From: a virus
Virus record (IMG/VR): IMGVR_UViG_3300025652_000032
Location: 1-64,000 of that record
DNA length: 64,000 nt
Reading direction: 5' to 3' (one strand)
Positions 1-64,000 of the stretch are shown piece by piece; positions within the stretch are counted from its first letter, which is position 1, and the number at the start of each line of letters is the position of its first letter. The notes beneath the pieces were generated by a model. It was not told where the DNA came from and ran no database searches. It worked only from the letters and a program-made list of their open reading frames with translations. The position numbers were made by a program, and so were the translations under genes.

Positions 1-1260
1 ATGGCACTAGAATTCTCAGAGATTGCAATGTTAGGTTGCATGTTCTACAAGAAAAAAGATCTGGTAAAGGCAGGTTCCAGTACAGAGAACCTCGTTTCCT
101 TTGTCAACTCCGTCAAGAAGATGATCGAGTCTACGGAAAAGATCAAGTTTGGATCTAGTAAAAACGAGTTTGTCCGTGCAATGAATCCACAGAACAACAA
201 AGTTCTGGATGATTTTTGTCGTGCGATATCTGGAGCAATAGGGACCAAGGAGTGGTTGACTAAACACCACAACGAACCGGCAGATACGGTAATCAAGACA
301 GGATACATGACAGGTAATATCTGGCCGTCGCCGGTAAATGCTTTTAAGTTCGAAGCGTTTGGTATGAAAGATTACAACTCTTCGGACATTATCCTTTATA
401 CGGGTAAACAGGGTTCTAACGAATACTACTACGGAGTCTCACTGAAAAAGAAAGATACGGAATTGGCCCCTGATCCCACCATCATCAACAAAGCATTCGA
501 CTCTATCATGGACGGTCCACAGTTTGATGCGATAAAAGACAAACTAAGAGATGTCCGTGTGAAATGGTTTGCTTCCAAAGTTAGAGAGGCAGATAAAAAG
601 GGATTGATTGAAATAGAAGATAGGCACAAAAAGTTAAACGATGCTGAACTTCTGATGGCAAAACCCACTGATCAAGAGAAAAAGGGATCAAAGGGTAAGC
701 AATATGTAAACCTCAAAGGAACATTGGCAGAGGGATATGACAACGAAGCAGCAAGTTTCAAAAAGTGGATGAATAAAGAAGTTGGTACTGGTAATCTGTT
801 CACACAACTGGTAAAAATTATTGAACCACACATGGAGATGTTTGCAAACTCACTAATCAACCTTGTATTTAAGGCAAAGTTGAACGATAAACTAAATGCG
901 AACAGAGATCTCGATAAATATTACTTTGGATTCACACTAGCAACAGGTGTCGGTAGACACCACCCAAAGACTGGACCAAGCATAGGTAAGGGACAAATAT
1001 ACCCACAGGAAAGTGTATTGTGTGCATTGAGTCACCTTGCTGCCGCAAAGAAACCTTACAAAATGGTGCAGGTTCCAAACCCTGCCGCCAAACAGGATTC
1101 GGTTGCTGCGAAGGTGTTCTTCGAGATCAGAGTGGGCAAAGTTAAACTTCTGGATCTCCAACTTCGTTACAAGGGCGACTTTAAGAGTCAACCGCAGTTC
1201 TTTGCATTCATGACTGATGATTTCAAAAAACTACTCAAGGGTGAATGTTTGGATCCGTGA
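1..1260 (+). CDS. Hypothetical phage protein, possible PD-(D/E)XK restriction-endonuclease-like fold (may begin upstream of the window)
   Basis: 419-aa ORF; SSDIIL...GVSLKKK resembles the D...(S)LK core of PD-(D/E)XK nucleases; function not established. Confidence 0.45.
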   Translation: MALEFSEIAMLGCMFYKKKDLVKAGSSTENLVSFVNSVKKMIESTEKIKFGSSKNEFVRAMNPQNNKVLDDFCRAISGAIGTKEWLTKHHNEPADTVIKTGYMTGNIWPSPVNAFKFEAFGMKDYNSSDIILYTGKQGSNEYYYGVSLKKKDTELAPDPTIINKAFDSIMDGPQFDAIKDKLRDVRVKWFASKVREADKKGLIEIEDRHKKLNDAELLMAKPTDQEKKGSKGKQYVNLKGTLAEGYDNEAASFKKWMNKEVGTGNLFTQLVKIIEPHMEMFANSLINLVFKAKLNDKLNANRDLDKYYFGFTLATGVGRHHPKTGPSIGKGQIYPQESVLCALSHLAAAKKPYKMVQVPNPAAKQDSVAAKVFFEIRVGKVKLLDLQLRYKGDFKSQPQFFAFMTDDFKKLLKGECLDP

Positions 1261-1263
1261 AAA

Positions 1264-1271
1264 GATAAATA
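1264..1271 (+). promoter_or_regulatory. T4-type late (gp55) promoter
   Basis: GATAAATA upstream of AGGAG RBS and ATG 1296. Confidence 0.6.
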
Positions 1272-1295
1272 GATATAAACTATTAGGAGACTATA

Positions 1296-3290
1296 ATGTC
1301 AATACCACATCAAGCGTTTCTTGCCATGCTGGCAGAGAAACAACAAATTCTTAGAGACAACCACCTCATCGACATCACCGAAACCATGCGGACAGATATC
1401 CAAGAGGCCTCATGCGGAAACATGAAGATCGATGAACCTCTCAAGGGTAAGGGTTATCCATACAACGAGAAGACTTTCAAACCCCACATGATGTATGATC
1501 CCAAGACTGGTAAGGGTTACGAGGCGAAAACCTACCAAGATCACCTTGAAATGAAGAAGAAGGGTTATGACCATGAGAAACCTGAAGTCAAGGAAGATAC
1601 TGAGCAAGTTGATGAACTCAAGGTAAAAACCTTAAGATCATACATCAGCAAGGCACAGAAGGACAACACCCAGCGTGTCATTCGAATGACAGACAAACCA
1701 AGTCACATGAAAGCAGACAAGGGTGAGATGAAGAAGTTACGAAAGAGACAAAAGGGTGTGGCAAATGCGAAGACTGATATCGCCATGCGTAGGATTGCCG
1801 GTAAAGACTACAGGAAGCGTATGGGTGAAGACGTTGAACAGGTTGATGAAGCAACTCGACACACCGTGCATGTCGAAACAAACAGAGCAGGTTATAGAAA
1901 ACTCGAAAAATTGATTGCCTCTCTTGATGGTTATCAGGAATCAGAGTTTGAAAAAGAAGGAAAAGCAACTTTCAGATTCGACGCAAAGAAGCACGATGGC
2001 ACTGAACGTAAGAAGGTAGCAGAGTTTATCAAGAAAACAGCAGGTGTTGAGTTTAGTCATGCAATCAAAGAAGACAACGAACTCGCAGAGGGACCAGCAA
2101 CCCAGAACCCTCTCAAGACTGCATTCGGTGGTCTGAAGGCAGCAAAGGATACCCCTTCATATAAAGCATATATGAAGAGAGTGGAAAAAGAGCAGAAGGC
2201 CAGAGCAAAGAAAATTGCTGCGGAACGCAAGGCAGGAAAGCGTAGCAAGTACGAGAATGTTGATCCTACAGAGATCGCAGGTATCCACAAATTGCGTGAA
2301 GATGATTCAGTCAATCCTGAATACGAAGAGAACCTTTCCAAGATGAACATCGGTGAAATGTCTGCAAAGGCACACTACAAGAAGTATCAAGCAAAGTTTG
2401 TCGTACCACCTATCGACAGGAGTCGTCATCCCAACAGAGAGCGAGAAGGACTCGAAGGTCCATATCGTAGTAAAAAATCTGGTAAGGTTTTCTACTACGA
2501 CACAAAGGCAGGAAAATATTATGATGCTGACTCGGATATCTACTTACAGGTTTCTGATGTCATAGAACGATATGAGTCTGCCGATGTCGCAAGAGAAAGA
2601 GACGAAAAGGAACTCAAGGAGTCCTTTCAGTTTCAGTTCGCAGACAAAGAAACCGCACAGGAGTTCATGCGAGAAATCTCACAGAAAAGATTAGGATCTT
2701 CGACCGGAACCAAAGATGGTAAAGTCAGAACAGAGGGTCCAGCAGGAGCAGGTGTCGGTAGTCCAACACGGGCGCATCAACAGATGGCAAAGATCATGAA
2801 GAAGCATGGTGGTAAACTGATCTCGACAGACGAAGGTCCACGCATGAAGAAAGTGTTCAAGGAAGATGTCTCCTACGAGGGCAAGAAACCTTACTTCGAC
2901 ATGAGCAAGAAGAGAAAGTTCAATGTCCCAGATAAAAGGACGAGACTAAAGGACACAGGCAAAAACCCTGCCAAGAAACCATACCCCAAACAAGTCGGCG
3001 AGGAGATCGATATGATTAACGAAGATGATGTAGAACGCAGAGAGATTGAACTGTTCACATCCAACCACGCACAGATTTATCGTCAGCGTATCCAACCCAT
3101 CATCAAGAACCTTGCTAAGAAGAAGGCAAAGGGAAACTACGATGATAAACTTGCCATCAAGGCATGGACATACGCAGTCAACGATGGAATCAAGGCGTAC
3201 AACAAGGAGTTCGGCAGTTCCATCAAACTCTCAAAGGCGGAGAAGGATAAAGCAGCAGAGTACCTGTTGAAACACTTCGAAGACGAATGA
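1296..3290 (+). CDS. Modular Lys/Glu-rich protein, putative internal head (poly)protein
   Basis: 664 aa; short modules separated by VDE/IKE/LKE/INE-type sites resembling gp21 cleavage sites; late promoter and RBS upstream. Confidence 0.6.
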   Translation: MSIPHQAFLAMLAEKQQILRDNHLIDITETMRTDIQEASCGNMKIDEPLKGKGYPYNEKTFKPHMMYDPKTGKGYEAKTYQDHLEMKKKGYDHEKPEVKEDTEQVDELKVKTLRSYISKAQKDNTQRVIRMTDKPSHMKADKGEMKKLRKRQKGVANAKTDIAMRRIAGKDYRKRMGEDVEQVDEATRHTVHVETNRAGYRKLEKLIASLDGYQESEFEKEGKATFRFDAKKHDGTERKKVAEFIKKTAGVEFSHAIKEDNELAEGPATQNPLKTAFGGLKAAKDTPSYKAYMKRVEKEQKARAKKIAAERKAGKRSKYENVDPTEIAGIHKLREDDSVNPEYEENLSKMNIGEMSAKAHYKKYQAKFVVPPIDRSRHPNREREGLEGPYRSKKSGKVFYYDTKAGKYYDADSDIYLQVSDVIERYESADVARERDEKELKESFQFQFADKETAQEFMREISQKRLGSSTGTKDGKVRTEGPAGAGVGSPTRAHQQMAKIMKKHGGKLISTDEGPRMKKVFKEDVSYEGKKPYFDMSKKRKFNVPDKRTRLKDTGKNPAKKPYPKQVGEEIDMINEDDVERREIELFTSNHAQIYRQRIQPIIKNLAKKKAKGNYDDKLAIKAWTYAVNDGIKAYNKEFGSSIKLSKAEKDKAAEYLLKHFEDE

Positions 3291-3296
3291 AAAAAC

Positions 3297-3327
3297 GGGG
3301 GAGTGCTTGACACTCCCCTATTTTTTT
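3297..3327 (+). terminator. Intrinsic terminator
   Basis: GGGGAGTG-CTTGA-CACTCCCC stem-loop followed by A-T7, directly after stop at 3290. Confidence 0.85.
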
Positions 3328-3335
3328 GCTATGAT
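3307..3335 (+). promoter_or_regulatory. sigma70-type early promoter
   Basis: TTGACA-17 nt-TATGAT with TG extended -10; the -35 lies in the terminator loop. Confidence 0.8.
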
Positions 3336-3362
3336 ATAACCAACTCACACCGGAGACTGTAG

Positions 3363-3866
3363 ATGAGCAGAAATGTGTTGCTGCTGAATGCTTCCGAAGA
3401 AGTAATAAATGTGATTGATTGGAAAAGAGCGATTACACTATTATTCTCGGGTAAGGCACAGGCGCCCTATAATTATGAACATGCATACGAAGTAAAGACA
3501 AACAACGGTAAATTCAGACTACCTTGTGCAATCATGCTTCTCAAGTATGTGCGATTGCCGTTTAGCACGGCAAACCCAACACGAAACAACATTCTCAAAC
3601 GAGATAGTTATCTGTGTCAATATTGTAGTACCCGTCTCACTGCAAAGAATACTACGTTGGATCATGTTATCCCGAAGAGTCGTGGTGGCGGTGGTGGATG
3701 GGAGAACCTCGTCTCCTCATGTATGAAATGCAACAATGTCAAGGGCAACCGCACCCCGCGAGAAGCAAATATGCCCCTGAACAAGAAACCACGCAAAGAA
3801 ACCAACATATCACTCCTGTTTATGTCTATGGGTGACGTTGAAGCATGGAAACGCTGGAACCTATAA
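3363..3866 (+). CDS. HNH endonuclease (McrA-like)
   Basis: RD..CQYC...[12 protein letters not shown]...WENLV..C..CN..KG. Confidence 0.9.
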
Positions 3867-3907
3867 CAAATTAGGCATTTTGTGTAAAACGTGCCTATAT
3901 ATTATAG

Positions 3908-4714
3908 ATGTATAGTTGTAAGCACATCTTTGTCAGTATAGCATTGTGTCTCGCGTTTATACTTACATCATCATGTTCTACCCCAGCAAAAGCAATCGAT
4001 GACTTACCCGGAACTTTCTTTAAGGATTCTGGGTTTATCTGGTTCCTCGATCCATCAGAAGGACCATTACAATGTGTGGGTTCGTTCCACAAAGAGAATG
4101 GTTCTTTGATCGGCGGAGGCACGCTCATTGATGAAGACACTATCATAACAGCAGCACATGTCGTAGAAGAGTCTACCGGCGCAACCAAGTTTCGTGTTGG
4201 TAAGACATTCTATGAGATAGAGAGCATCTGTCTCCATGAAGACTACGAAGGTAAAACTGCAATCAAGAACGACATTGCCATCGTAGAACTGAAAGGAAAG
4301 GTTATTGGGATAGAATTCCCGGATGTCAGTATTGATCCATCACACCTTTCGCCGTTCCGAAGACTTATCACCGTTGGGTATTCGTTAGGGATCAAAAAGA
4401 TCAGCAAACCAGGCGTAATGTTTTACTATGGCACACTAGAACGCGAACCCAACTTCTTCAAGATGTTACCGATGACAGAAACCATGAGGTTTGGTGACTC
4501 TGGTGGTGGTGTCTTTGTAATCGAGAACGGCAGATTTGTATTGGTCGGTGTGGTTTCTTACTTGCAGATATTACAGGAAGAAATAATAGACAACAGCGTA
4601 TTGAGAATTGATAGATATACAAACTGGTTAGATAATGCCGGAGTATTACCATCGAAGTGGAGTCCGCTCGATGAGATCGATTCTGAAATGCCTCATGAGG
4701 CAACACGATATTGA
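3908..4714 (+). CDS. Trypsin-like (S1) serine protease with N-terminal signal/lipoprotein-like segment
   Basis: Catalytic triad motifs TAAHV, NDIA, GDSGGG; hydrophobic N-terminus ending SSC. Confidence 0.85.
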   Translation: MYSCKHIFVSIALCLAFILTSSCSTPAKAIDDLPGTFFKDSGFIWFLDPSEGPLQCVGSFHKENGSLIGGGTLIDEDTIITAAHVVEESTGATKFRVGKTFYEIESICLHEDYEGKTAIKNDIAIVELKGKVIGIEFPDVSIDPSHLSPFRRLITVGYSLGIKKISKPGVMFYYGTLEREPNFFKMLPMTETMRFGDSGGGVFVIENGRFVLVGVVSYLQILQEEIIDNSVLRIDRYTNWLDNAGVLPSKWSPLDEIDSEMPHEATRY

Positions 4715-4820
4715 TCACCCGATTGCCTTTGTTGCGGACTATCTGGACCTCTTGTCCACGAAACGTCTAGAACTAAGGGAGCGGGGCGCCTGTAGTCTCC
4801 GAGAGACAGTACATACTTGG

Positions 4821-4868
4821 TATAAATATAGGAAAAGACTTGCACTAAAACAAAAAGGATGTTATAAT
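4821..4868 (+). promoter_or_regulatory. Tandem late promoter (TATAAATA 4821-4828) and sigma70 promoter (TTGCAC 4840-17 nt-TATAAT 4868)
   Basis: Both motifs read directly; ATG at 4875 lies 6 nt after the -10. Confidence 0.75.
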
Positions 4869-5528
4869 ATGAGTATGACTTTGAAGTTTACACACGTTGA
4901 TGATGCCGAGGCATTTGATGATCTAGAAGCGACAACAGAAGATTCTGGTAAGAGAGTATACAAAACGCCTTCCGGCATTTCCTACCCTTCCGTGACTACG
5001 GTAGTGGGATTTAAGAAGAGGGCGTTTTTTGCTGAATGGAGACGCAAGAATCCAGAGGAATCAAGACGAGTCCTTTCCAGAGGCAACACACTGCACTCAG
5101 TGATCGAGGACTACCTAGACAACAAAGACATCAGCATGGAAGACTGCGGACCTAACAGTTGGCAGTTGTTCGAGCAGTTGCGTCCTGAACTAGACAAGAT
5201 CAACAACGTCCATGCACAGGAAGTGCCTCTCTATTCAGATCTACTTACGTTAGCAGGTCGCGTGGACTGTGTTGCCGAATACGATGGTAAACTTTCGATC
5301 ATCGACTTCAAAGGAAGCACTCGCAACAAGAGTGTAAACGATATCGAAGAATACTTCATGCAGGCAACCGCATACTCGATCATGTGGCAAGAGAGGACTG
5401 GTACTCCTATCGATCAGATAGTCATCCTCATGTCATGCGAAACAGGAGACACAAACGCATTTGTTTCGTCTCCTGTTCGACATGTGAAAAATCTGAAAAA
5501 GATTATCGAAGAGTATTACGCTCAATAG
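4869..5528 (+). CDS. PD-(D/E)XK exonuclease (Cas4/lambda-exo-like, common in T4-like phages); start 4869 or 4875
   Basis: YPSVTTV, RGNTLHS, QEVPLYS, AGRVDCV, IIDFK, QATAY motifs. Confidence 0.85.
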   Translation: MSMTLKFTHVDDAEAFDDLEATTEDSGKRVYKTPSGISYPSVTTVVGFKKRAFFAEWRRKNPEESRRVLSRGNTLHSVIEDYLDNKDISMEDCGPNSWQLFEQLRPELDKINNVHAQEVPLYSDLLTLAGRVDCVAEYDGKLSIIDFKGSTRNKSVNDIEEYFMQATAYSIMWQERTGTPIDQIVILMSCETGDTNAFVSSPVRHVKNLKKIIEEYYAQ

Positions 5529-5839
5529 AGTCCAGTTGCTGACGAAGTGGCCGATGCAGCATTACCCAGTGTGTTGCGATCGAGAAGGGCCAGTACCTGC
5601 ACACAGTCACCGATTTCTACAATAGTACCCTTTTCGCCTCCGGTTTCGATCACTTGCAGTTTAACAAGATCCCCGGATGTGTTTCGATATTGAAATCCCA
5701 TCGCCCGAGTTGTTCCGCCTTGCCTAAAATAAAGTGCCTTTGGTGGGGGATTGAATGTAATCCCTGCACTCGTCCCGACACACTGAGAGTCTACGAATGT
5801 TCTATATGTTTGGAATGAATCACTTTTATTGACTGCCAT
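5522..5839 (-). CDS. Small hypothetical protein, possible head decoration/spike-base protein
   Basis: 105-aa ORF with RBS; KALY motif and C-terminal ATSSATGLY; weakly resembles its neighbour. Confidence 0.5.
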   Translation of the reverse strand: MAVNKSDSFQTYRTFVDSQCVGTSAGITFNPPPKALYFRQGGTTRAMGFQYRNTSGDLVKLQVIETGGEKGTIVEIGDCVQVLALLDRNTLGNAASATSSATGLY

Positions 5840-5848
5840 TATTTTACC

Positions 5849-6076
5849 TCAATACAGAATGTAAAGTGTTCCAGCGACCGGAAGCGCCTTGATTTTATAC
5901 ACACCAAATGGGACGATTTCCAAATGTGGAATCTTCAGTGTGGTTGTGTTTCCGTTTGAATCTTCCCACGAAATCTCTTGTGCCGCAGATGCGTGATCTA
6001 GATAAAGTGCTTGTGCCTTCTGATAGACCTGTTCGTCCACCGCGGCCTCAATTCTTTTGAATGTCTTGTACGCCAT
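5849..6076 (-). CDS. Small hypothetical protein, possible paralogue of 5522-5839
   Basis: 75-aa ORF, AGGAG RBS, QALY motif, ends ILY. Confidence 0.55.
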   Translation of the reverse strand: MAYKTFKRIEAAVDEQVYQKAQALYLDHASAAQEISWEDSNGNTTTLKIPHLEIVPFGVYKIKALPVAGTLYILY

Positions 6077-6100
6077 TTGTTTCTCCTATACTTTAAAAAC

Positions 6101-6116
6101 CTACATAGTATGTATA
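6101..6116. promoter_or_regulatory. Overlapping divergent late-promoter variants (TACATA on both strands)
   Basis: TACATA-G-TATGTA at 6102-6114 between divergent genes. Confidence 0.5.
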
Positions 6117-6149
6117 TCATAGATAATTTTTATGAAAACGAGGACCGAC

Positions 6150-7349
6150 ATGAATTCATTCAGAGAGTTCTTATCTGAATCAAAAAACCTCCATATGGAA
6201 CACATTGAGGATGCTATCTTCAATGAGGGAAGCAAAGGCACCGTGGAGGCCATACGGTTCTTGGAATCAGTAACCGATATGCTTTCTGGAAACAGTAAGT
6301 CGTCGGTTAACATTACAGTGAAGTGGGATGGCGCACCGGCAGTGTTTGCGGGAGTCAACCCAGAGAATGGAAAATTCTTTGTCGGATCGAAGTCTGTCTT
6401 CAACAAGACAACACCGAAGATCAACTACACGAATGCCGACATCGACAAGAATCATCCGGGGGGACTTGGTACTACTCTAAAGGTAGCACTCAAGGAACTC
6501 AAAAAACTGAATATCGAGGGAGTATTACAAGGCGATGTCATGTTTACTTCCGACGGCATCGAGGTACAGGATATTGACGGCGAAAGTCACATCACTTTCC
6601 AACCAAATACCATCACCTACGCAGTGCCATCTAACTCCGATCTCGCAAAAGTAATTAAGCGAGCAAAGATCGGAGTTATTTGGCATACTAAATACACAGG
6701 TAAAACAATGGCCACCATGAAGGCGGGATTTAATCCAAACATTAGTAAGTTAGGTAAATCATCAAGCGTCTGGTATGATAATGCATCGTTTAAAGATACT
6801 TCGGGCGCCAGCACCTTTACGAAGGCAGAAGTGAAAACGATGCGTGGTCTTATTGATGCTGCCAAGAAGAAGTTCAAGGCAGCAGGATCTTTCATAGATG
6901 AGTTGCAAAATAGCGACTTAGTATCTGAAGTGAAGATCTATGGCAATGCTCAGATCCGAAAGGGTACATCGAGTTTGTCTGCGGCGGATTTCCAAAAACG
7001 TATGGAAGACAAGATGCAGACTGCCATAGATAATTTGAAGACAGATAGAGCAAAGGAACGGAAGCAAAAAGTAATGGATACCTCCATGAAGTTTTTGTCT
7101 AAGAACCGAAAAAAACTCCAATCTGTCTTTGATCTACATGATTCTCTGACTCAAGCAAAGATTTATACCGTCAGGAAATTAGAGAGGGTAAAAAATCTAG
7201 GCACGTTTATCAAAACAGAGAACGGATTCAAAGTCACGGCACCAGAAGGATTCGTTGCCATAGATAAACCATCAGGCAATGCCCTGAAATTGGTTGATCG
7301 ATTAGAATTTTCTAAACTTAACTTCACAGTATCTAAAAACTGGACATAA
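6150..7349 (+). CDS. KxDG ligase-like covalent nucleotidyltransferase with capsid-targeting-like N-terminus
   Basis: GAGGA RBS before ATG 6150; MNSFREFLSE leader; KWDG (I), LQGD (III), EGFV (IV), LKLVDR (V). Confidence 0.7.
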   Translation: MNSFREFLSESKNLHMEHIEDAIFNEGSKGTVEAIRFLESVTDMLSGNSKSSVNITVKWDGAPAVFAGVNPENGKFFVGSKSVFNKTTPKINYTNADIDKNHPGGLGTTLKVALKELKKLNIEGVLQGDVMFTSDGIEVQDIDGESHITFQPNTITYAVPSNSDLAKVIKRAKIGVIWHTKYTGKTMATMKAGFNPNISKLGKSSSVWYDNASFKDTSGASTFTKAEVKTMRGLIDAAKKKFKAAGSFIDELQNSDLVSEVKIYGNAQIRKGTSSLSAADFQKRMEDKMQTAIDNLKTDRAKERKQKVMDTSMKFLSKNRKKLQSVFDLHDSLTQAKIYTVRKLERVKNLGTFIKTENGFKVTAPEGFVAIDKPSGNALKLVDRLEFSKLNFTVSKNWT

Positions 7350-7360
7350 GGAGAATACAT

Positions 7361-7522
7361 ATGAGAAGAGCAGACGTAAGAAAAATTGATGATTCACGAC
7401 TTGGTAGAGCAAAACTAACAGCAAAGGGTGCTAGACCCGAACCAGTCGCTGAAGTAGTTAAACCAGTAGTTGCAGCAAAACCTGCACCTAAGAAGAAGAA
7501 GAGTAAATTTGGAAAGGATTGA
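7361..7522 (+). CDS. Small basic hypothetical protein (53 aa)
   Basis: AGGAG RBS; MRRADVRKIDD...KKKKSKFGKD; below ORF-track cutoff. Confidence 0.7.
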   Translation: MRRADVRKIDDSRLGRAKLTAKGARPEPVAEVVKPVVAAKPAPKKKKSKFGKD

Positions 7523-7525
7523 TAA

Positions 7526-7651
7526 ATGGAAGTAATTCAAAACGCATTAGGAACAGCATTTTACACCGTAGTAGTGTTTGCCGCCGGCGCACTCGTAGGT
7601 GTACCATTATGGAACTGGGTACGCAAGTTCTTCCCGTGGAATAAGGACTGA
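7526..7651 (+). CDS. Small single-pass membrane protein (41 aa)
   Basis: MEVIQNALGTAFYTVVVFAAGALVGVPLWNWVRKFFPWNKD, 3 nt after previous stop. Confidence 0.7.
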   Translation: MEVIQNALGTAFYTVVVFAAGALVGVPLWNWVRKFFPWNKD

Positions 7652-7707
7652 TATCAGGCACGTTGGTGTCTCGGTGTCAACACTGCGGGAGGTGATCGGA
7701 AATCTAC

Positions 7708-9264
7708 ATGAAAAGTTTAAACGACTTTAAAACTTCAATTATGGAAAGTGCCAAGGATACAATTGTGTATACCTTTGGTCGATTTCAACCACCGACATCG
7801 GGACATCAACTCCTGATTGACAAGGTTATCTCTGTAGCGAAAAAGCAAGGAGCAGAACACCGCATTTACCCAAGTGTATCAAATGACCCTAAGAAAAATC
7901 CTCTGTCCCACACGGACAAGGTAAAGTTCATGAAGCAGATGTTCAAGAAAGCGAACATCGTGAATGATAAAAAAATCATCACACCCTTTCATGCCGCCAA
8001 ACAACTCAGCGATCAGGGTTACAAGAACGTAATCCTGATCGTTGGGGGCGACAGGGTTGCTGATCTACGCAAACAAATCACACAGTATATCGATCATCCA
8101 GATCCCAAGAAGGCATTTTACTTCGACTCGTTCAAGGTAGTCAGTGCAGGAAAGCGTGATCCGGATTCGAGCGATATCAGTGGCATGTCAGCATCAAAGA
8201 TGCGAAAAGCAGTAGGAGATAAAGACTTCGATCTGTTCATGCAAGGGATGCCAGACTCGGTGTCCAAGACAACAGCAAAGAGACTATACAACGCGATCGC
8301 AAAGGGTATGAACCTCAAGGAAGATCGTGATTATGCAGACGAATACAAAAAGCATCATGCGAGTCCTGAGCAGCGTGCAAGACGCATCTCACGCACTGTA
8401 ACCCGGAAAAAAGCAGAACGAGAGGGTAGAGTCGCTAAAGGAGACGGAAAGGATATAGATCACAAGGATCACAATCCACACAACGATTCCCCATCCAATC
8501 TCCGCATCAAATCCAAGTCCTCGAACAGAAGTGACAACGGACACAAACCCGGCGAGAAACAGAAGCAACACGAAGAGACTGAGGTTGATGAACTCACAAT
8601 TCAACAGCGAAGGAATATCTCTAAAGCAGCAAAGAAAACTGCCAAACGAAGACTGAAGACTAGACTTCGCAAGAAGAAGCAGAAAAAAGGTTCTGTAGAA
8701 CTCAAGAAAAAGGCAGGCAAAGAAGCGATCAATGCTCTCAAGAAAAAGTTCTTGAAAGGTAAGCGTTACGCGGATCTCTCCCATTCCGAAAAGGAAAGAA
8801 TCGATGGTAAATTGAAAAAAGTTCCCAAGGCCCGACTAGATGCCATCAGAAAAAAGATGATGCAGGTTGCCAAAGATAAAGAGAGAGAAAGACTCAAGAC
8901 CGCCCGTGCTGGTACGAATGAAGAGAAACTTGAACCAAAGGATCGGGAGATGGGAACCAAATCATGCACCGATACCTATGCAGACGATACACCCGGACAG
9001 AAGAGGATCAAGTCCTTCAAGGAAGCATGTTGGGATACCCATGTGCAGAAGGGCATGAAGAAAAAGGGTAACAAGATGGTTCCCAACTGTGTACCCAAGA
9101 ACGAGGATCTTGATGAAGTGTCTCCTCCCGGATTCGAGGGAACCGTAAAGGCGATGAAGAAGCATAAAGAAGTAGACAACCCATATGCACTCGCGTGGTA
9201 TATGAAGAATAAGGGTTACAAGTCACACAAGAAGAAAGACGGATCAGACAAAGACAAAAAATAA
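7708..9264 (+). CDS. HIGH-superfamily (cytidylyltransferase-like) nucleotidyltransferase fused to HNH-like and basic head-protein modules
   Basis: TFGRFQPPTSGH, KNPLS, VGGDR, MSASKMR; then DIDHKDHNPHNDSPSNLR and VDE/FKE/LDE-delimited modules; GGAGGTG RBS. Confidence 0.8.
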   Translation: MKSLNDFKTSIMESAKDTIVYTFGRFQPPTSGHQLLIDKVISVAKKQGAEHRIYPSVSNDPKKNPLSHTDKVKFMKQMFKKANIVNDKKIITPFHAAKQLSDQGYKNVILIVGGDRVADLRKQITQYIDHPDPKKAFYFDSFKVVSAGKRDPDSSDISGMSASKMRKAVGDKDFDLFMQGMPDSVSKTTAKRLYNAIAKGMNLKEDRDYADEYKKHHASPEQRARRISRTVTRKKAEREGRVAKGDGKDIDHKDHNPHNDSPSNLRIKSKSSNRSDNGHKPGEKQKQHEETEVDELTIQQRRNISKAAKKTAKRRLKTRLRKKKQKKGSVELKKKAGKEAINALKKKFLKGKRYADLSHSEKERIDGKLKKVPKARLDAIRKKMMQVAKDKERERLKTARAGTNEEKLEPKDREMGTKSCTDTYADDTPGQKRIKSFKEACWDTHVQKGMKKKGNKMVPNCVPKNEDLDEVSPPGFEGTVKAMKKHKEVDNPYALAWYMKNKGYKSHKKKDGSDKDKK

Positions 9265-9268
9265 ATGG

Positions 9269-9276
9269 CATAAATA
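9269..9276 (+). promoter_or_regulatory. Late promoter
   Basis: CATAAATA upstream of AAGGA RBS and ATG 9309. Confidence 0.65.
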
Positions 9277-9308
9277 TATGTGACATTTAACCCAGAAAAG
9301 GAACCAAC

Positions 9309-9752
9309 ATGAAAAAGTTCAAAGAATTAAGAGAAGACATCCACGAAAGCACAGGTGGCGAAACCAGAGCAGGATTTGGCGTAGGTAAATCTGCCAGAGA
9401 CTCAATCGCAAACCTTAACGACATTACCTCTGAGGAATCACGAAGTGCAGTCAATGCGTTCATCGAATCATTCCTTAGTGGTCCATGTCTCAACCCCGGA
9501 CATAGACTAGCAGAACTTCGTGCTAGACTCAACACTGTAGGACTTTCGTTCGATATGGATCATAGAAATGTAGGACTCGGTGAACAGTCATACGGACTCA
9601 ACGCATACGGTGGTAGGTATGGGTTTGTTGATATGGACGGCGTAGTCAAGGAAGACGATGGCATCGAACCCAAGTTGGGTCGAAGTCTCTCCCTCAATGT
9701 GAATGTTACCTCCGATGGCGGAGAGTATAGAATGGAAGCAAAGATCGTATAA
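9309..9752 (+). CDS. Hypothetical protein of T4-like phages
   Basis: 147-aa ORF with RBS; MKKFKELREDIHE leader resembles a cleavable head-protein propeptide. Confidence 0.65.
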   Translation: MKKFKELREDIHESTGGETRAGFGVGKSARDSIANLNDITSEESRSAVNAFIESFLSGPCLNPGHRLAELRARLNTVGLSFDMDHRNVGLGEQSYGLNAYGGRYGFVDMDGVVKEDDGIEPKLGRSLSLNVNVTSDGGEYRMEAKIV

Positions 9753-9755
9753 AAT

Positions 9756-10133
9756 ATGAATTTTGATGAGTTGAATGATGCAAATTTCGTGATGTATGCG
9801 ATGAAGCATTATGAAAACCCACAGTTCACTGGTATTGAAGAGTTTCACGAAGACCTGAATAGAATAAAATATATCAAACGTCTTCTGAGAAAATACCACA
9901 AAACGAATGAACTACGGGAACGATTAATACTGAATCACTTAATAATAATGAACAACGTGTTTGATTGTGAACCGATGTGTCGTTTGTTATTTCATAAGAT
10001 CGATGAAGAATTGCAACCTCAACTCAAGACGTTTTTAGTTTACCTTAATTACTTACCAAGAAAAATCCCAAACATAGATCTAGAAGAGATCCCGTTGGAT
10101 CCTAGAATAGTAGAAAAATTGAGAGGCCTCTAA
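9756..10133 (+). CDS. Conserved hypothetical protein of T4-like phages
   Basis: ELN..NF..YAMKHY.NP....EEF.EDL.RIKYIKRL...RERLILNH pattern recognised from T4-like genomes. Confidence 0.75.
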   Translation: MNFDELNDANFVMYAMKHYENPQFTGIEEFHEDLNRIKYIKRLLRKYHKTNELRERLILNHLIIMNNVFDCEPMCRLLFHKIDEELQPQLKTFLVYLNYLPRKIPNIDLEEIPLDPRIVEKLRGL

Positions 10134-10822
10134 TGGGCGCAGTAGACGCATTCATCGCATACAAGTTTATCAAGATCTTAAGCACACCTTTTGATCAGAC
10201 TGATGCATATAAACTTGGAATCATCAATGCCGATGGTAAAGTTCTCAAGAAGAGAAAAGATCTTCAGGGAACCAATGAGAAAAAGGCGTATACAATTTTC
10301 CACCAAATTGGTTGGAACCTCAAGAGAATCCTAAACAAGATTCCCGGAACCAAGAGTAGATTTGGTTCCTTTGCTGCTGCTTTGTTTTTGCTGAAAGAAG
10401 AGGCAGAAGGTAAGTATACCGATTGGAATCTTGTAGAACAATATATCCTAGAGTATGCACAAGAAGAAGGTCTGCTGTTAACTGAAGACGTACCAGCAAA
10501 CAACGCTGGTTCTGGACAGGTTGCAGGACTCGGTGACGAACCTCCTGTGAAGAAGGGTATGACTGGGGACGTTCAGAGAAGAAACCAAGTCAAGGAAGGT
10601 TATGAATCCTTCGCTGGTGCGAGAGTGTTTGATGTTACCGAAGACGAGTACATGAAATGCAACTATGGAAGAACTAAACACGAAAGATGGAATCGCAAAC
10701 TCAAGATGGAAGATGTGGGTCGAGAAGACATCAAAAAGTTCGCCCATCGAAACCCTTCCAAGTCAGTAATTGTTAGAAACGAGAAAACTGGGGAGATGCA
10801 GTATCTACTCCGCAGGAGGTGA
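10133..10822 (+). CDS. Conserved hypothetical protein of T4-like phages (probably virion)
   Basis: AYKFIKILSTPF..TDAYKLGII..DG N-terminal block; E-delimited C-terminal modules. Confidence 0.7.
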   Translation: MGAVDAFIAYKFIKILSTPFDQTDAYKLGIINADGKVLKKRKDLQGTNEKKAYTIFHQIGWNLKRILNKIPGTKSRFGSFAAALFLLKEEAEGKYTDWNLVEQYILEYAQEEGLLLTEDVPANNAGSGQVAGLGDEPPVKKGMTGDVQRRNQVKEGYESFAGARVFDVTEDEYMKCNYGRTKHERWNRKLKMEDVGREDIKKFAHRNPSKSVIVRNEKTGEMQYLLRRR

Positions 10823-10824
10823 AA

Positions 10825-11679
10825 ATGAAAAGGTTACTCTTATTGTCATGTCTTTTAATCGGATGTGAAACTACACCAGAACCATCAGCGTCGAGTACGA
10901 TCACTCACGCGATAGAAGTTCAGGAAGAAACAACAGAACAAATAAACGAATCCTCTACTATAATTGAGGAGAGTAGTGATACCATTCGTAGAGATGCGGA
11001 TGGTATCCTTGATATCACGGCGTTTGGAGAACGAACACCGGAGATCGAACGCATCGAAGACAGGGCGCACAACATAATCGATGAAACTAACGTCATCGAA
11101 AATGAAACAATAAAGACAAAAGAGGCATTAGAAGACCTAAATCGTGCAAATGAATTAATTCGACAAAGTGGCGCCAAAGTGGCACAACTGGAAAAAGAAG
11201 TTGCAGAGTTAAACAAAGAAGATGCCGCTTTACGACGCGAGGCGATCGAGAACTTTTATGGTACGATTACCCTGTTCTATGTGATAGGGTTCGCCGGACT
11301 CATTCTTGGTATCTTCATGGTTTCATACAGCAAGAAACTCGGCGGTACGCTTATCCTTGCAGGACTTCTGATTCTTGGTTTTGCTACTGCTTCCGTGTAT
11401 TACCTAGAAGAGATTGCAGCAGTAGGATTCTGGATCACCATAGCAGGAATCATAACTGCTGTTGGTACTCTGATCTATCTTATCCTTCGAGCAAAGACGG
11501 AAAGAAAGACAAACGATCAAGTGGTGGAGTTAGTCGAGGTAATCAAAGAAAAGATGCCACAGGACGTTCGAAACGAAATGTTCTCAAAAGGTGGTGTGGC
11601 ATACACAATCACCGATGCGTCCACCAAGAAAATAATAAACGAAGTTAAAGTTCGGAATGGATTTAAGCATACCCGTTGA
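10825..11679 (+). CDS. Lipoprotein with long coiled coil and C-terminal transmembrane helices (u-spanin-like topology)
   Basis: Lipobox LLIGC, heptad-rich middle, three hydrophobic segments; GGAGG RBS. Confidence 0.6.
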   Translation: MKRLLLLSCLLIGCETTPEPSASSTITHAIEVQEETTEQINESSTIIEESSDTIRRDADGILDITAFGERTPEIERIEDRAHNIIDETNVIENETIKTKEALEDLNRANELIRQSGAKVAQLEKEVAELNKEDAALRREAIENFYGTITLFYVIGFAGLILGIFMVSYSKKLGGTLILAGLLILGFATASVYYLEEIAAVGFWITIAGIITAVGTLIYLILRAKTERKTNDQVVELVEVIKEKMPQDVRNEMFSKGGVAYTITDASTKKIINEVKVRNGFKHTR

Positions 11680-12244
11680 TCTTTCCGTGTAGCATCTTAC
11701 AGATGTAATAGGCGTCCACGATATCCGATACCGGGTTCTGGACGCCTGTTTTCTTAGGTGTCATGATCTTACACAGATCCTTTCCCGTCTCTTTTACGAA
11801 CGCATCGAACATGAGATCCTTGGATGCATTACCTTTATCAGTTGCGAACTTCTTTACTTCAGTTGGTGCTACAACCTCAAGTGGCGTGGCAGACTGGAAT
11901 AACTTGTACTTCAGAACTCCCACGTTCTCTGCTAACTGGAATACTCTACCAGTTGCATTGAAGGCATATCCTTCGAGTGCTACTTGATCACATCCCACGA
12001 TACAGTCAATTGCCCAGTCTGATATGCTATCGTAACGTCCGGAGTCTGGACATAAGTTGACGGGTGATCCAATTGACTTGAATCGCTCACCCTTTATGTT
12101 CTTGAGAAATGATTTTGCATATTTCTCGGTGTCTGTGAGATAGAAGAACAAACAATGCTCAAACTTGAACTTAGCAGATGATGGTTTGGAAAAAACGCAT
12201 ACTGCTGGTGATGTTAAACTGTAATCGATTCCTGCAATGGCCAT
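11663..12244 (-). CDS. RuvC-like (RNase H fold) nuclease, putative Holliday junction resolvase
   Basis: AGIDYS, VALEGY, DIVDA match the RuvC D/E/D/D catalytic layout. Confidence 0.7.
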   Translation of the reverse strand: MAIAGIDYSLTSPAVCVFSKPSSAKFKFEHCLFFYLTDTEKYAKSFLKNIKGERFKSIGSPVNLCPDSGRYDSISDWAIDCIVGCDQVALEGYAFNATGRVFQLAENVGVLKYKLFQSATPLEVVAPTEVKKFATDKGNASKDLMFDAFVKETGKDLCKIMTPKKTGVQNPVSDIVDAYYICKMLHGKINGYA

Positions 12245-12281
12245 AAAAAACCTCCCGTATAAAGAGTATTTATACGAGAGG
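12245..12281 (-). promoter_or_regulatory. 13-bp hairpin plus U6 (terminator/RBS-sequestering) containing late promoter TATAAATA
   Basis: Minus-strand CCUCUCGUAUAAA-UACUC-UUUAUACGGGAGG-UUUUUU-AUG; TATAAATA at 12274-12267. Confidence 0.8.
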
Positions 12282-12312
12282 TCTTAGGTTGTGTACAGGT
12301 TACTTCGTTAAA

Positions 12313-13338
12313 TCAGAAACTAATAGTGATACCACTACGGAGAACGAACTGTCCCGAATCGGAACCAGATCGCCATCCAGTGTTTTCTGTGTCGAAGTTA
12401 CTACCGATACCCTCAAGAGCATACCCGGCCGTGTTGGTCCAGACAAGTCCGTGAGCGAGATCGTAGTTACCACCTACGGTGAGAATGTTGAGACTACCAT
12501 CGTAGTCACCAATTTCCCACTGTGCAAATCCTTCGAACTTATCGAAGCACTTATATGCAGCAGTAGTGACTACTGACCAGTTGTCGAGACTACCAGCACC
12601 TGCATCATTAGCAATCCAGTCTGCATCGAGAGTAAGAAGACCCTCGGTGAGTGTACCACCAAAGGTGAAACTGTTCACACCTTCCGTGACAGAATCATAT
12701 GCCCAACCACCGTTGAGTGACACGGAGTCATTCACACGATAATTCGCTGCGACACCGATGGCATACTTGTTGTCTCCAACTCCTACACCAGCAGTATCGA
12801 AACCATTGTTGTAGAAGGCGCTGACTTCGAAGTCACCGAATGATCGGAAGGCCTCAACACCTGCTCCGCGTCCCTGTCCGAAGGTAAGTGCCGTGACACT
12901 ATAGTTCAGGGTTGTGAGTTGAGTTGGATCAGTGACGTATCCAGCATAGAACTGGGGAACGAACTGTCCGACTCGAATGTTTGCTTCTTCGAACATACGA
13001 AGAGTAACGACTGCATCAAGCAGATCGAAACTGTTGGTAGCGTCCGACCATTCACCACTGACGAGGTAAGAGAAACTCTCGTTGCTCGTATCTCCTGAGA
13101 AGGTTAGACGGGCGCGGTCAACCGAAAAACCATTTTGGGCGGGAAGTCCGCCACCGTTGGAATACTCCCAACCAGTTTGAATGAAACCACCGACGTTGAT
13201 GCCGAGATGATTGTCATTGAGTGATGCTCTTGTTGAGGCATCAGCGAGGACAAGACTGAATGCGTCGTTGTCCATATCCTGTCCTACAGCAACTCCGCTG
13301 AAAAGACATGATGTAATAATAGCATTGATCATTTTCAT
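12313..13338 (-). CDS. Outer-membrane beta-barrel porin (OprO/OprP-like)
   Basis: Signal peptide, F.VDRARLTFSG, IRVGQF, alternating beta strands, C-terminal Phe (ITISF). Confidence 0.75.
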   Translation of the reverse strand: MKMINAIITSCLFSGVAVGQDMDNDAFSLVLADASTRASLNDNHLGINVGGFIQTGWEYSNGGGLPAQNGFSVDRARLTFSGDTSNESFSYLVSGEWSDATNSFDLLDAVVTLRMFEEANIRVGQFVPQFYAGYVTDPTQLTTLNYSVTALTFGQGRGAGVEAFRSFGDFEVSAFYNNGFDTAGVGVGDNKYAIGVAANYRVNDSVSLNGGWAYDSVTEGVNSFTFGGTLTEGLLTLDADWIANDAGAGSLDNWSVVTTAAYKCFDKFEGFAQWEIGDYDGSLNILTVGGNYDLAHGLVWTNTAGYALEGIGSNFDTENTGWRSGSDSGQFVLRSGITISF

Positions 13339-13362
13339 AATTTTTCTCCTTTATGTTTTAGA

Positions 13363-15309
13363 TCAGTTTGTTAAATCTACGATTTCACAAGAGTTGCCTG
13401 TACATGCAAATGTTTGTGTTCCAGCGGTCTGATCTTCCTTCTCGTACTCTCCGAGGCCAGACCAATCGATGTTTTCTGGAAGCGTCTTCAATAGTTCATT
13501 GTACTCTTCCTTGGTACAATCCTGATATGGTGCTTGTCTGTATGTGTGATCTGAGAATGGAAGGAATGAAACTCCTGACATCTCGTTGAAGTGATCGTAT
13601 ACCCATGCACCAACTTCCATCCATTCGTCTTCCTTAACGGAAACCGTGATAGAAGGTTTGTGTTCACACCAATGTCTCTGGTATGTCAACCAAAGTTCAA
13701 GTTGTTCGATGGCAGTCAGATCCGTTCTACAAATCGCCTTATCAGGTGACTTCTGTGGGAACGAGAAAACCATCGTGTGTTCTGGTTTCATTACATCTGG
13801 TTCACATGGGAAACCCTTTTCCTTCATGAACACACACAGAGGATCCTTGATATCCGCACGGACAGTGCGAACGTAATAAGGATTGTGTCGAGCATGAATA
13901 CCAGATGCAGCATCAACCAACTGTGAAACTGTTCCACTTGGTTTCACGCAAGTGATAGCAGCAGATTGGTTGATGTGTAGTTTCTTTGCCCATGTCTTGT
14001 TGACATCAACAGAATGGGACTTGAGATCTTCTAGGGTTCCTGCAAGTTTACCGTTGGTAGAACCATTGAGTAATGCGTTGTCCATGATACCCGTGAGAGA
14101 AACACCAAGAAGTCTTTCTTCTTCGCAGTTCTTCGTCCACTCACTAGACAGGTACTTAAAGTTCAGAAGGGTAGACTGCCATGTTCCGAGGATCGTTGCA
14201 AGACGAACCTTTTCCTTGAGAGTCTTTATTGTGTCATCAGCACGAACGACAACTTCTGTTAGATTACAGAACTCACGATCACGCAAGATGATTTCGCTGC
14301 ATGGGTTGGTTCCGAAGTTGTAGTTTGGATCTCGGCGTTCGTCAACAATCTTCTTTACCTGATCCTGACACGCAGCACGACTAAACATACCTCTCTCGCC
14401 ACTCTTTGACTTATAGAGAGACAACCACTCTTCCATGAACGTACCAATTTCGGGTGTACTCTTATATGCAACGGAGTTGTTTGCAAGGGCCCGTTGTGCG
14501 TTGTGTTCCCACCACTGTCCAGTCTTTGCATCTCTCATTCGTTCATCAGTAAGTGAAGACAATGAGATAAGAGCAGATCGACGGACACCACCGACTACAA
14601 CAATTTCAGCAATCTTGCAGATGATATCGTGGCACTCGACGGTAGTGAGTTTTCTGCCTGCGGCCTTACGGTAAGTCTCTACCGTGAATTGGAAAAGATC
14701 CTCAAGAGGTTGCGGTCCAGATGCTCTGCCGCCGAATGTCTTGAGTCTTGCTCCAGCAGGACGAACTTTACTTGTGTCCCATTGTGGTACTTGACCACCA
14801 ATGAGTAGCGAGGTGAGTTCTTTATAAGACTTTGCCCATCCCATCTTGGAATCACCGACGACAATGACTGTATCACTCGCATCAAATTCCTCTGCAATCG
14901 TTGGAAGTCTGTCTACGACATCACGTTCTACGCTAAAACCCATTCCTGTCCCGCACATGAGAACGTAGAGGATCTCATCGAAGGAACGAGGACGACTCGC
15001 TTCGCAGTATGCACAGTTGTACCCTGCAATATTGTCGCGTCTCAGTGCCTCACCGGCAGTCATCAACGCTCTCATGGAAGGCATGATCTTGAGTTCACGA
15101 ACTGCTTTTTCGAGTTCGTTCCTCTGATCTTTCGTTACCTTGAAATTACATTCTTCCTTGAGATGAGTCTCAAAGAAATCAAAATATCTGGCAACTGTTT
15201 CGGGCCAGGTCTCTCTGCGTCCTTCTTCTTCCAACCAACGGGAATACCGTGATAGGTGAATAAAAGACTGGTATAGCGTGGGTAATTCATCACACATAAT
15301 AAGTGTCAC
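13363..15309 (-). CDS. nrdJ: Class II (adenosylcobalamin-dependent) ribonucleoside-triphosphate reductase; start may be 15297
   Basis: MPSMRAL, GGVRRSA, TNPCSEI, FCNLTEV, TCVKPSGT, C-terminal CTGNSCE. Confidence 0.9.
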   Translation of the reverse strand: MTLIMCDELPTLYQSFIHLSRYSRWLEEEGRRETWPETVARYFDFFETHLKEECNFKVTKDQRNELEKAVRELKIMPSMRALMTAGEALRRDNIAGYNCAYCEASRPRSFDEILYVLMCGTGMGFSVERDVVDRLPTIAEEFDASDTVIVVGDSKMGWAKSYKELTSLLIGGQVPQWDTSKVRPAGARLKTFGGRASGPQPLEDLFQFTVETYRKAAGRKLTTVECHDIICKIAEIVVVGGVRRSALISLSSLTDERMRDAKTGQWWEHNAQRALANNSVAYKSTPEIGTFMEEWLSLYKSKSGERGMFSRAACQDQVKKIVDERRDPNYNFGTNPCSEIILRDREFCNLTEVVVRADDTIKTLKEKVRLATILGTWQSTLLNFKYLSSEWTKNCEEERLLGVSLTGIMDNALLNGSTNGKLAGTLEDLKSHSVDVNKTWAKKLHINQSAAITCVKPSGTVSQLVDAASGIHARHNPYYVRTVRADIKDPLCVFMKEKGFPCEPDVMKPEHTMVFSFPQKSPDKAICRTDLTAIEQLELWLTYQRHWCEHKPSITVSVKEDEWMEVGAWVYDHFNEMSGVSFLPFSDHTYRQAPYQDCTKEEYNELLKTLPENIDWSGLGEYEKEDQTAGTQTFACTGNSCEIVDLTN

Positions 15310-15341
15310 TCCTCTGAATTTTGTATATCAATAAGTTATGT

Positions 15342-15369
15342 ATTATAGCAGAACGAATACTGGTGTCAA
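15342..15369 (-). promoter_or_regulatory. sigma70-type promoter for nrdJ and porin
   Basis: TTGACA-16 nt-TATAAT with TG extended -10. Confidence 0.75.
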
Positions 15370-15692
15370 GCAGTATTTACTTCAGGTGCGTACATTAATG
15401 GACGGACACATGGTTTCGCTATAACTCCTGCGGCCGCTAAATCAATATCTCCGAGGAGTGCCGCAAAGACGGTAGCGACAGCATTGATATCTGCTCCTGT
15501 AAGACGACTAATACCTTCGGCATCTCTGCCGTCTTCTACTGCTTCATTCGCATCATTTGGGAAGTCAGAAGAGATTTGTGCCCACTTCACTGCGAAGTCA
15601 TCGCCTCTTGCCTTCATGTATCTAATATTTTCACACATCGGACGGATGTATTGGTTCACGAACTTAATTGCTTCTGGATCTGTAATGGCCAT
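15366..15692 (-). CDS. Hypothetical protein (fibre cassette)
   Basis: 108-aa ORF, AGGAG RBS, CATATATAG late-like motif upstream. Confidence 0.7.
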   Translation of the reverse strand: MAITDPEAIKFVNQYIRPMCENIRYMKARGDDFAVKWAQISSDFPNDANEAVEDGRDAEGISRLTGADINAVATVFAALLGDIDLAAAGVIAKPCVRPLMYAPEVNTA

Positions 15693-15735
15693 TGTATTTG
15701 CTCCTAATTATTTTTTGGTTATCATCTATATATGA

Positions 15736-17124
15736 TCAGACGGATCGAGTGATTTCTCGGACGGGAGTATTCACTCGCTCGAAATGTCGTCGAGGGGATT
15801 TTACCACGGAACTAAATCCGTTTGCCGGGAAATCTCTGTTCTTTAATAACGCACCTCCGCCGGCCTTGTTATTCAATCTGAAGTCTCCGTTTGCCGCATC
15901 GACAAATGGATCCTCAGTACAAGTTGTTGGATTTAGAACAGTCATATCTCCCGATGTTTGTGCAGATGTCATGTTGTAGAACACAGGACTGTCAACTATG
16001 TTGTGACCACCCATATGAAAAGTTCCAGAGGACCAACTAGTTGGGTCTGAATAAGAACTCTGGAGAATTCCTGTTTGACAGGTGTGGAATATACAATCTT
16101 TCACCCAATACTTTCTCCCTTTATGGGCAGCCCACTTCAATTCGGTATTAATATTACCAGCAGACGATGGGGCATAAAATCTAAAACCTGTGTTCATATT
16201 GTAAAATATACACCGTTCGAAGAAATGTTGATATTGTCCAGGCATTGAGTTCGTTGTAAAGGCGCCTGTCGAGGAAGACCCACCACCATCCTGACCGGCG
16301 CGGGAATGAACTCCAACTTGATTACCATTTCCAATGAAAATGCAATCGTAAAATTCACCACCATCACCGTGAGCGACTCTTACTTTCAGGAATGCACTCC
16401 ATGCAGCATCGCCGGCGAAACGGAAAACGCAATTGTGGAATCTCCCTTCATTAGTGTTGAAAGGTCCCTCGCTGCCAGTATTTCTTGTGAATGTAGTAAA
16501 GTTTGTCTGGGACAACCGATCTTCAAATTCACAATTATAACATTGAGTCTTCGCCGAGATTGACATCACGAGGCCTGCGTTATGATTGGCAGTCGTTCCT
16601 ACGAAGTCATCTGTTGATATAATATGACAATTCGTCATGGTTCCACATTCTATAGCCAATGAAGAGGAAGTGTTGTTATTGGAGCCATATTTCCATCCTT
16701 CGACTACGAAGTTAGACAACATGGCGCCACTCGGGACTGTCATCTGTCCACCATTTGTAACCCTACCCAGAAGTTTCGGTCTATCGTTTCCATGCACCGT
16801 TTCGAGTGTGTTTCCGTTTGCATATCCAATAATATGAAACCCATATGTCTGACCTGCGTAGGTTCCGGTTTCATCGTGTCGGAGAGCATTCCGGGTGAAT
16901 GTCTTGTTACCACCGGAAACCTTATATGCTGCTTCAGTTGTTCCTTGGAAAGTTGCTCCCTGATGCACCCAAAGAACTTGACCAACAGTTGCTCCGTCTA
17001 GTCCGTCCTGAATGTCTTTAAATCCTGTAGCATGAGAGAGTCCATCTTCACTGCCACTGTCATTATCAACATTCACATAAAAATTTGTCGTGTCTGCTGC
17101 GGGTTCGTAAAATCCTCTAGTCAT
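15736..17124 (-). CDS. Parallel beta-helix (pectin-lyase-like) protein, probable adhesin/fibre component
   Basis: Repeating NC.F/DC.F beta-helix turns and C-terminal DPFVDAANGDFRL. Confidence 0.65.
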   Translation of the reverse strand: MTRGFYEPAADTTNFYVNVDNDSGSEDGLSHATGFKDIQDGLDGATVGQVLWVHQGATFQGTTEAAYKVSGGNKTFTRNALRHDETGTYAGQTYGFHIIGYANGNTLETVHGNDRPKLLGRVTNGGQMTVPSGAMLSNFVVEGWKYGSNNNTSSSLAIECGTMTNCHIISTDDFVGTTANHNAGLVMSISAKTQCYNCEFEDRLSQTNFTTFTRNTGSEGPFNTNEGRFHNCVFRFAGDAAWSAFLKVRVAHGDGGEFYDCIFIGNGNQVGVHSRAGQDGGGSSSTGAFTTNSMPGQYQHFFERCIFYNMNTGFRFYAPSSAGNINTELKWAAHKGRKYWVKDCIFHTCQTGILQSSYSDPTSWSSGTFHMGGHNIVDSPVFYNMTSAQTSGDMTVLNPTTCTEDPFVDAANGDFRLNNKAGGGALLKNRDFPANGFSSVVKSPRRHFERVNTPVREITRSV

Positions 17125-17125
17125 A

Positions 17126-20212
<3,087 letters not shown>

Positions 20213-20217
<5 letters not shown>

Positions 20218-20246
20218 AAAAAGACTCCTTTTTTATTATTTATGCC
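20213..20246 (-). promoter_or_regulatory. Late promoter CATAAATA in an 8-bp inverted repeat pairing with the start codon
   Basis: GGCATAAA (20246-20239) complements TTTATGCC (20220-20213), which contains ATG 20217. Confidence 0.55.
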
Positions 20247-20956
20247 GTGAGATACTTCCACGATTCGCGGAAAAGGGGTTGAATTACCCTACCAATCGTC
20301 GCCGCGTATTCTCGAATCTCCCATTGTGCGTGTTCATCGATGCGTTGCTTATAGAATCTTGCATACGCAGCAAGAGAACCCGTCCAGAACCATTCCGTGT
20401 ACATTCCCTGCGGGAGAGCGAATCGTGCTTGCTCTGGAGCGACTCCATTACGAAGTAGTTCATTGTATGTATACATTGCAAGACGCATCACATTATCAAA
20501 GTTCTTCTCTGCCTCAGGATGAACCGAAATGAAGTCATCACTGCCTTGTTTTGCTCCATCTGTTGGTTTCCCTCGCCATGATGGGTAGTAAAACTCTGGT
20601 TCGAACGAGACATAACGACGAGAGATCTCATTTTCAACAAATCCTTGCTTGTGCTTGAAGAACTGAGTTCGGATCGACACGGGTGCCTTGATCCTCAGCG
20701 TGATTTGAGGATGTGCAAACGGCGTCCAATGATTATGAGTTGCAAGGTAACGGATCAACTTCTTATCACCATCACACAGATCCCTTACGTCTTCGAGATG
20801 GTATTGGGATCCACTTTCGGCAAGTCGGGTGACTGCTGCTTCGTCTGTACACCAATCACTTTCTTTATTGAATGAAACTCTCGCTGCATTGCAAACGGTC
20901 AAATCACTTCCCATGTGATCGACGAGTTGAACATGTCCTCTATCTAAAACTCTCAT
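20240..20956 (-). CDS. thyX: Flavin-dependent thymidylate synthase
   Basis: CNAARVS, HWTPF, NEISRRY, PEQARFALP, HAQWEIR. Confidence 0.95.
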   Translation of the reverse strand: MRVLDRGHVQLVDHMGSDLTVCNAARVSFNKESDWCTDEAAVTRLAESGSQYHLEDVRDLCDGDKKLIRYLATHNHWTPFAHPQITLRIKAPVSIRTQFFKHKQGFVENEISRRYVSFEPEFYYPSWRGKPTDGAKQGSDDFISVHPEAEKNFDNVMRLAMYTYNELLRNGVAPEQARFALPQGMYTEWFWTGSLAAYARFYKQRIDEHAQWEIREYAATIGRVIQPLFRESWKYLTA

Positions 20957-20960
20957 GATA

Positions 20961-21905
20961 TCAATCCTTAATATTTTGAACAATTAGTACGATAATAACA
21001 GATGCTGCCAATCCAACCATTAACTTCAAGAAATCTTTCCCTACAATCGGGAACACTTTCTTGATACCATCTTTCTGACGGAAAGAGGCAATGGCAAGTT
21101 CTCTACCAGTAAGAAGTCCGACGAACACCCAAGTTGTTGACATAGGAATGTCGTTTACTTCCTTGAAGATGTATAGTATAACAAAGTAAAAGAGATCAAT
21201 CAAGGTTGCAGATCGAACATATTTCGTATTTTTCTTCTGTACTACGATCTCCTGAATCCTACCACCTCGGTGCTGAAGCATCCATGCAAGTCCACCAACG
21301 AACACGGCGGAGATTATAAACATCACTTCAACTGGAATCTGTCGTGGAAGATATACGGCGATGTTTGCCATATCATGACTCAACCATGTCCACCAAAGGA
21401 ATCCTGTGGTTATCCACTGAGCAATCATCCACTTTCGTTTATTCGATTCTTTGATACTCTTACCTTCATCGATCAGGCGAGTGAGCATCAACCAGATGAA
21501 ATATGCGGCAACACCTGCAACAGCATACCCAAGCATCGACTTCATCAGAACCTTCTGTAGCACCAGTGTTGATGCAAAGGCAGAAAGCACTAGGAATGAA
21601 GTAGAAACGGGAACACCGAAACGGGTCAATACAAGAAGCACTGCTGGGGCCAGTGCTTGATACCATTCTACTCCCTCAAACGGAATCTTGTTGAGTCTTC
21701 CGTAAGATATATCTCCGTCGTATGCCCACCAACCATACCAGATGGCAATAAGAAGCACAGATGAGGCGTATGCCCACATGATCTTCCAATTTACCTTTTT
21801 GTTACTCGCAATCCAAGTTCCGAGAGTCTGGATCGAATCATTTGCAATCACACTGTATGCGGCGAGGAGAAACCCTACCCACATCCATACTGAAATTTCA
21901 GACAT
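20961..21905 (-). CDS. PiT-family-like inorganic phosphate/anion permease
   Basis: Multi-TM protein with paired signature-like motifs IANDSIQ and SHDMAN, plus PVSTS and PMSTT. Confidence 0.7.
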   Translation of the reverse strand: MSEISVWMWVGFLLAAYSVIANDSIQTLGTWIASNKKVNWKIMWAYASSVLLIAIWYGWWAYDGDISYGRLNKIPFEGVEWYQALAPAVLLVLTRFGVPVSTSFLVLSAFASTLVLQKVLMKSMLGYAVAGVAAYFIWLMLTRLIDEGKSIKESNKRKWMIAQWITTGFLWWTWLSHDMANIAVYLPRQIPVEVMFIISAVFVGGLAWMLQHRGGRIQEIVVQKKNTKYVRSATLIDLFYFVILYIFKEVNDIPMSTTWVFVGLLTGRELAIASFRQKDGIKKVFPIVGKDFLKLMVGLAASVIIVLIVQNIKD

Positions 21906-21906
21906 T

Positions 21907-22971
21907 CTATACTCGTCTCCATTGATTTAGTTTGAGGGTTGCTCTCATACCAGTGAACGTGTTGTCGTTGATAACCTTCTCGATTGTTCGAGTTGATTTA
22001 TTGTATGCCATGTCATTGATATCCTTCTCCTTGATAGCAGAAGGCCAAATACAAATTTTCTTGCCGAGTTCGATCAGTCTTTCGTTATATCGAACTATCT
22101 GAATGTTTCTTGGTTCATTGTCTAATACATAAACACCATCACTGTGCTTGAGATGTGCTGGGATTTGATCAAGTGCGCCGGCACCAACCATTGCAATTGA
22201 GTTACGCAAGAATAGACTATCGAGAGGGCCCTCTACGATGTAAATTGTTTTCTTTGGATTGACTCTCCATTGTCCATACCACAGTCGATCAGAAGACTTG
22301 TCGCTCTTTACTGTGAGATACTTGACAGTTCGTCTTCGATTGGCATCATCTTTGAAATTGATGGAACGTCCTTGTGCTGCTACAACTTCCCCATCCTTGT
22401 TGAAGAACGGTATGACAAGTCTGGGTTCTACTCCCACTATATCATAACGATCTGGATCAATTCTTTTCATGAATGATCCGAAGTTATCTGTGTAATATAA
22501 CTTGTCCCAGTGTTCCTTTGGAATACCTCGCATGTTGACAAATTCAACACACTGATGATCTTTGGGCAATTCCTTGATACAAGGCACACCCTTCAGAATT
22601 TCTGGTCTGGGTTTTGGATTTGGTTTCGAAAACTTAAACATCTCTTTTTCCTTCGGTTTTATATAGTTAGACTTACTCGTCTCTCCATTCTTCCACCGCT
22701 CTAGAGAATACTCTTTCATTAAGTTAGGGGCAATCTGTTCAAGTAATCGATACAAAGAAAAACTTGCATCACAATTGTGACACTTGTAAAAGAAGTCGGT
22801 TCCCTTCTGAAAGAAGAACCCACGGGCCTTGTTCTTGTTTTTCTTTGAATCACCACAGATGGGACATCTGCAATTCGCCAGATTATCTCGCTTCCAAGCG
22901 AATTTTTCTAGTTGAGGTGACAGAAAATTAATAAACTTCTTATCAATATACGTTGACATCAAACATTCCAT
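21907..22971 (-). CDS. gp61: DNA primase (T4 gp61)
   Basis: Zn finger CPICGDS...CHNC; EGPLDS; DNEPRN; KDIND. Confidence 0.95.
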   Translation of the reverse strand: MECLMSTYIDKKFINFLSPQLEKFAWKRDNLANCRCPICGDSKKNKNKARGFFFQKGTDFFYKCHNCDASFSLYRLLEQIAPNLMKEYSLERWKNGETSKSNYIKPKEKEMFKFSKPNPKPRPEILKGVPCIKELPKDHQCVEFVNMRGIPKEHWDKLYYTDNFGSFMKRIDPDRYDIVGVEPRLVIPFFNKDGEVVAAQGRSINFKDDANRRRTVKYLTVKSDKSSDRLWYGQWRVNPKKTIYIVEGPLDSLFLRNSIAMVGAGALDQIPAHLKHSDGVYVLDNEPRNIQIVRYNERLIELGKKICIWPSAIKEKDINDMAYNKSTRTIEKVINDNTFTGMRATLKLNQWRRV

Positions 22972-24365
22972 CCAGCAAATTTCTGCTTGAACGAGTCCTC
23001 ACCAAATCCATTACCATACTCTGTATCTTCTGTTAGATTAGTATCTACCAATCCAGTTTGCTCATTCGGATCCACATCAAACAGTTTCATCTTCGCACGG
23101 TTAATGCCGACCACAAATTTCTTGTTGGTAACAACATCATTATACCTGTTCTTCAACTGCTTGATCATCATCTGATTTGCTTCTTCTAGTTCTTCAGTGG
23201 AAATCAAAGCAAACATCAAATCTGCCGTTGCTGGCAATCCGAATGACTCGGACGTATCTTCAAGTCCAACATCACTGTTGTTGAATCCAGATCGGTTTGT
23301 TTGTGTTGCTGAGAAAACTGGAACATTCCTTTCAACTGCAAGACCGCGAAGTTCTTCTGCGATGGCCTTGATATATGTGTAGGAGTTTACATTTGCATTT
23401 TGCTTCATTCGTGACGAAGCACAGATATTTAGGTAATCGATGAAGATAATATCAGGAATAAACTTCTTTTTTAGTTTCAGTTCATCGAGCAATGCCCTGA
23501 AGTGATTTGCATGTGCTGTGGCAGTAGGGTATTCCTTGACGATCAGTTTACCCGTACAACCCTGAGTTGCAGTTTCCAACTTCTTGTCGTAGATTTGCTT
23601 TGGTAGTGACTTCATGTCATCCATAGTGATGTCCATGAGGTTGGCATCGATACGTTCTGCAATCCGTTCTTCTGCCATCTCGCATGTGATATACAGTACG
23701 TTGTTGTTTTGTGAAAGACACGCTGCTGCATGATGACACATAAACAAAGACTTACCCACACCAGTACCGGCAAGAATCATGTTCAGTGTCTTGTTTGGTG
23801 TTCCGCCTTGTGTGATAGTGTTGAACATCTCAAGATCAAATGGGATTTTAGATTCCGTCTTGTGGTAGAATTCATAGCGTTCGTCGGCATCTTCGATGTA
23901 ATCATGTCCGATGTGAGTATCAAAGGAAACCGAGAGGGCCTCTGATAGGATTTCTGGTATGGCGTTTTCTGTTTGTGTTTCGTTCTTACCATCGATGATG
24001 TGGATCGACTCCATAATGGCATTGTAAACTGCTTTGTCTTTACAGAACTTTTCACTCTTCTCGTACAACCATTCATCATCCTGTTCAGTGAACGAATCAC
24101 ACAGATCATTCAACACTTCAACACATGAATTGAATTGATCTTGTGTTAGGTTCTTTTGGTTATCCAAAGAGATGACAATCGCCTCTTTTGTGGGACGATT
24201 GCCATACTCTAGGATAAAATCTTGAACAGACTTGAACAGAGTCTTTTCTACGATGTCGTGAAAATACTCGCCGTGCAAAAACGGCACGGTCTTCCGTGAA
24301 TACTCCTCATTCAGAATTAGGTTCTGAAGGATTAGTTTCTCTACGGTATTGTTCTCTTGATTCAT
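22959..24365 (-). CDS. gp41: Replicative helicase (T4 gp41)
   Basis: AGTGVGKS, CEMAEE, IDYLNI, SATQTNR, ESFGLPATAD, QLKNRY. Confidence 0.95.
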   Translation of the reverse strand: MNQENNTVEKLILQNLILNEEYSRKTVPFLHGEYFHDIVEKTLFKSVQDFILEYGNRPTKEAIVISLDNQKNLTQDQFNSCVEVLNDLCDSFTEQDDEWLYEKSEKFCKDKAVYNAIMESIHIIDGKNETQTENAIPEILSEALSVSFDTHIGHDYIEDADERYEFYHKTESKIPFDLEMFNTITQGGTPNKTLNMILAGTGVGKSLFMCHHAAACLSQNNNVLYITCEMAEERIAERIDANLMDITMDDMKSLPKQIYDKKLETATQGCTGKLIVKEYPTATAHANHFRALLDELKLKKKFIPDIIFIDYLNICASSRMKQNANVNSYTYIKAIAEELRGLAVERNVPVFSATQTNRSGFNNSDVGLEDTSESFGLPATADLMFALISTEELEEANQMMIKQLKNRYNDVVTNKKFVVGINRAKMKLFDVDPNEQTGLVDTNLTEDTEYGNGFGEDSFKQKFAGWNV

Positions 24366-24747
24366 TGGAAGAGTCTCTCATTTCCTCAATTTCGGATTTC
24401 ATCTTGGCGACAGTTGACTGCATTTTCTCGTCGAACTGTTCTTCCTTATATTCTACCACATCTTTAGGGTTTTGCAACTCTTCTTCCATGATTTCGCACA
24501 AAACATCTCCCATATAATCAATGAGGTCGCCGTTGTCCTCGGTCTTTACTTCATGTGGATTCTCAAGAATCTCAAACTGAAAATTCATGATCATCTGTCC
24601 CTCGTTCTCTTTGAACTGTACCAGTCCGTATCGATATACAAGGTCCTTATAATCCCCATCAGTTACCTTGAGGGCGCCTTCGAGTAGTTCGTCTTCTGAC
24701 TTGTACTCGATAAATTCGTATGTATCACTGAATGCTATCTTCGACAT
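24307..24747 (-). CDS. Hypothetical protein at the gp40 position
   Basis: Between uvsX and gp41; ATG 24747 overlaps uvsX end; assignment by synteny only. Confidence 0.6.
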   Translation of the reverse strand: MSKIAFSDTYEFIEYKSEDELLEGALKVTDGDYKDLVYRYGLVQFKENEGQMIMNFQFEILENPHEVKTEDNGDLIDYMGDVLCEIMEEELQNPKDVVEYKEEQFDEKMQSTVAKMKSEIEEMRDSSNESREQYRRETNPSEPNSE

Positions 24748-25789
24748 TTTCTTCTTCCTTTTCTTGAATTTCTTCTTCGATGCCGTATTTGAATTCCTTT
24801 GCAACGGCAACTTCCATTTGCTTCATTACCTCCGGTGTGAAATACTTCTCGGGGGTTTTGTATAGAACCTTCTCGAAAACCTTACTTCCGTCTGGCATTT
24901 CCAATCGAGTAGAAACCTTCTTGAAGATCTCGTACTTAATGGCAATCTCGACAAGTCCATAGTATGGATTCAATCCCTCATCATAGTTGAGCATGACATC
25001 AATCATCGAGTTCTCTTTGGTCATTCGTCCCTTGAAGAGTTTACAGTGAATGATATTTCCGATGATATCGGTTCCTTCTTTCACCTTCTTCTTTGTGAGA
25101 TATATGATAGTCGAAGCAGCATACTTTAGTCCAGAACCACCACCCATAGTCTTCATCGGGAACATAGAACCAACGACATCATAAGTATGATTTGTCATGA
25201 TCAGAGGAATTCCTGCCTTGCCCAACTTGAGTGTAAGGACTCGGAAGGTTGCTTTGATTACTTGGGCCCGAGTCATATCTTTCGTACCCTTTCCTTCTGC
25301 TGTGTCTTCCATCTCTTTGGCAGTCGAAAGCATACCAAGCGAGTCAAGACAGATAAGCATTGGTTTCTTATCCTTCTTTGCAAGTTCAAGGTAATTGTCT
25401 ACAACCGTAATTGCTTGGTGACGGAAGTCCTCTACAGTGGCAACAGGGAAAACTGCAACGCGATCCGGATCGCATCCACGATCCTTGAACATGTCAGAAG
25501 TTACTGCCTGCTCGCTGTCAAAATACAGAACAACACCATCAGGGTTATCACGGAGAAATTTATGTACAATGCCAATCGTAAAGTACGTCTTACCAGTTGC
25601 ACTTTCGCCAGCGATCGCAAGAATTTTATTATCAGGTATACCCCCGTACAAACTGCCAGAAAGCAGAGCATTAAAAGCATAAGACCCAGTATCAACGAAC
25701 CCATCTACATCTGCTCCTTCTAAACCATCTGCAACAACACTTGCATACTTGTTACCTGTCTTGCCAATCATTTCATTAAGAAAACTCAT
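24725..25789 (-). CDS. uvsX: RecA-like recombinase
   Basis: DTGSYAFNAL, AGESATGKT, FDSEQA, DSLGML, GGGSGLKYAAS. Confidence 0.95.
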   Translation of the reverse strand: MSFLNEMIGKTGNKYASVVADGLEGADVDGFVDTGSYAFNALLSGSLYGGIPDNKILAIAGESATGKTYFTIGIVHKFLRDNPDGVVLYFDSEQAVTSDMFKDRGCDPDRVAVFPVATVEDFRHQAITVVDNYLELAKKDKKPMLICLDSLGMLSTAKEMEDTAEGKGTKDMTRAQVIKATFRVLTLKLGKAGIPLIMTNHTYDVVGSMFPMKTMGGGSGLKYAASTIIYLTKKKVKEGTDIIGNIIHCKLFKGRMTKENSMIDVMLNYDEGLNPYYGLVEIAIKYEIFKKVSTRLEMPDGSKVFEKVLYKTPEKYFTPEVMKQMEVAVAKEFKYGIEEEIQEKEEENVEDSIQ

Positions 25790-25985
25790 TGTGTAATCTC
25801 CCAATATCTTCTTGTGCTTCACGCAATTTTTCACGCCGTTTCATTTTATCTTCCAATACGTCCTTCGGACAACTCTTGTCTTTCATGAGGAATTTTATAC
25901 TCCTCCCAAGATCATCTATTCTATCAGAAATTAAATTATGTGCAACCTTCAATGTTGCATGTTCAAGTTCCACTTTCAACTTCAT
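25776..25985 (-). CDS. Small hypothetical coiled-coil protein (69 aa)
   Basis: MKLKVELEH...; fills the GS-uvsX gap with short overlaps. Confidence 0.5.
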   Translation of the reverse strand: MKLKVELEHATLKVAHNLISDRIDDLGRSIKFLMKDKSCPKDVLEDKMKRREKLREAQEDIGRLHNEFS

Positions 25986-27051
25986 GCTCAACCTCTGCCT
26001 CATCGCCGCCGCGGATCGCGGCCACTGGTACTTGTTGCAATACACCAATGATAGATGTAAACGCCTGATATGGATCCATGTTTGCCGCGGGTCTTCGATC
26101 TTCGAGATGTCCGCGTTCTTCGTTTGCAGTATCCACAGGAATTCGAATAGACTTGGTTCTATCCGAAACACCATACGAGAAGTCCTCGATATGTGCAGTC
26201 TCATGCTTTCCTGTCAGTCGAAGATTATTGTCTTCACCATACACACGAATCAGTTCAGGATGATTACCGAACTCATCACAAACACTTTCCAGATATTCTA
26301 TACTGGATGACCTTGCCATACGCATGGATGGAGTCGAGAAGTTGATGTGTGCGCCCGAACCGTTCCAGTTACCGGTCTTTGGTTTGGGGTGGAGACTAAT
26401 GGAATACTTATATCTTTCACTAATCAGTTCTGCCATATACCTTGCCATCCAAAGTTGATCAGCAACGGTTAGTGCGTCCATGTATCCAACCTGATACTCC
26501 CACTGTCCGAGCATGACTTCGGCGTTTGCACCTTCGATCGGAACTCCCATTGTCTTACAGACTGCATAGTGTTCGTTGACAAAGTTTCGGCCGACAGTCC
26601 GCATTCCACCGACACCACAGTAGTACGGACCTTGTGGTCCGGGTGTACCCTGTTCCCACCCAAGAATAGTACCGCTTTCGGTGTTGTAGATAACATACTC
26701 CTGTTCGACTCCGAACCAGTAATCTCTGGTTTCTGGATTATCTTTGAGAGTCATGCGAAGAGGCGCACGGTAGTTTGTTTCGTGTGGTGTCTTTCCGTCT
26801 GAGTTGAATACTTCACAGAACACAACAAAGGTTTCCCACGGTGTTTTCGAGAGACTATACGGTCGAAGGATCAAATCACTTTTGTGTGGATCTGCCTGAT
26901 TACAACTCGATCCATCAAACGACCATTCAGGAATCATTTGGAGATTCATACTCTCCTGATCATCTTCTACTTCAATCAACTTAGTCTTACTACGAAGTTG
27001 TGGTGTGATGTTTCCATCCAACCACACATAATTTACTTCAATCCATTTCAT
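25963..27051 (-). CDS. glnII: Glutamine synthetase type II
   Basis: YVWLDG, FDGSS, GVEQEY, GPYYCGVG, NAEVM.GQWEYQ, HPKP, WNGSGAH, LEDRRP; AGGAG RBS before ATG 27051. Confidence 0.95.
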   Translation of the reverse strand: MKWIEVNYVWLDGNITPQLRSKTKLIEVEDDQESMNLQMIPEWSFDGSSCNQADPHKSDLILRPYSLSKTPWETFVVFCEVFNSDGKTPHETNYRAPLRMTLKDNPETRDYWFGVEQEYVIYNTESGTILGWEQGTPGPQGPYYCGVGGMRTVGRNFVNEHYAVCKTMGVPIEGANAEVMLGQWEYQVGYMDALTVADQLWMARYMAELISERYKYSISLHPKPKTGNWNGSGAHINFSTPSMRMARSSSIEYLESVCDEFGNHPELIRVYGEDNNLRLTGKHETAHIEDFSYGVSDRTKSIRIPVDTANEERGHLEDRRPAANMDPYQAFTSIIGVLQQVPVAAIRGGDEAEVEHEVESGT

Positions 27052-27061
27052 TCTGTATCTC

Positions 27062-29572
27062 CTATGCAAAAAAGGATTCTAGTGTGTTAACTTTTTCTGT
27101 GTTCCATCCAACCACGTTGAGAATGTTTTTCAGTGGATCGAGGAAACTTTTATCAAACTGTAGATCATAGTTTACAAACCTGTGTATGTCAAGTTCTTTT
27201 GGTAGACTGTTCGGGAAGGCGATAACCTGATCGTTCGTTGGGTTTGGAACCTTGAGATAAGTGAACTTGATCTTATCTCCCTCGACGATTGATCTGTATT
27301 TTCTAGACAACCCGCTGTTCTTGATCATCCTATTATATATCAGAGATCCCTTGACTGCGATTGGTGTACCCTTTGCGTAAACAGTGTTACTGTCTTGATA
27401 CTTCTCCATGCCAGACACGGAACGCGGGAACGAGATCTCCTCGGGATCGAGTTGATTGAATTCATCCCGGAACTCCTCGATGAACTGAATGATAGTGTCC
27501 TCGTCCGTGGACATGATCAACCCGATCACCTCCTTGAGTTTTTTACGGACGATCGCAGGAGTTGAACTCCGACTCGTCTCGATACCCATGATCTTGAGTT
27601 TCGGTTCGGCGTACCGAACACCTTCGGAGTCGAACACATTGAGCATGTACCGTTTCTTGGCAGTCCAGATACCCTTGTTCGCAATGACTTCTCTACCCAT
27701 CACCATCTTGTTGGTGTATGCATTCATCAGACGAGAGAGTCGATTGTACTCCTTCTCGATGAATGGTTCGATGATCTTCTCACACGAATCATCAAGGAAA
27801 TCTACGATGGATGTATCGTCCTTCTTCTTGCAAACCTTGTCTACCAGATCACCAAGACCAATGTACACACTGTCTGTGTCACTTGCGATAATGTAGTCTT
27901 TGTCATCGGAGTCGAGAGCATTGTTCAGGAACTTGTTTAGTGAATCCTGAATCCAGCGAATACTCAACTGCCCGGACAAGGTGATTGCTTCTGCCATATC
28001 GACATCGAAGTAGCGGAAGTATTGATTACCAATCGCACCATAAGCAGAGTTCAATTGAATCTTACGAACCAACTGGAAGTTGTTGAACTTTGCAATCTGG
28101 TAGTCTAGTTCCCGATTGTCGGGATCTTTCTCCTTCTGCTTCTGACATTCAATCATCTTCTTCTTGTACATGCTACGTTCTTCGTACATCTTCTCCATCA
28201 ACGCAGGGAGGAACCCCTGAACGTCTCGACGGTAGCACGTTCCGTTGGCAGCGATCGAGTAGTCTTTGCTCTTGTGGTTGAGCAAGGCCTTCTTCGGACG
28301 ATCACTTCCCTCAAGGATACCATTAGGCGTAATCATGTAATCTTTGTCCTGTTCGATCTTCGTCTCAGGACTGATGTTGTATTGCATGATCAAGTGGGGA
28401 TACAGACTGTTCAAGTCGAAAGACACAACCCAGTCGTGTTGTCCTACGATTGGATCCTTAACATACGCACCAGCGAATTGTTCATCCTTCTTGGAACCAG
28501 ACTTCATTGGAATCACAATGTTCTGTTCCGACAGATAATGATAGATGATCTGATCCCACGTTCGAACTTGGGAGAACACATCCTCGAAGTTTACCTTGGC
28601 GGAATACGCAAGTGCCAATGAGAGTTCGATGAGTTTGAGTTTCTCCTCCAATCGAACGATCAGTTCCACATCTTTGACATTGTACTCGACAAACTTCTGG
28701 AAGTCCTTCTTGTAGAACTCCGCCATACTGTCGAACTCGTCGTAGGATAGTTTCGCATCACCCAGTTCGACGTTGGCAATGTGATCCAGTCGATACGACT
28801 CTTGGTTGATATAGGTGAAGTTTCTGTAGAGATCAAGATAGTCAAGAACAGAAACACCCATGATCTGGAAAGTCTCATGCTCTCGATTCATTCGTTGGAT
28901 CGTCTTTGATCGGATCTTCTTCCACGGGGAAAGAAGGTTCACTTCCCGCTCACCCAACACGCGAATCATTCGGTTGACAAGGTATGGGATATCAAAGAAC
29001 TTAATGTTCCATCCGGTCACGATGTCTGGATGATCCTCATTCCACAATTCCAAGAATGTGCGGAGTAAATCCTCTTCGTTGTCGAATGAGTATTGCTCGT
29101 ACTCTTCCGGCAGATCGAACTCACCAAGACCGAAAACGAAATACTTACCATCAAGGCAGTATGTGATCGTGATCACTTCTTCGTTGGGATCAGATATCTG
29201 CGGGAATCCACCTTCACATGTCGTCTCGATGTCGATGGTGGCAATCTTGATCTTGTCGATGTCATAATCGACTTCTTTGGGAAAGATGTCACCAATGAAC
29301 TGATACACATAGTCAGTGTTGCCGTAGACTTGGAACCCTTGGACTCCATCATACTTACGAACAAACTCCCGACAGTCTGAAACTTGTCCGGGTTTGATCG
29401 GTTCGACAAACTTACCGTCCAACGTGCGATACTTAGTTTTCTCGTTTGATGGAAGGAAGAGTGTCGGGTTGTATTTTTCTCGAATCTGGGTGGGTTGTCC
29501 GTCTTTGATTCCTCGGTAGAGGATGTAGTCGCCAATCATTGACACGTTAGTGTAGAAGAAATCACTCGGCAT
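27062..29572 (-). CDS. gp43: Family B DNA polymerase (T4 gp43)
   Basis: DIET, GWN..FFD, DLNSLYP, NSAYG, DTDS, KKRY. Confidence 0.97.
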   Translation of the reverse strand: MPSDFFYTNVSMIGDYILYRGIKDGQPTQIREKYNPTLFLPSNEKTKYRTLDGKFVEPIKPGQVSDCREFVRKYDGVQGFQVYGNTDYVYQFIGDIFPKEVDYDIDKIKIATIDIETTCEGGFPQISDPNEEVITITYCLDGKYFVFGLGEFDLPEEYEQYSFDNEEDLLRTFLELWNEDHPDIVTGWNIKFFDIPYLVNRMIRVLGEREVNLLSPWKKIRSKTIQRMNREHETFQIMGVSVLDYLDLYRNFTYINQESYRLDHIANVELGDAKLSYDEFDSMAEFYKKDFQKFVEYNVKDVELIVRLEEKLKLIELSLALAYSAKVNFEDVFSQVRTWDQIIYHYLSEQNIVIPMKSGSKKDEQFAGAYVKDPIVGQHDWVVSFDLNSLYPHLIMQYNISPETKIEQDKDYMITPNGILEGSDRPKKALLNHKSKDYSIAANGTCYRRDVQGFLPALMEKMYEERSMYKKKMIECQKQKEKDPDNRELDYQIAKFNNFQLVRKIQLNSAYGAIGNQYFRYFDVDMAEAITLSGQLSIRWIQDSLNKFLNNALDSDDKDYIIASDTDSVYIGLGDLVDKVCKKKDDTSIVDFLDDSCEKIIEPFIEKEYNRLSRLMNAYTNKMVMGREVIANKGIWTAKKRYMLNVFDSEGVRYAEPKLKIMGIETSRSSTPAIVRKKLKEVIGLIMSTDEDTIIQFIEEFRDEFNQLDPEEISFPRSVSGMEKYQDSNTVYAKGTPIAVKGSLIYNRMIKNSGLSRKYRSIVEGDKIKFTYLKVPNPTNDQVIAFPNSLPKELDIHRFVNYDLQFDKSFLDPLKNILNVVGWNTEKVNTLESFFA

Positions 29573-29882
29573 CTTTGTCCTTGATATACGCAGAAAGTAG
29601 AACCATATAGTTAATCACATCGAGGCATGTATCTTGGAAAGACTCGTCCTTAACGTGCATCTTACCAGATTGTACGAAGGAACTCAAGCGACTCATCTTG
29701 TCTGTTAGTCGAACCATAAATCCCTGTTCAGTATTGCAGATGCCCATCGCCTCACAACGAGTGAAGTTTGCAAATGGTTCTTCACCACCGCTACCGGCAT
29801 AGTCACGATTCTTGAGGTTCATCAGTTCTCTTGCCTGTGTAGATAGTTCGGCATGATGTTTCAGTAATTCATCTCTAGTCAT
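29562..29882 (-). CDS. DUF1599-like / nucleotide-modification-associated small protein
   Basis: KNRDYA...PFANF...RL.DK.SRL...DT.LD..NY helical pattern. Confidence 0.65.
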   Translation of the reverse strand: MTRDELLKHHAELSTQARELMNLKNRDYAGSGGEEPFANFTRCEAMGICNTEQGFMVRLTDKMSRLSSFVQSGKMHVKDESFQDTCLDVINYMVLLSAYIKDKDAE

Positions 29883-30393
29883 TCTTCACTCCAGTGCTGC
29901 CGAATCCACCGATACGTTCGAGGTTTTCATCCTGAACTGTATCCACTTCCTCGAAGGAAAAGTTTATACGTTCACAGACCTCGCCCTGACAGATTCTGTC
30001 TCCATGATTAATTTTGAAAGGTTGTTGTGTTGTATTATGAAGCAATACGAAAACTTCCTTCCGGTAGTCTGCATCTATTATACCCTGTGAATTTGCTAAT
30101 GCAACCCCATTCTTCAAAGAAATTCCAGAACGTGCATGAAGACGAACAGAATAATTATAAGGCATAGAGAAAGCGAATCCAGTAGGCACCAGTATTCTCT
30201 CTCCTGCTTCCAACGTAATGCCGTCTTCCGAACACGGGACATCAAAGGCAGAATTAAACCTATCGTAAATAGTCACCATCTGTTTGTCCGGGACATAGGC
30301 ATGGATATCAAAACATGCCGATCCAGAGGTGGCGTGACTAGGCATAATAACATCATCATGTAGTTTTTCGATTTTCACAATTGTCGCGTTCAC
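29875..30393 (-). CDS. dut: dUTPase
   Basis: SACFD, RSG, GIIDADYR, GDRICQ, R.GGFGSTG. Confidence 0.95.
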   Translation of the reverse strand: MNATIVKIEKLHDDVIMPSHATSGSACFDIHAYVPDKQMVTIYDRFNSAFDVPCSEDGITLEAGERILVPTGFAFSMPYNYSVRLHARSGISLKNGVALANSQGIIDADYRKEVFVLLHNTTQQPFKINHGDRICQGEVCERINFSFEEVDTVQDENLERIGGFGSTGVKND

Positions 30394-31649
30394 TTCTTAC
30401 CCTTTCTCTTTTTGTATGAATTCTTCTTGCGGACTTCTTTGTCCTTCTTTTGCTTTTGTACCTCTACTTCTGCTTGTCGCTGTTCTTCTCTCTGCTTGTG
30501 TAGTTCCTGAACCTTCAGTGAATACTGACGGTGGTTCTCAAGCATACGGGTGTGTTCCGACTCGGGATAGTGCCTTTCACTGACGAGTTTCTCCATCACA
30601 TGGAACCCAACCTCGAAGTCATGACAGTAGAATGCAGTCGCACCCAGTTCATCAAGTGCCTGCCACTTGTATACTTCATCCGCGAGGAATAAAATGTCAC
30701 CATGTGGATAAGGTAGAGATGCTGCTTGCTTTGCATAAAGATATGCTGCCCTTGGCATGTTGTTCATGCGATACATCCGAGAAATCTGATGTAGAGGTTC
30801 TGCACGGATCGGTCGATAGTCATACGCCGCCATATACTTGTGTGCTTGGACATCGATCGGTTCATTGAGTAGAGAAGAACAAATTGCTACACGGAATAAC
30901 GCATAGAATGCTTCCTCTTCCCAACCGCCGAGTTCAGCACGTTTTTGATATGCTTCTGAGGCCTTCGTCCACTGTTGTGAATCGAAATAACTCTGCCCGA
31001 GATAGAACCAATATCTATGATTATCTGGTTCGTCCTTGAGTGCTTCTTCCAGAACCTCTGCATCTCTACTGTACTTTTGGATCGGTTCAATATCGACGTT
31101 TCGGTTTCCTTCTGTTCTTGCCTCAATGTGGTAGTCACCATCGATACGCATTGAAGTGATTTGCTCTCCCTCTGGAGCATTACAGTGGGCATACTCATGC
31201 AAGATACCCGAATACTTCCAACCCATATGAAGTTTGAAGACTTGGTTTCTCCACCATGTAAAATCACCGCGATGGATTTTCAGTGAGTATGAATGAGAGT
31301 CCATGACTTCTGGCCAATGGAAATTACCAGCGATAGAATCATCTGCATCAATAACCCATGCATACTCAGCATCACTCTTCTCGGCATTGTGGAGTGACTC
31401 GGTGCGTGATCCCATCTTACCGGCGTGATCACCAAATCCCTTCCAGTCAGACTGATGAACTTCACCGGGGATTCCCTTTTCATCAAAGAACTTCTTGATG
31501 ATGTCCTGTGTGCCATCAGTCGATCCGGTGTCAGTGATATCATACCTATCGATGTGAGGATAGCAAGACTCCAAACACCTTTCAATGCAGTGGTGTTCGT
31601 CCTTTACAATCATACAAAGGGTAATTTTTGGGCGTGAGTTATCCATCAA
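30390..31649 (-). CDS. GT2 glycosyltransferase with C-terminal TPR repeats
   Basis: LCMIVKDE...DTGSTDGT...IDAD; TPR RYWFYLGQSY. Confidence 0.9.
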   Translation of the reverse strand: MMDNSRPKITLCMIVKDEHHCIERCLESCYPHIDRYDITDTGSTDGTQDIIKKFFDEKGIPGEVHQSDWKGFGDHAGKMGSRTESLHNAEKSDAEYAWVIDADDSIAGNFHWPEVMDSHSYSLKIHRGDFTWWRNQVFKLHMGWKYSGILHEYAHCNAPEGEQITSMRIDGDYHIEARTEGNRNVDIEPIQKYSRDAEVLEEALKDEPDNHRYWFYLGQSYFDSQQWTKASEAYQKRAELGGWEEEAFYALFRVAICSSLLNEPIDVQAHKYMAAYDYRPIRAEPLHQISRMYRMNNMPRAAYLYAKQAASLPYPHGDILFLADEVYKWQALDELGATAFYCHDFEVGFHVMEKLVSERHYPESEHTRMLENHRQYSLKVQELHKQREEQRQAEVEVQKQKKDKEVRKKNSYKKRKGKK

Positions 31650-32527
31650 TTCATCTCCAGTTCATTTTTTATCCAATCCCCAAGAGAAGTTTCAGGGGAC
31701 CAGTTCAATTCAGTTTTAATTTTATGAATGTTCGCAAGAGTGGAAGTGACTTCACCTTTTCTCTGCTCTATATGTATTTGATTTTCTGAAATCATATCAG
31801 CAATTTCTTTCACTGAATGATTTACACCAGAACCAACATTGTAGATTCCGCCTTTGATATCAGAATCTGCCATCATTATATTGGCACGAACCACATCAGA
31901 GACATTAACGAAATCCCGTTTCTGGTTTCCCGTTCCAACAATCTCTAGAGGAAGATCGTTCTTATACCTCTCGATGAAAATTGCAATCACTGGAGGATAT
32001 GCTCCATCGACACGATGTCCGTTTCCATACACGTTGAAGTAACGAAAGGTGTTTACATTGAGATCGTTGCTGTAATACTCACACAATTGTTCAGCACAAT
32101 ATTTTGACAGTGCATAGGGATTCAGTGTTGGTTTTAGATGAGAAGACTCACATTGAATTAGGTGATCACACTCATACACGGCAGAGGTAGAGGAAAAAAC
32201 AACGCGATCCACTCCGCATTCTTTTGCCGTTTGTAAAACTCTATTTGTCCCTAGAATATTTTGTCTGGTTGTATGAACCGGATCTTTCAGTGAAACCTGA
32301 ATGCTTGCTTCTGCTGCCATGTGAAAGATCGTGTCTACATTGTAGCGATCAATAACTTCGGTGAGTAGAGGAACATTGTTGATAGAACCAACATAATTTT
32401 TAGCATCTGGGTGCCAAGTTCCGTGAGCGTTCTTGTCCAAACAAACAACTTCTCTTCCCTCAGAAAGAAGAGTCTGGACTAAGTTGCTACCAATAAATCC
32501 GGCACCACCTGTAACTAAGTAACTCAT
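31646..32527 (-). CDS. NAD-dependent epimerase/dehydratase (SDR)
   Basis: TGGAGFIG, SSTS, YALSK, RYFNVYG, RDF. Confidence 0.92.
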   Translation of the reverse strand: MSYLVTGGAGFIGSNLVQTLLSEGREVVCLDKNAHGTWHPDAKNYVGSINNVPLLTEVIDRYNVDTIFHMAAEASIQVSLKDPVHTTRQNILGTNRVLQTAKECGVDRVVFSSTSAVYECDHLIQCESSHLKPTLNPYALSKYCAEQLCEYYSNDLNVNTFRYFNVYGNGHRVDGAYPPVIAIFIERYKNDLPLEIVGTGNQKRDFVNVSDVVRANIMMADSDIKGGIYNVGSGVNHSVKEIADMISENQIHIEQRKGEVTSTLANIHKIKTELNWSPETSLGDWIKNELEMN

Positions 32528-33207
32528 TTCGGGCCCTCACAAACGTATGTCACCTTGTAATCAGAAGAAGTTGCAATCTGATCACTGAAACTCTTGTATA
32601 CTTTATAATAGAATCCCACCGAGGAGAGAACTGTTTCCAGTTCTTCATTTGTCCATATCTTATGAGTCACTGTATACGGCGTCTCTCGGAAAATTCCATT
32701 CAACTTCATCGTGTTGTTGGTGTAGTCAGTTTCCGGGATTAAGGTTAACTCGGGAGTATATACCTCTCGGGGTTCATCCTCAACAAAAGCGTCATGATTA
32801 AAACAATCAAATACAAAAATACCGGAAGACTCTAGTTTGAGTGATACTGACTCCACAAAGGATTTGAGTTCTTTCATGTCACGAATGTGATTAATCACAT
32901 TGAATAAACTTACCACAAGAGGAACTCTGACACTAATATCAGACACAGTGCCAATGATCAAATGTGGATTGTATTTCTGTAATTTGTCTCTTGCTATTTC
33001 AATCATAGACGAGGAGGGATCTACTCCATGAACTTCATATCCTCTCTTACAAAATTCTTGCAAGTGACTACCAGTTCCACATCCAATATCCAGAACCTTG
33101 GTTTGAACGGGATCAAGATCGATAACATAATCTACCTCACCAGAGTAATCTTTCTGTGAGTGTAAACTATCGTAAATGGAAACTGATATGTTGTTGTACT
33201 CAGACAT
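32524..33207 (-). CDS. Class I SAM-dependent methyltransferase
   Basis: VLDIGCGTG, GVDPS..M, GIFVFD. Confidence 0.9.
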   Translation of the reverse strand: MSEYNNISVSIYDSLHSQKDYSGEVDYVIDLDPVQTKVLDIGCGTGSHLQEFCKRGYEVHGVDPSSSMIEIARDKLQKYNPHLIIGTVSDISVRVPLVVSLFNVINHIRDMKELKSFVESVSLKLESSGIFVFDCFNHDAFVEDEPREVYTPELTLIPETDYTNNTMKLNGIFRETPYTVTHKIWTNEELETVLSSVGFYYKVYKSFSDQIATSSDYKVTYVCEGPK

Positions 33208-34126
33208 TAGAATATTGATTATCAAACTTAATTACAGAGATTCCTTGTGCCAGTTCGGAGATACCAGAATCCAGATCGATTGTAGTGTCAAACCCAAGAG
33301 AAGCGATCTTATCGTAAGACACAACATAGTCTCTCTTGTCGGCATCCTCGCCAATATCTGCAAGATGTAGGAAGTATGGAACCACCTCGTTAATCTTTTC
33401 GCATACCTCTTTCTTGCTAAAGTTCATCTTATCACTACCGACATTATACACATTACCAATCATCTTGTCAAGATTTTCAAGGGCAAACATGAAAGATCTT
33501 GCGATATCATAAACATGAATAAATGTCCGCATGAAGTGTGATTCATACACAACAATGTATCTGTCTTTCACTGCCTTCTTTGTAAAATCATTCACAAGAA
33601 GATCTAGTCTAAGTCTCGGTGAAAGACCAAAGGCAGTAGCAAACCTATAAGCAACAGCGTTTGAGTTGTTCATAATATACTGCTCTGCTTCTGTTTTTGT
33701 TGTGCCATAAATACTTAACGGATTGAGTGGACTTTCCTCGGTACAGATGCCGTCCACTCTACCATAATTACTTCCAGTAGATCCAAACAGTATGATCTGA
33801 TCGTCGTTCAGCATGTCAACCAAAGACTTAGTTGCCTCTAAATTCACAGCGGTAGTGATCGCATGATCTTTTTCGCAGGCGGGATACCCGACGATCGCAG
33901 CGAGGTGAATTACAACATCCTTACCCTCGACAACAGATCTCAACTTCTCAGTATCTCTAATGTCTCCCTCGACGAGACTGAAGTTTTTGTTCTTAAAGTG
34001 TGGGAACATACTATTCCCACCGAAAAGTAATGCGTCGTAAACACATACTTCATGTCCTGCGGCCAGTAATTCTGGAACTAAAGTGCTTCCAAGATAACCC
34101 GCACCACCCGTCACTAAAATTTTCAT
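33200..34126 (-). CDS. NAD-dependent epimerase/dehydratase (SDR)
   Basis: TGGAGYLG, HLAAIVG, YGTTK, RFATAFG. Confidence 0.92.
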   Translation of the reverse strand: MKILVTGGAGYLGSTLVPELLAAGHEVCVYDALLFGGNSMFPHFKNKNFSLVEGDIRDTEKLRSVVEGKDVVIHLAAIVGYPACEKDHAITTAVNLEATKSLVDMLNDDQIILFGSTGSNYGRVDGICTEESPLNPLSIYGTTKTEAEQYIMNNSNAVAYRFATAFGLSPRLRLDLLVNDFTKKAVKDRYIVVYESHFMRTFIHVYDIARSFMFALENLDKMIGNVYNVGSDKMNFSKKEVCEKINEVVPYFLHLADIGEDADKRDYVVSYDKIASLGFDTTIDLDSGISELAQGISVIKFDNQYSNV

Positions 34127-34332
34127 ATTGTTTGCCTTCCCATTTTTATTTTGTTCCAGATTCTTTCGTAAAAATAGTAAACGAAAAATCCGGTAAGATT
34201 CATTAACAATGCGTTCATTAGTGCCTCACTAGAAACACCAGATAATAAAACCAAGTAACTATTCAGTATCGCAACAATCCTCCAAAGGATAGTTTTTGTT
34301 ATACTTCGAGTTTTGGTTTCCTTGAATGACAT
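34123..34332 (-). CDS. Small membrane protein (DUF2061-like)
   Basis: ETKTRSI.KT..WR...YY.YERIW.KI..G; TGATG overlap. Confidence 0.7.
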   Translation of the reverse strand: MSFKETKTRSITKTILWRIVAILNSYLVLLSGVSSEALMNALLMNLTGFFVYYFYERIWNKIKMGRQTI

Positions 34333-34835
34333 CAGCGTCCTATGACCGACCAATCAATAACATATGGATCAATTCTTAAATCGTCATTCATTGCTTCCTC
34401 GAACCGAAGATTGCTGAGTGATGTAAGAACAGTTCTATCTTCAAGACTAATCCAACCATTAGCATACAACGGAGGGACATACAAGACTGCATGATGTCGA
34501 TCACTCATGATAAAAGTCTGAACACTATCTGGATTGTCTTTGGCATACTGGGCAATCTCTTCTCTATCATTTCGATCAGCAACTTCCTCTGGAAGTTTGA
34601 GTGTCTGGAATTTTGCGGCACCACATGCGATAGTAAAAATCTTGGCCTCTAATTTGTGATAGTGCAGTCCCCGGATAACGCCTTTGCCGTAGTCTCCAAC
34701 AACATAACACCTACGAAAAAGTTCGTGATCAATGTCGTCAGTGATCGGTACTAGATAACCCCGATCATCTGATATCGATGGCACCTTTAGTAAAGTTGGT
34801 TCTGTAACACCAGAGTGAATTTTGTACATTATCAA
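34332..34835 (-). CDS. RmlC-like cupin sugar epimerase/isomerase
   Basis: DDRG, IRGLHYH, VPP.YANG. Confidence 0.85.
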   Translation of the reverse strand: MIMYKIHSGVTEPTLLKVPSISDDRGYLVPITDDIDHELFRRCYVVGDYGKGVIRGLHYHKLEAKIFTIACGAAKFQTLKLPEEVADRNDREEIAQYAKDNPDSVQTFIMSDRHHAVLYVPPLYANGWISLEDRTVLTSLSNLRFEEAMNDDLRIDPYVIDWSVIGR

Positions 34836-35947
34836 TGTCTCCCATAATATTTTTTGATTGTATCACATACATGCTGAACTTGATCTGGTTCCAGTGCCGC
34901 ATATGATGGTAAACAAACTCCTTTGTTATATGCAGTCACTGTATTATCGAAGGAGTATTTTCTATACCTTCTATGCTTTATGTATCTCTTGAAACATGGT
35001 TGCATGTGTAGTGGGTAGAAAAATGTTCTAGGTTCGATTTCCTGTTCACTCATAAAAGACATGAGTTTTTCTGAGGACTCTTCTTTGACTTGTAACACTA
35101 CTCGGAATGGGATGAACGATGTTATGTTTTCGTTTGGTTGTACTACTTCGACTTCATCAACATCACACAGCATCTCGGTATACATCGCATGAACTTTACG
35201 TTTTAAATCAACAATGCGATCAAACTTATTTAACTGTGAAAGACCTAGTGAGGTTTGAAGATCTGTCATTCTAAAATTATATCCAATCTCCGGGTGAATG
35301 AAAGATCCCCTGTCGAGTCTTCCCTGATTTCTCAGGTACTTAAGACTCTCCGCAAACTTTTCATTGTTCGTTGTAACATAACCACCTTCTGCTGTTGTGA
35401 TTGTCTTGTCTGCGAAAAACGAAAAACAAGATATATCACCAAAACTACCACACGGTTGTCCCTTCCACTCGATGCCAAGTGCCTGTGCTGAATCTTCAAT
35501 GAAGATCAACTTATACTTTTCGGCAAAACTTCGAACCTTATCCATGTCACAACAAAACCCATACAAGTGTGCTGGCATAATCGCCTTGGTTCGTCGGGTG
35601 ATTAGTTTGACACATGAGTCTGGATCTAATTGAAAGGTATCTTTGTCTATGTCCGCAAAAACAGGAGTTGCTCCAGTCATCTCAACGGCGTTTGCTGTAG
35701 CGATGAAAGTAAAATCTGGAACAATGACCTCATCACCCTTACCAATACCTGCTGCACGAAGTGCCAAGTAAAGTGCAAGCGTACCATTAGGTGCGAAGGA
35801 ACCATATGAAGTGTTCGTCATTGATCGGAGTCGTTCATCAAACTCCTTAGACTTTGGACCTTCTGTTATCCAATTCATTTCAAAAGATTGTCTTAGTGCC
35901 TCGTAATCTTCCATGTCCACATAAGGCATAAACTGGGGTACTTTCAT
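34832..35947 (-). CDS. DegT/DnrJ/EryC1/StrS PLP sugar aminotransferase (perosamine-synthase-like)
   Basis: NGTLAL, GDEVIVP.FTF.AT, EDSAQ, SFFADK.ITT.EGG, GYNFR. Confidence 0.95.
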   Translation of the reverse strand: MKVPQFMPYVDMEDYEALRQSFEMNWITEGPKSKEFDERLRSMTNTSYGSFAPNGTLALYLALRAAGIGKGDEVIVPDFTFIATANAVEMTGATPVFADIDKDTFQLDPDSCVKLITRRTKAIMPAHLYGFCCDMDKVRSFAEKYKLIFIEDSAQALGIEWKGQPCGSFGDISCFSFFADKTITTAEGGYVTTNNEKFAESLKYLRNQGRLDRGSFIHPEIGYNFRMTDLQTSLGLSQLNKFDRIVDLKRKVHAMYTEMLCDVDEVEVVQPNENITSFIPFRVVLQVKEESSEKLMSFMSEQEIEPRTFFYPLHMQPCFKRYIKHRRYRKYSFDNTVTAYNKGVCLPSYAALEPDQVQHVCDTIKKYYGRH

Positions 35948-35948
35948 T

Positions 35949-36731
35949 TTAAACTCGTCTCCTGTAGTACGAAGTAAATCCATTATCAATCGGTTTGTGT
36001 GTGTAGATTTTTTCCAACCCGGCGATCTCTGCTAGTTTGTCCATCGTATCAATGCTGAAAAAGTATAAGTGTTCGTTTGGGATTATATGTTTCCACAGCA
36101 CCTTTTCTTTTCTATGCGTGTCGCATTCGATATCGTGTGTTCCAATAACGATGATCCCATCATCTTTCAGTCTTTTAGTTTTTTCCTGTAAAAACTTTAT
36201 AGGATCGGATATGTGTTCTATCACATTAAAACTACAGATGATATCAAAGTCTTCGTTATCGTAATCATGCAAGAGTGATCGAGAAAGATTAACTTCATAT
36301 TTATCAACACCGTAGTCAATATCAAACTGGTTGAGATCTATACCATATGCATCGAACCCTGCCTTTTTTGCTGCGTTGACTAAGAATCCCTGACTACAAC
36401 CGACATCTAGAAATTTACCCGAGTGTCTATTTACATTTTTCTGTATGAAAGAAATTCTTTCGTCAGAAATAAACTCGAAGTCATCAACTCTATCCTGTAT
36501 GTCCAATTCACCTACGCTAGTTTGATAGTCTTGCCAGTAGTTGTTTTCATAAACATCAATCATGGACTCCCTAAGATTTCTTGGGTGACAATAAATCAAC
36601 GAACAACAATCACACTTAACGATATCCCGTCGTTCACCAATTTGCTTGTGTGTCGGTATATCATCAAACGAATAAACAGGAGAGAAGTTCTCCGATCCAC
36701 ATAGTAAACATGTATTACTCTCTTCTATCAT
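35949..36731 (-). CDS. Class I SAM methyltransferase with N-terminal Zn-ribbon
   Basis: CLLC...CDCC; FLDVGCSQG; NVIEHI.DP. Confidence 0.9.
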   Translation of the reverse strand: MIEESNTCLLCGSENFSPVYSFDDIPTHKQIGERRDIVKCDCCSLIYCHPRNLRESMIDVYENNYWQDYQTSVGELDIQDRVDDFEFISDERISFIQKNVNRHSGKFLDVGCSQGFLVNAAKKAGFDAYGIDLNQFDIDYGVDKYEVNLSRSLLHDYDNEDFDIICSFNVIEHISDPIKFLQEKTKRLKDDGIIVIGTHDIECDTHRKEKVLWKHIIPNEHLYFFSIDTMDKLAEIAGLEKIYTHKPIDNGFTSYYRRRV

Positions 36732-37600
36732 AGACTGTCTATTGCTTTTTTTATAGTGGGCCACATATTGTATTCGTTTAAGATTAGTTGCCTTGCTTCG
36801 GAAACCGCATCAAGTCTGTCATCATAGTCACTTGGATCATTCACGATATCCAAAAGTCTGTCTATTTCATTGTAGTCATCAACATCAAATCTGTCAAATG
36901 ATTTCTCTGGAAAATATTCAGAATTACCTCCGCCCCAGAAAAAAGGAACAGACCAACACAACATGGCATCAGTGAATTGAGTACCGAAGAAATTTGTAAT
37001 CGTATTTTGATTATCGTATGTCAAACTGTATTTGTAATCCAACAGACCAGTTCTTTTATCATTGTTTTCTAATGCACCATTTGCAAAAGAAACGCCACCA
37101 TATAAGTCTAACTTGTCTGGGTGTCTTTCAATAAACTCACGGGTAAACTTTTTGCGTTTTACATGACCGTAGTTCATCTCTTTGTCGGATAGAATACAGG
37201 CGAAGTTCTTGGTCTTCGTTGGTGGTTCTTGGTTCATCAGTTCATCATAAGTATACCCAATGCCTCCACTGTGAACGCTAGGGTATCGCCACTTCACCCA
37301 TAAATGACCTGTGTCATTCCAGAAGGAGAAATGTCTACAGTCACTTTCGTGGTATCGATTTATTTCATTCGGAGTTAGGGCCTCCCTCGAAAAGTACAGT
37401 CTTTGTTCGGGTTCAAACTTAGACCATAGAGACATATCACACAAGTCTTGCACGATGAGATAATCGGCACTATTTGAATCAAATGTGTATTCAATGTCTT
37501 CCCACACACCCGACGACTCTGGTGTCTGGTGTCTGTAATCTTCTACCATCTTCTCACTGGAAAGTCCCCAGTTCGGGGCAAAATAAATTTTCTTAGTCAC
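36728..37600 (-). CDS. GT10 (fucosyltransferase)-like glycosyltransferase, divergent
   Basis: LDLYG...K..GL.DYKYSL.YDN....F.GTQF.DAML....PF.WG. Confidence 0.7.
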   Translation of the reverse strand: MTKKIYFAPNWGLSSEKMVEDYRHQTPESSGVWEDIEYTFDSNSADYLIVQDLCDMSLWSKFEPEQRLYFSREALTPNEINRYHESDCRHFSFWNDTGHLWVKWRYPSVHSGGIGYTYDELMNQEPPTKTKNFACILSDKEMNYGHVKRKKFTREFIERHPDKLDLYGGVSFANGALENNDKRTGLLDYKYSLTYDNQNTITNFFGTQFTDAMLCWSVPFFWGGGNSEYFPEKSFDRFDVDDYNEIDRLLDIVNDPSDYDDRLDAVSEARQLILNEYNMWPTIKKAIDSL

Positions 37601-38463
37601 ACCATCTCCTCAATCTCAGGAACACTATACAATTCTACTTCGTTTGAATATGGTCCATCCTCTAGAATCTTTTCGTGTAGGTTCTCGCCCTTCTGAAGTC
37701 CTATCGTTTTGATCTTCAATTCCCCATCTGAAGGAAGATATTTGTTTGCCATTGCCTGTAAGAGATCTTCAATTTTCATCGCTTTCATATCCGGACAATA
37801 CGGAGTTGTGTCTGTTGAATTTTCGAGACAAGAGAAAATTAAATCAATGGCCTGTTCGCGGGTCCAGAAAAACCTAGTAGCAGACGGATCGGTTACAATA
37901 ACCTCTTTGTTTTGTGAAAGAAGATCTCTCCATTTACAAAGAACAGAACCAGTGGAGTACAGAACATTCCCATAACGGACAATTCTATAATTTGTGTTTG
38001 GGTTTATTCTGGCATATTCATGGAACAGTCCCTCCATGAGAAGTTTCGTTGCACCGTACATGCCCACGACTTGTGCTGCTTTGTCTGTGCTGATTCCCAG
38101 TACAAAGTCTAAGGATTTTCCTAGAGTTAAATCAAGTAGGTTCATGCTCCCTACCGTATTACTGGCAATACATTCTCGCGTATGGGTTTCCGCCATACCA
38201 ACATGCTTGAATGCTGCTAAATGAAACACACCAGAAACATCTGCAATCGTCTTGTGTAAACAATGGGGATGTGAAATATCACCGGGAACAATTTCTAACC
38301 ACGGGAACTTTTGCTTGGTTTGTACTAAGTTTCCCTCGTTTCGAGATACAGTTACCACATTAGTACAACCGAAATCTTCTAGTCTAGCAAGAAGTGCCTC
38401 ACCAAGAAATCCAGAAGCACCAGTTACCAAATACTTTTTATCAGGACTAATAACACTCATCAT
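37597..38463 (-). CDS. UDP-GlcNAc 4,6-dehydratase (PseB/CapD family)
   Basis: TGASGFLG, HLAAFKHV, ISTDKA, YGATK, RYGNV..S.GSV, TRF. Confidence 0.9.
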   Translation of the reverse strand: MMSVISPDKKYLVTGASGFLGEALLARLEDFGCTNVVTVSRNEGNLVQTKQKFPWLEIVPGDISHPHCLHKTIADVSGVFHLAAFKHVGMAETHTRECIASNTVGSMNLLDLTLGKSLDFVLGISTDKAAQVVGMYGATKLLMEGLFHEYARINPNTNYRIVRYGNVLYSTGSVLCKWRDLLSQNKEVIVTDPSATRFFWTREQAIDLIFSCLENSTDTTPYCPDMKAMKIEDLLQAMANKYLPSDGELKIKTIGLQKGENLHEKILEDGPYSNEVELYSVPEIEEMV

Positions 38464-39257
38464 CAATCTCCATAAATCAAAGTCAACCAATCACGATCAG
38501 TCCACTCTTGTTTAAAATTACCAATTTCTTCAGGTCTATCACCATAAAGTTCTTTTACTTTATTTATATCTTCTTCTCGCATACCAAGAACATTCAATTT
38601 TCCGCGATATGCATTATCACTAATCAATTCAATCTTCTTAACACACCATCGATCGGCCGATCCTAGAATTTTATATCCATCACCCTCTGCTGATCGGCCT
38701 CCTATTATTTCCCAGTCATGTATTGACCAATCCCGTTGTAGATTTTTTAGAAAATATTTTCTGTTCCATATGGAGATTTGTCCTGTTATCCTATAGATAA
38801 ATGAAGTTACAGATCTTTGTCGAAGTTCTAAAATTTTAAAATCACCAAAGTCTTTGTAAACACTCACATCTTCTGGATTTCTGGCGTGTTGAATTGAAGG
38901 TTGCAAGTCTATTCTCCCAACCTTCTCATCATCAATTTCTTTCAATAGAGTTTCGTACACTTCTCGATCAAAAGGTCTTGCCATGTAGTAATCATCAATA
39001 CCAAAAATGAAATGCTCGTCATCGATCGACTCGAAAAAATCTATGATATAATTAGACCAACCCTTTGATCGACCCACTTGTTCTTCTGCCATAGAGATAA
39101 ATTCAAAATTGGAGGGCAGTTCAAAATCAGGTTCCGAAAATCCCAAAACCTTAACTTCGAAATCCTCGCCCCAATACTTGTTGAAAAAATATGCAAATCC
39201 TTCTATTGCAAATAAATGAGGATCACATGTTGCGATGTATACTTTAAGATTTTTCAT
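38463..39257 (-). CDS. Hypothetical protein, possible GT-A fold
   Basis: IFGIDDY acidic motif, SIWN..Y; inside the glycosylation operon. Confidence 0.5.
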   Translation of the reverse strand: MKNLKVYIATCDPHLFAIEGFAYFFNKYWGEDFEVKVLGFSEPDFELPSNFEFISMAEEQVGRSKGWSNYIIDFFESIDDEHFIFGIDDYYMARPFDREVYETLLKEIDDEKVGRIDLQPSIQHARNPEDVSVYKDFGDFKILELRQRSVTSFIYRITGQISIWNRKYFLKNLQRDWSIHDWEIIGGRSAEGDGYKILGSADRWCVKKIELISDNAYRGKLNVLGMREEDINKVKELYGDRPEEIGNFKQEWTDRDWLTLIYGD

Positions 39258-40498
39258 ATCACTTCCTCCATCAACTGAATGTCCCGAACATCTTTGGGTT
39301 CGTTTCTTTTTTCCTTTAGTTCTCGTATCACACCAAGAGATGCAACTTTAACACCATCATACCAGAAGTGATTCTTTGGGTTGAACAGTATCTCATCTTT
39401 GCCCATTGTATATTTACTCAACTCTTCGTTGTGACTGTGGATCATATGATGGCCTTGAATATCAAGATCACGGTGTAGATAGTCTAGATCTTCTCCCTCT
39501 CGTAAACCATACAAGGAAAGAACAGAACTGGCAGTAACACAATAGTTCTCTGGATCTAAGTTGTTATCTCGGATGTAGTTTCTGTAATAGTCAAACATAC
39601 ACTGAAAAGAATTGTAATGAACATGCTTTGCATTGTTCATGTGATGAATACTATTTTCGTTATAGTATAGTCTTGCAATTCGCATCGTCTCTTCGTGTGT
39701 GTCGTTGATATGACACGAATGCTTTCCTATACCGAAGATGTTTCGGATAGATTCTTTCAACTGAACCATGTCTACAGACTCATGTGGTACAATCAAGAAA
39801 GAGAGAATGGGTGCAGTTGTGGTAAAACAAAGTTCTGCCTTGCGGGCAAACCCAGCAAAGTTTTGAGTCCATCCCAATCCCCAATCTTCGCCCAGATATA
39901 TCTGTCGGATGAGATTAAGAGGCGCATTGTTTTTCCAACCGAAAGACTTCACATAGACAACATCAGAAGTCTTGTTTAGCAGTTCCCATGCTGATTGAAT
40001 CTTTTCATTGTCGTGTGTCACGGAGGGGAACAAAGTGACAACTAATGTATTCGGAACCAGTCTTACATACTCAGTTGCCATCGCATCAAGATTAAACGTA
40101 GACAAACCCCTAGATGCAAACATACTGCTACTGCAATCTAATTGTCCTTCGTTTTCCGTTGCTTCGTGTGTATCAACTTCTTTGTCGTATAGTATAGATG
40201 CTGCAACTCTATGTGAACCATTTATCAGATAGTTCTCATAAACTGGTAGAGTTCCTTTGGTCGAATCAAACCCATCACTGGAAATTGAATCGAGTATGCC
40301 ATCGAAAGTAGATTTGAAACTCTCGAAAGTATTCTTGTTGGAGTTGTCTAATTCATCGAAACTGTTCCATGCATTTAGGTGTGATGCATATACATCCTCA
40401 CCAAAGGACGTATCATAACCTGCATCTCTATACCTTGCGTATAAGTGCTTTGCTGGAATGTCGAATCGATTATTCTTTAGAAGAGTCAGTGGGTTCAT
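39254..40498 (-). CDS. Hypothetical protein with ParB/Srx-like N-terminus and nucleotidyltransferase-like C-terminus
   Basis: INGSHRVAA; SSVLSLYGLRE..DLD. Confidence 0.5.
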   Translation of the reverse strand: MNPLTLLKNNRFDIPAKHLYARYRDAGYDTSFGEDVYASHLNAWNSFDELDNSNKNTFESFKSTFDGILDSISSDGFDSTKGTLPVYENYLINGSHRVAASILYDKEVDTHEATENEGQLDCSSSMFASRGLSTFNLDAMATEYVRLVPNTLVVTLFPSVTHDNEKIQSAWELLNKTSDVVYVKSFGWKNNAPLNLIRQIYLGEDWGLGWTQNFAGFARKAELCFTTTAPILSFLIVPHESVDMVQLKESIRNIFGIGKHSCHINDTHEETMRIARLYYNENSIHHMNNAKHVHYNSFQCMFDYYRNYIRDNNLDPENYCVTASSVLSLYGLREGEDLDYLHRDLDIQGHHMIHSHNEELSKYTMGKDEILFNPKNHFWYDGVKVASLGVIRELKEKRNEPKDVRDIQLMEEVI

Positions 40499-41229
40499 AA
40501 CGAATTTAGTTTTTCATATGGTTGCCGTTCCTTCAGCAACTTTTCAATTCTCAATTGTTCATGTGGTACTTTACGGAAATCCGAATTTTCATTTTGTTCA
40601 TTGTAAACGTAAAGGGGTTCTGGGATGAAAACAAATCTGTCTCCAGACATCTCAAGCATTGGCCACATGAAGGTCAAATCACCAGCGGCCTTAAACCACT
40701 CTCCGTCTATGTCAATGAAGTCATCAGTATTTATGTTCAATACCAACTCCCGACGAAATGTTCTCAAGTGTGTTGCTCTCCAACGATCTTTACGGAATGC
40801 ATTATTGTTTACAATATCATCATGATAACGATCGTGACCCCAAACAGCAGTTCCAGAACTTGTCTTATACATCGAACCATATGACATCCACACATCTTCA
40901 GTGTAGTACCTATCAAGTGTTCCTAGAACATTGTCGTGAGGTAACCAGTCATCAAAGTCCAGAGTTACGATGATAGATCCTTCTCTGGCCATTTCAGATC
41001 CCTCGTATACATTTTGTGTTTGATACTTTCTAGTTTCGTTACGAACCACTTTCAGGTTTTCATATTTGTCTTGCTGCTCAAGAAGATATTCGTGAGTTCC
41101 ATCATCAGTCTGTGCATCGATTGCAATAACATCAAAGTTATCGTGCTTCTGTAGCAAGGCAGATTTTAGGGATTCTTCAATCCACGAACGGGAGTTGTGT
41201 CCCATCATCAAAATAGTGTAGTGATTCAT
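40495..41229 (-). CDS. GT2 glycosyltransferase
   Basis: IDAQTDDGT, LDFDDWL, H.RTFR. Confidence 0.85.
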   Translation of the reverse strand: MNHYTILMMGHNSRSWIEESLKSALLQKHDNFDVIAIDAQTDDGTHEYLLEQQDKYENLKVVRNETRKYQTQNVYEGSEMAREGSIIVTLDFDDWLPHDNVLGTLDRYYTEDVWMSYGSMYKTSSGTAVWGHDRYHDDIVNNNAFRKDRWRATHLRTFRRELVLNINTDDFIDIDGEWFKAAGDLTFMWPMLEMSGDRFVFIPEPLYVYNEQNENSDFRKVPHEQLRIEKLLKERQPYEKLNSL

Positions 41230-41963
41230 AGTAACTCCAACAGTTCTTTTATTGCCATGCTGTATACGCTATAGGGGCGGATAGAGTGACAATCAATATA
41301 CTCCCCCGATTGTACCATACTTTTGTCGTATGTCCAGTTAGTTCTATCAATTCTTTTATTTAACGCCATCATAGGCACTGGTTGACAAACGCCTCCTCCG
41401 TTATCACGAAACTCACAGATCTTTCGGGAAGAATGAACTTCATCAATATTCCACTTTGACAGTGGTGCTTCATCAGGCCAATCGTTAGGTCGGTGTTCGA
41501 AGTTCTCGTCAACAGAATCAGAAACCTTACGACAGTAATCGGGAAACGAGTTCTCAATCTCTAGAACATCTGCAAACACTTTACCCTTTGCCATATTGTA
41601 ACAGATGGGGAAGTAGTCGGCGTTGCTGTTTAAATTTGTCCAAACACACTGCGAATATTCTACGATGGCGGCCTGCCAATACTTCTTCGACATGGGGAAC
41701 ATATCAATGTCACTTGTTATCCATGTTGTATTTGGTTCTTTATGTGTGTACCACATTCGAGAGAGTTGTGCCTGAGTATGAATAGGAACTGTTTCGTCTA
41801 CGGGCATGGAATGAACCTGTCCATGTTCGGCGGACGGTTCTTTCTCCCCGACATGAACAAGGACAGGTTCGATTCCCATTTTCTCTTTCCACACCCACGA
41901 CACCAACGGCCAGAAGTCTAGGTAGTATGGGTTATCGTCACACGACATGATCACTTTTGGCAT
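41226..41963 (-). CDS. Putative glycosyltransferase (DxD)
   Basis: TSDIDMFP; C-terminal YIDCH..RP. Confidence 0.55.
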   Translation of the reverse strand: MPKVIMSCDDNPYYLDFWPLVSWVWKEKMGIEPVLVHVGEKEPSAEHGQVHSMPVDETVPIHTQAQLSRMWYTHKEPNTTWITSDIDMFPMSKKYWQAAIVEYSQCVWTNLNSNADYFPICYNMAKGKVFADVLEIENSFPDYCRKVSDSVDENFEHRPNDWPDEAPLSKWNIDEVHSSRKICEFRDNGGGVCQPVPMMALNKRIDRTNWTYDKSMVQSGEYIDCHSIRPYSVYSMAIKELLELL

Positions 41964-42631
41964 AGTGCTTCCTCCAACACTTCTAGATCATGCTTCCAGT
42001 TGCCTCCCGGTTTGTCATTCTCGTCGAAACATTGTCCAACGAAATCAACACCGTCACTGGGTCGTTCTGTGATAGGGAAGTCTGTGTCTGTAAAGAACGG
42101 ATCGTGTACCATGCAGTTCTTCAGAGATAGAGGATGCACATGCTTCCAAAGGAACCACTGATCCTGACTCTTCTCATCTGTTGCATTGAACTCTTCCATC
42201 ATTCGAATGATGTTTGGAACTGCTCCGCCGCGGCAACCCCACATACCACCGAGCATCGGAACGCCGTGGTATGGGTGATCTCGCATGATATGAAACTGTT
42301 CACCGGAGTCAACCCACTCGTTGATGGCGGCAACTTCTCTCTCACAGAACCGACAGTCAGTATCACGCGAAATCATATGTGTGATACTGGTGTCTTCTGC
42401 CGGTTCGAATCGCCAGAACATACCCAGAGATCCGGGTTCTTCTGTTCTCATTTCAGTTTGTACGTTGGGAAATAACTCAAGACTTCGAACGATGGCAGAG
42501 TCTACAGTATCGGCAATATAGAACCTACATGTCCATTCGGGTAGCATCTCCATCGCCTGTTTTGCATTTTTAATCGCGCCAATCGTGTATACTGGATTGT
42601 CGCCCCATAATGAATAAGTAATCAATTTCAC
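41951..42631 (-). CDS. Putative glycosyltransferase (GT-A-like)
   Basis: YSLWGD.P.Y..GA, MFWRF, RDTD, HIMRDHP.H, GGMWG; GTGA overlap start. Confidence 0.6.
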   Translation of the reverse strand: MKLITYSLWGDNPVYTIGAIKNAKQAMEMLPEWTCRFYIADTVDSAIVRSLELFPNVQTEMRTEEPGSLGMFWRFEPAEDTSITHMISRDTDCRFCEREVAAINEWVDSGEQFHIMRDHPYHGVPMLGGMWGCRGGAVPNIIRMMEEFNATDEKSQDQWFLWKHVHPLSLKNCMVHDPFFTDTDFPITERPSDGVDFVGQCFDENDKPGGNWKHDLEVLEEALCQK

Positions 42632-43260
42632 GTTACGATAGACTCCGTTTCCTCTGAGGACCACTGATATACATGAAGGAAGTCATCTAGAGCAACGCTC
42701 TCTTCCACCTTCGGGTACAATCGAGACAACCAATCAATGTCTTCACAGGACTGACCAGTCTGTGGATGATATACACTCCTGAATGGTTCTGATTGTGCAA
42801 GTGTTCTCTTCCACACACAGAAATGATAAGGAGGTCGTAGTGTATCTTTGAATCCCTGTGAATAACCATCAGCAACAGGCACAACTGGTTCGTGTGGATT
42901 GCCCATTTTCAAGAACACCCTAGCATGAACACCGTTGAGGTAGCAGTCTTGATTGAATGAAATGACATCAGCGTTGGGATTTTTCTCTATAGTTTCCGTC
43001 AACCGTTCGATGTAATTGTCTGCTACATCATCGTCGTCATCCAACCATGCGATGTGAGTTCCTCTTGCCATCCGGAGAAGTTCATTCCTCTTCTCCCAGA
43101 TGTGCAGGGACTTATTATCGATAACACAAATGACCTCTACATCTTCTCGATCACCAATCTGACCGAGGAGTTTGTCTTGGAGGACTCTGTACTTGTCAAG
43201 TCTCGACGGGATCGAGAGCATCAGTATACTAAATTTTATATCTTCTTTGTTCTTAGGCAT
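42628..43260 (-). CDS. GT2-like glycosyltransferase
   Basis: EKRN.L...ARG..IA.LDDDD. Confidence 0.8.
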   Translation of the reverse strand: MPKNKEDIKFSILMLSIPSRLDKYRVLQDKLLGQIGDREDVEVICVIDNKSLHIWEKRNELLRMARGTHIAWLDDDDDVADNYIERLTETIEKNPNADVISFNQDCYLNGVHARVFLKMGNPHEPVVPVADGYSQGFKDTLRPPYHFCVWKRTLAQSEPFRSVYHPQTGQSCEDIDWLSRLYPKVEESVALDDFLHVYQWSSEETESIVT

Positions 43261-43966
43261 GATTAAGTCTCTTCGCTACTTCCTGAACATCAAACTGAAG
43301 TTCACTTTTTCTTTTGTTGAAAACGCCGCCGTCCTTCTCGTACATCTCAGGACTTTCTTGCATCGTGTGTAGTTCGTCGGATTCTTCATGACCACCGGGA
43401 ACCCACTCATGTTTGATGATACACGTTTCACACACGGCGAATCGACCAAGCATCATACAGAGTTCTGTCATCTCAGTGTCACAATAAATGCTGGTGTAGT
43501 CTGGATGATACCAATGTCCAATTGCATCGTATAGTTTCTTTCCCATGACAGGCAGTGTGCAAAGAGCATCATTCCGAAGTCCGTCATTGAACTTCACTGC
43601 ACCATCAAATTCAGGGAAGGTTCCCTCGAACACCTGAGCAATGATATCATCATATTCTTTCAGTTGAGGGATCATATCATCCGATGCCAAAAGTCCCACA
43701 TCGAAAGTTTCGCCTTCCATGTTTGCATTACATGCTTCAATTTTGGTTTTAGAGTGACCATAGTATGCAGTTAAGTTTACGCCACTTTCCTGTAGGGACG
43801 CAAACCAGTTTCGGACTTCGGGGTTGTTCATTGTCTCGTCATCTTCGTCGCATGTAATAACAAAACGTACATCGTGCTTACCAGATAGGTAATCGATGTA
43901 CATTTCTAAAACTTGTTTGAATTTGTCAGGACGGGAACGGGTGGGAAACTTAATCAGTAGTCGCAT
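43253..43966 (-). CDS. GT2-like glycosyltransferase
   Basis: KFPTR.RP, ASDDMIP, YCD.E, KHEW. Confidence 0.75.
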   Translation of the reverse strand: MRLLIKFPTRSRPDKFKQVLEMYIDYLSGKHDVRFVITCDEDDETMNNPEVRNWFASLQESGVNLTAYYGHSKTKIEACNANMEGETFDVGLLASDDMIPQLKEYDDIIAQVFEGTFPEFDGAVKFNDGLRNDALCTLPVMGKKLYDAIGHWYHPDYTSIYCDTEMTELCMMLGRFAVCETCIIKHEWVPGGHEESDELHTMQESPEMYEKDGGVFNKRKSELQFDVQEVAKRLNHA

Positions 43967-43984
43967 AATATAAATCCTTTTATT

Positions 43985-44407
43985 CTATTTAGTCCGACCT
44001 ATATGGTACTTGGGACAAAGTTCCCAATCACCTTTTTCTTTGTAAGGAAGAATCTTTATCTGGCTGATTGGAACTGCTGGTTCCTCTGCTTTGGCAGGTA
44101 AGACTATCTCTAATAGTTCCCATTCTTCCAGCAATTTAGCAATCGTATTTCTTCTTCCGATATCGTTTTCTGCTATGTCAGTTGGCAGGCCGTCCAGTGC
44201 AAAGAGTTCTTTGAAGTGGACGATGTAATACTTACCTCGTTTATGTAAGATATGGCATGACTGATATAACTTCTTTTCTTTTCTGGACGATACACCAATT
44301 CGCGTGAGCGTCTCTTTAATCTTCAAAAAATCATCTGGTTCATATAAGGTGATTTCGAGTAAATCACTTACTTCAATATTCGATTGTCCCATTTGTATAA
44401 ACTCCAT
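43985..44407 (-). CDS. regA: Translational repressor RegA
   Basis: DDFLKIKETLTRIG...LYQSCHILHKRG.YYIVHFKELF.LDG. Confidence 0.95.
   Translation of the reverse strand: MEFIQMGQSNIEVSDLLEITLYEPDDFLKIKETLTRIGVSSRKEKKLYQSCHILHKRGKYYIVHFKELFALDGLPTDIAENDIGRRNTIAKLLEEWELLEIVLPAKAEEPAVPISQIKILPYKEKGDWELCPKYHIGRTK
43986..43992 (-). promoter_or_regulatory. Late promoter variant heading the glycosylation cluster
   Basis: CTAAATA overlapping the regA stop, followed by AAGGA RBS and ATG 43966. Confidence 0.6.
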
Positions 44408-44447
44408 AAAAAGGCACTCTATCCTTCTTATGTATGTTTTATGGGAT

Positions 44448-44831
44448 CTAACCCTCTCTTTTGGACATCATGTCCACAATTTCAGACACAGTTTCCTTTG
44501 GTAACACGTTCAGTGCTTCTCGGGCCTTCGCTTCAGAATACTCAAAGTAATCCATGACTGCTTGTAGATCATCCGGATTCTCTCTCTTCAACCACTTACT
44601 GAACCGCTTTCTCTTCCTCAACGAATGTAGATAGAAATCAAACTGCATCTTCTTTGATGTATCTGGTCTGATATTCATCTCATTCACATAAAAGATTGTG
44701 TCTGGGAAGTACGATAGACATCGATTCATAACGAAAGGGACGTACCCCTTCTCGATGGATTCATCATCCGTGTCGAGAAGAGGCACCTTGGTGTGGTTTA
44801 CTGCATTTAGATAGTCACCCAACTTCGTCAT
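44448..44831 (-). CDS. gp62: Clamp loader small subunit
   Basis: Y.PF..NR.LSYF.D....VNEMN...QFDFY...LRKRKRFSKW. Confidence 0.9.
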   Translation of the reverse strand: MTKLGDYLNAVNHTKVPLLDTDDESIEKGYVPFVMNRCLSYFPDTIFYVNEMNIRPDTSKKMQFDFYLHSLRKRKRFSKWLKRENPDDLQAVMDYFEYSEAKAREALNVLPKETVSEIVDMMSKREG

Positions 44832-45130
44832 GAAATCTCCGTGTCCTTATCAACAACAGCGATAACTCGATCATGAAGGACTATATCAAATCCACCGAAA
44901 CCTTCCATACCCTGCGAGTAATCATACATCACATAATCACCCACCTTGTATCCGAGTTTCATTTCTTTTCCATTAGACAAAACAGTCGGATTGCCAATAG
45001 AAGAAACTATACCAATCAGATACTTGGGATGTTCCCTTGGAGTGTAAACAACTCCAGCATCCGTGGTTCCCTTTTTTACATTCCTCTTGATCACAACTTT
45101 CCCTCTGACGGGATAAAACTTTTCACTCAT
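44828..45130 (-). CDS. groES: GroES-like co-chaperonin
   Basis: P..GKVVIK...TDAGVV...G.V..IG...KVGD.V.Y...VIAVV. Confidence 0.75.
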   Translation of the reverse strand: MSEKFYPVRGKVVIKRNVKKGTTDAGVVYTPREHPKYLIGIVSSIGNPTVLSNGKEMKLGYKVGDYVMYDYSQGMEGFGGFDIVLHDRVIAVVDKDTEIS

Positions 45131-46068
45131 TTGAATTCACACTCCAACATCAGTTCTGTTAGGCAAGCAGTCAGGTTGATCTCCTGATCCGCGACAAAGG
45201 CAGACTTGTACTGGTAGTCTGCGAGTACCATGACTGCTTGAGGAATACTTTGCGGGGCGAAATGCTCGTACAGTCCATCATAGATTTTCCTGAAGATCAC
45301 GGCAGGATCATTGTCGATACTGTCGATCACCCACTTACGGACATTGGTGAACTCCTTCTTCTTCATGAAGGAGATCAGATCCTTGATCTGCACATCACCA
45401 ATGTTCGCAAGAATACCGACATCAATTGTACCAGAAACCGAGTAGCGTTGCAACTCATTAATGATACGCCGGAAGTCAGGGAAATACTTGGAGATCAGTT
45501 CAGCAAGAACCTTCTCGTCGTATGTTACATCTTCTGCATCAAGAATTTTCTTGATGTTGCCCATCAACTGCATTGCCAAATGAGGACGATCTGCCTTGGC
45601 AATCTTGAAGTCCACGTTTGTGCATCTGGAGTGTAGCGGTTGGATGATTCGATTCTTGAAGTTACAAGTCAGAATGAACCGACAGTTCTTCGAGAACTCT
45701 TCAATAAAACCGCGTAGCGCCGGTTGTGTAGACTGTGCATTAGAATAGTCGAATTCGTCTAGAATAACAACCTTCTTCGCATCACTCAACGAGATCGTAC
45801 TTGCAAAGTTTCGAATCTTGGTACGAAGAGTATCGATGTTTCCATCTTCTGAACAGTTGATCAGAATATACTCAGCACCAAGTTCATTACAAAGGGCCCT
45901 TGCAATACTAGTCTTTCCACAACCGGCGCCACCCGACAGCAACAGGTTCTGTGCTTCTCCTACACGAACCATGTCTTCGAATGTCTCCTTGACATTCTCT
46001 GGCAAAATGCAATCCTTGATTGTCTGGGGGCGATACTTTTCGACCCACAAGAAATCTTTATTGTCCAT
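45127..46068 (-). CDS. gp44: Clamp loader large subunit
   Basis: WVEKYRP, GGAGCGKT, LDEFD, LHSRC. Confidence 0.95.
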   Translation of the reverse strand: MDNKDFLWVEKYRPQTIKDCILPENVKETFEDMVRVGEAQNLLLSGGAGCGKTSIARALCNELGAEYILINCSEDGNIDTLRTKIRNFASTISLSDAKKVVILDEFDYSNAQSTQPALRGFIEEFSKNCRFILTCNFKNRIIQPLHSRCTNVDFKIAKADRPHLAMQLMGNIKKILDAEDVTYDEKVLAELISKYFPDFRRIINELQRYSVSGTIDVGILANIGDVQIKDLISFMKKKEFTNVRKWVIDSIDNDPAVIFRKIYDGLYEHFAPQSIPQAVMVLADYQYKSAFVADQEINLTACLTELMLECEFK

Positions 46069-46769
46069 CAGTTACCCTTATAGGAAGAATCTGCTTCCAG
46101 TGCGATCCAATAACGAAGATCGTGTGTAGTAGAAACGAATTCACTCACACCACGATCAGTAATGTTTGCGGTGTACTCACCGGGGAGCATCTTGAGGTTC
46201 TCCATCTTGAAGAAGAAACAGAACTCTGCATCTGCTTCGAACGTACCTTCGACTTCAACACTGAAGTCATTAGTGGACTTGTCCTGCTTGTCAAGGACAG
46301 TGAGAAGAACTTCGCCGCCCGCACCCTTGATGGCAAGATCACTGACACCGAGAACAGAAGATGCTCGCTGAAGTTCGTTGAGAATATCAGTGGACATTGT
46401 GATAGACAGAACGCTGTCTGGCATATCAACCTTCTTGTTTACGGTAGAGAGCAACTTGGGTTCGCTGTAGTGGTACGTCACAGATGCACTCGAACTGTCG
46501 TCCGAGATCACCACGGAAGTATCACCGAAGTGAAACCGAGGACTCTTGAAAAGGGAGACAGTGCCAAGGAACTTGTTCAGATCCCAGATACCAATCTCTG
46601 TGTCGAACTCTTCTTCGATCGTACACTCAGACATAATGTTCTTGATCGGTGAAATGGTAGTGAGTACACTGCCAGGTTTGATCAGGATGTTTGAGTTGAT
46701 GGTGGAAAAGTTTTTGAGGATAGTGAGTGTATCAGCACTTACTTTCATTCCCTCAGTTGCCGTGGTCAT
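46068..46769 (-). CDS. gp45: Sliding clamp
   Basis: TL.ILKNFSTIN, GI.DL..FL, NLKMLPG.Y, YWIALE; GGAG RBS before ATG 46769. Confidence 0.92.
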   Translation of the reverse strand: MTTATEGMKVSADTLTILKNFSTINSNILIKPGSVLTTISPIKNIMSECTIEEEFDTEIGIWDLNKFLGTVSLFKSPRFHFGDTSVVISDDSSSASVTYHYSEPKLLSTVNKKVDMPDSVLSITMSTDILNELQRASSVLGVSDLAIKGAGGEVLLTVLDKQDKSTNDFSVEVEGTFEADAEFCFFFKMENLKMLPGEYTANITDRGVSEFVSTTHDLRYWIALEADSSYKGN

Positions 46770-46950
46770 ATCGTTCGTCTCCTTCAAAGTCATAGTCGTC
46801 ATATTCTAAATCACCATGTTGTATGTTACGCATAAGATTCTTTACCTCATGCCGTTTTGCTTTTGCTTTCACAGTCTTGTGAAACTTCTTCTCTGCATTC
46901 TTCATCATGCGTTCGTCGTCACGATGGTTGTCCTTGTTTCCGCGTGGCAT
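46753..46950 (-). CDS. Small hypothetical protein
   Basis: 65-aa basic/acidic ORF between rnh and gp45. Confidence 0.6.
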   Translation of the reverse strand: MPRGNKDNHRDDERMMKNAEKKFHKTVKAKAKRHEVKNLMRNIQHGDLEYDDYDFEGDERYDHGN

Positions 46951-46960
46951 AGTTAGTTCC

Positions 46961-47797
46961 TCAGAAATCCTGAATGTTTTCCATCAGCATACGCAGTTTA
47001 TTGCTGACAAAATAGTTAAATATATTGCTTCTTGCACCAATAGGAGATTCTTCGAACGCCTCAAGAATTTCCGTGACATATTTTTCCGGGATCCTGTCTA
47101 GATCTACGAGTTGGGAGTTTCTGTCCCAGTTCCTCTCAAATTCTACACCAAGATCTTCCTCTTGTCTATACAATTTTTCCAACTTCTTCTTGGAGATTGG
47201 ACGTTGCCTGATGCTATCAACAAACACATTGTCGGCAGACAATACATTGGGGATTCCGTCTGAGGAATCTCCGTACATAATATGATCAAACAAGAACCTT
47301 TGCGGATCTTCCTCAACAAGAAACTGTTTCTTCCGTAGACAATATTGCTTGATGTTATCATATCGTTGCAATTGCTTGAAGTCCTTGTCCGAAGAGACGA
47401 TCACTACCTTCTCTGTTGGACTGTACTTCTTGGCAAGGACGGCAATGATATCGTCTGCCTCACATCGTTGGATAGAGATGTTCTTGTATGGGAATGTCTC
47501 CCTAATCTCTCGTCGAATTTTTCCAAGGACATCAAAGATCTTGTTCCAATCTTCGGCATCCTTTTGTTGTGTCTTCTTTCTTCCTGCCTTATATTGTGGG
47601 AAGATGTCCTTCCTCCAGCAGTTGGAAGAATCCTGACAGATAATAAGTTCGCCGTACTCGGAATAAAACTTATTTCGAATACTACGGTAGATGTTTAAAG
47701 TAATGTGTCGTACTTGATCCTCGTCCAGATCCTTTTTGCCTCTTGTTTGAGCAAAGATACTCGACAGGATCACTTGGTTGTTGTCGATCAAAATCAT
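46961..47797 (-). CDS. rnh: T4-type RNase H (5'-3' exonuclease, FEN family)
   Basis: LID.NQ, WRKD.FP.YKA.R, EADDIIA, SSDKDF.QL, GDSSDGIPN. Confidence 0.93.
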   Translation of the reverse strand: MILIDNNQVILSSIFAQTRGKKDLDEDQVRHITLNIYRSIRNKFYSEYGELIICQDSSNCWRKDIFPQYKAGRKKTQQKDAEDWNKIFDVLGKIRREIRETFPYKNISIQRCEADDIIAVLAKKYSPTEKVVIVSSDKDFKQLQRYDNIKQYCLRKKQFLVEEDPQRFLFDHIMYGDSSDGIPNVLSADNVFVDSIRQRPISKKKLEKLYRQEEDLGVEFERNWDRNSQLVDLDRIPEKYVTEILEAFEESPIGARSNIFNYFVSNKLRMLMENIQDF

Positions 47798-48333
47798 TTT
47801 CTTTTTGCTGCTTTCTTCCGGCGACTAGATGTCTTCTTTGCGATATTCTTATCGAAGGCATCTTGAGTCGTGATACCGGTCTTCTTTGTTGTTTTCTTAC
47901 GAGTCTTTTTCTTGGGCGTAGATGTCTCGTTCTTCTTGAACTTTGCCTTCGCTTTCTCAACCTGTTGATGGATATACTTCAGGTGGACATTTGCCGCCAT
48001 TCGCATGAAGTTACGGTCTTCCTTGTTGCGGTTTGTCTGTACCCAGAAAGGAATCTCGATCAAGAATTCATATCCAAGATACTTCTTATCAAACCAAATC
48101 TGAACGCGGAGATCTTTGCCCCTAATGAACTGGGGGTAATCTTCTGCCGGTGCAAGTTTGTAGGTCCGAATCTGAAATCTCTTAGAGAAGGTCTCTAGTG
48201 CCGTTTTCATGTAAGATTCATATGACATAGGAGACACCAGATTCAATCCGATTGGATTATCACCGTTGTCCCATGTCTTCTTGGTTGCCTTTTTCACGAT
48301 CTTCTTCTTGGTTTTCTTTTTTCGCTTTGACAT
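47794..48333 (-). CDS. Lys-rich hypothetical early protein
   Basis: ATG 6 nt after a consensus -10; basic N- and C-terminal tails. Confidence 0.75.
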   Translation of the reverse strand: MSKRKKKTKKKIVKKATKKTWDNGDNPIGLNLVSPMSYESYMKTALETFSKRFQIRTYKLAPAEDYPQFIRGKDLRVQIWFDKKYLGYEFLIEIPFWVQTNRNKEDRNFMRMAANVHLKYIHQQVEKAKAKFKKNETSTPKKKTRKKTTKKTGITTQDAFDKNIAKKTSSRRKKAAKRK

Positions 48334-48339
48334 GCTATT

Positions 48340-48368
48340 ATTATAACCCATGATCGGTGTGTTGTCAA
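48340..48368 (-). promoter_or_regulatory. Consensus sigma70 promoter, probably leaderless
   Basis: TTGACA-17 nt-TATAAT-6 nt-ATG. Confidence 0.85.
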
Positions 48369-48373
48369 GTAGT

Positions 48374-49957
48374 TTATTCTGGTTTGTAAAAAACCATAAT
48401 CGGTTCATACTTGAGGAACTTACCGTCTACCTTACAATAGTTCTTACACTTAGGCAATCCGTCCTCGCCTATCCGGTTCTGTCCCGGCATAGATTCCAAT
48501 GCCATCTTCAACCTGTATTTATAGACCAAACCAAACGATTCTAGAATATCTTTTGAGTCTTGTTCGAGTGGTAGGTAATTGCCTTTGATCAACACATCGG
48601 CAATATTCCACAAGAGGTATCTGCCCGGTCGCAGGTATTCGGCACAAGTCTCAAGTGTCGGTGCAAGGAAACCATGCCTCCATGAGTCATACGAACTACC
48701 GTACTTTTTGTATGACTGGTTCTCATCCTCACTATATGCTTCACGATTAAAGTATGGCGGCGAAGTGAAGATCATATCCAACTTGCCTTTATACTTTCTA
48801 AAGTCGGGATGAATATGAACTACTTCAGATCCTTCCGAGAAGATCTCGTAAGTATTCGTCTGAGAAAAGAATGGATTACCTCGGTAAGTTTTGGCATTGT
48901 AAAAATCAGCAATATGTTGATACTTACTAAGACCACTATCGGAAAAAATGTTATCAGGGTTGGGGTCGGTTCCAACATAATGAATATTCCGATCATCACG
49001 CACGGACATAGCGCCAAGGATACGACCACCCCATCCAGAAGAAGGATCGTAAACATTGATCGTCTCTTGATCTTTGATGTGTTCGGTGTATCTTTCATAC
49101 AAATACTTCGCTGTCATCGGCGGGAAGTTGACGGCAGGTTGGATGTACCCAATCCTGAAAGACTTCAGTCCTGCTGGGAAGACACGATTACCCTTCTTGT
49201 AAATACGAATTGCGTACAACTTATCGTCAGGAAGATTCTCGATATCAAACGTCGAGTGGTGACGATACGAAAGTTTGGGGATCCACTTCTCCAACTGCTC
49301 TTTTGTTAATTGGAGGATGTCTGTCTGTTGGATTTGAAAGTAACCACTGTTAAGTCCCTCACGGATCTTCACCTGCTCCAGAAGGAAGTCATATCCCTCG
49401 AACACTTCCGGACTAGTAAAGAACGCTTTCATCCAAGACATGGCATCAGGAACATCAACCACGGAATACTTCGTACTAAACTTGATAGCAGAGAGTGCAT
49501 GATTGTAGAAAGAGTCACGGCGAAGGTGTCGCAACGCACCTTTGTAAATCCTCTCGAACTTTGTGTCGTCGGCAAACAGATCATAAATCGAGTACCCATT
49601 ATCACTATCACTGTAGTTGATTCTGGTCTTCATCATATTAGAGAAGAACTGATCTACCTCGACACCCATGCGTGACTTGTTTACAATCACGTCGTCTTCA
49701 ACATCAGACAGTTCATCTGTCTTTGTAAATGTGTGTACAGGATACTCAGCAAGTTTGTTCCAGTTGTCGATGATGACATCTTCGGTCTTACCCATACGAG
49801 GCGGACTGCCGGTTTCATCCCATGATTTGAGAATAGTTTTCCTCATCTCACCTACCCACACACGGAACTCGTCGGGTGTCATCGACAAAAGATCTTCAAA
49901 CAGAACATTCATTTCTGATTCAACGACTGCTGTATTTTTTTCGTAAAAGGGTTTCAT
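48374..49957 (-). CDS. DNA amino-methyltransferase (m4C or m6A)
   Basis: Motif I YDPSSGWGGR and motif IV FTSPPYF. Confidence 0.85.
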   Translation of the reverse strand: MKPFYEKNTAVVESEMNVLFEDLLSMTPDEFRVWVGEMRKTILKSWDETGSPPRMGKTEDVIIDNWNKLAEYPVHTFTKTDELSDVEDDVIVNKSRMGVEVDQFFSNMMKTRINYSDSDNGYSIYDLFADDTKFERIYKGALRHLRRDSFYNHALSAIKFSTKYSVVDVPDAMSWMKAFFTSPEVFEGYDFLLEQVKIREGLNSGYFQIQQTDILQLTKEQLEKWIPKLSYRHHSTFDIENLPDDKLYAIRIYKKGNRVFPAGLKSFRIGYIQPAVNFPPMTAKYLYERYTEHIKDQETINVYDPSSGWGGRILGAMSVRDDRNIHYVGTDPNPDNIFSDSGLSKYQHIADFYNAKTYRGNPFFSQTNTYEIFSEGSEVVHIHPDFRKYKGKLDMIFTSPPYFNREAYSEDENQSYKKYGSSYDSWRHGFLAPTLETCAEYLRPGRYLLWNIADVLIKGNYLPLEQDSKDILESFGLVYKYRLKMALESMPGQNRIGEDGLPKCKNYCKVDGKFLKYEPIMVFYKPE

Positions 49958-50718
49958 GCTCCAACATTCCAAAAAAGTGCGCCGGGACTAGCATGTTCTT
50001 TGATGAACTGCCATGCCTTAGCGTCATAGGTAATCGCTGATGGAAAAGGTGGTATCACCTTTGCGGGTTTATTAAAAGCAATCTCGCACTTGTACGTCTT
50101 TGCTCTTCCGTAATTTCCTTTGTGTCCAACGGTAACACAATGAAAGTCTGCATCTGGCCAAGCGAGTTGGAGTCCTCGCGTAAGGGTTCCTGATGAACCG
50201 ACTGTCCATACTTCGTTTGGTCGAACATCGCACCGTAAAGCAACCCTAATGATGGAAGCGACAACAGTAGGATGGTCAAAACCAATAGGGAGTAATGCAC
50301 GGCGGTTTCTATCTTCTGCAACATAATCTCTTGCTCTCTTTTCTGTGACACTCAACATCCCGTTGGGTATCCATTTCATTATAGCACCTTCATGTATTGC
50401 TTGCAACTGATAATCATGAAGTTTATCCCATGCCCTTTCGGCCATGAAAACTACTGCCTTTTTACCATATCTGCGGCATAAGGAAGCAAGAGAAATCTGT
50501 GCGTACCCAGTTGCCGGAGAACTCCCATATACCCATTCTTCGATCTCCTCGTTAGATTTAATTAAGTAATCGGCGAATCGCATCTTCGATCCACCACCAA
50601 GTAGGTCATCACGAACAACTTGTATACCTTCGTGTTCCTCAATCACGGGATCGGGCAACGTGTCTTGCCAATCACCAATCAGAGGAAGGTAGTCATCAAT
50701 TGTTTCTTGGAATAACAT
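49954..50718 (-). CDS. PLP-dependent fold-type II enzyme (D-cysteine desulfhydrase/ACC deaminase-like)
   Basis: VRDDL.GGGSKMR, GYAQ.SLA, VGSSGTL..G. Confidence 0.75.
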   Translation of the reverse strand: MLFQETIDDYLPLIGDWQDTLPDPVIEEHEGIQVVRDDLLGGGSKMRFADYLIKSNEEIEEWVYGSSPATGYAQISLASLCRRYGKKAVVFMAERAWDKLHDYQLQAIHEGAIMKWIPNGMLSVTEKRARDYVAEDRNRRALLPIGFDHPTVVASIIRVALRCDVRPNEVWTVGSSGTLTRGLQLAWPDADFHCVTVGHKGNYGRAKTYKCEIAFNKPAKVIPPFPSAITYDAKAWQFIKEHASPGALFWNVGA

Positions 50719-50719
50719 A

Positions 50720-52435
50720 TCACACCATCTTACTAAAGTTGTTCTTCTTTACAAAGGTCATGGCATCCGGGAACTTGTCCACCAACTGATCAGACTTGTG
50801 ACTGATCACAAAGATGTTGCAGTTCTTGCCTAGTTCATGCAGTAACTTAATGAACTCTTCGGTTCCGCCGGCGTCCAGAGATGAATCAAACACTTCGTCT
50901 AGAATTAGAAGGTTTGTGTTTGCACTGTTCTTCATTCTGGCAACTTCTCTCCACGCCAGAAGAAGTGCAAGATCAATCCGCATCTTTTCGCCCTCACTGA
51001 AACTCATGTAACTGAACTCATCTCTGTGCCGACTCTTGATTGTCTCATTGAAGTTTTCATCTAATGTAAACTTAACAAAGAAGTCCATGGCAGTAAGATA
51101 CTTGTTGATCAGTTTGTTCATGATCGGAAGGTAATACTTAATGATCTTTGCTTTGATTCCCTTGTCCTTCAGGAGATCAAGAACAACAGATAAATTATAC
51201 AACTCTTTAGTTGCCTCATCAATTTGTGTTTTGAAATCTGAAGTCTTTTGTCGCAGTTCTTCTAGACGTTCCCTTTCTTCTACAAGATTACCACGCTCCG
51301 TCATGATCTCGGTAATGTCTTTCTGTAGTTTGCTGGCATACTTCATCAGAGAGTTTTGTGAATGGGTTTCCTGTGACACATCATTCTGTAGTTTACCCAC
51401 TGTCTTCATGATCTGTTGTGTTTCTGAAAGAACTGACTCTTTAGTTTTCAATTGATCAGCAAGTGTAACGATACCCTCAGCAATCTCATCGATCTTTTCT
51501 TTCTTACCAGAGACACATGTTGTCTTGTGTTCTTCGTTTATCTCTTGACCACACGTTGGACAGTTATCGTTATCTGTATAGAAGGTGATTTCCTTTTCAA
51601 GTCTCTTAATATTCTTTTCCATCTGACTAGAAAGATTATCTAGTTTTCGGATTTCTCCTGTCAACGTATCACTGGAATCACAATTCTCTAGGAGTTCATC
51701 TACAGTATCCTGAATACCTTTGACTGCCTCTTGTGACAGTGCTATCTGTGACTGAGTTTCTTTCAGTTCATCTTCGCACTTTTTGATAGATGAGTCTGAT
51801 TTATCCTCGATTGTTTGAATGAACTTTTCTTGTTGAGATATACGATCGGATGTCAAAGTCATTTGATATTTAAGATCTTTTGTCTCGTCTTTATTTGTGG
51901 AGATCTTACCCTTGATCAATGTATTCATTATGGAGAAAATATTAATGTCAAGGATATCCTCAATCACATCACGACGATCGGCCGCAGACAACTGCATAAA
52001 GGGAATGAAAGATGAAGAACCAAGAATCACAACCTGAGTAAATGACTTGTAGTTCATTTTCAAGATCTGTTCTTCAAGCATTCGTTGGTAGTCCTTTGCT
52101 TTTGAGTCTTGATCAAGTAGTTTACCGTCGTGATATATTTCGAATAACTTCGGAGCAATACCGCGACACACTTTATACTCAGACTTACCAATTGTAAATT
52201 GAACCTCGACGTAACAATCCTTCTGGTTAATACTATTGACTAACTGAGGAAGGTTGATCTTTCGAAAAGGTTTTCCAAACAATGCAAAGGTAATAGAATC
52301 AAGCAACGCGAACGATTTACCGTTTCCGTTGTTGCCTGAAACTAATGTAGTTTTCTTATTTTTTAAATCGATGGTGGTAAGATAGTTACCAAACGATCCA
52401 AAGTTTTTGAACCGAACATAATCAAATAAAATCAT
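50720..52435 (-). CDS. gp46: Recombination endonuclease ATPase subunit (Rad50/SbcC-like)
   Basis: G.NGNGKS, CPTC hook, FSEGE, LILDE. Confidence 0.95.
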   Translation of the reverse strand: MILFDYVRFKNFGSFGNYLTTIDLKNKKTTLVSGNNGNGKSFALLDSITFALFGKPFRKINLPQLVNSINQKDCYVEVQFTIGKSEYKVCRGIAPKLFEIYHDGKLLDQDSKAKDYQRMLEEQILKMNYKSFTQVVILGSSSFIPFMQLSAADRRDVIEDILDINIFSIMNTLIKGKISTNKDETKDLKYQMTLTSDRISQQEKFIQTIEDKSDSSIKKCEDELKETQSQIALSQEAVKGIQDTVDELLENCDSSDTLTGEIRKLDNLSSQMEKNIKRLEKEITFYTDNDNCPTCGQEINEEHKTTCVSGKKEKIDEIAEGIVTLADQLKTKESVLSETQQIMKTVGKLQNDVSQETHSQNSLMKYASKLQKDITEIMTERGNLVEERERLEELRQKTSDFKTQIDEATKELYNLSVVLDLLKDKGIKAKIIKYYLPIMNKLINKYLTAMDFFVKFTLDENFNETIKSRHRDEFSYMSFSEGEKMRIDLALLLAWREVARMKNSANTNLLILDEVFDSSLDAGGTEEFIKLLHELGKNCNIFVISHKSDQLVDKFPDAMTFVKKNNFSKMV

Positions 52436-52441
52436 TCCTGA

Positions 52442-52885
52442 TCAACTCTCCGTGGTATCTGGTTGATTCTTTTCTATTGCAGCGAGACGCTCTCGCTCTA
52501 GTCTGGCCGCCTCACACGGCGCACACTTCTTCTCTGGTTCAGATCCATTTCGTGCAGGGGTTCCTTTTGATGCACGGTGTAATCTCTGTTTCATTAATTC
52601 TTCTCGTAGTTTCTTTTGTTCTGGTGTCAAAAGTTCCTCCGTTGCTGCTGCAAAATGTGCCTTGATGGTTTCGTTTTCTCCGGCCTGTTGCTTTGCTTTT
52701 GCCTCTTGCGAGACTTTCATTGCTTCTCGGAACCACTTATATGGAAACTTCTTGTTTAACCATGCCTGTCGTCCTTGGCAACCACATCCCGGTTTCTGCT
52801 TAACTAATCCAAAGGTAGTCACTTCAATTGCCTTTTTTACGGTATCACCCAAACCACGACTTCGCTTTTTTTTATTATCACTCAT
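52442..52885 (-). CDS. Hypothetical protein with Cys motifs
   Basis: GLGDTV...GCGCQGRQ.WLN..FPY; C-terminal CAPC. Confidence 0.65.
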   Translation of the reverse strand: MSDNKKKRSRGLGDTVKKAIEVTTFGLVKQKPGCGCQGRQAWLNKKFPYKWFREAMKVSQEAKAKQQAGENETIKAHFAAATEELLTPEQKKLREELMKQRLHRASKGTPARNGSEPEKKCAPCEAARLERERLAAIEKNQPDTTES

Positions 52886-53937
52886 TGTGAAAGTGCCTCC
52901 ATATACACTGAACGAATTAATTCTTTAATCTTACCTGTGTTGACATTTTCAAGTGTGTCAACTTCATTATATATAAGAGTTATTGTGTCTTTCGTCATGT
53001 CAACAACTTCTTCTTCTTCAATTTCTTCCCCATAGTCTTCGACTATGGTCAAGTTCTGTACTTGTGTATCATAGAACTTATCACACAGTTTGTCAAACGT
53101 ATAAGGTTTAGTTTTATTGATAACAAAAATCTTGACATAGGTATTCTTGAAATCATTAAAGTCCATCTTGTTTATGATCTCGTCATAATCGGTCTTTGAA
53201 TCATCATAGTACAAGAAGTGAAATAGTTTGTTTGGGTTCTCAACAAACTCAATTGCTCTTGTTTCTGTATCGAGAACATGAAACCCCTTCTTCTCTTTGA
53301 GATCCGAGAAGGTAATTTGATACTGTGTACCAAGGTAATGAACATTGTTCTGGCTGTGCTTTCCGTGGAAGTGACCAGAGAGAACCATCTCAAATCTTTT
53401 GAGTGGATCATCATCCATTCCCCCATCAAACTTTACACCACGCATCACTTCATAACCATTCAATTCAAAATGACCACCTACGATAGATGCCTTCGTATTC
53501 TTAAGAAACGACAACACATCTTCTCGATTCCTTTTGTTTATCCAAGGAACAAGGGCAATTAATGTGCCGTCGTAATCCACCTCAACAGGCGATTCGTGAA
53601 GGTGGAAATTGTCATACCTGTCACCAAACAATTCTTTCGGTGAATTTAGATCGTTCGTATTCTTAAAGTAAGTATCATGGTTGCCAATAATACAATTGAC
53701 ATTCAATCCATTCTCTCTCATAGGTTCCATGAAGTTTTTGCGAACCTGAGACAGCGTACTGAAGTTAACAAACTTGCGACGATCCATAAGATCACCCAAG
53801 TGAATTACCTCTGTAATATTGTGTTCTTTGCAATACGGAAAAAATATCTCGTCAAAGAACTTGTTTATGTACTCTGCGAAAGTAGTGGAGTCATTGCGAA
53901 CTCCAAAGTGAGTATCATTAATCAACGCAATTTTCAT
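52882..53937 (-). CDS. gp47: Recombination endonuclease nuclease subunit (Mre11/SbcD-like)
   Basis: DTHFG, LGD, GNHD, GHF, SGHFH. Confidence 0.95.
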   Translation of the reverse strand: MKIALINDTHFGVRNDSTTFAEYINKFFDEIFFPYCKEHNITEVIHLGDLMDRRKFVNFSTLSQVRKNFMEPMRENGLNVNCIIGNHDTYFKNTNDLNSPKELFGDRYDNFHLHESPVEVDYDGTLIALVPWINKRNREDVLSFLKNTKASIVGGHFELNGYEVMRGVKFDGGMDDDPLKRFEMVLSGHFHGKHSQNNVHYLGTQYQITFSDLKEKKGFHVLDTETRAIEFVENPNKLFHFLYYDDSKTDYDEIINKMDFNDFKNTYVKIFVINKTKPYTFDKLCDKFYDTQVQNLTIVEDYGEEIEEEEVVDMTKDTITLIYNEVDTLENVNTGKIKELIRSVYMEALSQ

Positions 53938-54455
53938 TCAGACTTTTTCCTTTTAGTCTTCTTCTTTGGTTCGAACTTCACCAAATCATTTTCAGTGATA
54001 TCAAAAATATCCGTATACTTCTTATCTTCATCGAAGTAATTATTCTTGAACCACTTCCTAAACTCGCCGAAGTCATCTGCCTCAATTGTTGCCTTATACT
54101 TGATATAATTCTGCTTCTTCTCTTTCTGAATTCTTCGGAGAAATGCAAAATAGATTATCTGAGTGAAGTATGAGAACGGGTTTGTTGACTTCTCTGGATC
54201 GAAGTTGCTTGCATACATTACACAGTTTTCGATGCCGTCACCAATCATATCATCCTTAAAAGGATAATTGATAAAGTTTGGTTTGTATGAAAGGTGTTCT
54301 GCGATCTTCAAAAAACACTCACCCACATAGTCGGGGATGACTGGTTTCGGTTCGCCAGCATCTTCTGCTGCCTTGATCTCTTCTTTCCATTCACACATCA
54401 CACCGAAAAATTCTTTGTTGTCGATGTAATGGTTTGCTTTTTTCTTCTTTGCCAT
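53934..54455 (-). CDS. gp55: Late-transcription sigma factor
   Basis: HYIDNK.F, IAEHLSYKPNFINY, DMI.DGIENC, NPFSYFTQI...FLRRI.KEKKQ. Confidence 0.95.
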   Translation of the reverse strand: MAKKKKANHYIDNKEFFGVMCEWKEEIKAAEDAGEPKPVIPDYVGECFLKIAEHLSYKPNFINYPFKDDMIGDGIENCVMYASNFDPEKSTNPFSYFTQIIYFAFLRRIQKEKKQNYIKYKATIEADDFGEFRKWFKNNYFDEDKKYTDIFDITENDLVKFEPKKKTKRKKSE

Positions 54456-54480
54456 GATGTACTTCCTTGTCCTTGTTAAT

Positions 54481-54509
54481 ACTATAGTCTATGTTTCTCG
54501 CTTTGTCAA
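54481..54509 (-). promoter_or_regulatory. sigma70 promoter for gp55-gp47-gp46
   Basis: TTGACA-17 nt-TATAGT then AAGGA RBS. Confidence 0.8.
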
Positions 54510-54529
54510 AGAAATAATTAATTTTTTTC

Positions 54530-54558
54530 TTGACAGGTTTTCAATACCTAGTTACAAT
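54530..54558 (+). promoter_or_regulatory. Divergent sigma70 promoter firing antisense into 54587-55174 and uvsW
   Basis: TTGACA-17 nt-TACAAT with AT-rich upstream tract. Confidence 0.7.
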
Positions 54559-54586
54559 CATCTGTGCCAGGTTTCAGAAAGGTATA

Positions 54587-55174
54587 TTAAAACTTATCTT
54601 CATCTGGCCAATCCTTAAACCTATCGTTGTTGTTGAACCAGTCGTCGTCATCTTCGACCTCTTCGTCGATGTCCTCGGGTTCACCGAGTAGGCCTTGGTT
54701 TAGCATTTGCATGAAAACTTGCGGCGGGATGGCCATATTCATTTGAATGAAATCCTGAAACCGTTGCTGCTCCATCATTTTTTGAGTGAGAGCATCGCGT
54801 ATCATATTTTCTTCGGCAATATTCTTTGGTGGAGTTGCTTGTGGTTTTGATACCTCCGGCAGACCTGCTAGGTTATCGTATGGTGGATCCAAATCGTCTG
54901 CCTCTTTTTGTTTGAGGTATAGATCGACCGTTGGTGTATCTGGGGTTAAAAAGGTTGCAACCCAATCCTCTGGGATTTTGGTGTTGGATTCATTTGTATG
55001 ATCCAACCAATCTCTCAGAATAAGAACATCTCGCCGCATTCCTTCCTGAGTTATTTGTGTTGTCACTTTCATTTGCATAGGGCGTTCGATGAGCAGTTTT
55101 CCTCCTGCTTTGCCTTTGATGCGGGTGATGATATCATCGCCGCTTCTTAATTTTAAAATTCGGTAGGGTGTCAT
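54587..55174 (-). CDS. Conserved hypothetical protein of the uvsW-gp55 interval
   Basis: YRILKL.SGDDII....P SH3/Sm-like N-terminus; acidic tail; synteny. Confidence 0.75.
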   Translation of the reverse strand: MTPYRILKLRSGDDIITRIKGKAGGKLLIERPMQMKVTTQITQEGMRRDVLILRDWLDHTNESNTKIPEDWVATFLTPDTPTVDLYLKQKEADDLDPPYDNLAGLPEVSKPQATPPKNIAEENMIRDALTQKMMEQQRFQDFIQMNMAIPPQVFMQMLNQGLLGEPEDIDEEVEDDDDWFNNNDRFKDWPDEDKF

Positions 55175-55187
55175 TCTATCTCTCCTC

Positions 55188-56681
55188 CTAAATTTTAATA
55201 TTTACTTGTCGAACTTTAAATTGCTCAGACTTGTAAATCTTAATTCGTTCTATAAAGTGCCTTAGAGTATGATTTTTATATGACTTCCAACTTAGATCAT
55301 CTCCAATGTCATATAGGTGTGCCGTTTTCTTATCGTCTGACTTCCTTAACTGCCTTCCTATACTTTGTAAAACTCGAATTCTGCTTTTCGATGGGGATGC
55401 GAAAATGATATTATGTAGTTTGCGAATAGAAATTCCCGTACTAAACGTACCATAAGACGCCACAATTATAGCGTCGTTTTCTTTCTCTGTAATTTTCCGA
55501 ATCTGTTCTCTGGTTTCAACATCTGTGCCTCCATGAACAAAGAAGATTTTACGGTCTGGATTCTTCTTCTCTAATATACTATGTAGGTATTTCCCGTGGT
55601 TATCTACGAATTGAAACAGAACAAGAGTATTTCCCTTGAGTGAAAGTGCCATATCACGAATGAAATTGTTTCGTTTTTCGTTAAACACCAACCATTTCAT
55701 CTCGTCCTGATACTTTAATTTTTTTGCTTCTTTTTTCTCTTCATCTGAGTAAGACAGAAGAATAGAATCAATCTCCAATGATGAAACCAGATCCTTATCC
55801 ATCAATGACTTTGTGGAGATAACATTGTATGTCGGTCCAAACAAACCTTCGATTACTAGTTTGTGTGTTGTCGTACCATCAAGAGTTCCTGTTGTCCCGA
55901 TTCGATATGGACAGTCGGTTAACTTTGTCATAAGAGTAGTGAGTGACTTCGCCTTGAACAAGTGACACTCATCTCCGAACACAGCACCGAACTGATCGAA
56001 GTATTCTTTCGGTTGCTTGTATATGCTTTGCCATGTAGACACAACAACACGCTTGTCTGTGTTCTTGTCTCTGCCAGCAAAGATGGCATGGCAGTTCTTT
56101 TTAGCATTCCATTTATTAATTTTAGAATAATCTGAAAAATCTGACAACATTTGAGAAACCAATGATGTCGTAGGGACAATGATCAGAAGTTTCTTATCTT
56201 CTGGGATGATGTCCATGTAGTAACGAATCAAAGAATAGATAATCAAACTCTTACCAGAGGCAGTAGGAGACAGAAGAAGACACCTATCAGAATTCATTGC
56301 GTGTGTTACCGCATCAACCTGATGATCATGTGCTTCGATTGCCTCGCCATTTGCATGTGGTTTCAGAAAGTCGTTTATATACTTTTTCGTTTCGTCGGAT
56401 GTTTTTCGTTTGCCTTTTTTCTTGGGTATATCCAACGAGTATGAATACTGACGATCTTCTGCGAACTTGACAACATAAGACAACAAACCCTTGTATAGAG
56501 TTTGATCGAAGACGTTATATAATTTGATAGTGCCGTCCCACATCCGGTTACGGTATTGGGGCATGAATTTATAACCCGGAACTTTGAACGTGAAAAAGTC
56601 CGAAAGTTCCTTGGATATACTTCGTTCACATCGAATCTTGATATGAACGGAGTCAACATGTTCAATAAACAAATCACTCAT
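55188..56681 (-). CDS. uvsW: DNA helicase UvsW
   Basis: SPTASGKS, STWQS, DECH, TGT, QSIGR.LR; start reassigned to MSDLFIEH. Confidence 0.95.
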   Translation of the reverse strand: MSDLFIEHVDSVHIKIRCERSISKELSDFFTFKVPGYKFMPQYRNRMWDGTIKLYNVFDQTLYKGLLSYVVKFAEDRQYSYSLDIPKKKGKRKTSDETKKYINDFLKPHANGEAIEAHDHQVDAVTHAMNSDRCLLLSPTASGKSLIIYSLIRYYMDIIPEDKKLLIIVPTTSLVSQMLSDFSDYSKINKWNAKKNCHAIFAGRDKNTDKRVVVSTWQSIYKQPKEYFDQFGAVFGDECHLFKAKSLTTLMTKLTDCPYRIGTTGTLDGTTTHKLVIEGLFGPTYNVISTKSLMDKDLVSSLEIDSILLSYSDEEKKEAKKLKYQDEMKWLVFNEKRNNFIRDMALSLKGNTLVLFQFVDNHGKYLHSILEKKNPDRKIFFVHGGTDVETREQIRKITEKENDAIIVASYGTFSTGISIRKLHNIIFASPSKSRIRVLQSIGRQLRKSDDKKTAHLYDIGDDLSWKSYKNHTLRHFIERIKIYKSEQFKVRQVNIKI

Positions 56682-56698
56682 ACCTACTATGTATGAGT
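56676..56698 (-). promoter_or_regulatory. 8-bp hairpin pairing a late-promoter variant (ATACATA) with the uvsW start codon
   Basis: ACUCAUAC-AUAGUAG-GUAUGAGU. Confidence 0.65.
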
Positions 56699-57192
56699 TA
56701 AGGGAAGAACGATCTTCCTCTGATTTTGATTTCAATTTCATCATGGGTAAAAACTTTACCTTCATAGTATTCTACATCGACACCAAATCTGTTCAGGAGG
56801 TTAAGACCAACCTGACATGACTTTCTTGATTGTGTTGGTACTTTGTCGAGAGCATTTTTATGATATACGACTTTAACAATACCGGCATCTTTGATGTACT
56901 TGCAAGATCTAGGAGACGATCCCCAAGGAACAAATAGTATCGTACCTTCTGTTGGTAGATTCGCCATTTTAAATTTATTGATTACGTTTACTTCTGCGTG
57001 TTCTGATAAGTAACGAAGATACTGTGGTGCAGACATCCACTCTTGGTAGTTTTGTATTGTATTAGAAGCACCACCAAGAATTTCTCCTTGGTGTTCAAAA
57101 CCGATACCAGCGGCATTTTTATCTATTGGGTTTGTACTATTACAGGCAATTCTATATACTTGCCTAAAGTACAGTCGGTGTGCTTCGTTCAC
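56698..57192 (-). CDS. dCMP deaminase-like protein with degenerate Zn site
   Basis: HAE present; PWGSSPRSC replaces the usual PC..C; GIVKVVY. Confidence 0.75.
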   Translation of the reverse strand: MNEAHRLYFRQVYRIACNSTNPIDKNAAGIGFEHQGEILGGASNTIQNYQEWMSAPQYLRYLSEHAEVNVINKFKMANLPTEGTILFVPWGSSPRSCKYIKDAGIVKVVYHKNALDKVPTQSRKSCQVGLNLLNRFGVDVEYYEGKVFTHDEIEIKIRGRSFFP

Positions 57193-57629
57193 TATGAAAC
57201 TCCGTTAGTAAACTTCTTCCATTCGATGGCATTACGGATCTTCCAGTGCCTATTGTTCAGTTCTTTGATGAACGACTCGACGTAGTTTAGTTTCTCTTTT
57301 GCAAGAACCATTTTGTCTTGCATAAGACACAGATCATCGTCGGAGTCTAGGTATAGATCAAGATCTTGCTTTAGAATTTTAAGGTCAAAGGGTTCCCACT
57401 CAAGGCGTTCCAGATCTTCTTCTGACATTTTGCCTGTGTAGTATTCCCACTTGATTCTCTTTAGAGATCTATAGTCTCGTTCGACCTTAGATAAATCGAA
57501 CTTACACTCCATGAGAATATTCATGTACTTATTATGCAGTTGTGGAATCTTGAGAGATTCAATATCCAGTGCCGTATCGTCAAGAACAGAATCTCTCTCT
57601 GCCATACGCCGTAGTTCATCAAGTTTCAT
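57192..57629 (-). CDS. uvsY: Recombination mediator UvsY
   Basis: ESLKIPQLH.KY, K.EYY.GK, YLD.D, I.NAIEW.KF. Confidence 0.92.
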   Translation of the reverse strand: MKLDELRRMAERDSVLDDTALDIESLKIPQLHNKYMNILMECKFDLSKVERDYRSLKRIKWEYYTGKMSEEDLERLEWEPFDLKILKQDLDLYLDSDDDLCLMQDKMVLAKEKLNYVESFIKELNNRHWKIRNAIEWKKFTNGVS

Positions 57630-57653
57630 AGTATACCTCCTGTGTGATACTAA

Positions 57654-57681
57654 AGTATACCACACTCACATCAAAAGTCAA
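57654..57681 (-). promoter_or_regulatory. sigma70 promoter for uvsY
   Basis: TTGACT-16 nt-TATACT with TG extension; GGAGG RBS. Confidence 0.65.
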
Positions 57682-58223
57682 GGCAGTATTTCACTCACTT
57701 CATAGTAAGTGTATGCAAATGTTGCCGTTGCTAAGATAGGTCCGGGATCAGTATTGGCACTATCGAATTGAATCTCTGTGAGACTGGTAGGGAACATCCG
57801 AGAAAATTCTATACGACGAATGGCCTGCATCTTATTGTTCATCACTAGAATACTGGCATCAGAAAATTGATCTGCTGGTGCTGCTACTCGATCGAACCTG
57901 TCTGTTGCCTTTGTGCTAATCAACCAGTTATATACTTCCAACCAGTTGTTCATGTTTTCGTCTATGATAAACGAAACGGCCAGTGGTTGGTATGTGAAGT
58001 CTTGTCCGGGTAGAGGTGAGTTGATAAGTGCTGTTGGTTGAAATGCTGCTGCACTATCGACGCCTGGTATCTGAACCGACTGAACGAAGTAGTTTAGTGT
58101 GGGTGTTTTTGGACACGAAAACTGAAACGAGATAGGTTGTAGATAACTCTCGTTCGTAATAGTACGATTGTTTACGTCCAGACTCACACCTGCTGGTGGA
58201 ATATTTGGTAGTGGTTTTGCCAT
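57678..58223 (-). CDS. gp3: Tail completion/sheath stabiliser
   Basis: F.F...PT..YF.QSV..PG, F.IDENM.NW.E...W, FPTSL..I.F, ATF.Y. Confidence 0.88.
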   Translation of the reverse strand: MAKPLPNIPPAGVSLDVNNRTITNESYLQPISFQFSCPKTPTLNYFVQSVQIPGVDSAAAFQPTALINSPLPGQDFTYQPLAVSFIIDENMNNWLEVYNWLISTKATDRFDRVAAPADQFSDASILVMNNKMQAIRRIEFSRMFPTSLTEIQFDSANTDPGPILATATFAYTYYEVSEILP

Positions 58224-58241
58224 AAGAAATCTCCTCTACAC

Positions 58242-58249
58242 TATTTATA
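58242..58249 (-). promoter_or_regulatory. Late promoter for gp3
   Basis: TATAAATA then GAGGAG RBS. Confidence 0.8.
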
Positions 58250-58253
58250 CAAT

Positions 58254-58284
58254 AAAAAAGGGGAGAGTCACTAGGACTCTCCCC
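58254..58284 (-). terminator. Intrinsic terminator after gp23
   Basis: GGGGAGAGTC-CTAGT-GACTCTCCCC followed by T6. Confidence 0.9.
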
Positions 58285-58306
58285 TGATTTACGTTTTACT
58301 TACCGA

Positions 58307-59788
58307 TCAGTCAGCAGCGTATACTGAACCGTCACCAAGGCCATGCAGGTTATCTACACGGAAGATTCGGTAATACTGGTTGATACGAACCGAACTGCTC
58401 GGATCTGCGTTCGAGACGAACGGGTTGTTTACCAGTCCGTAACGAGTCTTAAATCCGATCTTCGGCTGGAAGGAGTTCTCACCAACCGCACGAACCATCT
58501 GGAGTGGAACGTATGGGCAGTAGAACATACCAGCATCGTAAGGTGAAGTACCTCTGTAACCGACTGCAACGAAGTTCTTCGAAACAGAGTCAGTACCTGC
58601 ACCTGCGTATGGATCGACGTAAACCTTCATCTTACCGTTGAGGACACCAGCGAAAGTGCTGGCAGTGTCATCGACGTTAAGGTTGACGTTGAGAGCAGGT
58701 GAGATGTTGAGGAATCCACCCATTGCGAGGGCAGAAGCAACGTCTGCGGAACAGACGATGAAGTTACCCTTACCGCGTCGAGTTTCCTTAGCGATTACGT
58801 TTGCTTCACGTTCGATCTGGAACATGAGTCCACGGAATCTTTCAGCACTCCAACGACCGTCGGAGTCAGCATCTAAGTCGTAGATACCACCGAATGCAGC
58901 GGTCGCACCTGCGTGTCCAACGAGGTTAGCAGCAGTAATACCTACGGTCTTACTACGAAGATCGAGGTGCTGGGCACCAAGTTTCGCCTGACGATAGATG
59001 GTTCGAACGACTTCGCGGTTGATTTCAGCAAGGATTTCCGTGCTGAGAATGTTTGCGAGTTCAGTCTCTGCATCTAAACCGTGAACCGCCTTGAGATCCT
59101 GAGCGAGTTCAGTGGTGTACTCTGCCTTGAGGGCGCGAGTCTTAGCAACAACCGATGTTCTCTCGATAGAGAATGCCATCTCGTTGAATGCTTGTCCACT
59201 TGTACCGAGGTTTTCTGCTTCGGTAGTTGTCATTCCAGTACCAGCGTCAAGACCAGTTGCTGGAACGGTAGTTGCACTGTCACCAACACCATAACCCAGA
59301 AGTGGGTCAGCAGTGATACCACTGGTAACAATACCTGCGTGGCCAGCAGTGAGTCCTGCGAACTTGGTTGCTGGTTCGTTGAAGAGTGCCTCTTCACCGC
59401 TCTGATTGATGTACTTGCTCTTCATTGCAAAGATAAGTCCGGTAGGACCTGTCATTGGTTGCACACCACAGATGTCGTATGCCATCAGGTTGGGCATAGC
59501 ACGACGAACGAGAGAGATAAGAATTGGATCGTATCCCTGCATGTTCGAGTTACTGTTGTTTGCAGCAAGACCAAGACCACCTTGGCTAGCGTTAGCAGGT
59601 GCTTCCGAGATGAACTCTCGTCCCTCGGCATGTGCCTGTTCACGAAGAGCATTCTCTTCGTTCTCAAGAAGAATCGCAGTTACGTTCCTCTTATAGTTGT
59701 CGTCGATCGACGGAAGATCTGAATGTTCAAGAAGTGGTTTCCACTTCGAGGTTAATTCGTCTACATTGAATGTGTTATTCGGGTCCAT
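58307..59788 (-). CDS. gp23: Major capsid protein
   Basis: LISLVRR.MP, GVQPM.GPTG, EM.F.IE, R.LKA.Y..EL.QDL, YCPYVPL, F.PKIGFKTRYG. Confidence 0.97.
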   Translation of the reverse strand: MDPNNTFNVDELTSKWKPLLEHSDLPSIDDNYKRNVTAILLENEENALREQAHAEGREFISEAPANASQGGLGLAANNSNSNMQGYDPILISLVRRAMPNLMAYDICGVQPMTGPTGLIFAMKSKYINQSGEEALFNEPATKFAGLTAGHAGIVTSGITADPLLGYGVGDSATTVPATGLDAGTGMTTTEAENLGTSGQAFNEMAFSIERTSVVAKTRALKAEYTTELAQDLKAVHGLDAETELANILSTEILAEINREVVRTIYRQAKLGAQHLDLRSKTVGITAANLVGHAGATAAFGGIYDLDADSDGRWSAERFRGLMFQIEREANVIAKETRRGKGNFIVCSADVASALAMGGFLNISPALNVNLNVDDTASTFAGVLNGKMKVYVDPYAGAGTDSVSKNFVAVGYRGTSPYDAGMFYCPYVPLQMVRAVGENSFQPKIGFKTRYGLVNNPFVSNADPSSSVRINQYYRIFRVDNLHGLGDGSVYAAD

Positions 59789-59843
59789 TGTTGTGTTCTC
59801 CTTGTTTCCTTTTAAACACTTTTTTATTTATGTTTGAGTAAAT

Positions 59844-61100
59844 TTACGAAACTTTGTTTGGTGATGAAGTTCTACTGATTGCTTGTGAATACAATGACAT
59901 TACAGGATCTGTGATTGGATCTTGCACAGTTTCCTCTGAATCTGTCTGGGGTGCTTCATTGAAGAGTTCGGTCTTCTTTGAAAATGCATGAGTACCAAAG
60001 TAACTTTCTTTAATTACGTTGATCTTCTCCCGGTACTGATCTTCTGTCTCGTACTCAATTCCTTCGACTAACGAACGAAGTTTCTCAACCTCGGTGTCCG
60101 CTAAGTCTCTTGATACCTCAGAGAACACACCATCACAGGTGGACTCTAAGATGTCCTTACGGAGTTCTACATTGTTTGTGATCTGCTCATTGAGCGAATC
60201 TTCGAGATCGCTAACCTTGGTTGCGAGTTCTTCAATCAGATCAGTCTTCTCATCGGGGACATCAATGTATGATTCCTCGAAGAGATTCTTGAGTCCGACC
60301 ATGAAGTCTTCGGCGATTTCGGTTCTAAGACCGTTGGTGATTGCGAGTTCATTATCCTTCATCCACTGTTCTACAACATAACCCAGATAATCATCTACTT
60401 TAGTTGTCAACTCATCAGTGATTGACTCAACTTGCTCTGCGAGTTGAGTGTTGTGGTTCTCAGTTAACTCCTCTTCGATTGCAGTGACTCTTTCGTTTAC
60501 TGCTGCTTCGAAGATGGTAGTTGCCTTTGTACGGAAGTCTTCGGTAAGTTCTTCACCAGTGAAGAGAGCGTCAATATGCTCCTTCATGTTTGGTTTCTCA
60601 ACCTTACCCTTACCCTTTTTACCGGCAGGAACATCAGTTGCTTTCTTACCATCAGTTGCCTGGTTGTCGTCAACGTCAAGAATAGTCTTTGCGACGTTCT
60701 TTGCTTGATCCATGTCGGCAGTTTCTTCGACTTCTTCCTTGTCGTCGTCATCGTCTTCACCCTTTTTCTTCTTCAAGTTCTTTACGAACTGGGGTGGGAC
60801 TTTGCCTTCTTCGACTTCCTTATCTTCATCCTCGTCCTCGTCCTCGTCTTCCTCTTTCTTCATCTTAGAAGCGTTCATTTTACCGTAACCTTCTTCGACC
60901 TTAGCGAGTTCTTCTTGAAGACGTTCTGTGATCTCTTCGGATGAAAGAGTCTTCCAATCAGAAAGTGCTTCTGCGATATCATCGTCAGATGCACCATTGT
61001 TTTTCATAAGGGTATGCATCTTGGCCATCTGAAGACCAAGATCTGAGTCAGACATCGATTCGTCTAACTGAACTTCTTTTTCTGTGTTATTAGTAGCCAT
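59844..61100 (-). CDS. gp22: Prohead core scaffold
   Basis: KA.TIFEAAV, DDYL.YVVEQW..DN..A...G. Confidence 0.92.
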   Translation of the reverse strand: MATNNTEKEVQLDESMSDSDLGLQMAKMHTLMKNNGASDDDIAEALSDWKTLSSEEITERLQEELAKVEEGYGKMNASKMKKEEDEDEDEDEDKEVEEGKVPPQFVKNLKKKKGEDDDDDKEEVEETADMDQAKNVAKTILDVDDNQATDGKKATDVPAGKKGKGKVEKPNMKEHIDALFTGEELTEDFRTKATTIFEAAVNERVTAIEEELTENHNTQLAEQVESITDELTTKVDDYLGYVVEQWMKDNELAITNGLRTEIAEDFMVGLKNLFEESYIDVPDEKTDLIEELATKVSDLEDSLNEQITNNVELRKDILESTCDGVFSEVSRDLADTEVEKLRSLVEGIEYETEDQYREKINVIKESYFGTHAFSKKTELFNEAPQTDSEETVQDPITDPVMSLYSQAISRTSSPNKVS

Positions 61101-61134
61101 TTAAAATGCTCCTTTATTTGTTACTACGACCTAT

Positions 61135-61142
61135 TTATATAT
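61135..61142 (-). promoter_or_regulatory. Late promoter for gp22-gp23 (position approximate; a second CATAAATA precedes gp23 near 59830)
   Basis: TATAAATA upstream of AAGGAG RBS. Confidence 0.7.
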
Positions 61143-61150
61143 TTGGGGTT

Positions 61151-61792
61151 TTAGAGTCTACTTAAAAAGTCCTTGAATGCGTTTAGTTTTGTTTCATTGA
61201 GTTCGGCAGAAGATGCTGAACTAATCATCTTCTGATAACTGTCGATAACCTGTTCTCTCATGAGTCCGTTATCCCAAACCCATTGCTTACCTTCCATGAT
61301 TCCGTTAACGAAAGCATCTGGTGCAGATGGGTCTGCCACAATGTCTACAGCAGATAACATGAAGTCCTTCTGAACTTCATTAACTCCGCCTCTTTCTTTC
61401 AAGGTTCCCATACCACGAGACGATACACCTAACTTTGCTCCCTCATCCATCAGATTTTTTACGATCTTTCCGTATGGGGTTTCTAGGATTTTCGCCTTAC
61501 CAATGATATTGTCATTTTCTTCACGAAGGTCGTTGATGATGTGGGACACACGTTCCAGATTGACCGTCGGTCCTTCTGGATGCCCTAATTCACCCATTGC
61601 TCGATTCTTCTGTACATACTCTTTATTATATCGCCTTACTTCATCAAGAAGAGTCTTCTTGGGATATACTCTTCCGTTGCGATTTTTCTTTTCTGCCTGC
61701 ATGAAGATGCCTTCAATGAAGTATTGCTTCTCTCCATTTTTCTCTTCAGTCAGAAATCTAACGTCTTCAGTTGTCTCGGTGATAAGAAACAT
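61151..61792 (-). CDS. gp21: Prohead protease
   Basis: IEGIFMQA...NRNGR.YP, GELGHP, GVSSRG.G, D.VADPSAP.A. Confidence 0.96.
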   Translation of the reverse strand: MFLITETTEDVRFLTEEKNGEKQYFIEGIFMQAEKKNRNGRVYPKKTLLDEVRRYNKEYVQKNRAMGELGHPEGPTVNLERVSHIINDLREENDNIIGKAKILETPYGKIVKNLMDEGAKLGVSSRGMGTLKERGGVNEVQKDFMLSAVDIVADPSAPDAFVNGIMEGKQWVWDNGLMREQVIDSYQKMISSASSAELNETKLNAFKDFLSRL

Positions 61793-62361
61793 TATTTGTT
61801 ATCTCCTATTGCCTTTTTACGGTCCTCTTTGTCCTGAAGACCCTTGATCTTTTCGTTGCTTCTTGCGATGGATTCTTTCTCTCTGGCAATTTCAGTTTCA
61901 ACACCTTCTTCAACCTTCGATGAATGCTTATCCATGAACTTCATCATTTCAGTATCATTCTTGAAAGTGAATTTATACTTTCCCTTACCGACCTTTTTAC
62001 CGCCAGCAGAAACACCATCGGCATCCTTCTTAAACTTTAAGGTTGTGGTGACTGCTTCGTCTACCTCAACCTCTTCGCTCTTGACTGCCTTCTTAACGGT
62101 CTTTCTTCTGTTGTGTAGATACTCATCGCTGCTATCTACATCACCATCGTTATCGATGTCTTTATCTTCACGATCATCGTGATCACCATCGAGTTCGTCG
62201 TGATCAACTGGATCTAACTTTTTCTTTTCGTCGATCGCTTGTGCCAACTCGAACTTCTTTGCTTCGATAGCATCAGTAATCTTTTCTTGCATGATCTGCT
62301 CAAATGCATCGGATGCTGCTTTGAGGTTGTCGATCATGATTGCTGGTACTAGTTTCTTCAT
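61792..62361 (-). CDS. Prohead core protein (gp67/gp68-like) with DxDxDG motif
   Basis: DKDIDNDGDVDSSDEYLHNRR; position between gp20 and gp21. Confidence 0.7.
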   Translation of the reverse strand: MKKLVPAIMIDNLKAASDAFEQIMQEKITDAIEAKKFELAQAIDEKKKLDPVDHDELDGDHDDREDKDIDNDGDVDSSDEYLHNRRKTVKKAVKSEEVEVDEAVTTTLKFKKDADGVSAGGKKVGKGKYKFTFKNDTEMMKFMDKHSSKVEEGVETEIAREKESIARSNEKIKGLQDKEDRKKAIGDNK

Positions 62362-62402
62362 TTGGTGGTCCTTTTCGTGTATTTAATCTACCTAGTATAT
62401 AG

Positions 62403-62591
62403 TTATTCTGATGCCTCAACCTCGGGTTGTGCTTCAACTTCGGGTTGAACATGCATAGAATCCACCGAGATTTCTAGTCGTTTTTGGTGCAGTGCGTTTG
62501 ATGCCCTGTCATTCAGTCCATTTTCTATATGCTGCTTGAATGCATTTGCATTGTTTATCAGTGCAGCATCGATTGCTTTTCTAGAATCCAT
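62403..62591 (-). CDS. Small prohead core protein (gp67-like)
   Basis: MDSRKAIDAAL.NNA.AFK..I...L...A..AL..KR.EI; overlaps portal stop. Confidence 0.65.
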   Translation of the reverse strand: MDSRKAIDAALINNANAFKQHIENGLNDRASNALHQKRLEISVDSMHVQPEVEAQPEVEASE

Positions 62592-64000
62592 CATCATCTC
62601 CTTCATCAGAATCAGAATCGATATCACCAGATGCCGTTTCTGATTTGATCTGTGTATCAATAAGTTTAATATCTTCTTCGCTTTGCTTGAGGATGTTCTT
62701 GCGGACATATTCGATCGAGTAATACTTGCCAATGTAATCGTCTACTGTCTGTAAGAGATCAATACGCTCTTTAAGAAGTTCGTTTTCCTTAAGTTCAGTG
62801 AAGTACGAGTCTTTGGTAAAGTCAAAGAAAATCACATCTTCATACTTTGCCCAATCATCCTCGGTAATAATACCTTTACTCATCAACTGAACTTTGAGAA
62901 GTACAGAGAATAATTCACTAAACTTCTTACGAAGTCTCTCGATGAACTTGAAGAACTTAACTTCGTCTCTTGTAATCTCAGAAGAACGACCCATGTTGAA
63001 TCCGTTCTCTGCTTCTAGTCTAGAGATCGGAACATTCAAGGACTTGTATAGTTTCTTCTGGAAGTACATTACGTCTTCCATCTCGCCTAGATTCTGTCCA
63101 CCATCCAGAGTTGTGATTTCGGTTCCCCGACCACCTTCTCTTCGCGGCATCCAGTAATCTTCAAGCATGGACTGGTGCCTATGTTCATCTCGCATTGCAC
63201 CAGTTGATGCATCATAAACCATTTTATTCTTATAGCGGTTCATGACATCACGCAGATATTGTTCTGCTTTGTTCTTTGGTAAGTTACCTACGTCAACGTA
63301 AAAGATTCTACGTTCAGGGGCCCTAGAGATCCTGTAAATAACAACCGCGTCTTCGATCATGCGAAGTTGATTGAGTGGTTTTATTGCCTTCTGTAGATAT
63401 CCAAGAACACGTTTCTTTGATGAATCAAACAATCCAGAATGACAATATGCAATAGAGTCAGGGGATACTTTGATTCCTTGCTCAGACAAAAGTTTATCTG
63501 ATGTGGTCGCCGTGTTAGATGTTACATCGTCGTTGTCGAGGTAGACATAAAATTCTTCTACAGAATCAATCAGGGAGATTCCAGATTTAGGATCAACCTT
63601 CTTGTTTACCTTGCGAATCTTCTTGATCTTAATCGGATCAACAGGACGCAATTCATGAATACCCTTTTTAGTATTAGACGGATCAAGGATAATGTGGAAG
63701 AATAATTTACCATCCACATACCATCTACGAAATATTTCATATCCCTTATTATAGAAATCAGTTGTCTTGAGAATGAAATCAAACTCTTCTCTAATTTTAT
63801 TCTTGATAGTCTCTGGTGCATCCAGATCATCAAGGTAAATTTCTACTGGTTTCTTGAACCCATCAAAGACAATAGACTCGTTGACGATATCGTCAACGGC
63901 CATTTCGACTTCAGCATGTAATGCCATGTCTCTATATTTTTTAATGAGATCTACATCATTCCTAGATGCACCCTCAAAGTCAACATAGTGATTTCCGAAA
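62581..64000 (-). CDS. gp20: Portal vertex protein (5' end outside the window)
   Basis: RRWYVDG, YRISRAPERR.FY.DVG, EDYW.PRREGGRGTE, F.KFI.RLR. Confidence 0.97.
   Translation of the reverse strand, partial: FGNHYVDFEGASRNDVDLIKKYRDMALHAEVEMAVDDIVNESIVFDGFKKPVEIYLDDLDAPETIKNKIREEFDFILKTTDFYNKGYEIFRRWYVDGKLFFHIILDPSNTKKGIHELRPVDPIKIKKIRKVNKKVDPKSGISLIDSVEEFYVYLDNDDVTSNTATTSDKLLSEQGIKVSPDSIAYCHSGLFDSSKKRVLGYLQKAIKPLNQLRMIEDAVVIYRISRAPERRIFYVDVGNLPKNKAEQYLRDVMNRYKNKMVYDASTGAMRDEHRHQSMLEDYWMPRREGGRGTEITTLDGGQNLGEMEDVMYFQKKLYKSLNVPISRLEAENGFNMGRSSEITRDEVKFFKFIERLRKKFSELFSVLLKVQLMSKGIITEDDWAKYEDVIFFDFTKDSYFTELKENELLKERIDLLQTVDDYIGKYYSIEYVRKNILKQSEEDIKLIDTQIKSETASGDIDSDSDEGDDDGF

Follow-up and report, generated by a model that had tools for sequence, protein, structure and literature searches.

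Loss of AGCT and near-complete loss of AGCC/GGCT, with GGCC retained, in an uncultured marine T4-like phage: a probable case of restriction-site avoidance

The genome of an uncultured marine T4-like phage has been purged of AGCT and, to within a few sites, of AGCC/GGCT, while GGCC is kept; the ratios to expectation are 0, 0.03, and 0.96, respectively. We attribute this loss, with a probability of roughly 0.78, to restriction-site avoidance against Type II enzymes of the host. The sequence under study is a window of 64,000 nt from the IMG/VR record IMGVR_UViG_3300025652_000032, whose whole contig is 128,029 bp long (71% complete). A direct count over the window gave 0 AGCT, 4 AGCC, and 5 GGCT, at exactly the nine positions named in an earlier sequence-only reading, which had also described GGCC, AGCA, AGCG, TGCT, and CGCT as kept; these words occur 72, 270, 91, 313, and 65 times. 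Across the whole contig, AGCT was found 0 times against 474 expected from base composition and 125 from a maximal-order Markov model, AGCC and GGCT together 14 times against 694 and 265, and GGCC 146 times against 254 and 140.

A codon-shuffled control that keeps the amino-acid sequence was built from 200 shuffles of the 107 ORFs, which make up 96.7% of the contig. AGCT was observed 0 times against 294 +/- 14 in the shuffles (minimum 258), AGCC on the sense strand 6 times against 221 +/- 12, and GGCT on the sense strand 7 times against 172 +/- 11, or 13 against about 393 for the two words pooled within ORFs. GGCC, at 144 against 150 +/- 10, stood at expectation. The depletion of AGCT and AGCC/GGCT far exceeds chance, and because protein-preserving shuffles restore the words, it is not an effect of amino-acid or codon usage. 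The sequence-only reading had proposed Markov and codon-shuffled controls, and had taken counts near expectation or a sufficient effect of amino-acid and codon usage as grounds for giving up its claim; with 0 AGCT against 125 and 294, neither was found.

The purge is made through synonymous codons, chosen according to the neighbouring codon, and leaves the proteins unaffected. After a codon ending in A, alanine is written GCA 415 times, GCG 50 times, GCC once, and GCT never; after a codon ending in T, GCT is used 345 times and GCC 231 times. Of 221 Lys, Gln, or Glu codons before Pro, 220 are of the form xAA; Leu codons that follow xAG are TTR 94 times and CTN never; and no Ser codon AGC has T as the next base. 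On the sense strand, AGCC and GGCT are depleted to the same degree, which places the purge at the level of double-stranded DNA. Selection was evaluated with a relative at 91% identity, using 1,348 substitutions over 15 kb and 300 random placements. The relative had gained 0 AGCY sites against a mean of 41 (minimum 26 in the 300 trials) by random placement, and purifying selection against new AGCY sites is thus still ongoing.

The residual sites of the window are listed in Table 1, together with the genes discussed below. We found that 12 of the 14 residual AGCC sites of the contig lie in a YAGCCR context against 27% expected (p = 8e-6), and this bias among the survivors suggests a flank-dependent enzyme. 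The density of exceptions is 2.9 per kb in 15736-17124 and 0.43 per kb genome-wide, and the two virion-surface genes at 15736-19756 also hold one CACGAG and two CCWGG exceptions. The sequence-only reading had the exceptions cluster in the fibre genes; this holds in part, with 4 of the 14 contig-wide sites in that stretch. The residual sites also turn over, as three of the five that were compared are not common to the 95%-identical relative L003.

Table 1. Residual AGCC/GGCT sites and genes discussed in the text
Feature	Position	Strand	Details
Residual AGCC	16129..16132	+	cAGCCc; ORF 15736-17124
Residual AGCC	16654..16657	+	tAGCCa; ORF 15736-17124
Residual AGCC	16683..16686	+	gAGCCa; ORF 15736-17124
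Residual GGCT	17897..17900	-	minus-strand reading cAGCCa; collagen-repeat fibre ORF 17126-19756
Residual GGCT	44062..44065	-	cAGCCa; regA-like gene 43985-44407; not in 95%-identical relative L003
Residual GGCT	53352..53355	-	cAGCCa; gp47-like gene; kept in L003
Residual GGCT	58464..58467	-	cAGCCg; gp23 major capsid gene; not in L003
Residual GGCT	59584..59587	-	tAGCCa; gp23 gene; not in L003
Residual AGCC	61095..61098	+	complement of ATG-GCT (Met-Ala) start of ORF 59844-61100; kept in L003
Two virion-surface genes	15736..19756	-	weak DUF5123 match; collagen-repeat fibre; 4/14 residual AGCY sites
ORF 1-1260	1..1260	+	phrog_3060; D129 ... S147-L-K149 motif on predicted strands
Small generic HNH endonuclease	3363..3866	+	nuclease candidate of the sequence-only reading
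Cas4-like PD-(D/E)XK exonuclease	4635..5528	+	phrog_298; not a restriction-type enzyme
Sole DNA methyltransferase found	48374..49972	-	532 aa; motif I (DPSSGWGGR), then motif IV (TSPPY)

The AGCY words do not stand alone: some 25 further Type II targets have been removed likewise, and the AGCY purge is no different from theirs. Entire families of degenerate Type II sites are missing (GWGCWC 0/62, YACGTR 0/61), as are the palindromes AACGTT (0/48) and CTGCAG (0/44), along with AGTACT, GGTACC, CTCGAG, GACGTC, and others. Asymmetric words are purged too (GGTCTC 9/45, CACGAG 3/27), and CCWGG and GGWCC stand at 0.27 and 0.74 of expectation. GGATCC, GATATC, ATCGAT, and TTCGAA are left untouched. GCGC is kept solely in the context GGCGC/GCGCC (63 of 63 sites), with HGCGCD at 0 against 63, and GGGCCC, at 15 against 5, is a survivor inside the otherwise purged GDGCHC set.

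Among relatives, almost all members of a broad phage clade have lost AGCT, and in outgroup T4-like contigs the word stands at expectation or above it. Within this range the related clades differ, showing an AGCT-only purge, an all-RGCY purge, or a GGCC-only purge. Only AGCT is targeted in the sister clades L013-30 and L078-81, and all four RGCY words are targeted in the sister clade of L053, L055, L059, L063, L071, L074, and L129. The present phage matches neither the CviJI-type set of all four RGCY words, since it keeps GGCC (144 against 150), nor the AluI-type AGCT-only target, since AGCC/GGCT is at 0.03 of expectation. In L043-57 the ratios are 0.13-0.22 for AGCT, 0.24-0.28 for AGCC/GGCT, and 0.43-0.77 for GGCC, and the order AGCT <= AGCC/GGCT <= GGCC was observed in three lineages: this phage, L043-57, and the pooled RGCY clade. 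The avoidance states follow the clades: the gp46 tree requires 9 changes of state, compared with 33 under shuffled labels. Some AGCT-free relatives seem to have lost AGCC in part, but this is a specific, GDGCHC-like loss of AGCCC/GGGCT and not a weak AGCY purge.

Under host restriction, the selecting agent would be at least one orthodox Type II restriction endonuclease from a Gram-negative host population, which would cut AG^CT always and AGCC/GGCT except in the YAGCCR context; the other ~ 25 Type II words would reflect the same kind of purge, and GGCC would lie outside the AGCY pressure. The sequence-only reading had listed a host DNA-targeting defence among its options, and this option is favoured by the action on double-stranded DNA, the synonymous route, the ongoing selection, and the ~ 25 other words; its added clause, a rescue of GGCC by methylation, is a possibility. 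The sparing of GGCC is explained more tentatively. At somewhat less than even odds, the nuclease may be a CviJI-like RGCY enzyme that meets GGCC (and GGCG) cytosines already methylated, and the survival of GCGC only within GGCGC, together with that of GGGCCC, would fit such a GGCC-type methyl shield. We slightly prefer this to a single host enzyme of intrinsic AGCY-type specificity, which is possible but less likely. Such an enzyme, perhaps an AluI-like or RGCY-like homodimer for which one outer base pair or both must be A/T, would involve no methylation, tolerate G at one outer position only, and cut AGCT best, AGCC/GGCT well, and GGCC never. It would account for the depletion order in the three lineages and for the nesting of AGCC/GGCT loss inside AGCT loss, and the YAGCCR survivors fit weak cleavage of half-cognate sites, but a second coincidence would be needed for the survival of GCGC and GGGCCC in their restricted contexts, and we know of no characterised enzyme that cuts AGCT and AGCC/GGCT while sparing GGCC. 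Promiscuity of restriction is also known to be advantageous in defence (Vasu 2012, as cited in PMC3526282). It is unlikely that the work is shared between an AluI-type AGCT enzyme and a second, unrelated host system, an asymmetric 4-bp AGCC/GGCT enzyme. The AGCT-only avoidance common in sister clades indicates that AluI-type pressure exists alone, and the asymmetric GGTCTC and CACGAG are purged as well; however, AGCC/GGCT loss without AGCT loss was seen in none of the related loci examined, and targets one letter apart would have to be a coincidence. What sits less easily with host restriction is the near-universal AGCT loss in the clade, given that R-M systems vary between strains, and a conserved phage-intrinsic cause of the AGCT loss is an alternative.

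A self-imposed purge is still less probable than a pair of host systems. Here a frequent-cutting nuclease of the phage, perhaps of the whole clade for AGCT, would shred host DNA for nucleotides, much like the host-DNA degradation of chloroviruses, with the phage protected by the absence of the word and not, as chloroviruses are, by methylation; the enzyme would be ORF 1-1260 or another early protein. The AGCT loss is indeed unusually uniform over the clade, chloroviruses encode an RGCY-targeting enzyme, and a D...SLK motif in ORF 1-1260 may be that of a nuclease, perhaps PD-(D/E)XK-like; the AlphaFold model of this protein (pLDDT 50) is too poor for structure search. However, no restriction-type enzyme was recognised on the contig (71% complete). 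Phages that retain AGCC/GGCT (L085) or AGCT (L086) carry homologues of ORF 1-1260, and the ORF is absent from the AGCT-free records G006 and G007. The other two nucleases likewise have homologues in phages keeping the words: contigs with 50-56% identical HNH homologues have AGCC/GGCT at expectation, and L111, one contig carrying a homologue of the Cas4-like gene, has AGCT at expectation. The phage nuclease that the sequence-only reading had offered, with ORF 1-1260 and the HNH gene as candidates, therefore finds no support. The ~ 25 purged words would imply 25-odd nucleases, beyond the coding of one phage, and 14 sites are left, some of them inside essential genes. Mutational erosion, by m5C at AGCY and then deamination, was also among the earlier proposals and is rejected. 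AACT, GACT, and AGTC do show a small excess over codon-shuffle expectation, but AGTT gains only 3%, the largest relative gain is that of AGCA/TGCT (+30%), words that a C-to-T change does not produce, and GGCC is untouched. Mutation bias alone cannot bring some 290 sites down to zero, the word was never created by substitutions in the 91%-identical relative, and no C5 methyltransferase was found. Targeting of AGCY transcripts by a sequence-specific RNase is refuted by the strand symmetry of the AGCC/GGCT loss, sense-strand GGCT being as depleted as AGCC, and the spacers are also free of AGCY apart from one intergenic residual site.

The sole DNA methyltransferase has motif I before motif IV, which makes it an amino-methyltransferase (m4C or m6A). 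This SPPY enzyme is a core gene of the clade, found in 32 related loci spanning every avoidance class, and the lineage L006-11 is without it, yet shows the same GGCC/GGCGC exemption. Neither PDB nor NCBIfam gave a match to it, and the closest cultured-phage protein shares 32% identity with it across roughly one third of the protein. Methyltransferase content was considered as a divider between avoiders and non-avoiders and fails, since both groups include members with the SPPY enzyme and no other methyltransferase was detected. No C5 methyltransferase was detected on the contig (71% complete) or on ten related records. The thymidylate-synthase/dCMP-hydroxymethylase and TGT/DpdA families were not found in the available 71%, giving no sign of base hypermodification. 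A search with the restriction-enzyme family PF09499 (RE_ApaLI) gave no match.

Candidate hosts were sought through several genes. An ESM Atlas search with the phage porin returned viral clusters and, beyond these, no more than weak neighbours from Verrucomicrobiota/Pseudomonadota, and the 98 porin homologues came from metagenome contigs, a single distant one (27% identity) differing in length and identity. A scan of genome contigs with the methyltransferase gave no match. The gp46 alignment scan of genome contigs found only T4-like contigs, in taxonomically scattered MAGs, the closest being at 48% identity in a Terrimicrobiaceae bin.

The phage is a very clean case of what is probably restriction-site avoidance. 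As in other phages with such avoidance, among them the GATC-free Staphylococcus phage K, a 4-bp Type II word has been lost completely and synonymously along with many 6-bp palindromes. It differs in that three of the four RGCY words are purged, a set matched by no described enzyme that we know of, and in its YAGCCR survivors. The survey of Rusinov et al. 2018 (PMC6286503) finds avoidance to be typical for dsDNA phages that are lytic and for the sites of orthodox Type II enzymes, and GCGC-free jumbo enterobacterial phages have been described (Poirot et al. 2019, doi 10.1101/712018). In the chlorovirus IL-3A, R.CviJI cuts RG^CY and M.CviJI takes RGC(Y/G) (PMC3526282, PMC3681635). AGCT, AGCC, and GGCT are three of the four CviJI words, and sister clades purge all four, but the phage fully keeps GGCC, and CviJI is virus-encoded with an m5C methylase, a pair not found here. 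AluI-type systems resemble the phage in that AGCT is absent from it and from most of its clade; a strict AGCT enzyme would be insufficient, however, as AGCC/GGCT is purged too. The pandoraviruses are AGCT-free as well, and R-M models were tested and rejected for them (Poirot et al. 2019, doi 10.1101/712018). The same 4-mer is totally absent across the viral genome, by clade, in both cases, yet pandoraviruses infect a eukaryote and no wider palindrome purge is reported there; in this phage, that wider purge points to R-M.

In marine Myoviridae-like genomes, Hiraoka et al. 2022 (PMC8919816) describe m4C at RGCY, CCWGG, and GGWCC, suggesting that these are contested words in marine phages. The same study places RGCY methylation in viral and rarely in prokaryotic bins, which counts against host restriction. 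In general, however, m5C is poorly detected by SMRT sequencing. Environment, virus type, and contested words are alike, but those viruses methylate the words and this phage deletes them, and its methyltransferase does not track the pattern. The two observations complement each other, in that some marine myovirus lineages methylate a contested word and others delete it. The purged words can be read as a record of the nucleases that the phage has met in an uncultured marine host, including an AGCT/AGCC-cutting activity without a described match and possibly a GGCC-type methyl shield. This fingerprint gives a concrete specificity to seek in candidate hosts and could help to link phages with their hosts.

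The complete absence of AGCT from the window, with four AGCC, five GGCT and 72 GGCC, was confirmed by counting. This agrees exactly with the nine coordinates of the sequence-only reading, which had also described AGCA, AGCG, TGCT and CGCT as frequent and GGCC as occurring several dozen times; the counts likewise put those four words among the frequent ones. The linear IMG/VR viral contig from which it comes, with the window as its first half, is 128,029 bp long (CheckV completeness 71%) and holds 0 AGCT, 14 AGCC/GGCT and 146 GGCC. Base composition predicts 474, 694 and 254, respectively, and a maximal-order Markov model 125, 265 and 140. In a codon-shuffled control, as the sequence-only reading had proposed, the synonymous codons of 107 ORFs, together covering 96.7% of the contig, were permuted ORF by ORF in 200 shuffles. 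The depletion survives: AGCT was observed 0 times versus 294 ± 14 expected (minimum 258), and the ORFs contain 6 AGCC versus 221, 7 GGCT versus 172, and 144 GGCC versus 150. Since the shuffled AGCT, AGCC and GGCT counts are far above those observed, amino-acid and codon usage do not explain the loss.

Codon choice was found to vary with the neighbouring codon. After an A-ending codon, alanine is written GCA 415 times, GCG 50 times, GCC once and GCT never; after a T-ending codon GCT (345) and GCC (231) are used, and after a G-ending codon GCT is down to 5 with GCC still at 92. Before Pro, all but one of 221 Lys, Gln and Glu codons are xAA, though AAG is the commoner Lys codon overall. All 94 Leu codons that follow xAG are TTR and none is CTN, and the base after Ser-AGC is A or G in 182/186 cases and T in none. 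AGCC and its complement GGCT are depleted alike on the sense strand, so the target is double-stranded DNA, not RNA. The AGCY purge is real, very strong and currently maintained: the related loci L091/L083, from another metagenome at 91% nucleotide identity, carry 1,348 substitutions over 15 kb and no AGCY, and the same substitutions placed randomly created a mean of 41 and never fewer than 26 (300 trials). In a comparison with a relative at 95% identity, three of five residual AGCC/GGCT sites occur only in the contig, and the relative has one of its own, which looks like mutation-selection turnover.

To place this pattern among relatives, we fetched 80 IMG/VR loci via gp46 and more via a further three genes, along with four cultured phages and 23 T4-like contigs binned into MAGs; 94 loci, none shorter than 9 kb, were scored, each against its own codon shuffles. 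The contig's own lineage (91–95% nucleotide identity, at least five metagenomes) has observed/expected ratios of 0 for AGCT, 0–0.05 for AGCC/GGCT, and 0.65–0.93 for GGCC. Sister clades purge AGCT alone, the whole RGCY set is purged in another clade of 15 members, and other loci purge GGCC alone or nothing. AGCT is at or above expectation in outgroup T4-like contigs and between 0.34 and 0.54 in cultured Kyanoviridae. On the gp46 tree, the avoidance states need 9 changes, versus 33 with shuffled labels, and no locus scored had lost AGCC/GGCT without losing AGCT. Where AGCT-free relatives show partial AGCC/GGCT loss (L013-15, L026-29, L084, L085, L092, L110, L120, L121), it is AGCCC/GGGCT in particular that is missing (C after AGCC 4% versus 16% expected), which suggests a GDGCHC- or GRGCYC-type pressure.

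The purge extends to about 25 further Type II target words that are absent or nearly so across the whole contig. Among degenerate families, GWGCWC (0 vs 62) and YACGTR (0 vs 61) are gone, as are the hexamers AACGTT (0/48), CTGCAG (0/44), AGTACT (0/36), GGTACC (0/30), CTCGAG, GACGTC, TCGCGA, CGTACG, TGCGCA, GCATGC, AGCGCT and ACGCGT. ACCGGT (3/31), GTCGAC (1/19), CACGAG (3/27), GGTCTC (9/45) and CCATGG are nearly absent; GGATCC, GATATC, ATCGAT, TTCGAA and ATGCAT are at expectation. We take the purged words to match classical Type II specificities (HgiAI, BsaAI, PstI, ScaI, KpnI, XhoI, AatII). Phage avoidance is almost exclusively of orthodox Type II sites and strongest in non-temperate phages (Rusinov et al., PMC6286503). 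The best explanation of the purge is that the phage avoids host Type II restriction, an option of the sequence-only reading that stands here with a wider set of targets alongside AGCY. CviJI targets RGCY (PMC3526282), and m4C was reported at RGCY, CCWGG and GGWCC in marine Myoviridae-like genomes (Hiraoka et al., PMC8919816), so the same words are contested in this phage's environment. CCWGG was observed at 0.27 of expectation and CCSGG was enriched 1.53-fold. GATC was enriched 1.29-fold, with every GATC-containing hexamer palindrome at or above expectation.

Features of the contig and of its close relatives
Feature	Position	Strand	Description
ORF 1-1260	1-1260		phrog_3060
HNH	3363-3866		generic
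Exonuclease	4635-5528		Cas4-like
Porin	12313-13338	minus	OprO/P-like
Fibre region	15736-19756		weak DUF5123 match (first gene) and collagen-repeat fibre; 4/14 residual sites
Methyltransferase	48374-49972	minus	532 aa; motif I before TSPPY motif IV
Methyltransferase with overlapping gene	48374-50718	minus	threonine-dehydratase-like PLP protein (phrog_7093)
Left-end extension	L083:1-7043; L082:1-5064		zeta-toxin/AAA_33-like kinase, DUF6321 protein, several ORFs without family

The candidate nucleases HNH and ORF 1-1260, put forward earlier as possible agents, find no support: their homologues occur in phages that keep AGCC/GGCT; contigs with Cas4-like exonuclease homologues include some with normal AGCC/GGCT and some with normal AGCT. 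ORF 1-1260 homologues are also found in phages retaining AGCT, and the gene is lacking in two AGCT-free relatives; for one of these, G007, the sequence fetched spans the region around its exonuclease homologue. In ORF 1-1260, D129 and S147-L-K149 are invariant and lie on neighbouring predicted strands, and they may form a PD-(D/E)XK-like core; the structure model (pLDDT 50) was too poor for use.

Neither the contig nor any of ten related records (32–119 kb) yielded a C5 methyltransferase. The only methyltransferase found is an amino-methyltransferase, judging by its motif order. It is a clade-specific core gene (best cultured-phage match 32% identity over about one third of the protein), and does not explain the pattern, since its 32 loci cover every avoidance class and it is absent from lineage L006-11, where GGCC is nevertheless kept. 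Its N-terminal domain of ~300 aa has no assigned function, and it is conserved at 60–72% across the clade versus 48–57% for gp46. Close relatives reach 5–7 kb past the contig's left end, and this extension in L083 and L082 carries no methyltransferase.

The sparing of GGCC is paralleled at other words. Every one of the 63 GCGC sites sits in a GGCGC/GCGCC context; the counts are 0 versus 63 expected for the six HGCGCD words together, and 63 versus 50 for GGCGCN/NGCGCC. Within the GDGCHC family, GGGCCC is found 15 times versus 5 expected, and other members are gone or reduced. GCGC is split again in three related lineages (examined: L018-25, L085/L110, L006-11 and L035-40), and the one lineage among them that purges GGCC purges GCGC in both contexts. 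One factor, cytosine methylation at GGCC spilling over to GGCG, could account for all three exemptions (GGCC, GGCGC, GGGCCC); M.HaeIII methylates GGCGCC and the star site GGCG (PMC3526282). We narrowly favour such methylation as what may spare the sites, at a probability of roughly 0.4. In a slightly less likely account, sites flanked by G would be poor substrates for the nucleases as such. Both are compatible with the graded order AGCT ≤ AGCC/GGCT ≤ GGCC seen in three lineages and with survivors that depend on flanks. Twelve of the 14 residual sites are in a YAGCCR context (27% expected, p = 8e-6) and 11 read AGCCA; two are the complement of an ATG-GCT gene start. This flank rule was not seen in other AGCC-purging lineages. 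The first gene of the fibre region also carries other rare exceptions, so recent import, suggested earlier for the fibre genes, is plausible for that gene, to which we confine it.

T4-like core genes are present on the contig (regA, gp62/44/45, RNase H, gp46/47, UvsW, UvsY, gp19, gp53, baseplate protein, nrdJ, thyX), and its major capsid protein shares ~56–57% identity with its counterparts in Synechococcus, Pelagibacter and Methylophilales myoviruses of Kyanoviridae. No close cultured relative was found, and the available part of the contig showed no psbA/psbD, ThyA/dCMP-hydroxymethylase family or TGT family gene. The closest MAG-binned relative, L129 (JBMOHW010000020.1; gp46 48% identical), belongs to the clade purging all RGCY and lies in a Terrimicrobiaceae (Verrucomicrobiota) bin, a weak host hint because other binned relatives are taxonomically scattered. 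The porin has 98 homologues on metagenome contigs up to 156 kb, 45–97% identical bar one 27% outlier; these gave no host clue, and the porin looks like an old gene of these phages, not one newly acquired from a host.

Viral genomes entirely without a given 4-mer, as AGCT is missing here, have been described before: jumbo enterobacterial phages without GCGC, and pandoraviruses without AGCT, for which R-M models failed when tested (doi 10.1101/712018). This phage stands out in purging three of the four RGCY words, in its YAGCCR survivors and in a GCGC flank rule that matches. Taken together, these features predict a particular combination of enzyme and methylation that could be tested for in a marine host.

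Follow-up and report, generated by a model that had tools for sequence, protein, structure and literature searches.

The resolvase gene studied here lies in the genome of an uncultured marine T4-like phage; the window, the whole stretch of 64,000 nucleotides that was analysed, is half of a 128,029-base IMG/VR virus record with a completeness of 71%. On the minus strand a sigma-70-type promoter, the only perfect sigma-70 site in 9 kb, is followed by nrdJ, the first gene of the early operon, then by a porin-like gene and finally by ruvC, the last gene of this leftward block (Table 1). With ruvC downstream of the early unit and on the same strand, a long read-through RNA that reaches the resolvase gene is expected to exist. 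At its 3' end ruvC shares 17 nt (window 11663-11679) with the 3' end of a convergent gene on the plus strand (10819-11679), so that a terminator has no place between these two late units. The porin-like protein (Porin_O_P match) is phage-encoded and shares one operon with nrdJ; the 3' part of its gene is about 61-62% identical in contigs L051 and L052, otherwise close relatives of the window, so the gene appears to be fast-evolving or exchanged. A resolvase gene beside ribonucleotide reductase genes is also found in Mosig, DLP6 and RSP15 (nrdB-x-ruvC) and in T4 (pin-49-nrdD), the corresponding order in the window being nrdJ-porin-ruvC (11663-15309).

Table 1. Features of the resolvase locus and of related sites, in window coordinates unless another sequence is named
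Feature	Position	Strand	Evidence or remark
Sigma-70-type early promoter, TTGACA-16 nt-TATAAT with TG extension	15369-15342	minus	12/12 consensus matches
nrdJ, class II (B12-dependent) ribonucleotide reductase	13363-15309	minus	phrog_367, 5.9e-190; TIGR02505 RTPR, 5.3e-91
Porin-like gene, OprO/P family	12313-13338	minus	PF07396, 3.7e-06, above curated cut-off; stop codon TGA at 12315-12313
Spacer, porin stop to hairpin	12282-12312	minus	approximately neutral rate of change in relatives
5' arm CCTCTCGTATAAA	12281-12269	minus	sequence; anti-SD CCUCUC, then GUAUAAA
TATAAATA, T4-type (gp55) late promoter box	12274-12267	minus	six 5'-arm bases and two loop bases
Loop UACUC (DNA TACTC)	12268-12264	minus	C12266 is G in three relatives
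3' arm TTTATACGGGAGG (UUUAUACGGGAGG)	12263-12251	minus	contains the Shine-Dalgarno sequence
Putative late transcript start	12259-12262	minus	placed by T4 late promoter geometry (PMC2988020), about 6 nt past the box
Shine-Dalgarno sequence GGGAGG	12256-12251	minus	wholly within the 3' arm
U6 (TTTTTT)	12250-12245	minus	terminator tail and SD-to-AUG spacer; U7 in L051
Resolvase start codon ATG	12244-12242	minus	read from sequence
RuvC-like Holliday junction resolvase, 193 aa	11663-12244	minus	phrog_159, 9e-32
gp55-type late sigma factor	53934-54455	minus	T4 gp55 match, 2.8e-19; phrog_234, 1.6e-60
Variant-box sites (examples)	window 59832, 20244, 9269, 1264; record 66881, 102711, 114871, 81376		late-promoter-like
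TAAATACCC(C) boxes of Salmonella phage Det7	15995, 140012, 143503, 145739, 129462(-)		tail-spike, tail-fibre and other genes

The region between the porin-like gene and ruvC contains a hairpin (12281-12251, minus strand) with a 13-bp stem that includes one U.G pair and a 5-nt loop; it starts 31 nt past the porin stop codon, has the stem base CCUCUCG/CGGGAGG and runs directly into U6. An earlier note on this DNA had described a 13-bp stem with one G-U pair that buries GGGAGG and is followed by U6 and AUG, and had placed a late promoter in its 5' arm and loop. The minus-strand letters match the first description exactly, and TATAAATA was found where the second put it. By sequence, the element has what an intrinsic terminator calls for, namely a GC-rich stem base, an adjoining U tract and a stop codon upstream. 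It is missing from the output of a consensus terminator scan, likely because a possible extension of the stem to 17 pairs, in which the upstream AAGA pairs with four of the six U, leaves too few tail T for the rule of that tool. An Rfam search returned no family, and blastn of the locus against cultured phages returned no match. Two other terminators in the window also adjoin promoter elements: the one at 3291-3362 on the plus strand (GGGGGAGTG-CTTGACA-CTCCCC and a T run; hairpin at 3297-3319) contains in its loop TTGACA, the -35 element of the promoter that comes next, whose TATGAT stands 17 nt further on, a sigma-70-type terminator/promoter overlap, and the one behind the major head gene (GGGGAGAGTC..GACTCTCCCC and T6, 58285-58259 minus, region 58224-58306) is followed after 4 nt by a TATAAATA box (58249-58242) and then by the tail-tube gene, an arrangement that is tandem and not nested.

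RNAfold gives the 39-nt element a free energy of -19.2 kcal/mol (z = -7.0, with 0 of 200 shuffles equally stable), and the same hairpin dominates in an 88-nt context (z = -5.2); the hairpin reported in the earlier note is real and well beyond chance. A scan of the whole 128,029-base record places it within the top three for stability among perfect hairpins, the other strong ones being intergenic terminators of the same stability class. When the genes with a recognisable SD were folded in a context of -60 to +30, the SD of ruvC ranked first of 98 in pairing probability, and ruvC is the sole gene in the window's genome with such a hairpin design. GGGAGG is fully paired in the folded long RNA, and RNA begun at 12261 or 12264 reaches only -7.3 kcal/mol (z about +0.4) and leaves most of the SD unpaired. 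RNA folding, which had been suggested as a check of the hairpin, thus came out in its favour, with the SD buried in the long RNA and open in an RNA that starts about 6 nt past the box.

The genome encodes a gp55-type late sigma factor (Table 1), and T4-type genes for head, tail tube, scaffold and protease are present in the record, as are UvsX, gp41, gp61 and gp47. Dinucleotide shuffles of the window hold 1.85 +/- 1.34 copies of the box TATAAATA, compared with six in the window itself, and the whole record has nine, where 6/9 sites lie 16-43 nt upstream of an SD and a start codon; the genes behind these six are those for the scaffold, the tail tube, PAAR, an exonuclease, an unknown gene and ruvC. 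For the relaxed motif xATAAATA, 13/28 sites are found at most 60 nt upstream of an SD and a start, the major head gene included, against 0-1 of 4-9 sites for control 8-mers. The variants CATAAATA, GATAAATA and ACTAAATA stand 4-43 nt before an SD and start codon, that of the major head gene and those of others. From about 13 sites, the working late promoter consensus of this phage would be xATAAATA / xxTAAATA. The distance from the box to the ATG of ruvC is 22 nt, compared with 16-43 nt for the other boxes of the genome, and the box before ruvC is a credible gp55 promoter at a typical distance. At T4 late promoters, transcription starts about one helical turn past a TATA box of 8 bp (PMC2988020), and a T4-type start at this distance from the present box would put the late 5' end near 12261, in the 3' arm. 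A gp33 homologue was not found in the 71%-complete record with a small, divergent Det7 protein as the query. A sigma-70 reading of the box (TGTACA-17-TATAAA) was rejected; it is without the invariant last T of the -10 element and is unlisted by the promoter scan.

The product of ruvC is predicted to be a junction resolvase of RuvC fold. An AlphaFold2 model of the 193-aa protein (pLDDT 87.7, pTM 0.88) has as its best Foldseek matches the RuvC structures 4ep4, 7xhj and 1hjr (E = 7e-09 to 9e-07); the top RuvC sources are T. thermophilus, D. radiodurans, P. aeruginosa and E. coli, with TM up to 0.75 on the target, and poxvirus, yeast mitochondrial (Ydc2) and chloroplast resolvases come next. Residues D7, E91, D174 and D177 do not vary across 26 aligned relatives (33-94% identity) and follow one another as expected for the acidic tetrad of RuvC (D, E, D/H, D). 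The curated bacterial RuvC model NF000711 matches weakly (E = 0.0099, far below cut-off), which assigns the protein to a phage RuvC-like family and not to bacterial RuvC proper. A PDB sequence search with the resolvase found nothing. No similarity to T4 endonuclease VII was detected (BLASTP E = 48), and a T4 gp49 homologue was not found in the record (71% complete). The earlier suggestion of a RuvC-like resolvase that is not homologous to gp49 is in line with both the Foldseek and the BLASTP results, and the predicted RuvC fold is unrelated to T4 gp49.

The element is kept in nine related contigs whose resolvases show 94-99% protein identity. At 4-fold degenerate sites of RuvC the divergence of the relatives from the window is 0.20-0.33, which under neutrality would mean about 8-13 changes in 40 nt; the 40-nt element holds none in L048, one (in the loop) in L049 and L001, none apart from one extra U in L051, and three in L052. 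The adjacent spacer differs at 6/33 positions in L049, and in L052 a stretch of 8 nt is deleted from it. This pattern shows purifying selection on the 40-nt element. The stem of L052 has U.G changed to C-G and the neighbouring C-G changed to C.A, which makes the SD AGGAGG; one change strengthens the stem, the other weakens it and also improves the SD, and the hairpin still reaches -17.9 kcal/mol (z = -5.4). Strict double-sided compensatory changes were not found within the window's own lineage. The conservation pattern fits both a switch and an overlapping terminator, promoter and SD, and it does not separate the two. Only relatives whose protein is at least 94% identical share the design of the window's lineage, those at 58% or less being arranged otherwise. 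A protein search brought up further resolvase relatives at 85%, 64% and 61% identity, and a related-loci search seeded with the 85% and 64% relatives brought up other arrangements but did not enlarge the hairpin lineage. A scan of viral contigs for the apical half GTATAAATA..TTTATAC, aimed at covariation in the lower stem, returned, among the matches listed, one known relative, the rest being unrelated AT-rich palindromes.

Similar hairpins precede RuvC-like genes in other phages. In the hypersaline contigs L106 and L107 (37-38% identity), (G/A)ATAAATA forms the 5' arm of a 13-14-bp hairpin, the 3' arm contains GGAG and AUG stands right behind it (z = -2.8 and -3.5); the two 5' arms differ at two positions, and pairing is kept in both through G.U. 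A promoter/SD hairpin also precedes the RuvC-like genes of Ralstonia RSP15 and Vibrio BX-1, and before the RuvC-like gene of contig L275 stands a 13-bp hairpin whose loop contains TATATAAAA. In five Ackermannviridae genera the leader of the RuvC-like gene reads TAAATACCCATAAC...GTTATGGGTATTT-ATG, with compensatory events in phiMAM1 (A-U to G-C) and Ag3 (a G:C pair inserted in both arms), which were read from individual folds, MAFFT having misaligned the Ag3 leader. The promoter-plus-SD hairpins of L106, L107 and the Ackermannviridae are without a U tract. Two RuvC lineages, L260 and L266, have a plain terminator and then a promoter before the gene, and in L005, L006, L036 and L053 ruvC lies behind a divergently transcribed gene and has no hairpin; the missing hairpin where the neighbour diverges fits a device that is needed only against read-through.

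Other arrangements upstream of ruvC were also seen. In L012, L017, L019/L061, L020, L060, L063 and L064 (57-58% identity), xTAAATA ends 6-9 nt before the ruvC ATG, and these boxes would give a leaderless or near-leaderless late mRNA. Strong, heavily covarying terminator stems lie about 45 nt upstream of ruvC in L031, L079, L081 and L084-L093; they always end in CTATATATTT(G/A)TA, followed by AUG without a Shine-Dalgarno sequence. TAtaTTTG resembles the -7 promoter box of Bacteroidota, and these relatives may infect Bacteroidota. In Vibrio phage K474 (1150-1230) the annotated RuvC start at 1219 falls past the catalytic GIDYS motif, and an upstream ATG with a AAAGGTGG SD would restore the full N-terminus; the RuvC start of that record is probably wrong.

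The Ackermannviridae indicate how far such leaders are tied to resolvases. Phage Det7 has seven TAAATACCC sites, against none in a reversed control, and 5/6 of the sites other than that of the RuvC-like gene are followed by a similar hairpin ending at AUG; the genes behind these hairpins include two tail-spike genes and a tail-fibre gene (Table 1). The Det7 hairpins pair AAATACCCC with GGGGTATT directly before AUG. The promoter-plus-hairpin leader can thus be read as a general, family-wide late-gene feature in the Ackermannviridae; a description of this leader design was not found in PMC3184105 or PMC3296691. Since tail-spike and tail-fibre genes of Det7 have the same design, the device appears to be generic for late-only expression and not specific to resolvases. 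The view of the earlier note that the locus points to convergent control of the junction-resolving step is therefore borne out in part: the design does recur before RuvC-like genes elsewhere, but in Det7 it is a generic late-gene device.

We propose that one 40-nt element acts as a terminator of early transcription, as a mask of the ribosome-binding site on read-through RNA and as a late promoter, according to a T4-type logic, and we consider this the probable reading of the locus. Early in infection, host sigma-70 polymerase starting from the promoter upstream of nrdJ would transcribe nrdJ and the porin-like gene, and the hairpin with U6 would terminate most of this RNA 1-6 nt before the resolvase AUG. 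On RNA that reads through, the whole hairpin would pair GGGAGG with CCUCUC and so block the ribosome from starting on ruvC. Late in infection, the gp55-polymerase would recognise TATAAATA and start at about 12261; an RNA without the 5' arm and loop would not be terminated, and its SD would be free 6 nt upstream of AUG. The outcome would be a resolvase that is probably made only late, when branched DNA needs clean-up for packaging. The T4-type switch put forward in the earlier note holds for every feature that can be tested in the sequence (gp55, the boxes, the sigma-70 promoter, the folds of the SD and the RuvC fold), whereas its expression side, that is, termination, the late start site, translational masking and protein timing, is what we infer from them.

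An alternative is that the arrangement reflects compaction only, the hairpin being the terminator of the nrdJ-porin operon that overlaps a promoter and an SD by chance in a tightly packed genome, termination by itself sparing ruvC from early RNA and SD pairing having no regulatory consequence. All features of a terminator are indeed present, with the GC-rich stem base and U6; signals overlap elsewhere in the genome (3297-3319, and 58285-58259 followed by TATAAATA); the L260 and L266 lineages have a plain terminator and then a promoter; and an efficient terminator would leave little for SD masking to do, so that masking could be incidental. However, the 5' arm contains the exact anti-SD CCUCUC and the SD is the best paired of 98 in the genome, and in L052 the 5'-arm U is replaced by C opposite G, the lower stem staying strong while the SD changed. 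The hairpins of L106, L107 and the Ackermannviridae, being without a U tract, are not explicable as terminators and still combine promoter and SD, and intrinsic terminators are rarely complete, so that read-through RNA is expected. On balance we regard compaction alone as unlikely.

Other readings take the inverted repeat as an element of the DNA, either a protein operator or an extrudable cruciform that serves, for example, resolvase autoregulation or late-promoter occlusion, or as a chance palindrome without function. A near-perfect inverted repeat centred on an AT-rich promoter, beside the gene for a junction-cutting enzyme, would suit a DNA element, and T4 I-TevI autorepresses through an operator that overlaps its own late promoter (PMC2988022). 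The G-U pair, a T/G mismatch in DNA, and the C.A of L052 fit RNA pairing better, however, arms of 13 bp are short for stable extrusion, and the Ackermannviridae counterparts vary in sequence yet keep pairing, which disfavours a fixed protein-binding sequence; we hold a DNA-level role to be very improbable. As for a palindrome arisen by chance, the surroundings of TATAAATA are AT-rich and partly self-complementary, and palindromes of the type GTATAAATA..TTTATAC are common in viral contigs, but none of the 200 shuffles was as stable (z = -7.0), the element shows 0-3 changes where 8-13 would be expected under neutrality, beside a fast-evolving spacer, and the placement is exact, with the SD 6 nt from AUG and the box at a typical distance from the start. 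Chance alone is hardly credible here.

The combined terminator, mask and late promoter has well-studied precedents in T4, where the genes e, soc, 49 and I-TevI have a late-promoter/hairpin translational switch (PMC3014915; PMC2988022); the earlier note had named 49, e and soc, correctly according to PMC3014915. Ribosome-binding sites of late genes are also masked by hairpins within early or middle transcripts in I-TevI, I-TevII, I-TevIII and segB of T4 and in mobE of Aeh1 (PMC3014915; PMC2988022), and for gene e a 100-fold effect has been shown experimentally (PMC3014915). The genes e, soc, I-TevI, I-TevII, I-TevIII, segB and Aeh1 mobE share the logic of a long RNA that is untranslatable and a late-promoter RNA that is translatable, a logic that the element in the window, before a different gene, would follow. 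A close parallel is gene 49, whose leader, as reported for Barth et al. (1988) in PMC2988021 and in PMC3014915, forms on the long early RNA an SD-sequestering hairpin that is unable to form in the late RNA; our folding gives -16 kcal/mol for its long form and -2.7 kcal/mol for a late-type truncation. Both loci have a TATAAATA-type box and an SD in the 3' arm just before AUG, both stand at the end of an early unit beside ribonucleotide reductase genes, and in both the product is a junction resolvase needed before packaging, an activity that is predicted for the enzyme in the window. In geometry the two loci differ. T4 gene 49 has its box 5' of the anti-SD arm; before ruvC of the window the anti-SD comes first and the box stands at the apex, so that the late RNA from the putative start would be without the entire 5' arm and loop. 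The hairpin with U6 in the window also differs in looking like a full intrinsic terminator.

This comparison takes the classic device beyond T4, to an uncultured T4-like phage of marine origin and a resolvase whose fold differs, and, taken with the other lineages, suggests that phages with recombination-dependent replication repeatedly evolve strict late-only translation of the junction-cutting enzyme. We put forward only tentatively, as a possibility that we ourselves think rather doubtful, that throughout the T4 superfamily late-promoter/hairpin gating is maintained on junction-resolvase genes of any fold (endonuclease VII in T4, RuvC-like enzymes elsewhere), the slot beside the reductase genes having been non-orthologously replaced and the gating rebuilt or retained each time. 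If that were true, there would be strong selection against early resolvase activity, for instance since the enzyme would then cleave branched intermediates of a replication that depends on recombination. Such leaders may also be of use in annotating uncultured T4-like genomes, where they would help to find late promoters and to pick the true start codon.

Outside T4, the Ackermannviridae (Vi1-like) design is alike in that one arm of its hairpin is the TAAATACCC promoter and the other is a complementary GGGTATTT at the ribosome-binding site, with AUG directly after; RuvC-like genes with this design are found in Det7, KpS110, RC-2014, Ag3 and phiMAM1. It differs in having T4-type geometry without a U-tract terminator, and in being general to late genes, whereas in the window's genome ruvC alone has it. 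The closest geometry found is the RuvC-like leader of Vibrio phage BX-1 (Vapseptimavirus), in which the anti-SD CCCUC comes first, a CTAAATA box stands at the boundary of arm and loop, and GAGGG in the 3' arm is followed by a U-rich tail and AUG (-18.1 kcal/mol, z = -4.3); the BX-1 protein is 32% identical and has an N-terminal extension, and its leader has a 10-bp stem and a longer loop. BX-1 is cultured, as are Ralstonia RSP15 and Kuttervirus, so that the proposal is testable in these phages. The element before ruvC is thus a new example of a known device and not a new mechanism, and what sets it apart is the compact geometry in which terminator, promoter and mask of the ribosome-binding site are combined.

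Follow-up and report, generated by a model that had tools for sequence, protein, structure and literature searches.

A hypervariable sugar-gene island in an uncultured marine T4-like phage: a candidate system for glycosylating collagen-like virion fibres

An uncultured marine T4-like phage, represented by a 128-kb record that is only about 71% complete, carries a cluster of sugar and glycosyltransferase (GT) genes on the minus strand at positions 30390-43966 of the window, that is, the 64,000-nucleotide stretch analysed here. The question raised by this island is which molecule receives its sugars: a virion protein, the host surface, a host protein or the phage DNA. Our analysis favours the phage's own fibres as the probable recipient, over the host surface or the DNA, because a GT2-TPR glycosyltransferase ends every island and adjoins collagen-like genes in related phages.

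Gene content of the island

The island is flanked by regA on one side and by dUTPase-polB on the other. The earlier note counted fourteen genes; the ORF list gives 17, tightly packed. In keeping with the translational coupling claimed there, all junctions overlap by 4-41 nt or abut, and the overlap packing runs on past the island into dUTPase, DUF1599 and polB. The ORFs are as follows.

43253-43966, minus strand: glycosyltransferase, the island's first gene (PHROG match only, phrog_14945, E=9e-15)
42628-43260, minus strand: GT2 glycosyltransferase (Pfam GT2, E=4e-8; PHROG 8858)
41951-42664, minus strand: 237-aa ORF, possibly GT-A (GT8/Nucleotid_trans-like), a weak lead from Atlas feature matches (0.92) to GT8/Nucleotid_trans clusters
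41226-41963, minus strand: 245-aa ORF, no assigned function
40495-41229, minus strand: GT2 glycosyltransferase (Pfam Glycos_transf_2, E=5e-17)
39254-40498, minus strand: 414-aa protein, its middle domain NDK-like and its C-terminal domain of nucleotidyltransferase fold (AF2, VIA-align)
38463-39257, minus strand: 264-aa ORF, no assigned function
37597-38490, minus strand: PseB/CapD-like UDP-HexNAc 4,6-dehydratase (Pfam Polysacc_synt_2, E=6e-58; best PDB match FlaA1/PseB 2gn4)
36728-37600, minus strand: 290-aa ORF, no assigned function
35949-36764, minus strand: SAM methyltransferase (Pfam Methyltransf_23)
34832-35989, minus strand: DegT-family sugar aminotransferase (Pfam DegT, E=6e-110; PDB 7b0m, perosamine synthetase, QdtB)
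34332-34835, minus strand: cupin, QdtA/FdtA-like 3,4-ketoisomerase or RmlC-like 3,5-epimerase (Pfam dTDP_sugar_isom, FdtA; PDB QdtA, RmlC)
34123-34353, minus strand: 76-aa DUF2061 protein (Pfam DUF2061; hydropathy scan)
33200-34126, minus strand: SDR epimerase/reductase (Pfam Epimerase, RmlD_sub_bind)
32524-33225, minus strand: SAM-dependent methyltransferase (Pfam Methyltransf_25/23/11)
31646-32527, minus strand: GalE-like SDR 4-epimerase, semi-conserved (Pfam Epimerase/GDP_Man_Dehyd; best PDB match UDP-glucose 4-epimerase 4zrm)
30390-31649, minus strand: GT2-TPR glycosyltransferase, a conserved gene that anchors the island at its 3' end (Pfam GT2 and TPR)

HMM support for a GT was obtained for four ORFs (43253-43966, from PHROG only, 42628-43260, 40495-41229 and 30390-31649), with the 237-aa ORF as one weak lead, so that the previous estimate of about seven was too high. 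This 237-aa ORF is the most recurrent island gene after the SDR (15/80 related loci). The 414-aa protein was also considered as a GT and rejected, since its fold is not that of a GT: its AF2 model (pLDDT 96) gave no Foldseek match at E<=0.001, and VIA-align placed residues 147-285 with NDK (Z 9-11) and residues 295-414 with the nucleotidyltransferase fold (Z 8-9.6). D337 and D339 are invariant within the consensus stretch G.DLDY, and homologues of 660-675 aa have a GT2 domain at the N-terminus; by sequence comparison, the island protein is the split-off C-terminal half of such GT2 fusion proteins found elsewhere. The 290-aa, 264-aa and 245-aa ORFs had zero matches in Pfam, NCBIfam and PHROG.

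Sequence searches against Pfam, NCBIfam or PDB confirmed the dehydratase, DegT, cupin, two SDRs and two SAM methyltransferases named in the earlier note, the NCBIfam PseB/FnlA matches of the dehydratase being below the cut-off. The set agrees with the methylated amino sugar proposed before; as to the 4-amino-6-deoxyhexose specified there, a 3-amino sugar is equally possible, because the best PDB match of the cupin is the 3,4-ketoisomerase QdtA. The methyltransferase at 35949-36764 probably acts with DegT on the amino sugar, some DegT homologues being methyltransferase-DegT fusions of about 618 aa. The GalE-like SDR, found just upstream of GT2-TPR and present in 55/80 loci, likely makes the donor sugar of that enzyme.

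One use for such enzymes would be remodelling of the host surface, with the island's sugars and GTs feeding the host undecaprenyl-linked O-antigen or capsule pathway during infection and so blocking superinfection or grazing, the usual proposal for marine myovirus islands. We consider this unlikely. In its favour, O-antigen loci have the same enzyme families and a similar hypervariability, and their GTs need no membrane span; among the island ORFs, the hydropathy scan placed a hydrophobic segment in the 76-aa DUF2061 protein only. Nevertheless, neither a Wzx flippase nor a WecA- or WbaP-type transferase, nor NeuB, was found in the 128-kb record, and no island ORF had a Pfam match to Wzy or ABC exporter families, which bears out the absences reported earlier (the last two for the island ORFs only). 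Initiating transferases and flippases were likewise missing from the 25 commonest families in 144 island cluster representatives of related loci. Against fibre glycosylation, O-antigen GTs are also soluble, and the phage could borrow a host flippase and ligase.

The GT2-TPR enzyme and its collagen-like partners

The GT2-TPR protein has 419 aa and its N-terminus reads ...ITLCMIVKDEHH. In a sequence search among solved GTs it matched GmaR, ThuS and SunS only, with identities of 15-19% and an N-terminal match to GmaR of E=4e-9; against the NCBIfam SunS model it scored 36 bits, the cut-off being 350. Its AF2 model (pLDDT 93) retrieved SunS/ThuS over the full length as best Foldseek matches (E~1e-14), followed by other GT2s at about 1e-5, and the IDADD and HE motifs are invariant. 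It thus shares with SunS/ThuS and Listeria GmaR a GT-A plus helical-repeat architecture, but no glycocin precursor, exporter or flagellar context accompanies it here. Based on its sequence and modelled fold, we propose that GT2-TPR may be the protein-directed (priming) enzyme.

This peptide-GT fold differs from that of the T4 alpha/beta-glucosyltransferases, and it argues against DNA hypermodification, in which modified bases in the phage genome would carry the sugars. We regard that reading as extremely improbable. No ThyA or hydroxymethylase homologue was found in the 128 kb, where ThyX is present. AGCT, expected 125 times, has 0 occurrences; this implies that restriction acts on DNA without protection and so argues against hypermodification. 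In its favour, the island lies in the replication module, where its neighbours are dUTPase and a DUF1599 domain ('nucleotide modification associated'; weak match, below cut-off), and phage GTs that place diverse glycans on DNA are known (Pyle 2024).

We surveyed 80 related IMG/VR loci, which belong to one phage lineage, so that the counts are not independent events. GT2-TPR is present in 80/80 and is as conserved as core genes (median identity 57%; polB 62%). A downstream flank of 2.5 kb or more was available for 58 loci; in 42 of these a collagen-like ORF follows GT2-TPR on the same strand, within 2 kb in 40. No collagen runs occur in 609 kb upstream. The collagen gene lies between GT2-TPR and dUTPase in 28/30 loci and is absent from the fetched flank in 15/53. 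Control T4-like polB loci (n=80, 801 kb) contained GT2-TPR in one case and collagen in none (Fisher p = 7e-8 to 3e-21). The pairing recurs in the Tunturi_5 soil jumbo phage, where 3.7 kb separate GT2-TPR from a tail fibre of 1469 aa with GPT/GAT collagen, in the huge phage LR756502, and in bacterial loci of several phyla, where a G-x-T collagen is directly upstream in 9/78. The co-occurrence that the earlier note had asked to be checked is therefore real in this lineage (40/58 loci against 0 in controls) and extends to unrelated phages and bacteria.

In the window, the proposed acceptor and its coupled gene are located as follows.

17126-19756, minus strand: fibre of 876 aa whose N-terminal collagen domain is of G-N-T/G-P-Q type, the proposed acceptor (translation; Pfam Collagen)
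19753-20217, minus strand: p154, a 154-aa protein coupled to the fibre gene (phrog_1084)

The collagen part covers only residues ~22-163 of the 876 (nt ~19268-19693), and tail-fibre PHROGs match the protein outside it too. Threonine occupies Y in 31/40 triplets of the two main collagen runs, or 67% with the short flanking runs, in line with the three quarters given before. Its role as a general acceptor did not hold, since in most loci (31/53) the partner collagens are charged and nearly devoid of Thr at Y. The suggestion that GT2-TPR acts on the phage collagen fibre thus gains from the linkage, the fold and the relatives, and loses from the Thr rule and from the 10.6 kb between fibre and GT2-TPR in the window. 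Homologues of p154 occur in 29/80 loci, directly after GT2-TPR and mostly between it and the collagen gene, and the G-x-[TS]-G motif is enriched in p154 (z=4); this protein may be a fibre adaptor, a chaperone or the acceptor itself.

The closest precedent, correctly cited before, is C. difficile SgtA, a GT-A plus TPR enzyme encoded directly upstream of bclA3; in vitro it O-GlcNAcylates GPT collagen peptides at Thr/Ser (PMC7157674). Both are soluble cytoplasmic enzymes with a GT-A catalytic domain followed by TPR, paired with a collagen-like gene, and the G-x-T triplets of the window fibre resemble the GPT of BclA3. The systems differ in setting (a spore exosporium there, a phage here), in enzyme length (358 aa there, 419 aa here), in the distance within the pair and the 12-kb hypervariable sugar island attached here, and in that most partner collagens of the phage lineage are without Thr.

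The linkage also bears on the target. Very unlikely, in our estimation, is that GT2-TPR glycosylates a host flagellin, pilin or receptor for takeover or exclusion: GmaR-type enzymes do modify flagellin, but such a role would leave the conserved adjacency to the phage collagen-like and p154 genes unaccounted for. Host-surface remodelling likewise leaves unexplained both the collagen tie and the SunS/SgtA-type protein GT that anchors every island. That reading is the published one for the GT/LPS-gene clusters of pelagimyophages and cyanomyophages, marine T4-like phages in which hypervariable GT and nucleotide-sugar clusters often lie near fibre genes; the searched passages of these sources (PMC7029224; PMC12801897) interpret them as host O-chain modification and do not mention a GT2-TPR-collagen pairing. 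No cultured cyanophage or pelagiphage of the phage collection has GT2-TPR, the collection yielding 6 distant matches only.

Variability and promoters of the island

The part of the island upstream of GT2-TPR is hypervariable: across the 80 loci its 716 ORFs fall into 281 clusters. Of the 93 Pfam families matched, the 25 commonest comprise soluble enzymes only, namely sugar enzymes, GTs and methyltransferases. Conservation limited to GT2-TPR and the adjacent SDR would also suit a mixed model, in which GT2-TPR (perhaps with the GalE-like SDR) puts a simple sugar on the collagen-like protein, as SgtA adds GlcNAc alone (PMC7157674), and the upstream genes form an accessory island without relation to it, serving the host surface or another role and sharing a plastic regA-dUTPase slot. 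The regA-polB slot is empty in control T4-like phages and may therefore be a general insertion hot spot. We find this model unlikely: the island ORFs are co-oriented and overlap unbroken into GT2-TPR, and in all 13 relatives with regA in range the slot holds 5.4-9.2 kb of sugar genes and nothing else was seen.

Three promoter-like elements were located.

43986-43992, minus strand: CTAAATA late-promoter-like motif, 19 nt before the first ATG of the island
36869-36897, minus strand: second near-consensus sigma-70 promoter, inside the island
33443-33471, minus strand: sigma-70 promoter of perfect consensus (TTGACA-17-TATAAT), within the island, towards GT2-TPR and polB

Of all TAAATA occurrences, 23% fall 8-55 nt upstream of a start; for permuted hexamers the share is 2-11%. 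Among the genes bearing it are the gp23 major capsid gene, as presumed from its position, and the p154/fibre operon. That a late-type motif precedes this operon as well as the island speaks for fibre glycosylation. The genome has ten near-consensus sigma-70 sites, all in bases 1-55,000, and the two internal ones imply early co-expression of the island with polB, so that timing fails to tie the island to assembly. Early promoters inside the island favour host-surface remodelling, and their position upstream of GT2-TPR also favours a host-protein target.

A proposed route to a glycosylated fibre

The best reading, to which we assign a probability of roughly 0.55, is that the island encodes a system that glycosylates the collagen-like fibres of the virion in the cytoplasm. 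It is unproven and draws on gene content, the GT2-TPR fold and conservation, the collagen linkage, island hypervariability and the missing lipid-carrier machinery. The soluble dehydratase, cupin, DegT, two methyltransferases and two SDRs would turn host UDP-HexNAc/UDP-hexose into unusual donors, namely a methylated 3- or 4-amino-dideoxyhexose and an epimerised hexose. GT2-TPR would grip the acceptor through its TPR-like domain and put the first sugar on Ser/Thr (or Cys), a step modelled on SgtA/BclA3, GmaR/flagellin and SunS/ThuS/glycocins; the other GTs and the nucleotidyltransferase-fold protein would lengthen and decorate the glycan before the fibre is assembled into the virion.

Virus-encoded amino-deoxy sugar pathways and GTs decorate the virion fibres or capsid of Mimivirus and chloroviruses without host ER machinery; there the host is eukaryotic. 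In mycobacteriophages (Freeman et al. 2023, PMC10527164), phage GTs are reported to modify virion proteins in the cytoplasm, with gene sets that differ between relatives, although the glycans lie on capsid and tail-tube C-termini, whereas a collagen-like target is proposed here. The lineage studied here is T4-like and marine. If fibre glycosylation is correct, a conserved acceptor and priming enzyme combined with a changing set of sugar genes would make the island behave like a serotype locus for the glycans that coat the fibre.

Genomic setting and gene content of the sugar island

The window covers the first half of one linear IMG/VR record of 128,029 bp with a completeness of ~71% (CheckV), which belongs to a T4-like phage. 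The nearest cultured relatives are T4-like cyanophages, to whose gp43 the polymerase of this phage is ~55% identical. On the minus strand the genes run in the order gp44 clamp loader, GroES-like gene, gp62, regA, sugar island, dUTPase, DUF1599 and family-B DNA polymerase (polB), which identifies the 13.6-kb island as an insertion in the conserved T4 replication module. As a reference we used 80 T4-like control loci (801 kb) fetched with a polB profile. In the 17 of these with at least 7 kb 5' of polB, regA lay inside that stretch in 15, while GT2-TPR, the glycosyltransferase that ends the island, and collagen were found in none. A megablast search of 50,697 phage records with the island as query gave zero matches. 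The features considered here are the following.

Features of the window
17126-19756, minus strand: fibre, a collagen-bearing protein of 876 aa
19753-20217, minus strand: p154, a protein of 154 aa
30390-43966, minus strand: sugar island, 17 ORFs, each overlapping or abutting the next
30390-31649, minus strand: GT2-TPR, 419 aa, one of three GT2 enzymes of the island (family searches)
39254-40498, minus strand: 414-aa protein of a family without a Pfam model, with an NDK-like domain and a nucleotidyltransferase-fold domain (VIA-align)
40495-41229, minus strand: GT2 enzyme
Island: PseB/CapD-like 4,6-dehydratase (family searches; closest solved relative FlaA1/PseB)
Island: DegT aminotransferase (family searches)
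Island: cupin (closest solved relatives the 3,4-ketoisomerase QdtA and RmlC)
Island: two SDRs (family searches), the distal one GalE-like
Island: two SAM methyltransferases (family searches)
Island: one glycosyltransferase with PHROG support only
Island: one further ORF with a weak GT8/Nucleotid_trans lead

The earlier note had counted fourteen genes in the island, three fewer than listed here, and its dehydratase, DegT, cupin, SDR and methyltransferase assignments agree with the family searches. Of its approximately seven glycosyltransferases, the three GT2 enzymes and the PHROG-supported one stand, with the GT8 lead as a possible fifth; the 414-aa ORF has no glycosyltransferase fold. Three island ORFs had no match at all in the family searches, and six island ORFs together with p154 matched nothing in Pfam even at E=5. 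The PseB and PseC family models matched below cut-off. A methyltransferase is joined to DegT in some of its homologues, resembling the adjacent methyltransferase-DegT gene pair of the island, and these fusions lend some support to a methylated amino sugar as the predicted product, with the amino group at C3 or C4. The same homologue search gave no hint of the phage's host.

The 414-aa protein was rejected as a glycosyltransferase because its confident predicted model (pLDDT 96) shows the two domain folds listed above; these come from VIA-align only, a Foldseek search with the model giving zero matches at E<=0.001 and phmmer against PDB sequences nothing meaningful. An Asp pair (D337, D339) is conserved in the nucleotidyltransferase-fold domain, and the protein may be a LicD/FKRP-like glycan-decorating enzyme. 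In marine metagenomes its homologues often sit behind a GT2 domain in one fused protein, so that the GT2 enzyme at 40495-41229 and the 414-aa ORF represent a split form.

Elsewhere in the window, the clamp-loader genes gp44 and gp62 flank a GroES-like co-chaperonin ORF (phrog_3188, 44828-45130). Of the ORFs at 12313-13338 and 20961-21905, the 341-aa one matches the phosphate-selective porin family Porin_O_P above cut-off (26.9 bits) and the 314-aa one has a weak PHO4 phosphate-transporter match below cut-off; judged by these matches, they are possible phosphate-uptake auxiliary genes.

A conserved glycosyltransferase beside variable sugar genes

A profile scan of IMG/VR with GT2-TPR returned 80 loci, among which the median identity of this enzyme (57%) approaches that of polB (62%) and is thus about that of a core gene. 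The genes 5' of it are not conserved: only the adjacent SDR (55/80 loci) and the ORF at 41951 (15/80) recur, and the 716 island ORFs of the relatives fall into 281 clusters. Three relatives whose polB is 97-99% identical share nothing of the island except the SDR and GT2-TPR; in place of the other genes they have a GDP-mannose dehydratase, a sulfotransferase, a GT10-like enzyme and a class III aminotransferase. A Pfam census of 144 island cluster representatives matched 93 families, the 25 commonest of which, as listed, comprise soluble sugar-nucleotide enzymes, glycosyltransferases and methyltransferases. The islands of some relatives encode NeuB with a cytidylyltransferase (nonulosonic acid) or PEP mutase with a TPP enzyme (phosphonate). 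Sulfotransferase, GT10, GT25 and GT47 enzymes also occur in some of these islands. The predicted glycan chemistry is very wide within one phage lineage.

GT2-TPR consists of a GT-A (GT2) catalytic domain with an invariant IDADD (the DXD motif) followed by TPR repeats, as matched by Pfam, and its AlphaFold model (AF2; pLDDT 93, pTM 0.86) shows a GT-A core and a helical repeat domain. Among solved glycosyltransferases its only sequence matches were GmaR, a ThuS-like enzyme and SunS. Foldseek aligned the model with SunS and ThuS over the full length (E~1e-14, range 5e-14 to 7e-13; ~400 aligned columns), and the next GT2 enzymes, RmlT and TarS, followed at ~1e-5. The fold, a GT-A domain with a TPR-like domain, is thus common to GT2-TPR and the SunS family, but membership of that family is ruled out by a score of 36.4 bits with its NCBIfam model TIGR04195, far below the cut-off of 350. 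No glycocin precursor peptide or exporter was recognized among the island ORFs or flanking genes. On the predicted structure, GT2-TPR does share its architecture with peptide- or protein-glycosylating enzymes. That its target would be a host protein we regard as very improbable.

Nearly 3,000 metagenomic homologues were found, the best 120 all being 53-91% identical and ~420 aa long. With GT2-TPR as query, tblastn over phage records retrieved only 6 distant records, with no cultured cyanophage or pelagiphage among them. Two viral contigs (L007:9950-18270 and L008:2748-9670) carry three tandem paralogues, 33-37% identical to the enzyme of the window and embedded in larger ORFs of ~420-1060 aa, with no collagen nearby.

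Linkage to collagen-like genes and the proposed acceptor

The earlier note had proposed looking for co-occurrence of GT2-TPR and collagen genes across phages, and this was found. Where at least 2.5 kb of sequence follows GT2-TPR (58 loci), 42 loci have a collagen-like ORF downstream on the same strand, 40 of these at no more than 2 kb; its position is between GT2-TPR and dUTPase in 28/30 loci. Six-frame searches revealed no collagen runs in 609 kb upstream of GT2-TPR, nor were any found in the 801 kb of control loci, which contain one GT2-TPR. The contrast between both sets gives Fisher p values of 7e-8 to 3e-21, calculated on loci that are not independent. A p154 homologue stands between GT2-TPR and the collagen gene in 29 loci. 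In the window the p154 gene is coupled to the fibre gene, and here and in L001, L003 and L016 the pair has moved ~10 kb downstream, leaving the window's fibre 10.6 kb from GT2-TPR. GT2-TPR is strongly linked to collagen-like genes.

More distant homologues were also found near such genes. In the soil jumbo phage Tunturi_5 a homologue with 34% identity lies 3.7 kb away from the gene of a tail fibre of 1469 aa that abounds in GPT/GAT triplets, and one of three huge phages has a G-x-T collagen 6.5 kb from its homologue. For 78 bacterial loci with homologues of 35-42% identity the strict association is modest: in 9, a strict collagen gene stands immediately upstream in the same orientation, in most cases with a Thr fraction at Y of 0.5-1.0. 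The nine belong to Mycobacterium and other Actinomycetota, Thermoanaerobaculia, Deltaproteobacteria and Binatia. In about the same number of further loci, judged by eye, that position holds a PGRS-like Gly-rich gene, which is not a true collagen. Going by gene neighbourhood, GT2-TPR with a G-x-T collagen or Gly-rich gene may be a widespread bacterial collagen-glycosylation pair. Bacterial homologues in the same identity range occur in Planctomycetes and Thermoleophilia as well.

The SgtA-on-BclA precedent invoked in the earlier note is borne out by the literature. In Clostridioides difficile, SgtA combines a GT-A domain with TPR repeats; its gene lies directly upstream of bclA3, and in vitro the enzyme places beta-O-GlcNAc on Thr and Ser of GPT collagen peptides (PMC7157674). 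GT2-TPR resembles SgtA in having a GT-A domain with DXD followed by TPR repeats. SgtA is encoded next to its collagen gene; for GT2-TPR the distance is 10.6 kb in the window and at most 2 kb in 40 of the 58 related loci. Most collagens accompanying GT2-TPR have almost no Thr.

These partners are of two types. Type A (39 loci, within L017-L089, the first ORF after GT2-TPR) measures ~330-630 aa (most 350-490) and has ~57 charged triplets with almost no Thr, between a variable N-domain and a conserved C-domain of ~130 aa that had no Pfam match and gave an uninformative profile search of PDB sequences. Type B comprises long fibres with G-x-T runs, the window's included. In the latter, the collagen domain spans residues ~22-163 of 876, the rest being a fibre body with repeats and with matches to tail-fibre PHROGs; Thr occupies Y in 31/40 triplets of the main collagen runs, in line with the three quarters reported earlier. 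Where the downstream sequence reaches at least 4 kb (53 loci), a charged collagen occurs in 31, a Thr-rich one in 14, both in 7 and neither in 15. The proposal that Thr at Y is the acceptor thus fits only a minority. The acceptor could lie in the flanking domains or in p154. The latter is enriched in G-x-[TS]-G, and its profile search of PDB sequences was uninformative (one 'structural protein' at E=7e-4). A G-x-[TS]-G sequon across the virion was dropped as evidence, as z is above 3 in only 6/100 proteins, with the fibre dominating.

Probable target of the glycan and its possible meaning

Taken with a probability of about 55%, our preferred reading is that the island and GT2-TPR glycosylate the phage's own fibre. 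In marine T4-like phages, such islands of glycosyltransferases are as a rule taken for auxiliary genes that modify the LPS of the host. Remodelling of the host surface is the reading given to similar islands in PMC7029224 and PMC12801897, and nucleotide-sugar enzymes together with several glycosyltransferases are a feature of O-antigen/capsule loci that the island has. This reading may hold for the variable genes, but it leaves the conserved protein-type enzyme and its tie to collagen genes unexplained, and we consider it rather unlikely as a whole; a mixed model is, in our judgement, unlikely too, and a little more so.

The earlier note had seen no Wzx, initiating transferase or Pse/Neu synthase. 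Initiating phosphoglycosyl transferases (PF00953, WecA type; PF02397, WbaP type), the Wzx flippase (PF01943) and a NeuB-type synthase are absent from the 128-kb, ~71% complete record. A pseudaminic or legionaminic acid pathway would call for such a synthase and a CMP-transferase in addition to PseB and PseC. No island ORF matched a Wzy or ABC-exporter family in Pfam, and the island encodes no multi-span membrane protein, its sole membrane span being in a 76-aa DUF2061 protein. Flippases, polymerases and ABC exporters were likewise missing from the 25 commonest listed families of the census.

Modification of the phage's DNA by the island is the least credible alternative. In the record, at its ~71% completeness, a ThyA/hydroxymethylase homologue (PF00303) is absent and ThyX is present. 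Moreover, AGCT occurs 0 times in the whole record against 125 expected (maximal-order Markov model), a signature of restriction pressure on unprotected DNA. GGCC, GATC and TCGA are at expectation, and GTAC, ACGT and GCGC are mildly depleted (0.63-0.68).

Promoter motifs were also inspected. TAAATA stands 8-55 nt upstream of start codons in 23% of its occurrences (2-11% for permuted hexamers). It is found ahead of the island's first gene, of the p154/fibre operon and of structural genes, among them the one presumed from its position to encode the major capsid protein gp23. Ten sites deviate from the sigma-70 promoter consensus by no more than 1 mismatch, the TTGACA of most being preceded by C or T; they lie between 3307 and 54558, all within the first 55 kb, the early/replication half, and none in the structural half. 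Two are inside the island, one of them perfect, and both are directed towards GT2-TPR and polB. Overall the island has no excess of sigma-70-like sites over shuffles, and the near-perfect ones alone are meaningful. These motifs suggest that the island is probably expressed both early and late. Timing therefore does not discriminate between the hypotheses, and late expression was dropped as a discriminator.

Marine T4-like glycan islands, SgtA/BclA3 and mycobacteriophage virion glycosylation are already known; to our knowledge, phage-encoded virion glycosylation has been demonstrated in mycobacteriophages only. The conserved module of GT2-TPR, p154 and collagen with its hypervariable sugar island appears to be undescribed, being unmentioned in the passages of PMC7029224 and PMC12801897 that were searched. 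Our tentative proposal is a conserved collagen glycosylation module (SgtA/SunS-like GT2-TPR, p154 and collagen-like fibre) in an abundant lineage of uncultured marine T4-like phages, with the attached island serving as serotype locus for the coat of glycans on the virion itself. If this is true, many 'LPS auxiliary metabolic genes' of marine myoviruses are virion-glycosylation genes, and the enzyme-collagen pair is an ancient cassette common to this phage lineage, Actinomycetota and other bacteria; the findings point to a wider, undescribed pairing of the GT2-TPR family with G-x-T collagen-like proteins in bacteria. A protein-type glycosyltransferase tied to collagen-like fibre genes offers a concrete, testable alternative, namely that the phage sugar-coats its own fibres, with phages as close as 97-99% in polB holding different glycan gene sets. 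Such a coat would matter for host recognition and for escape from recognition by hosts or grazers. It would also have consequences for how sticky the particles are in sea water and for the tallying of auxiliary metabolic genes in viromes.
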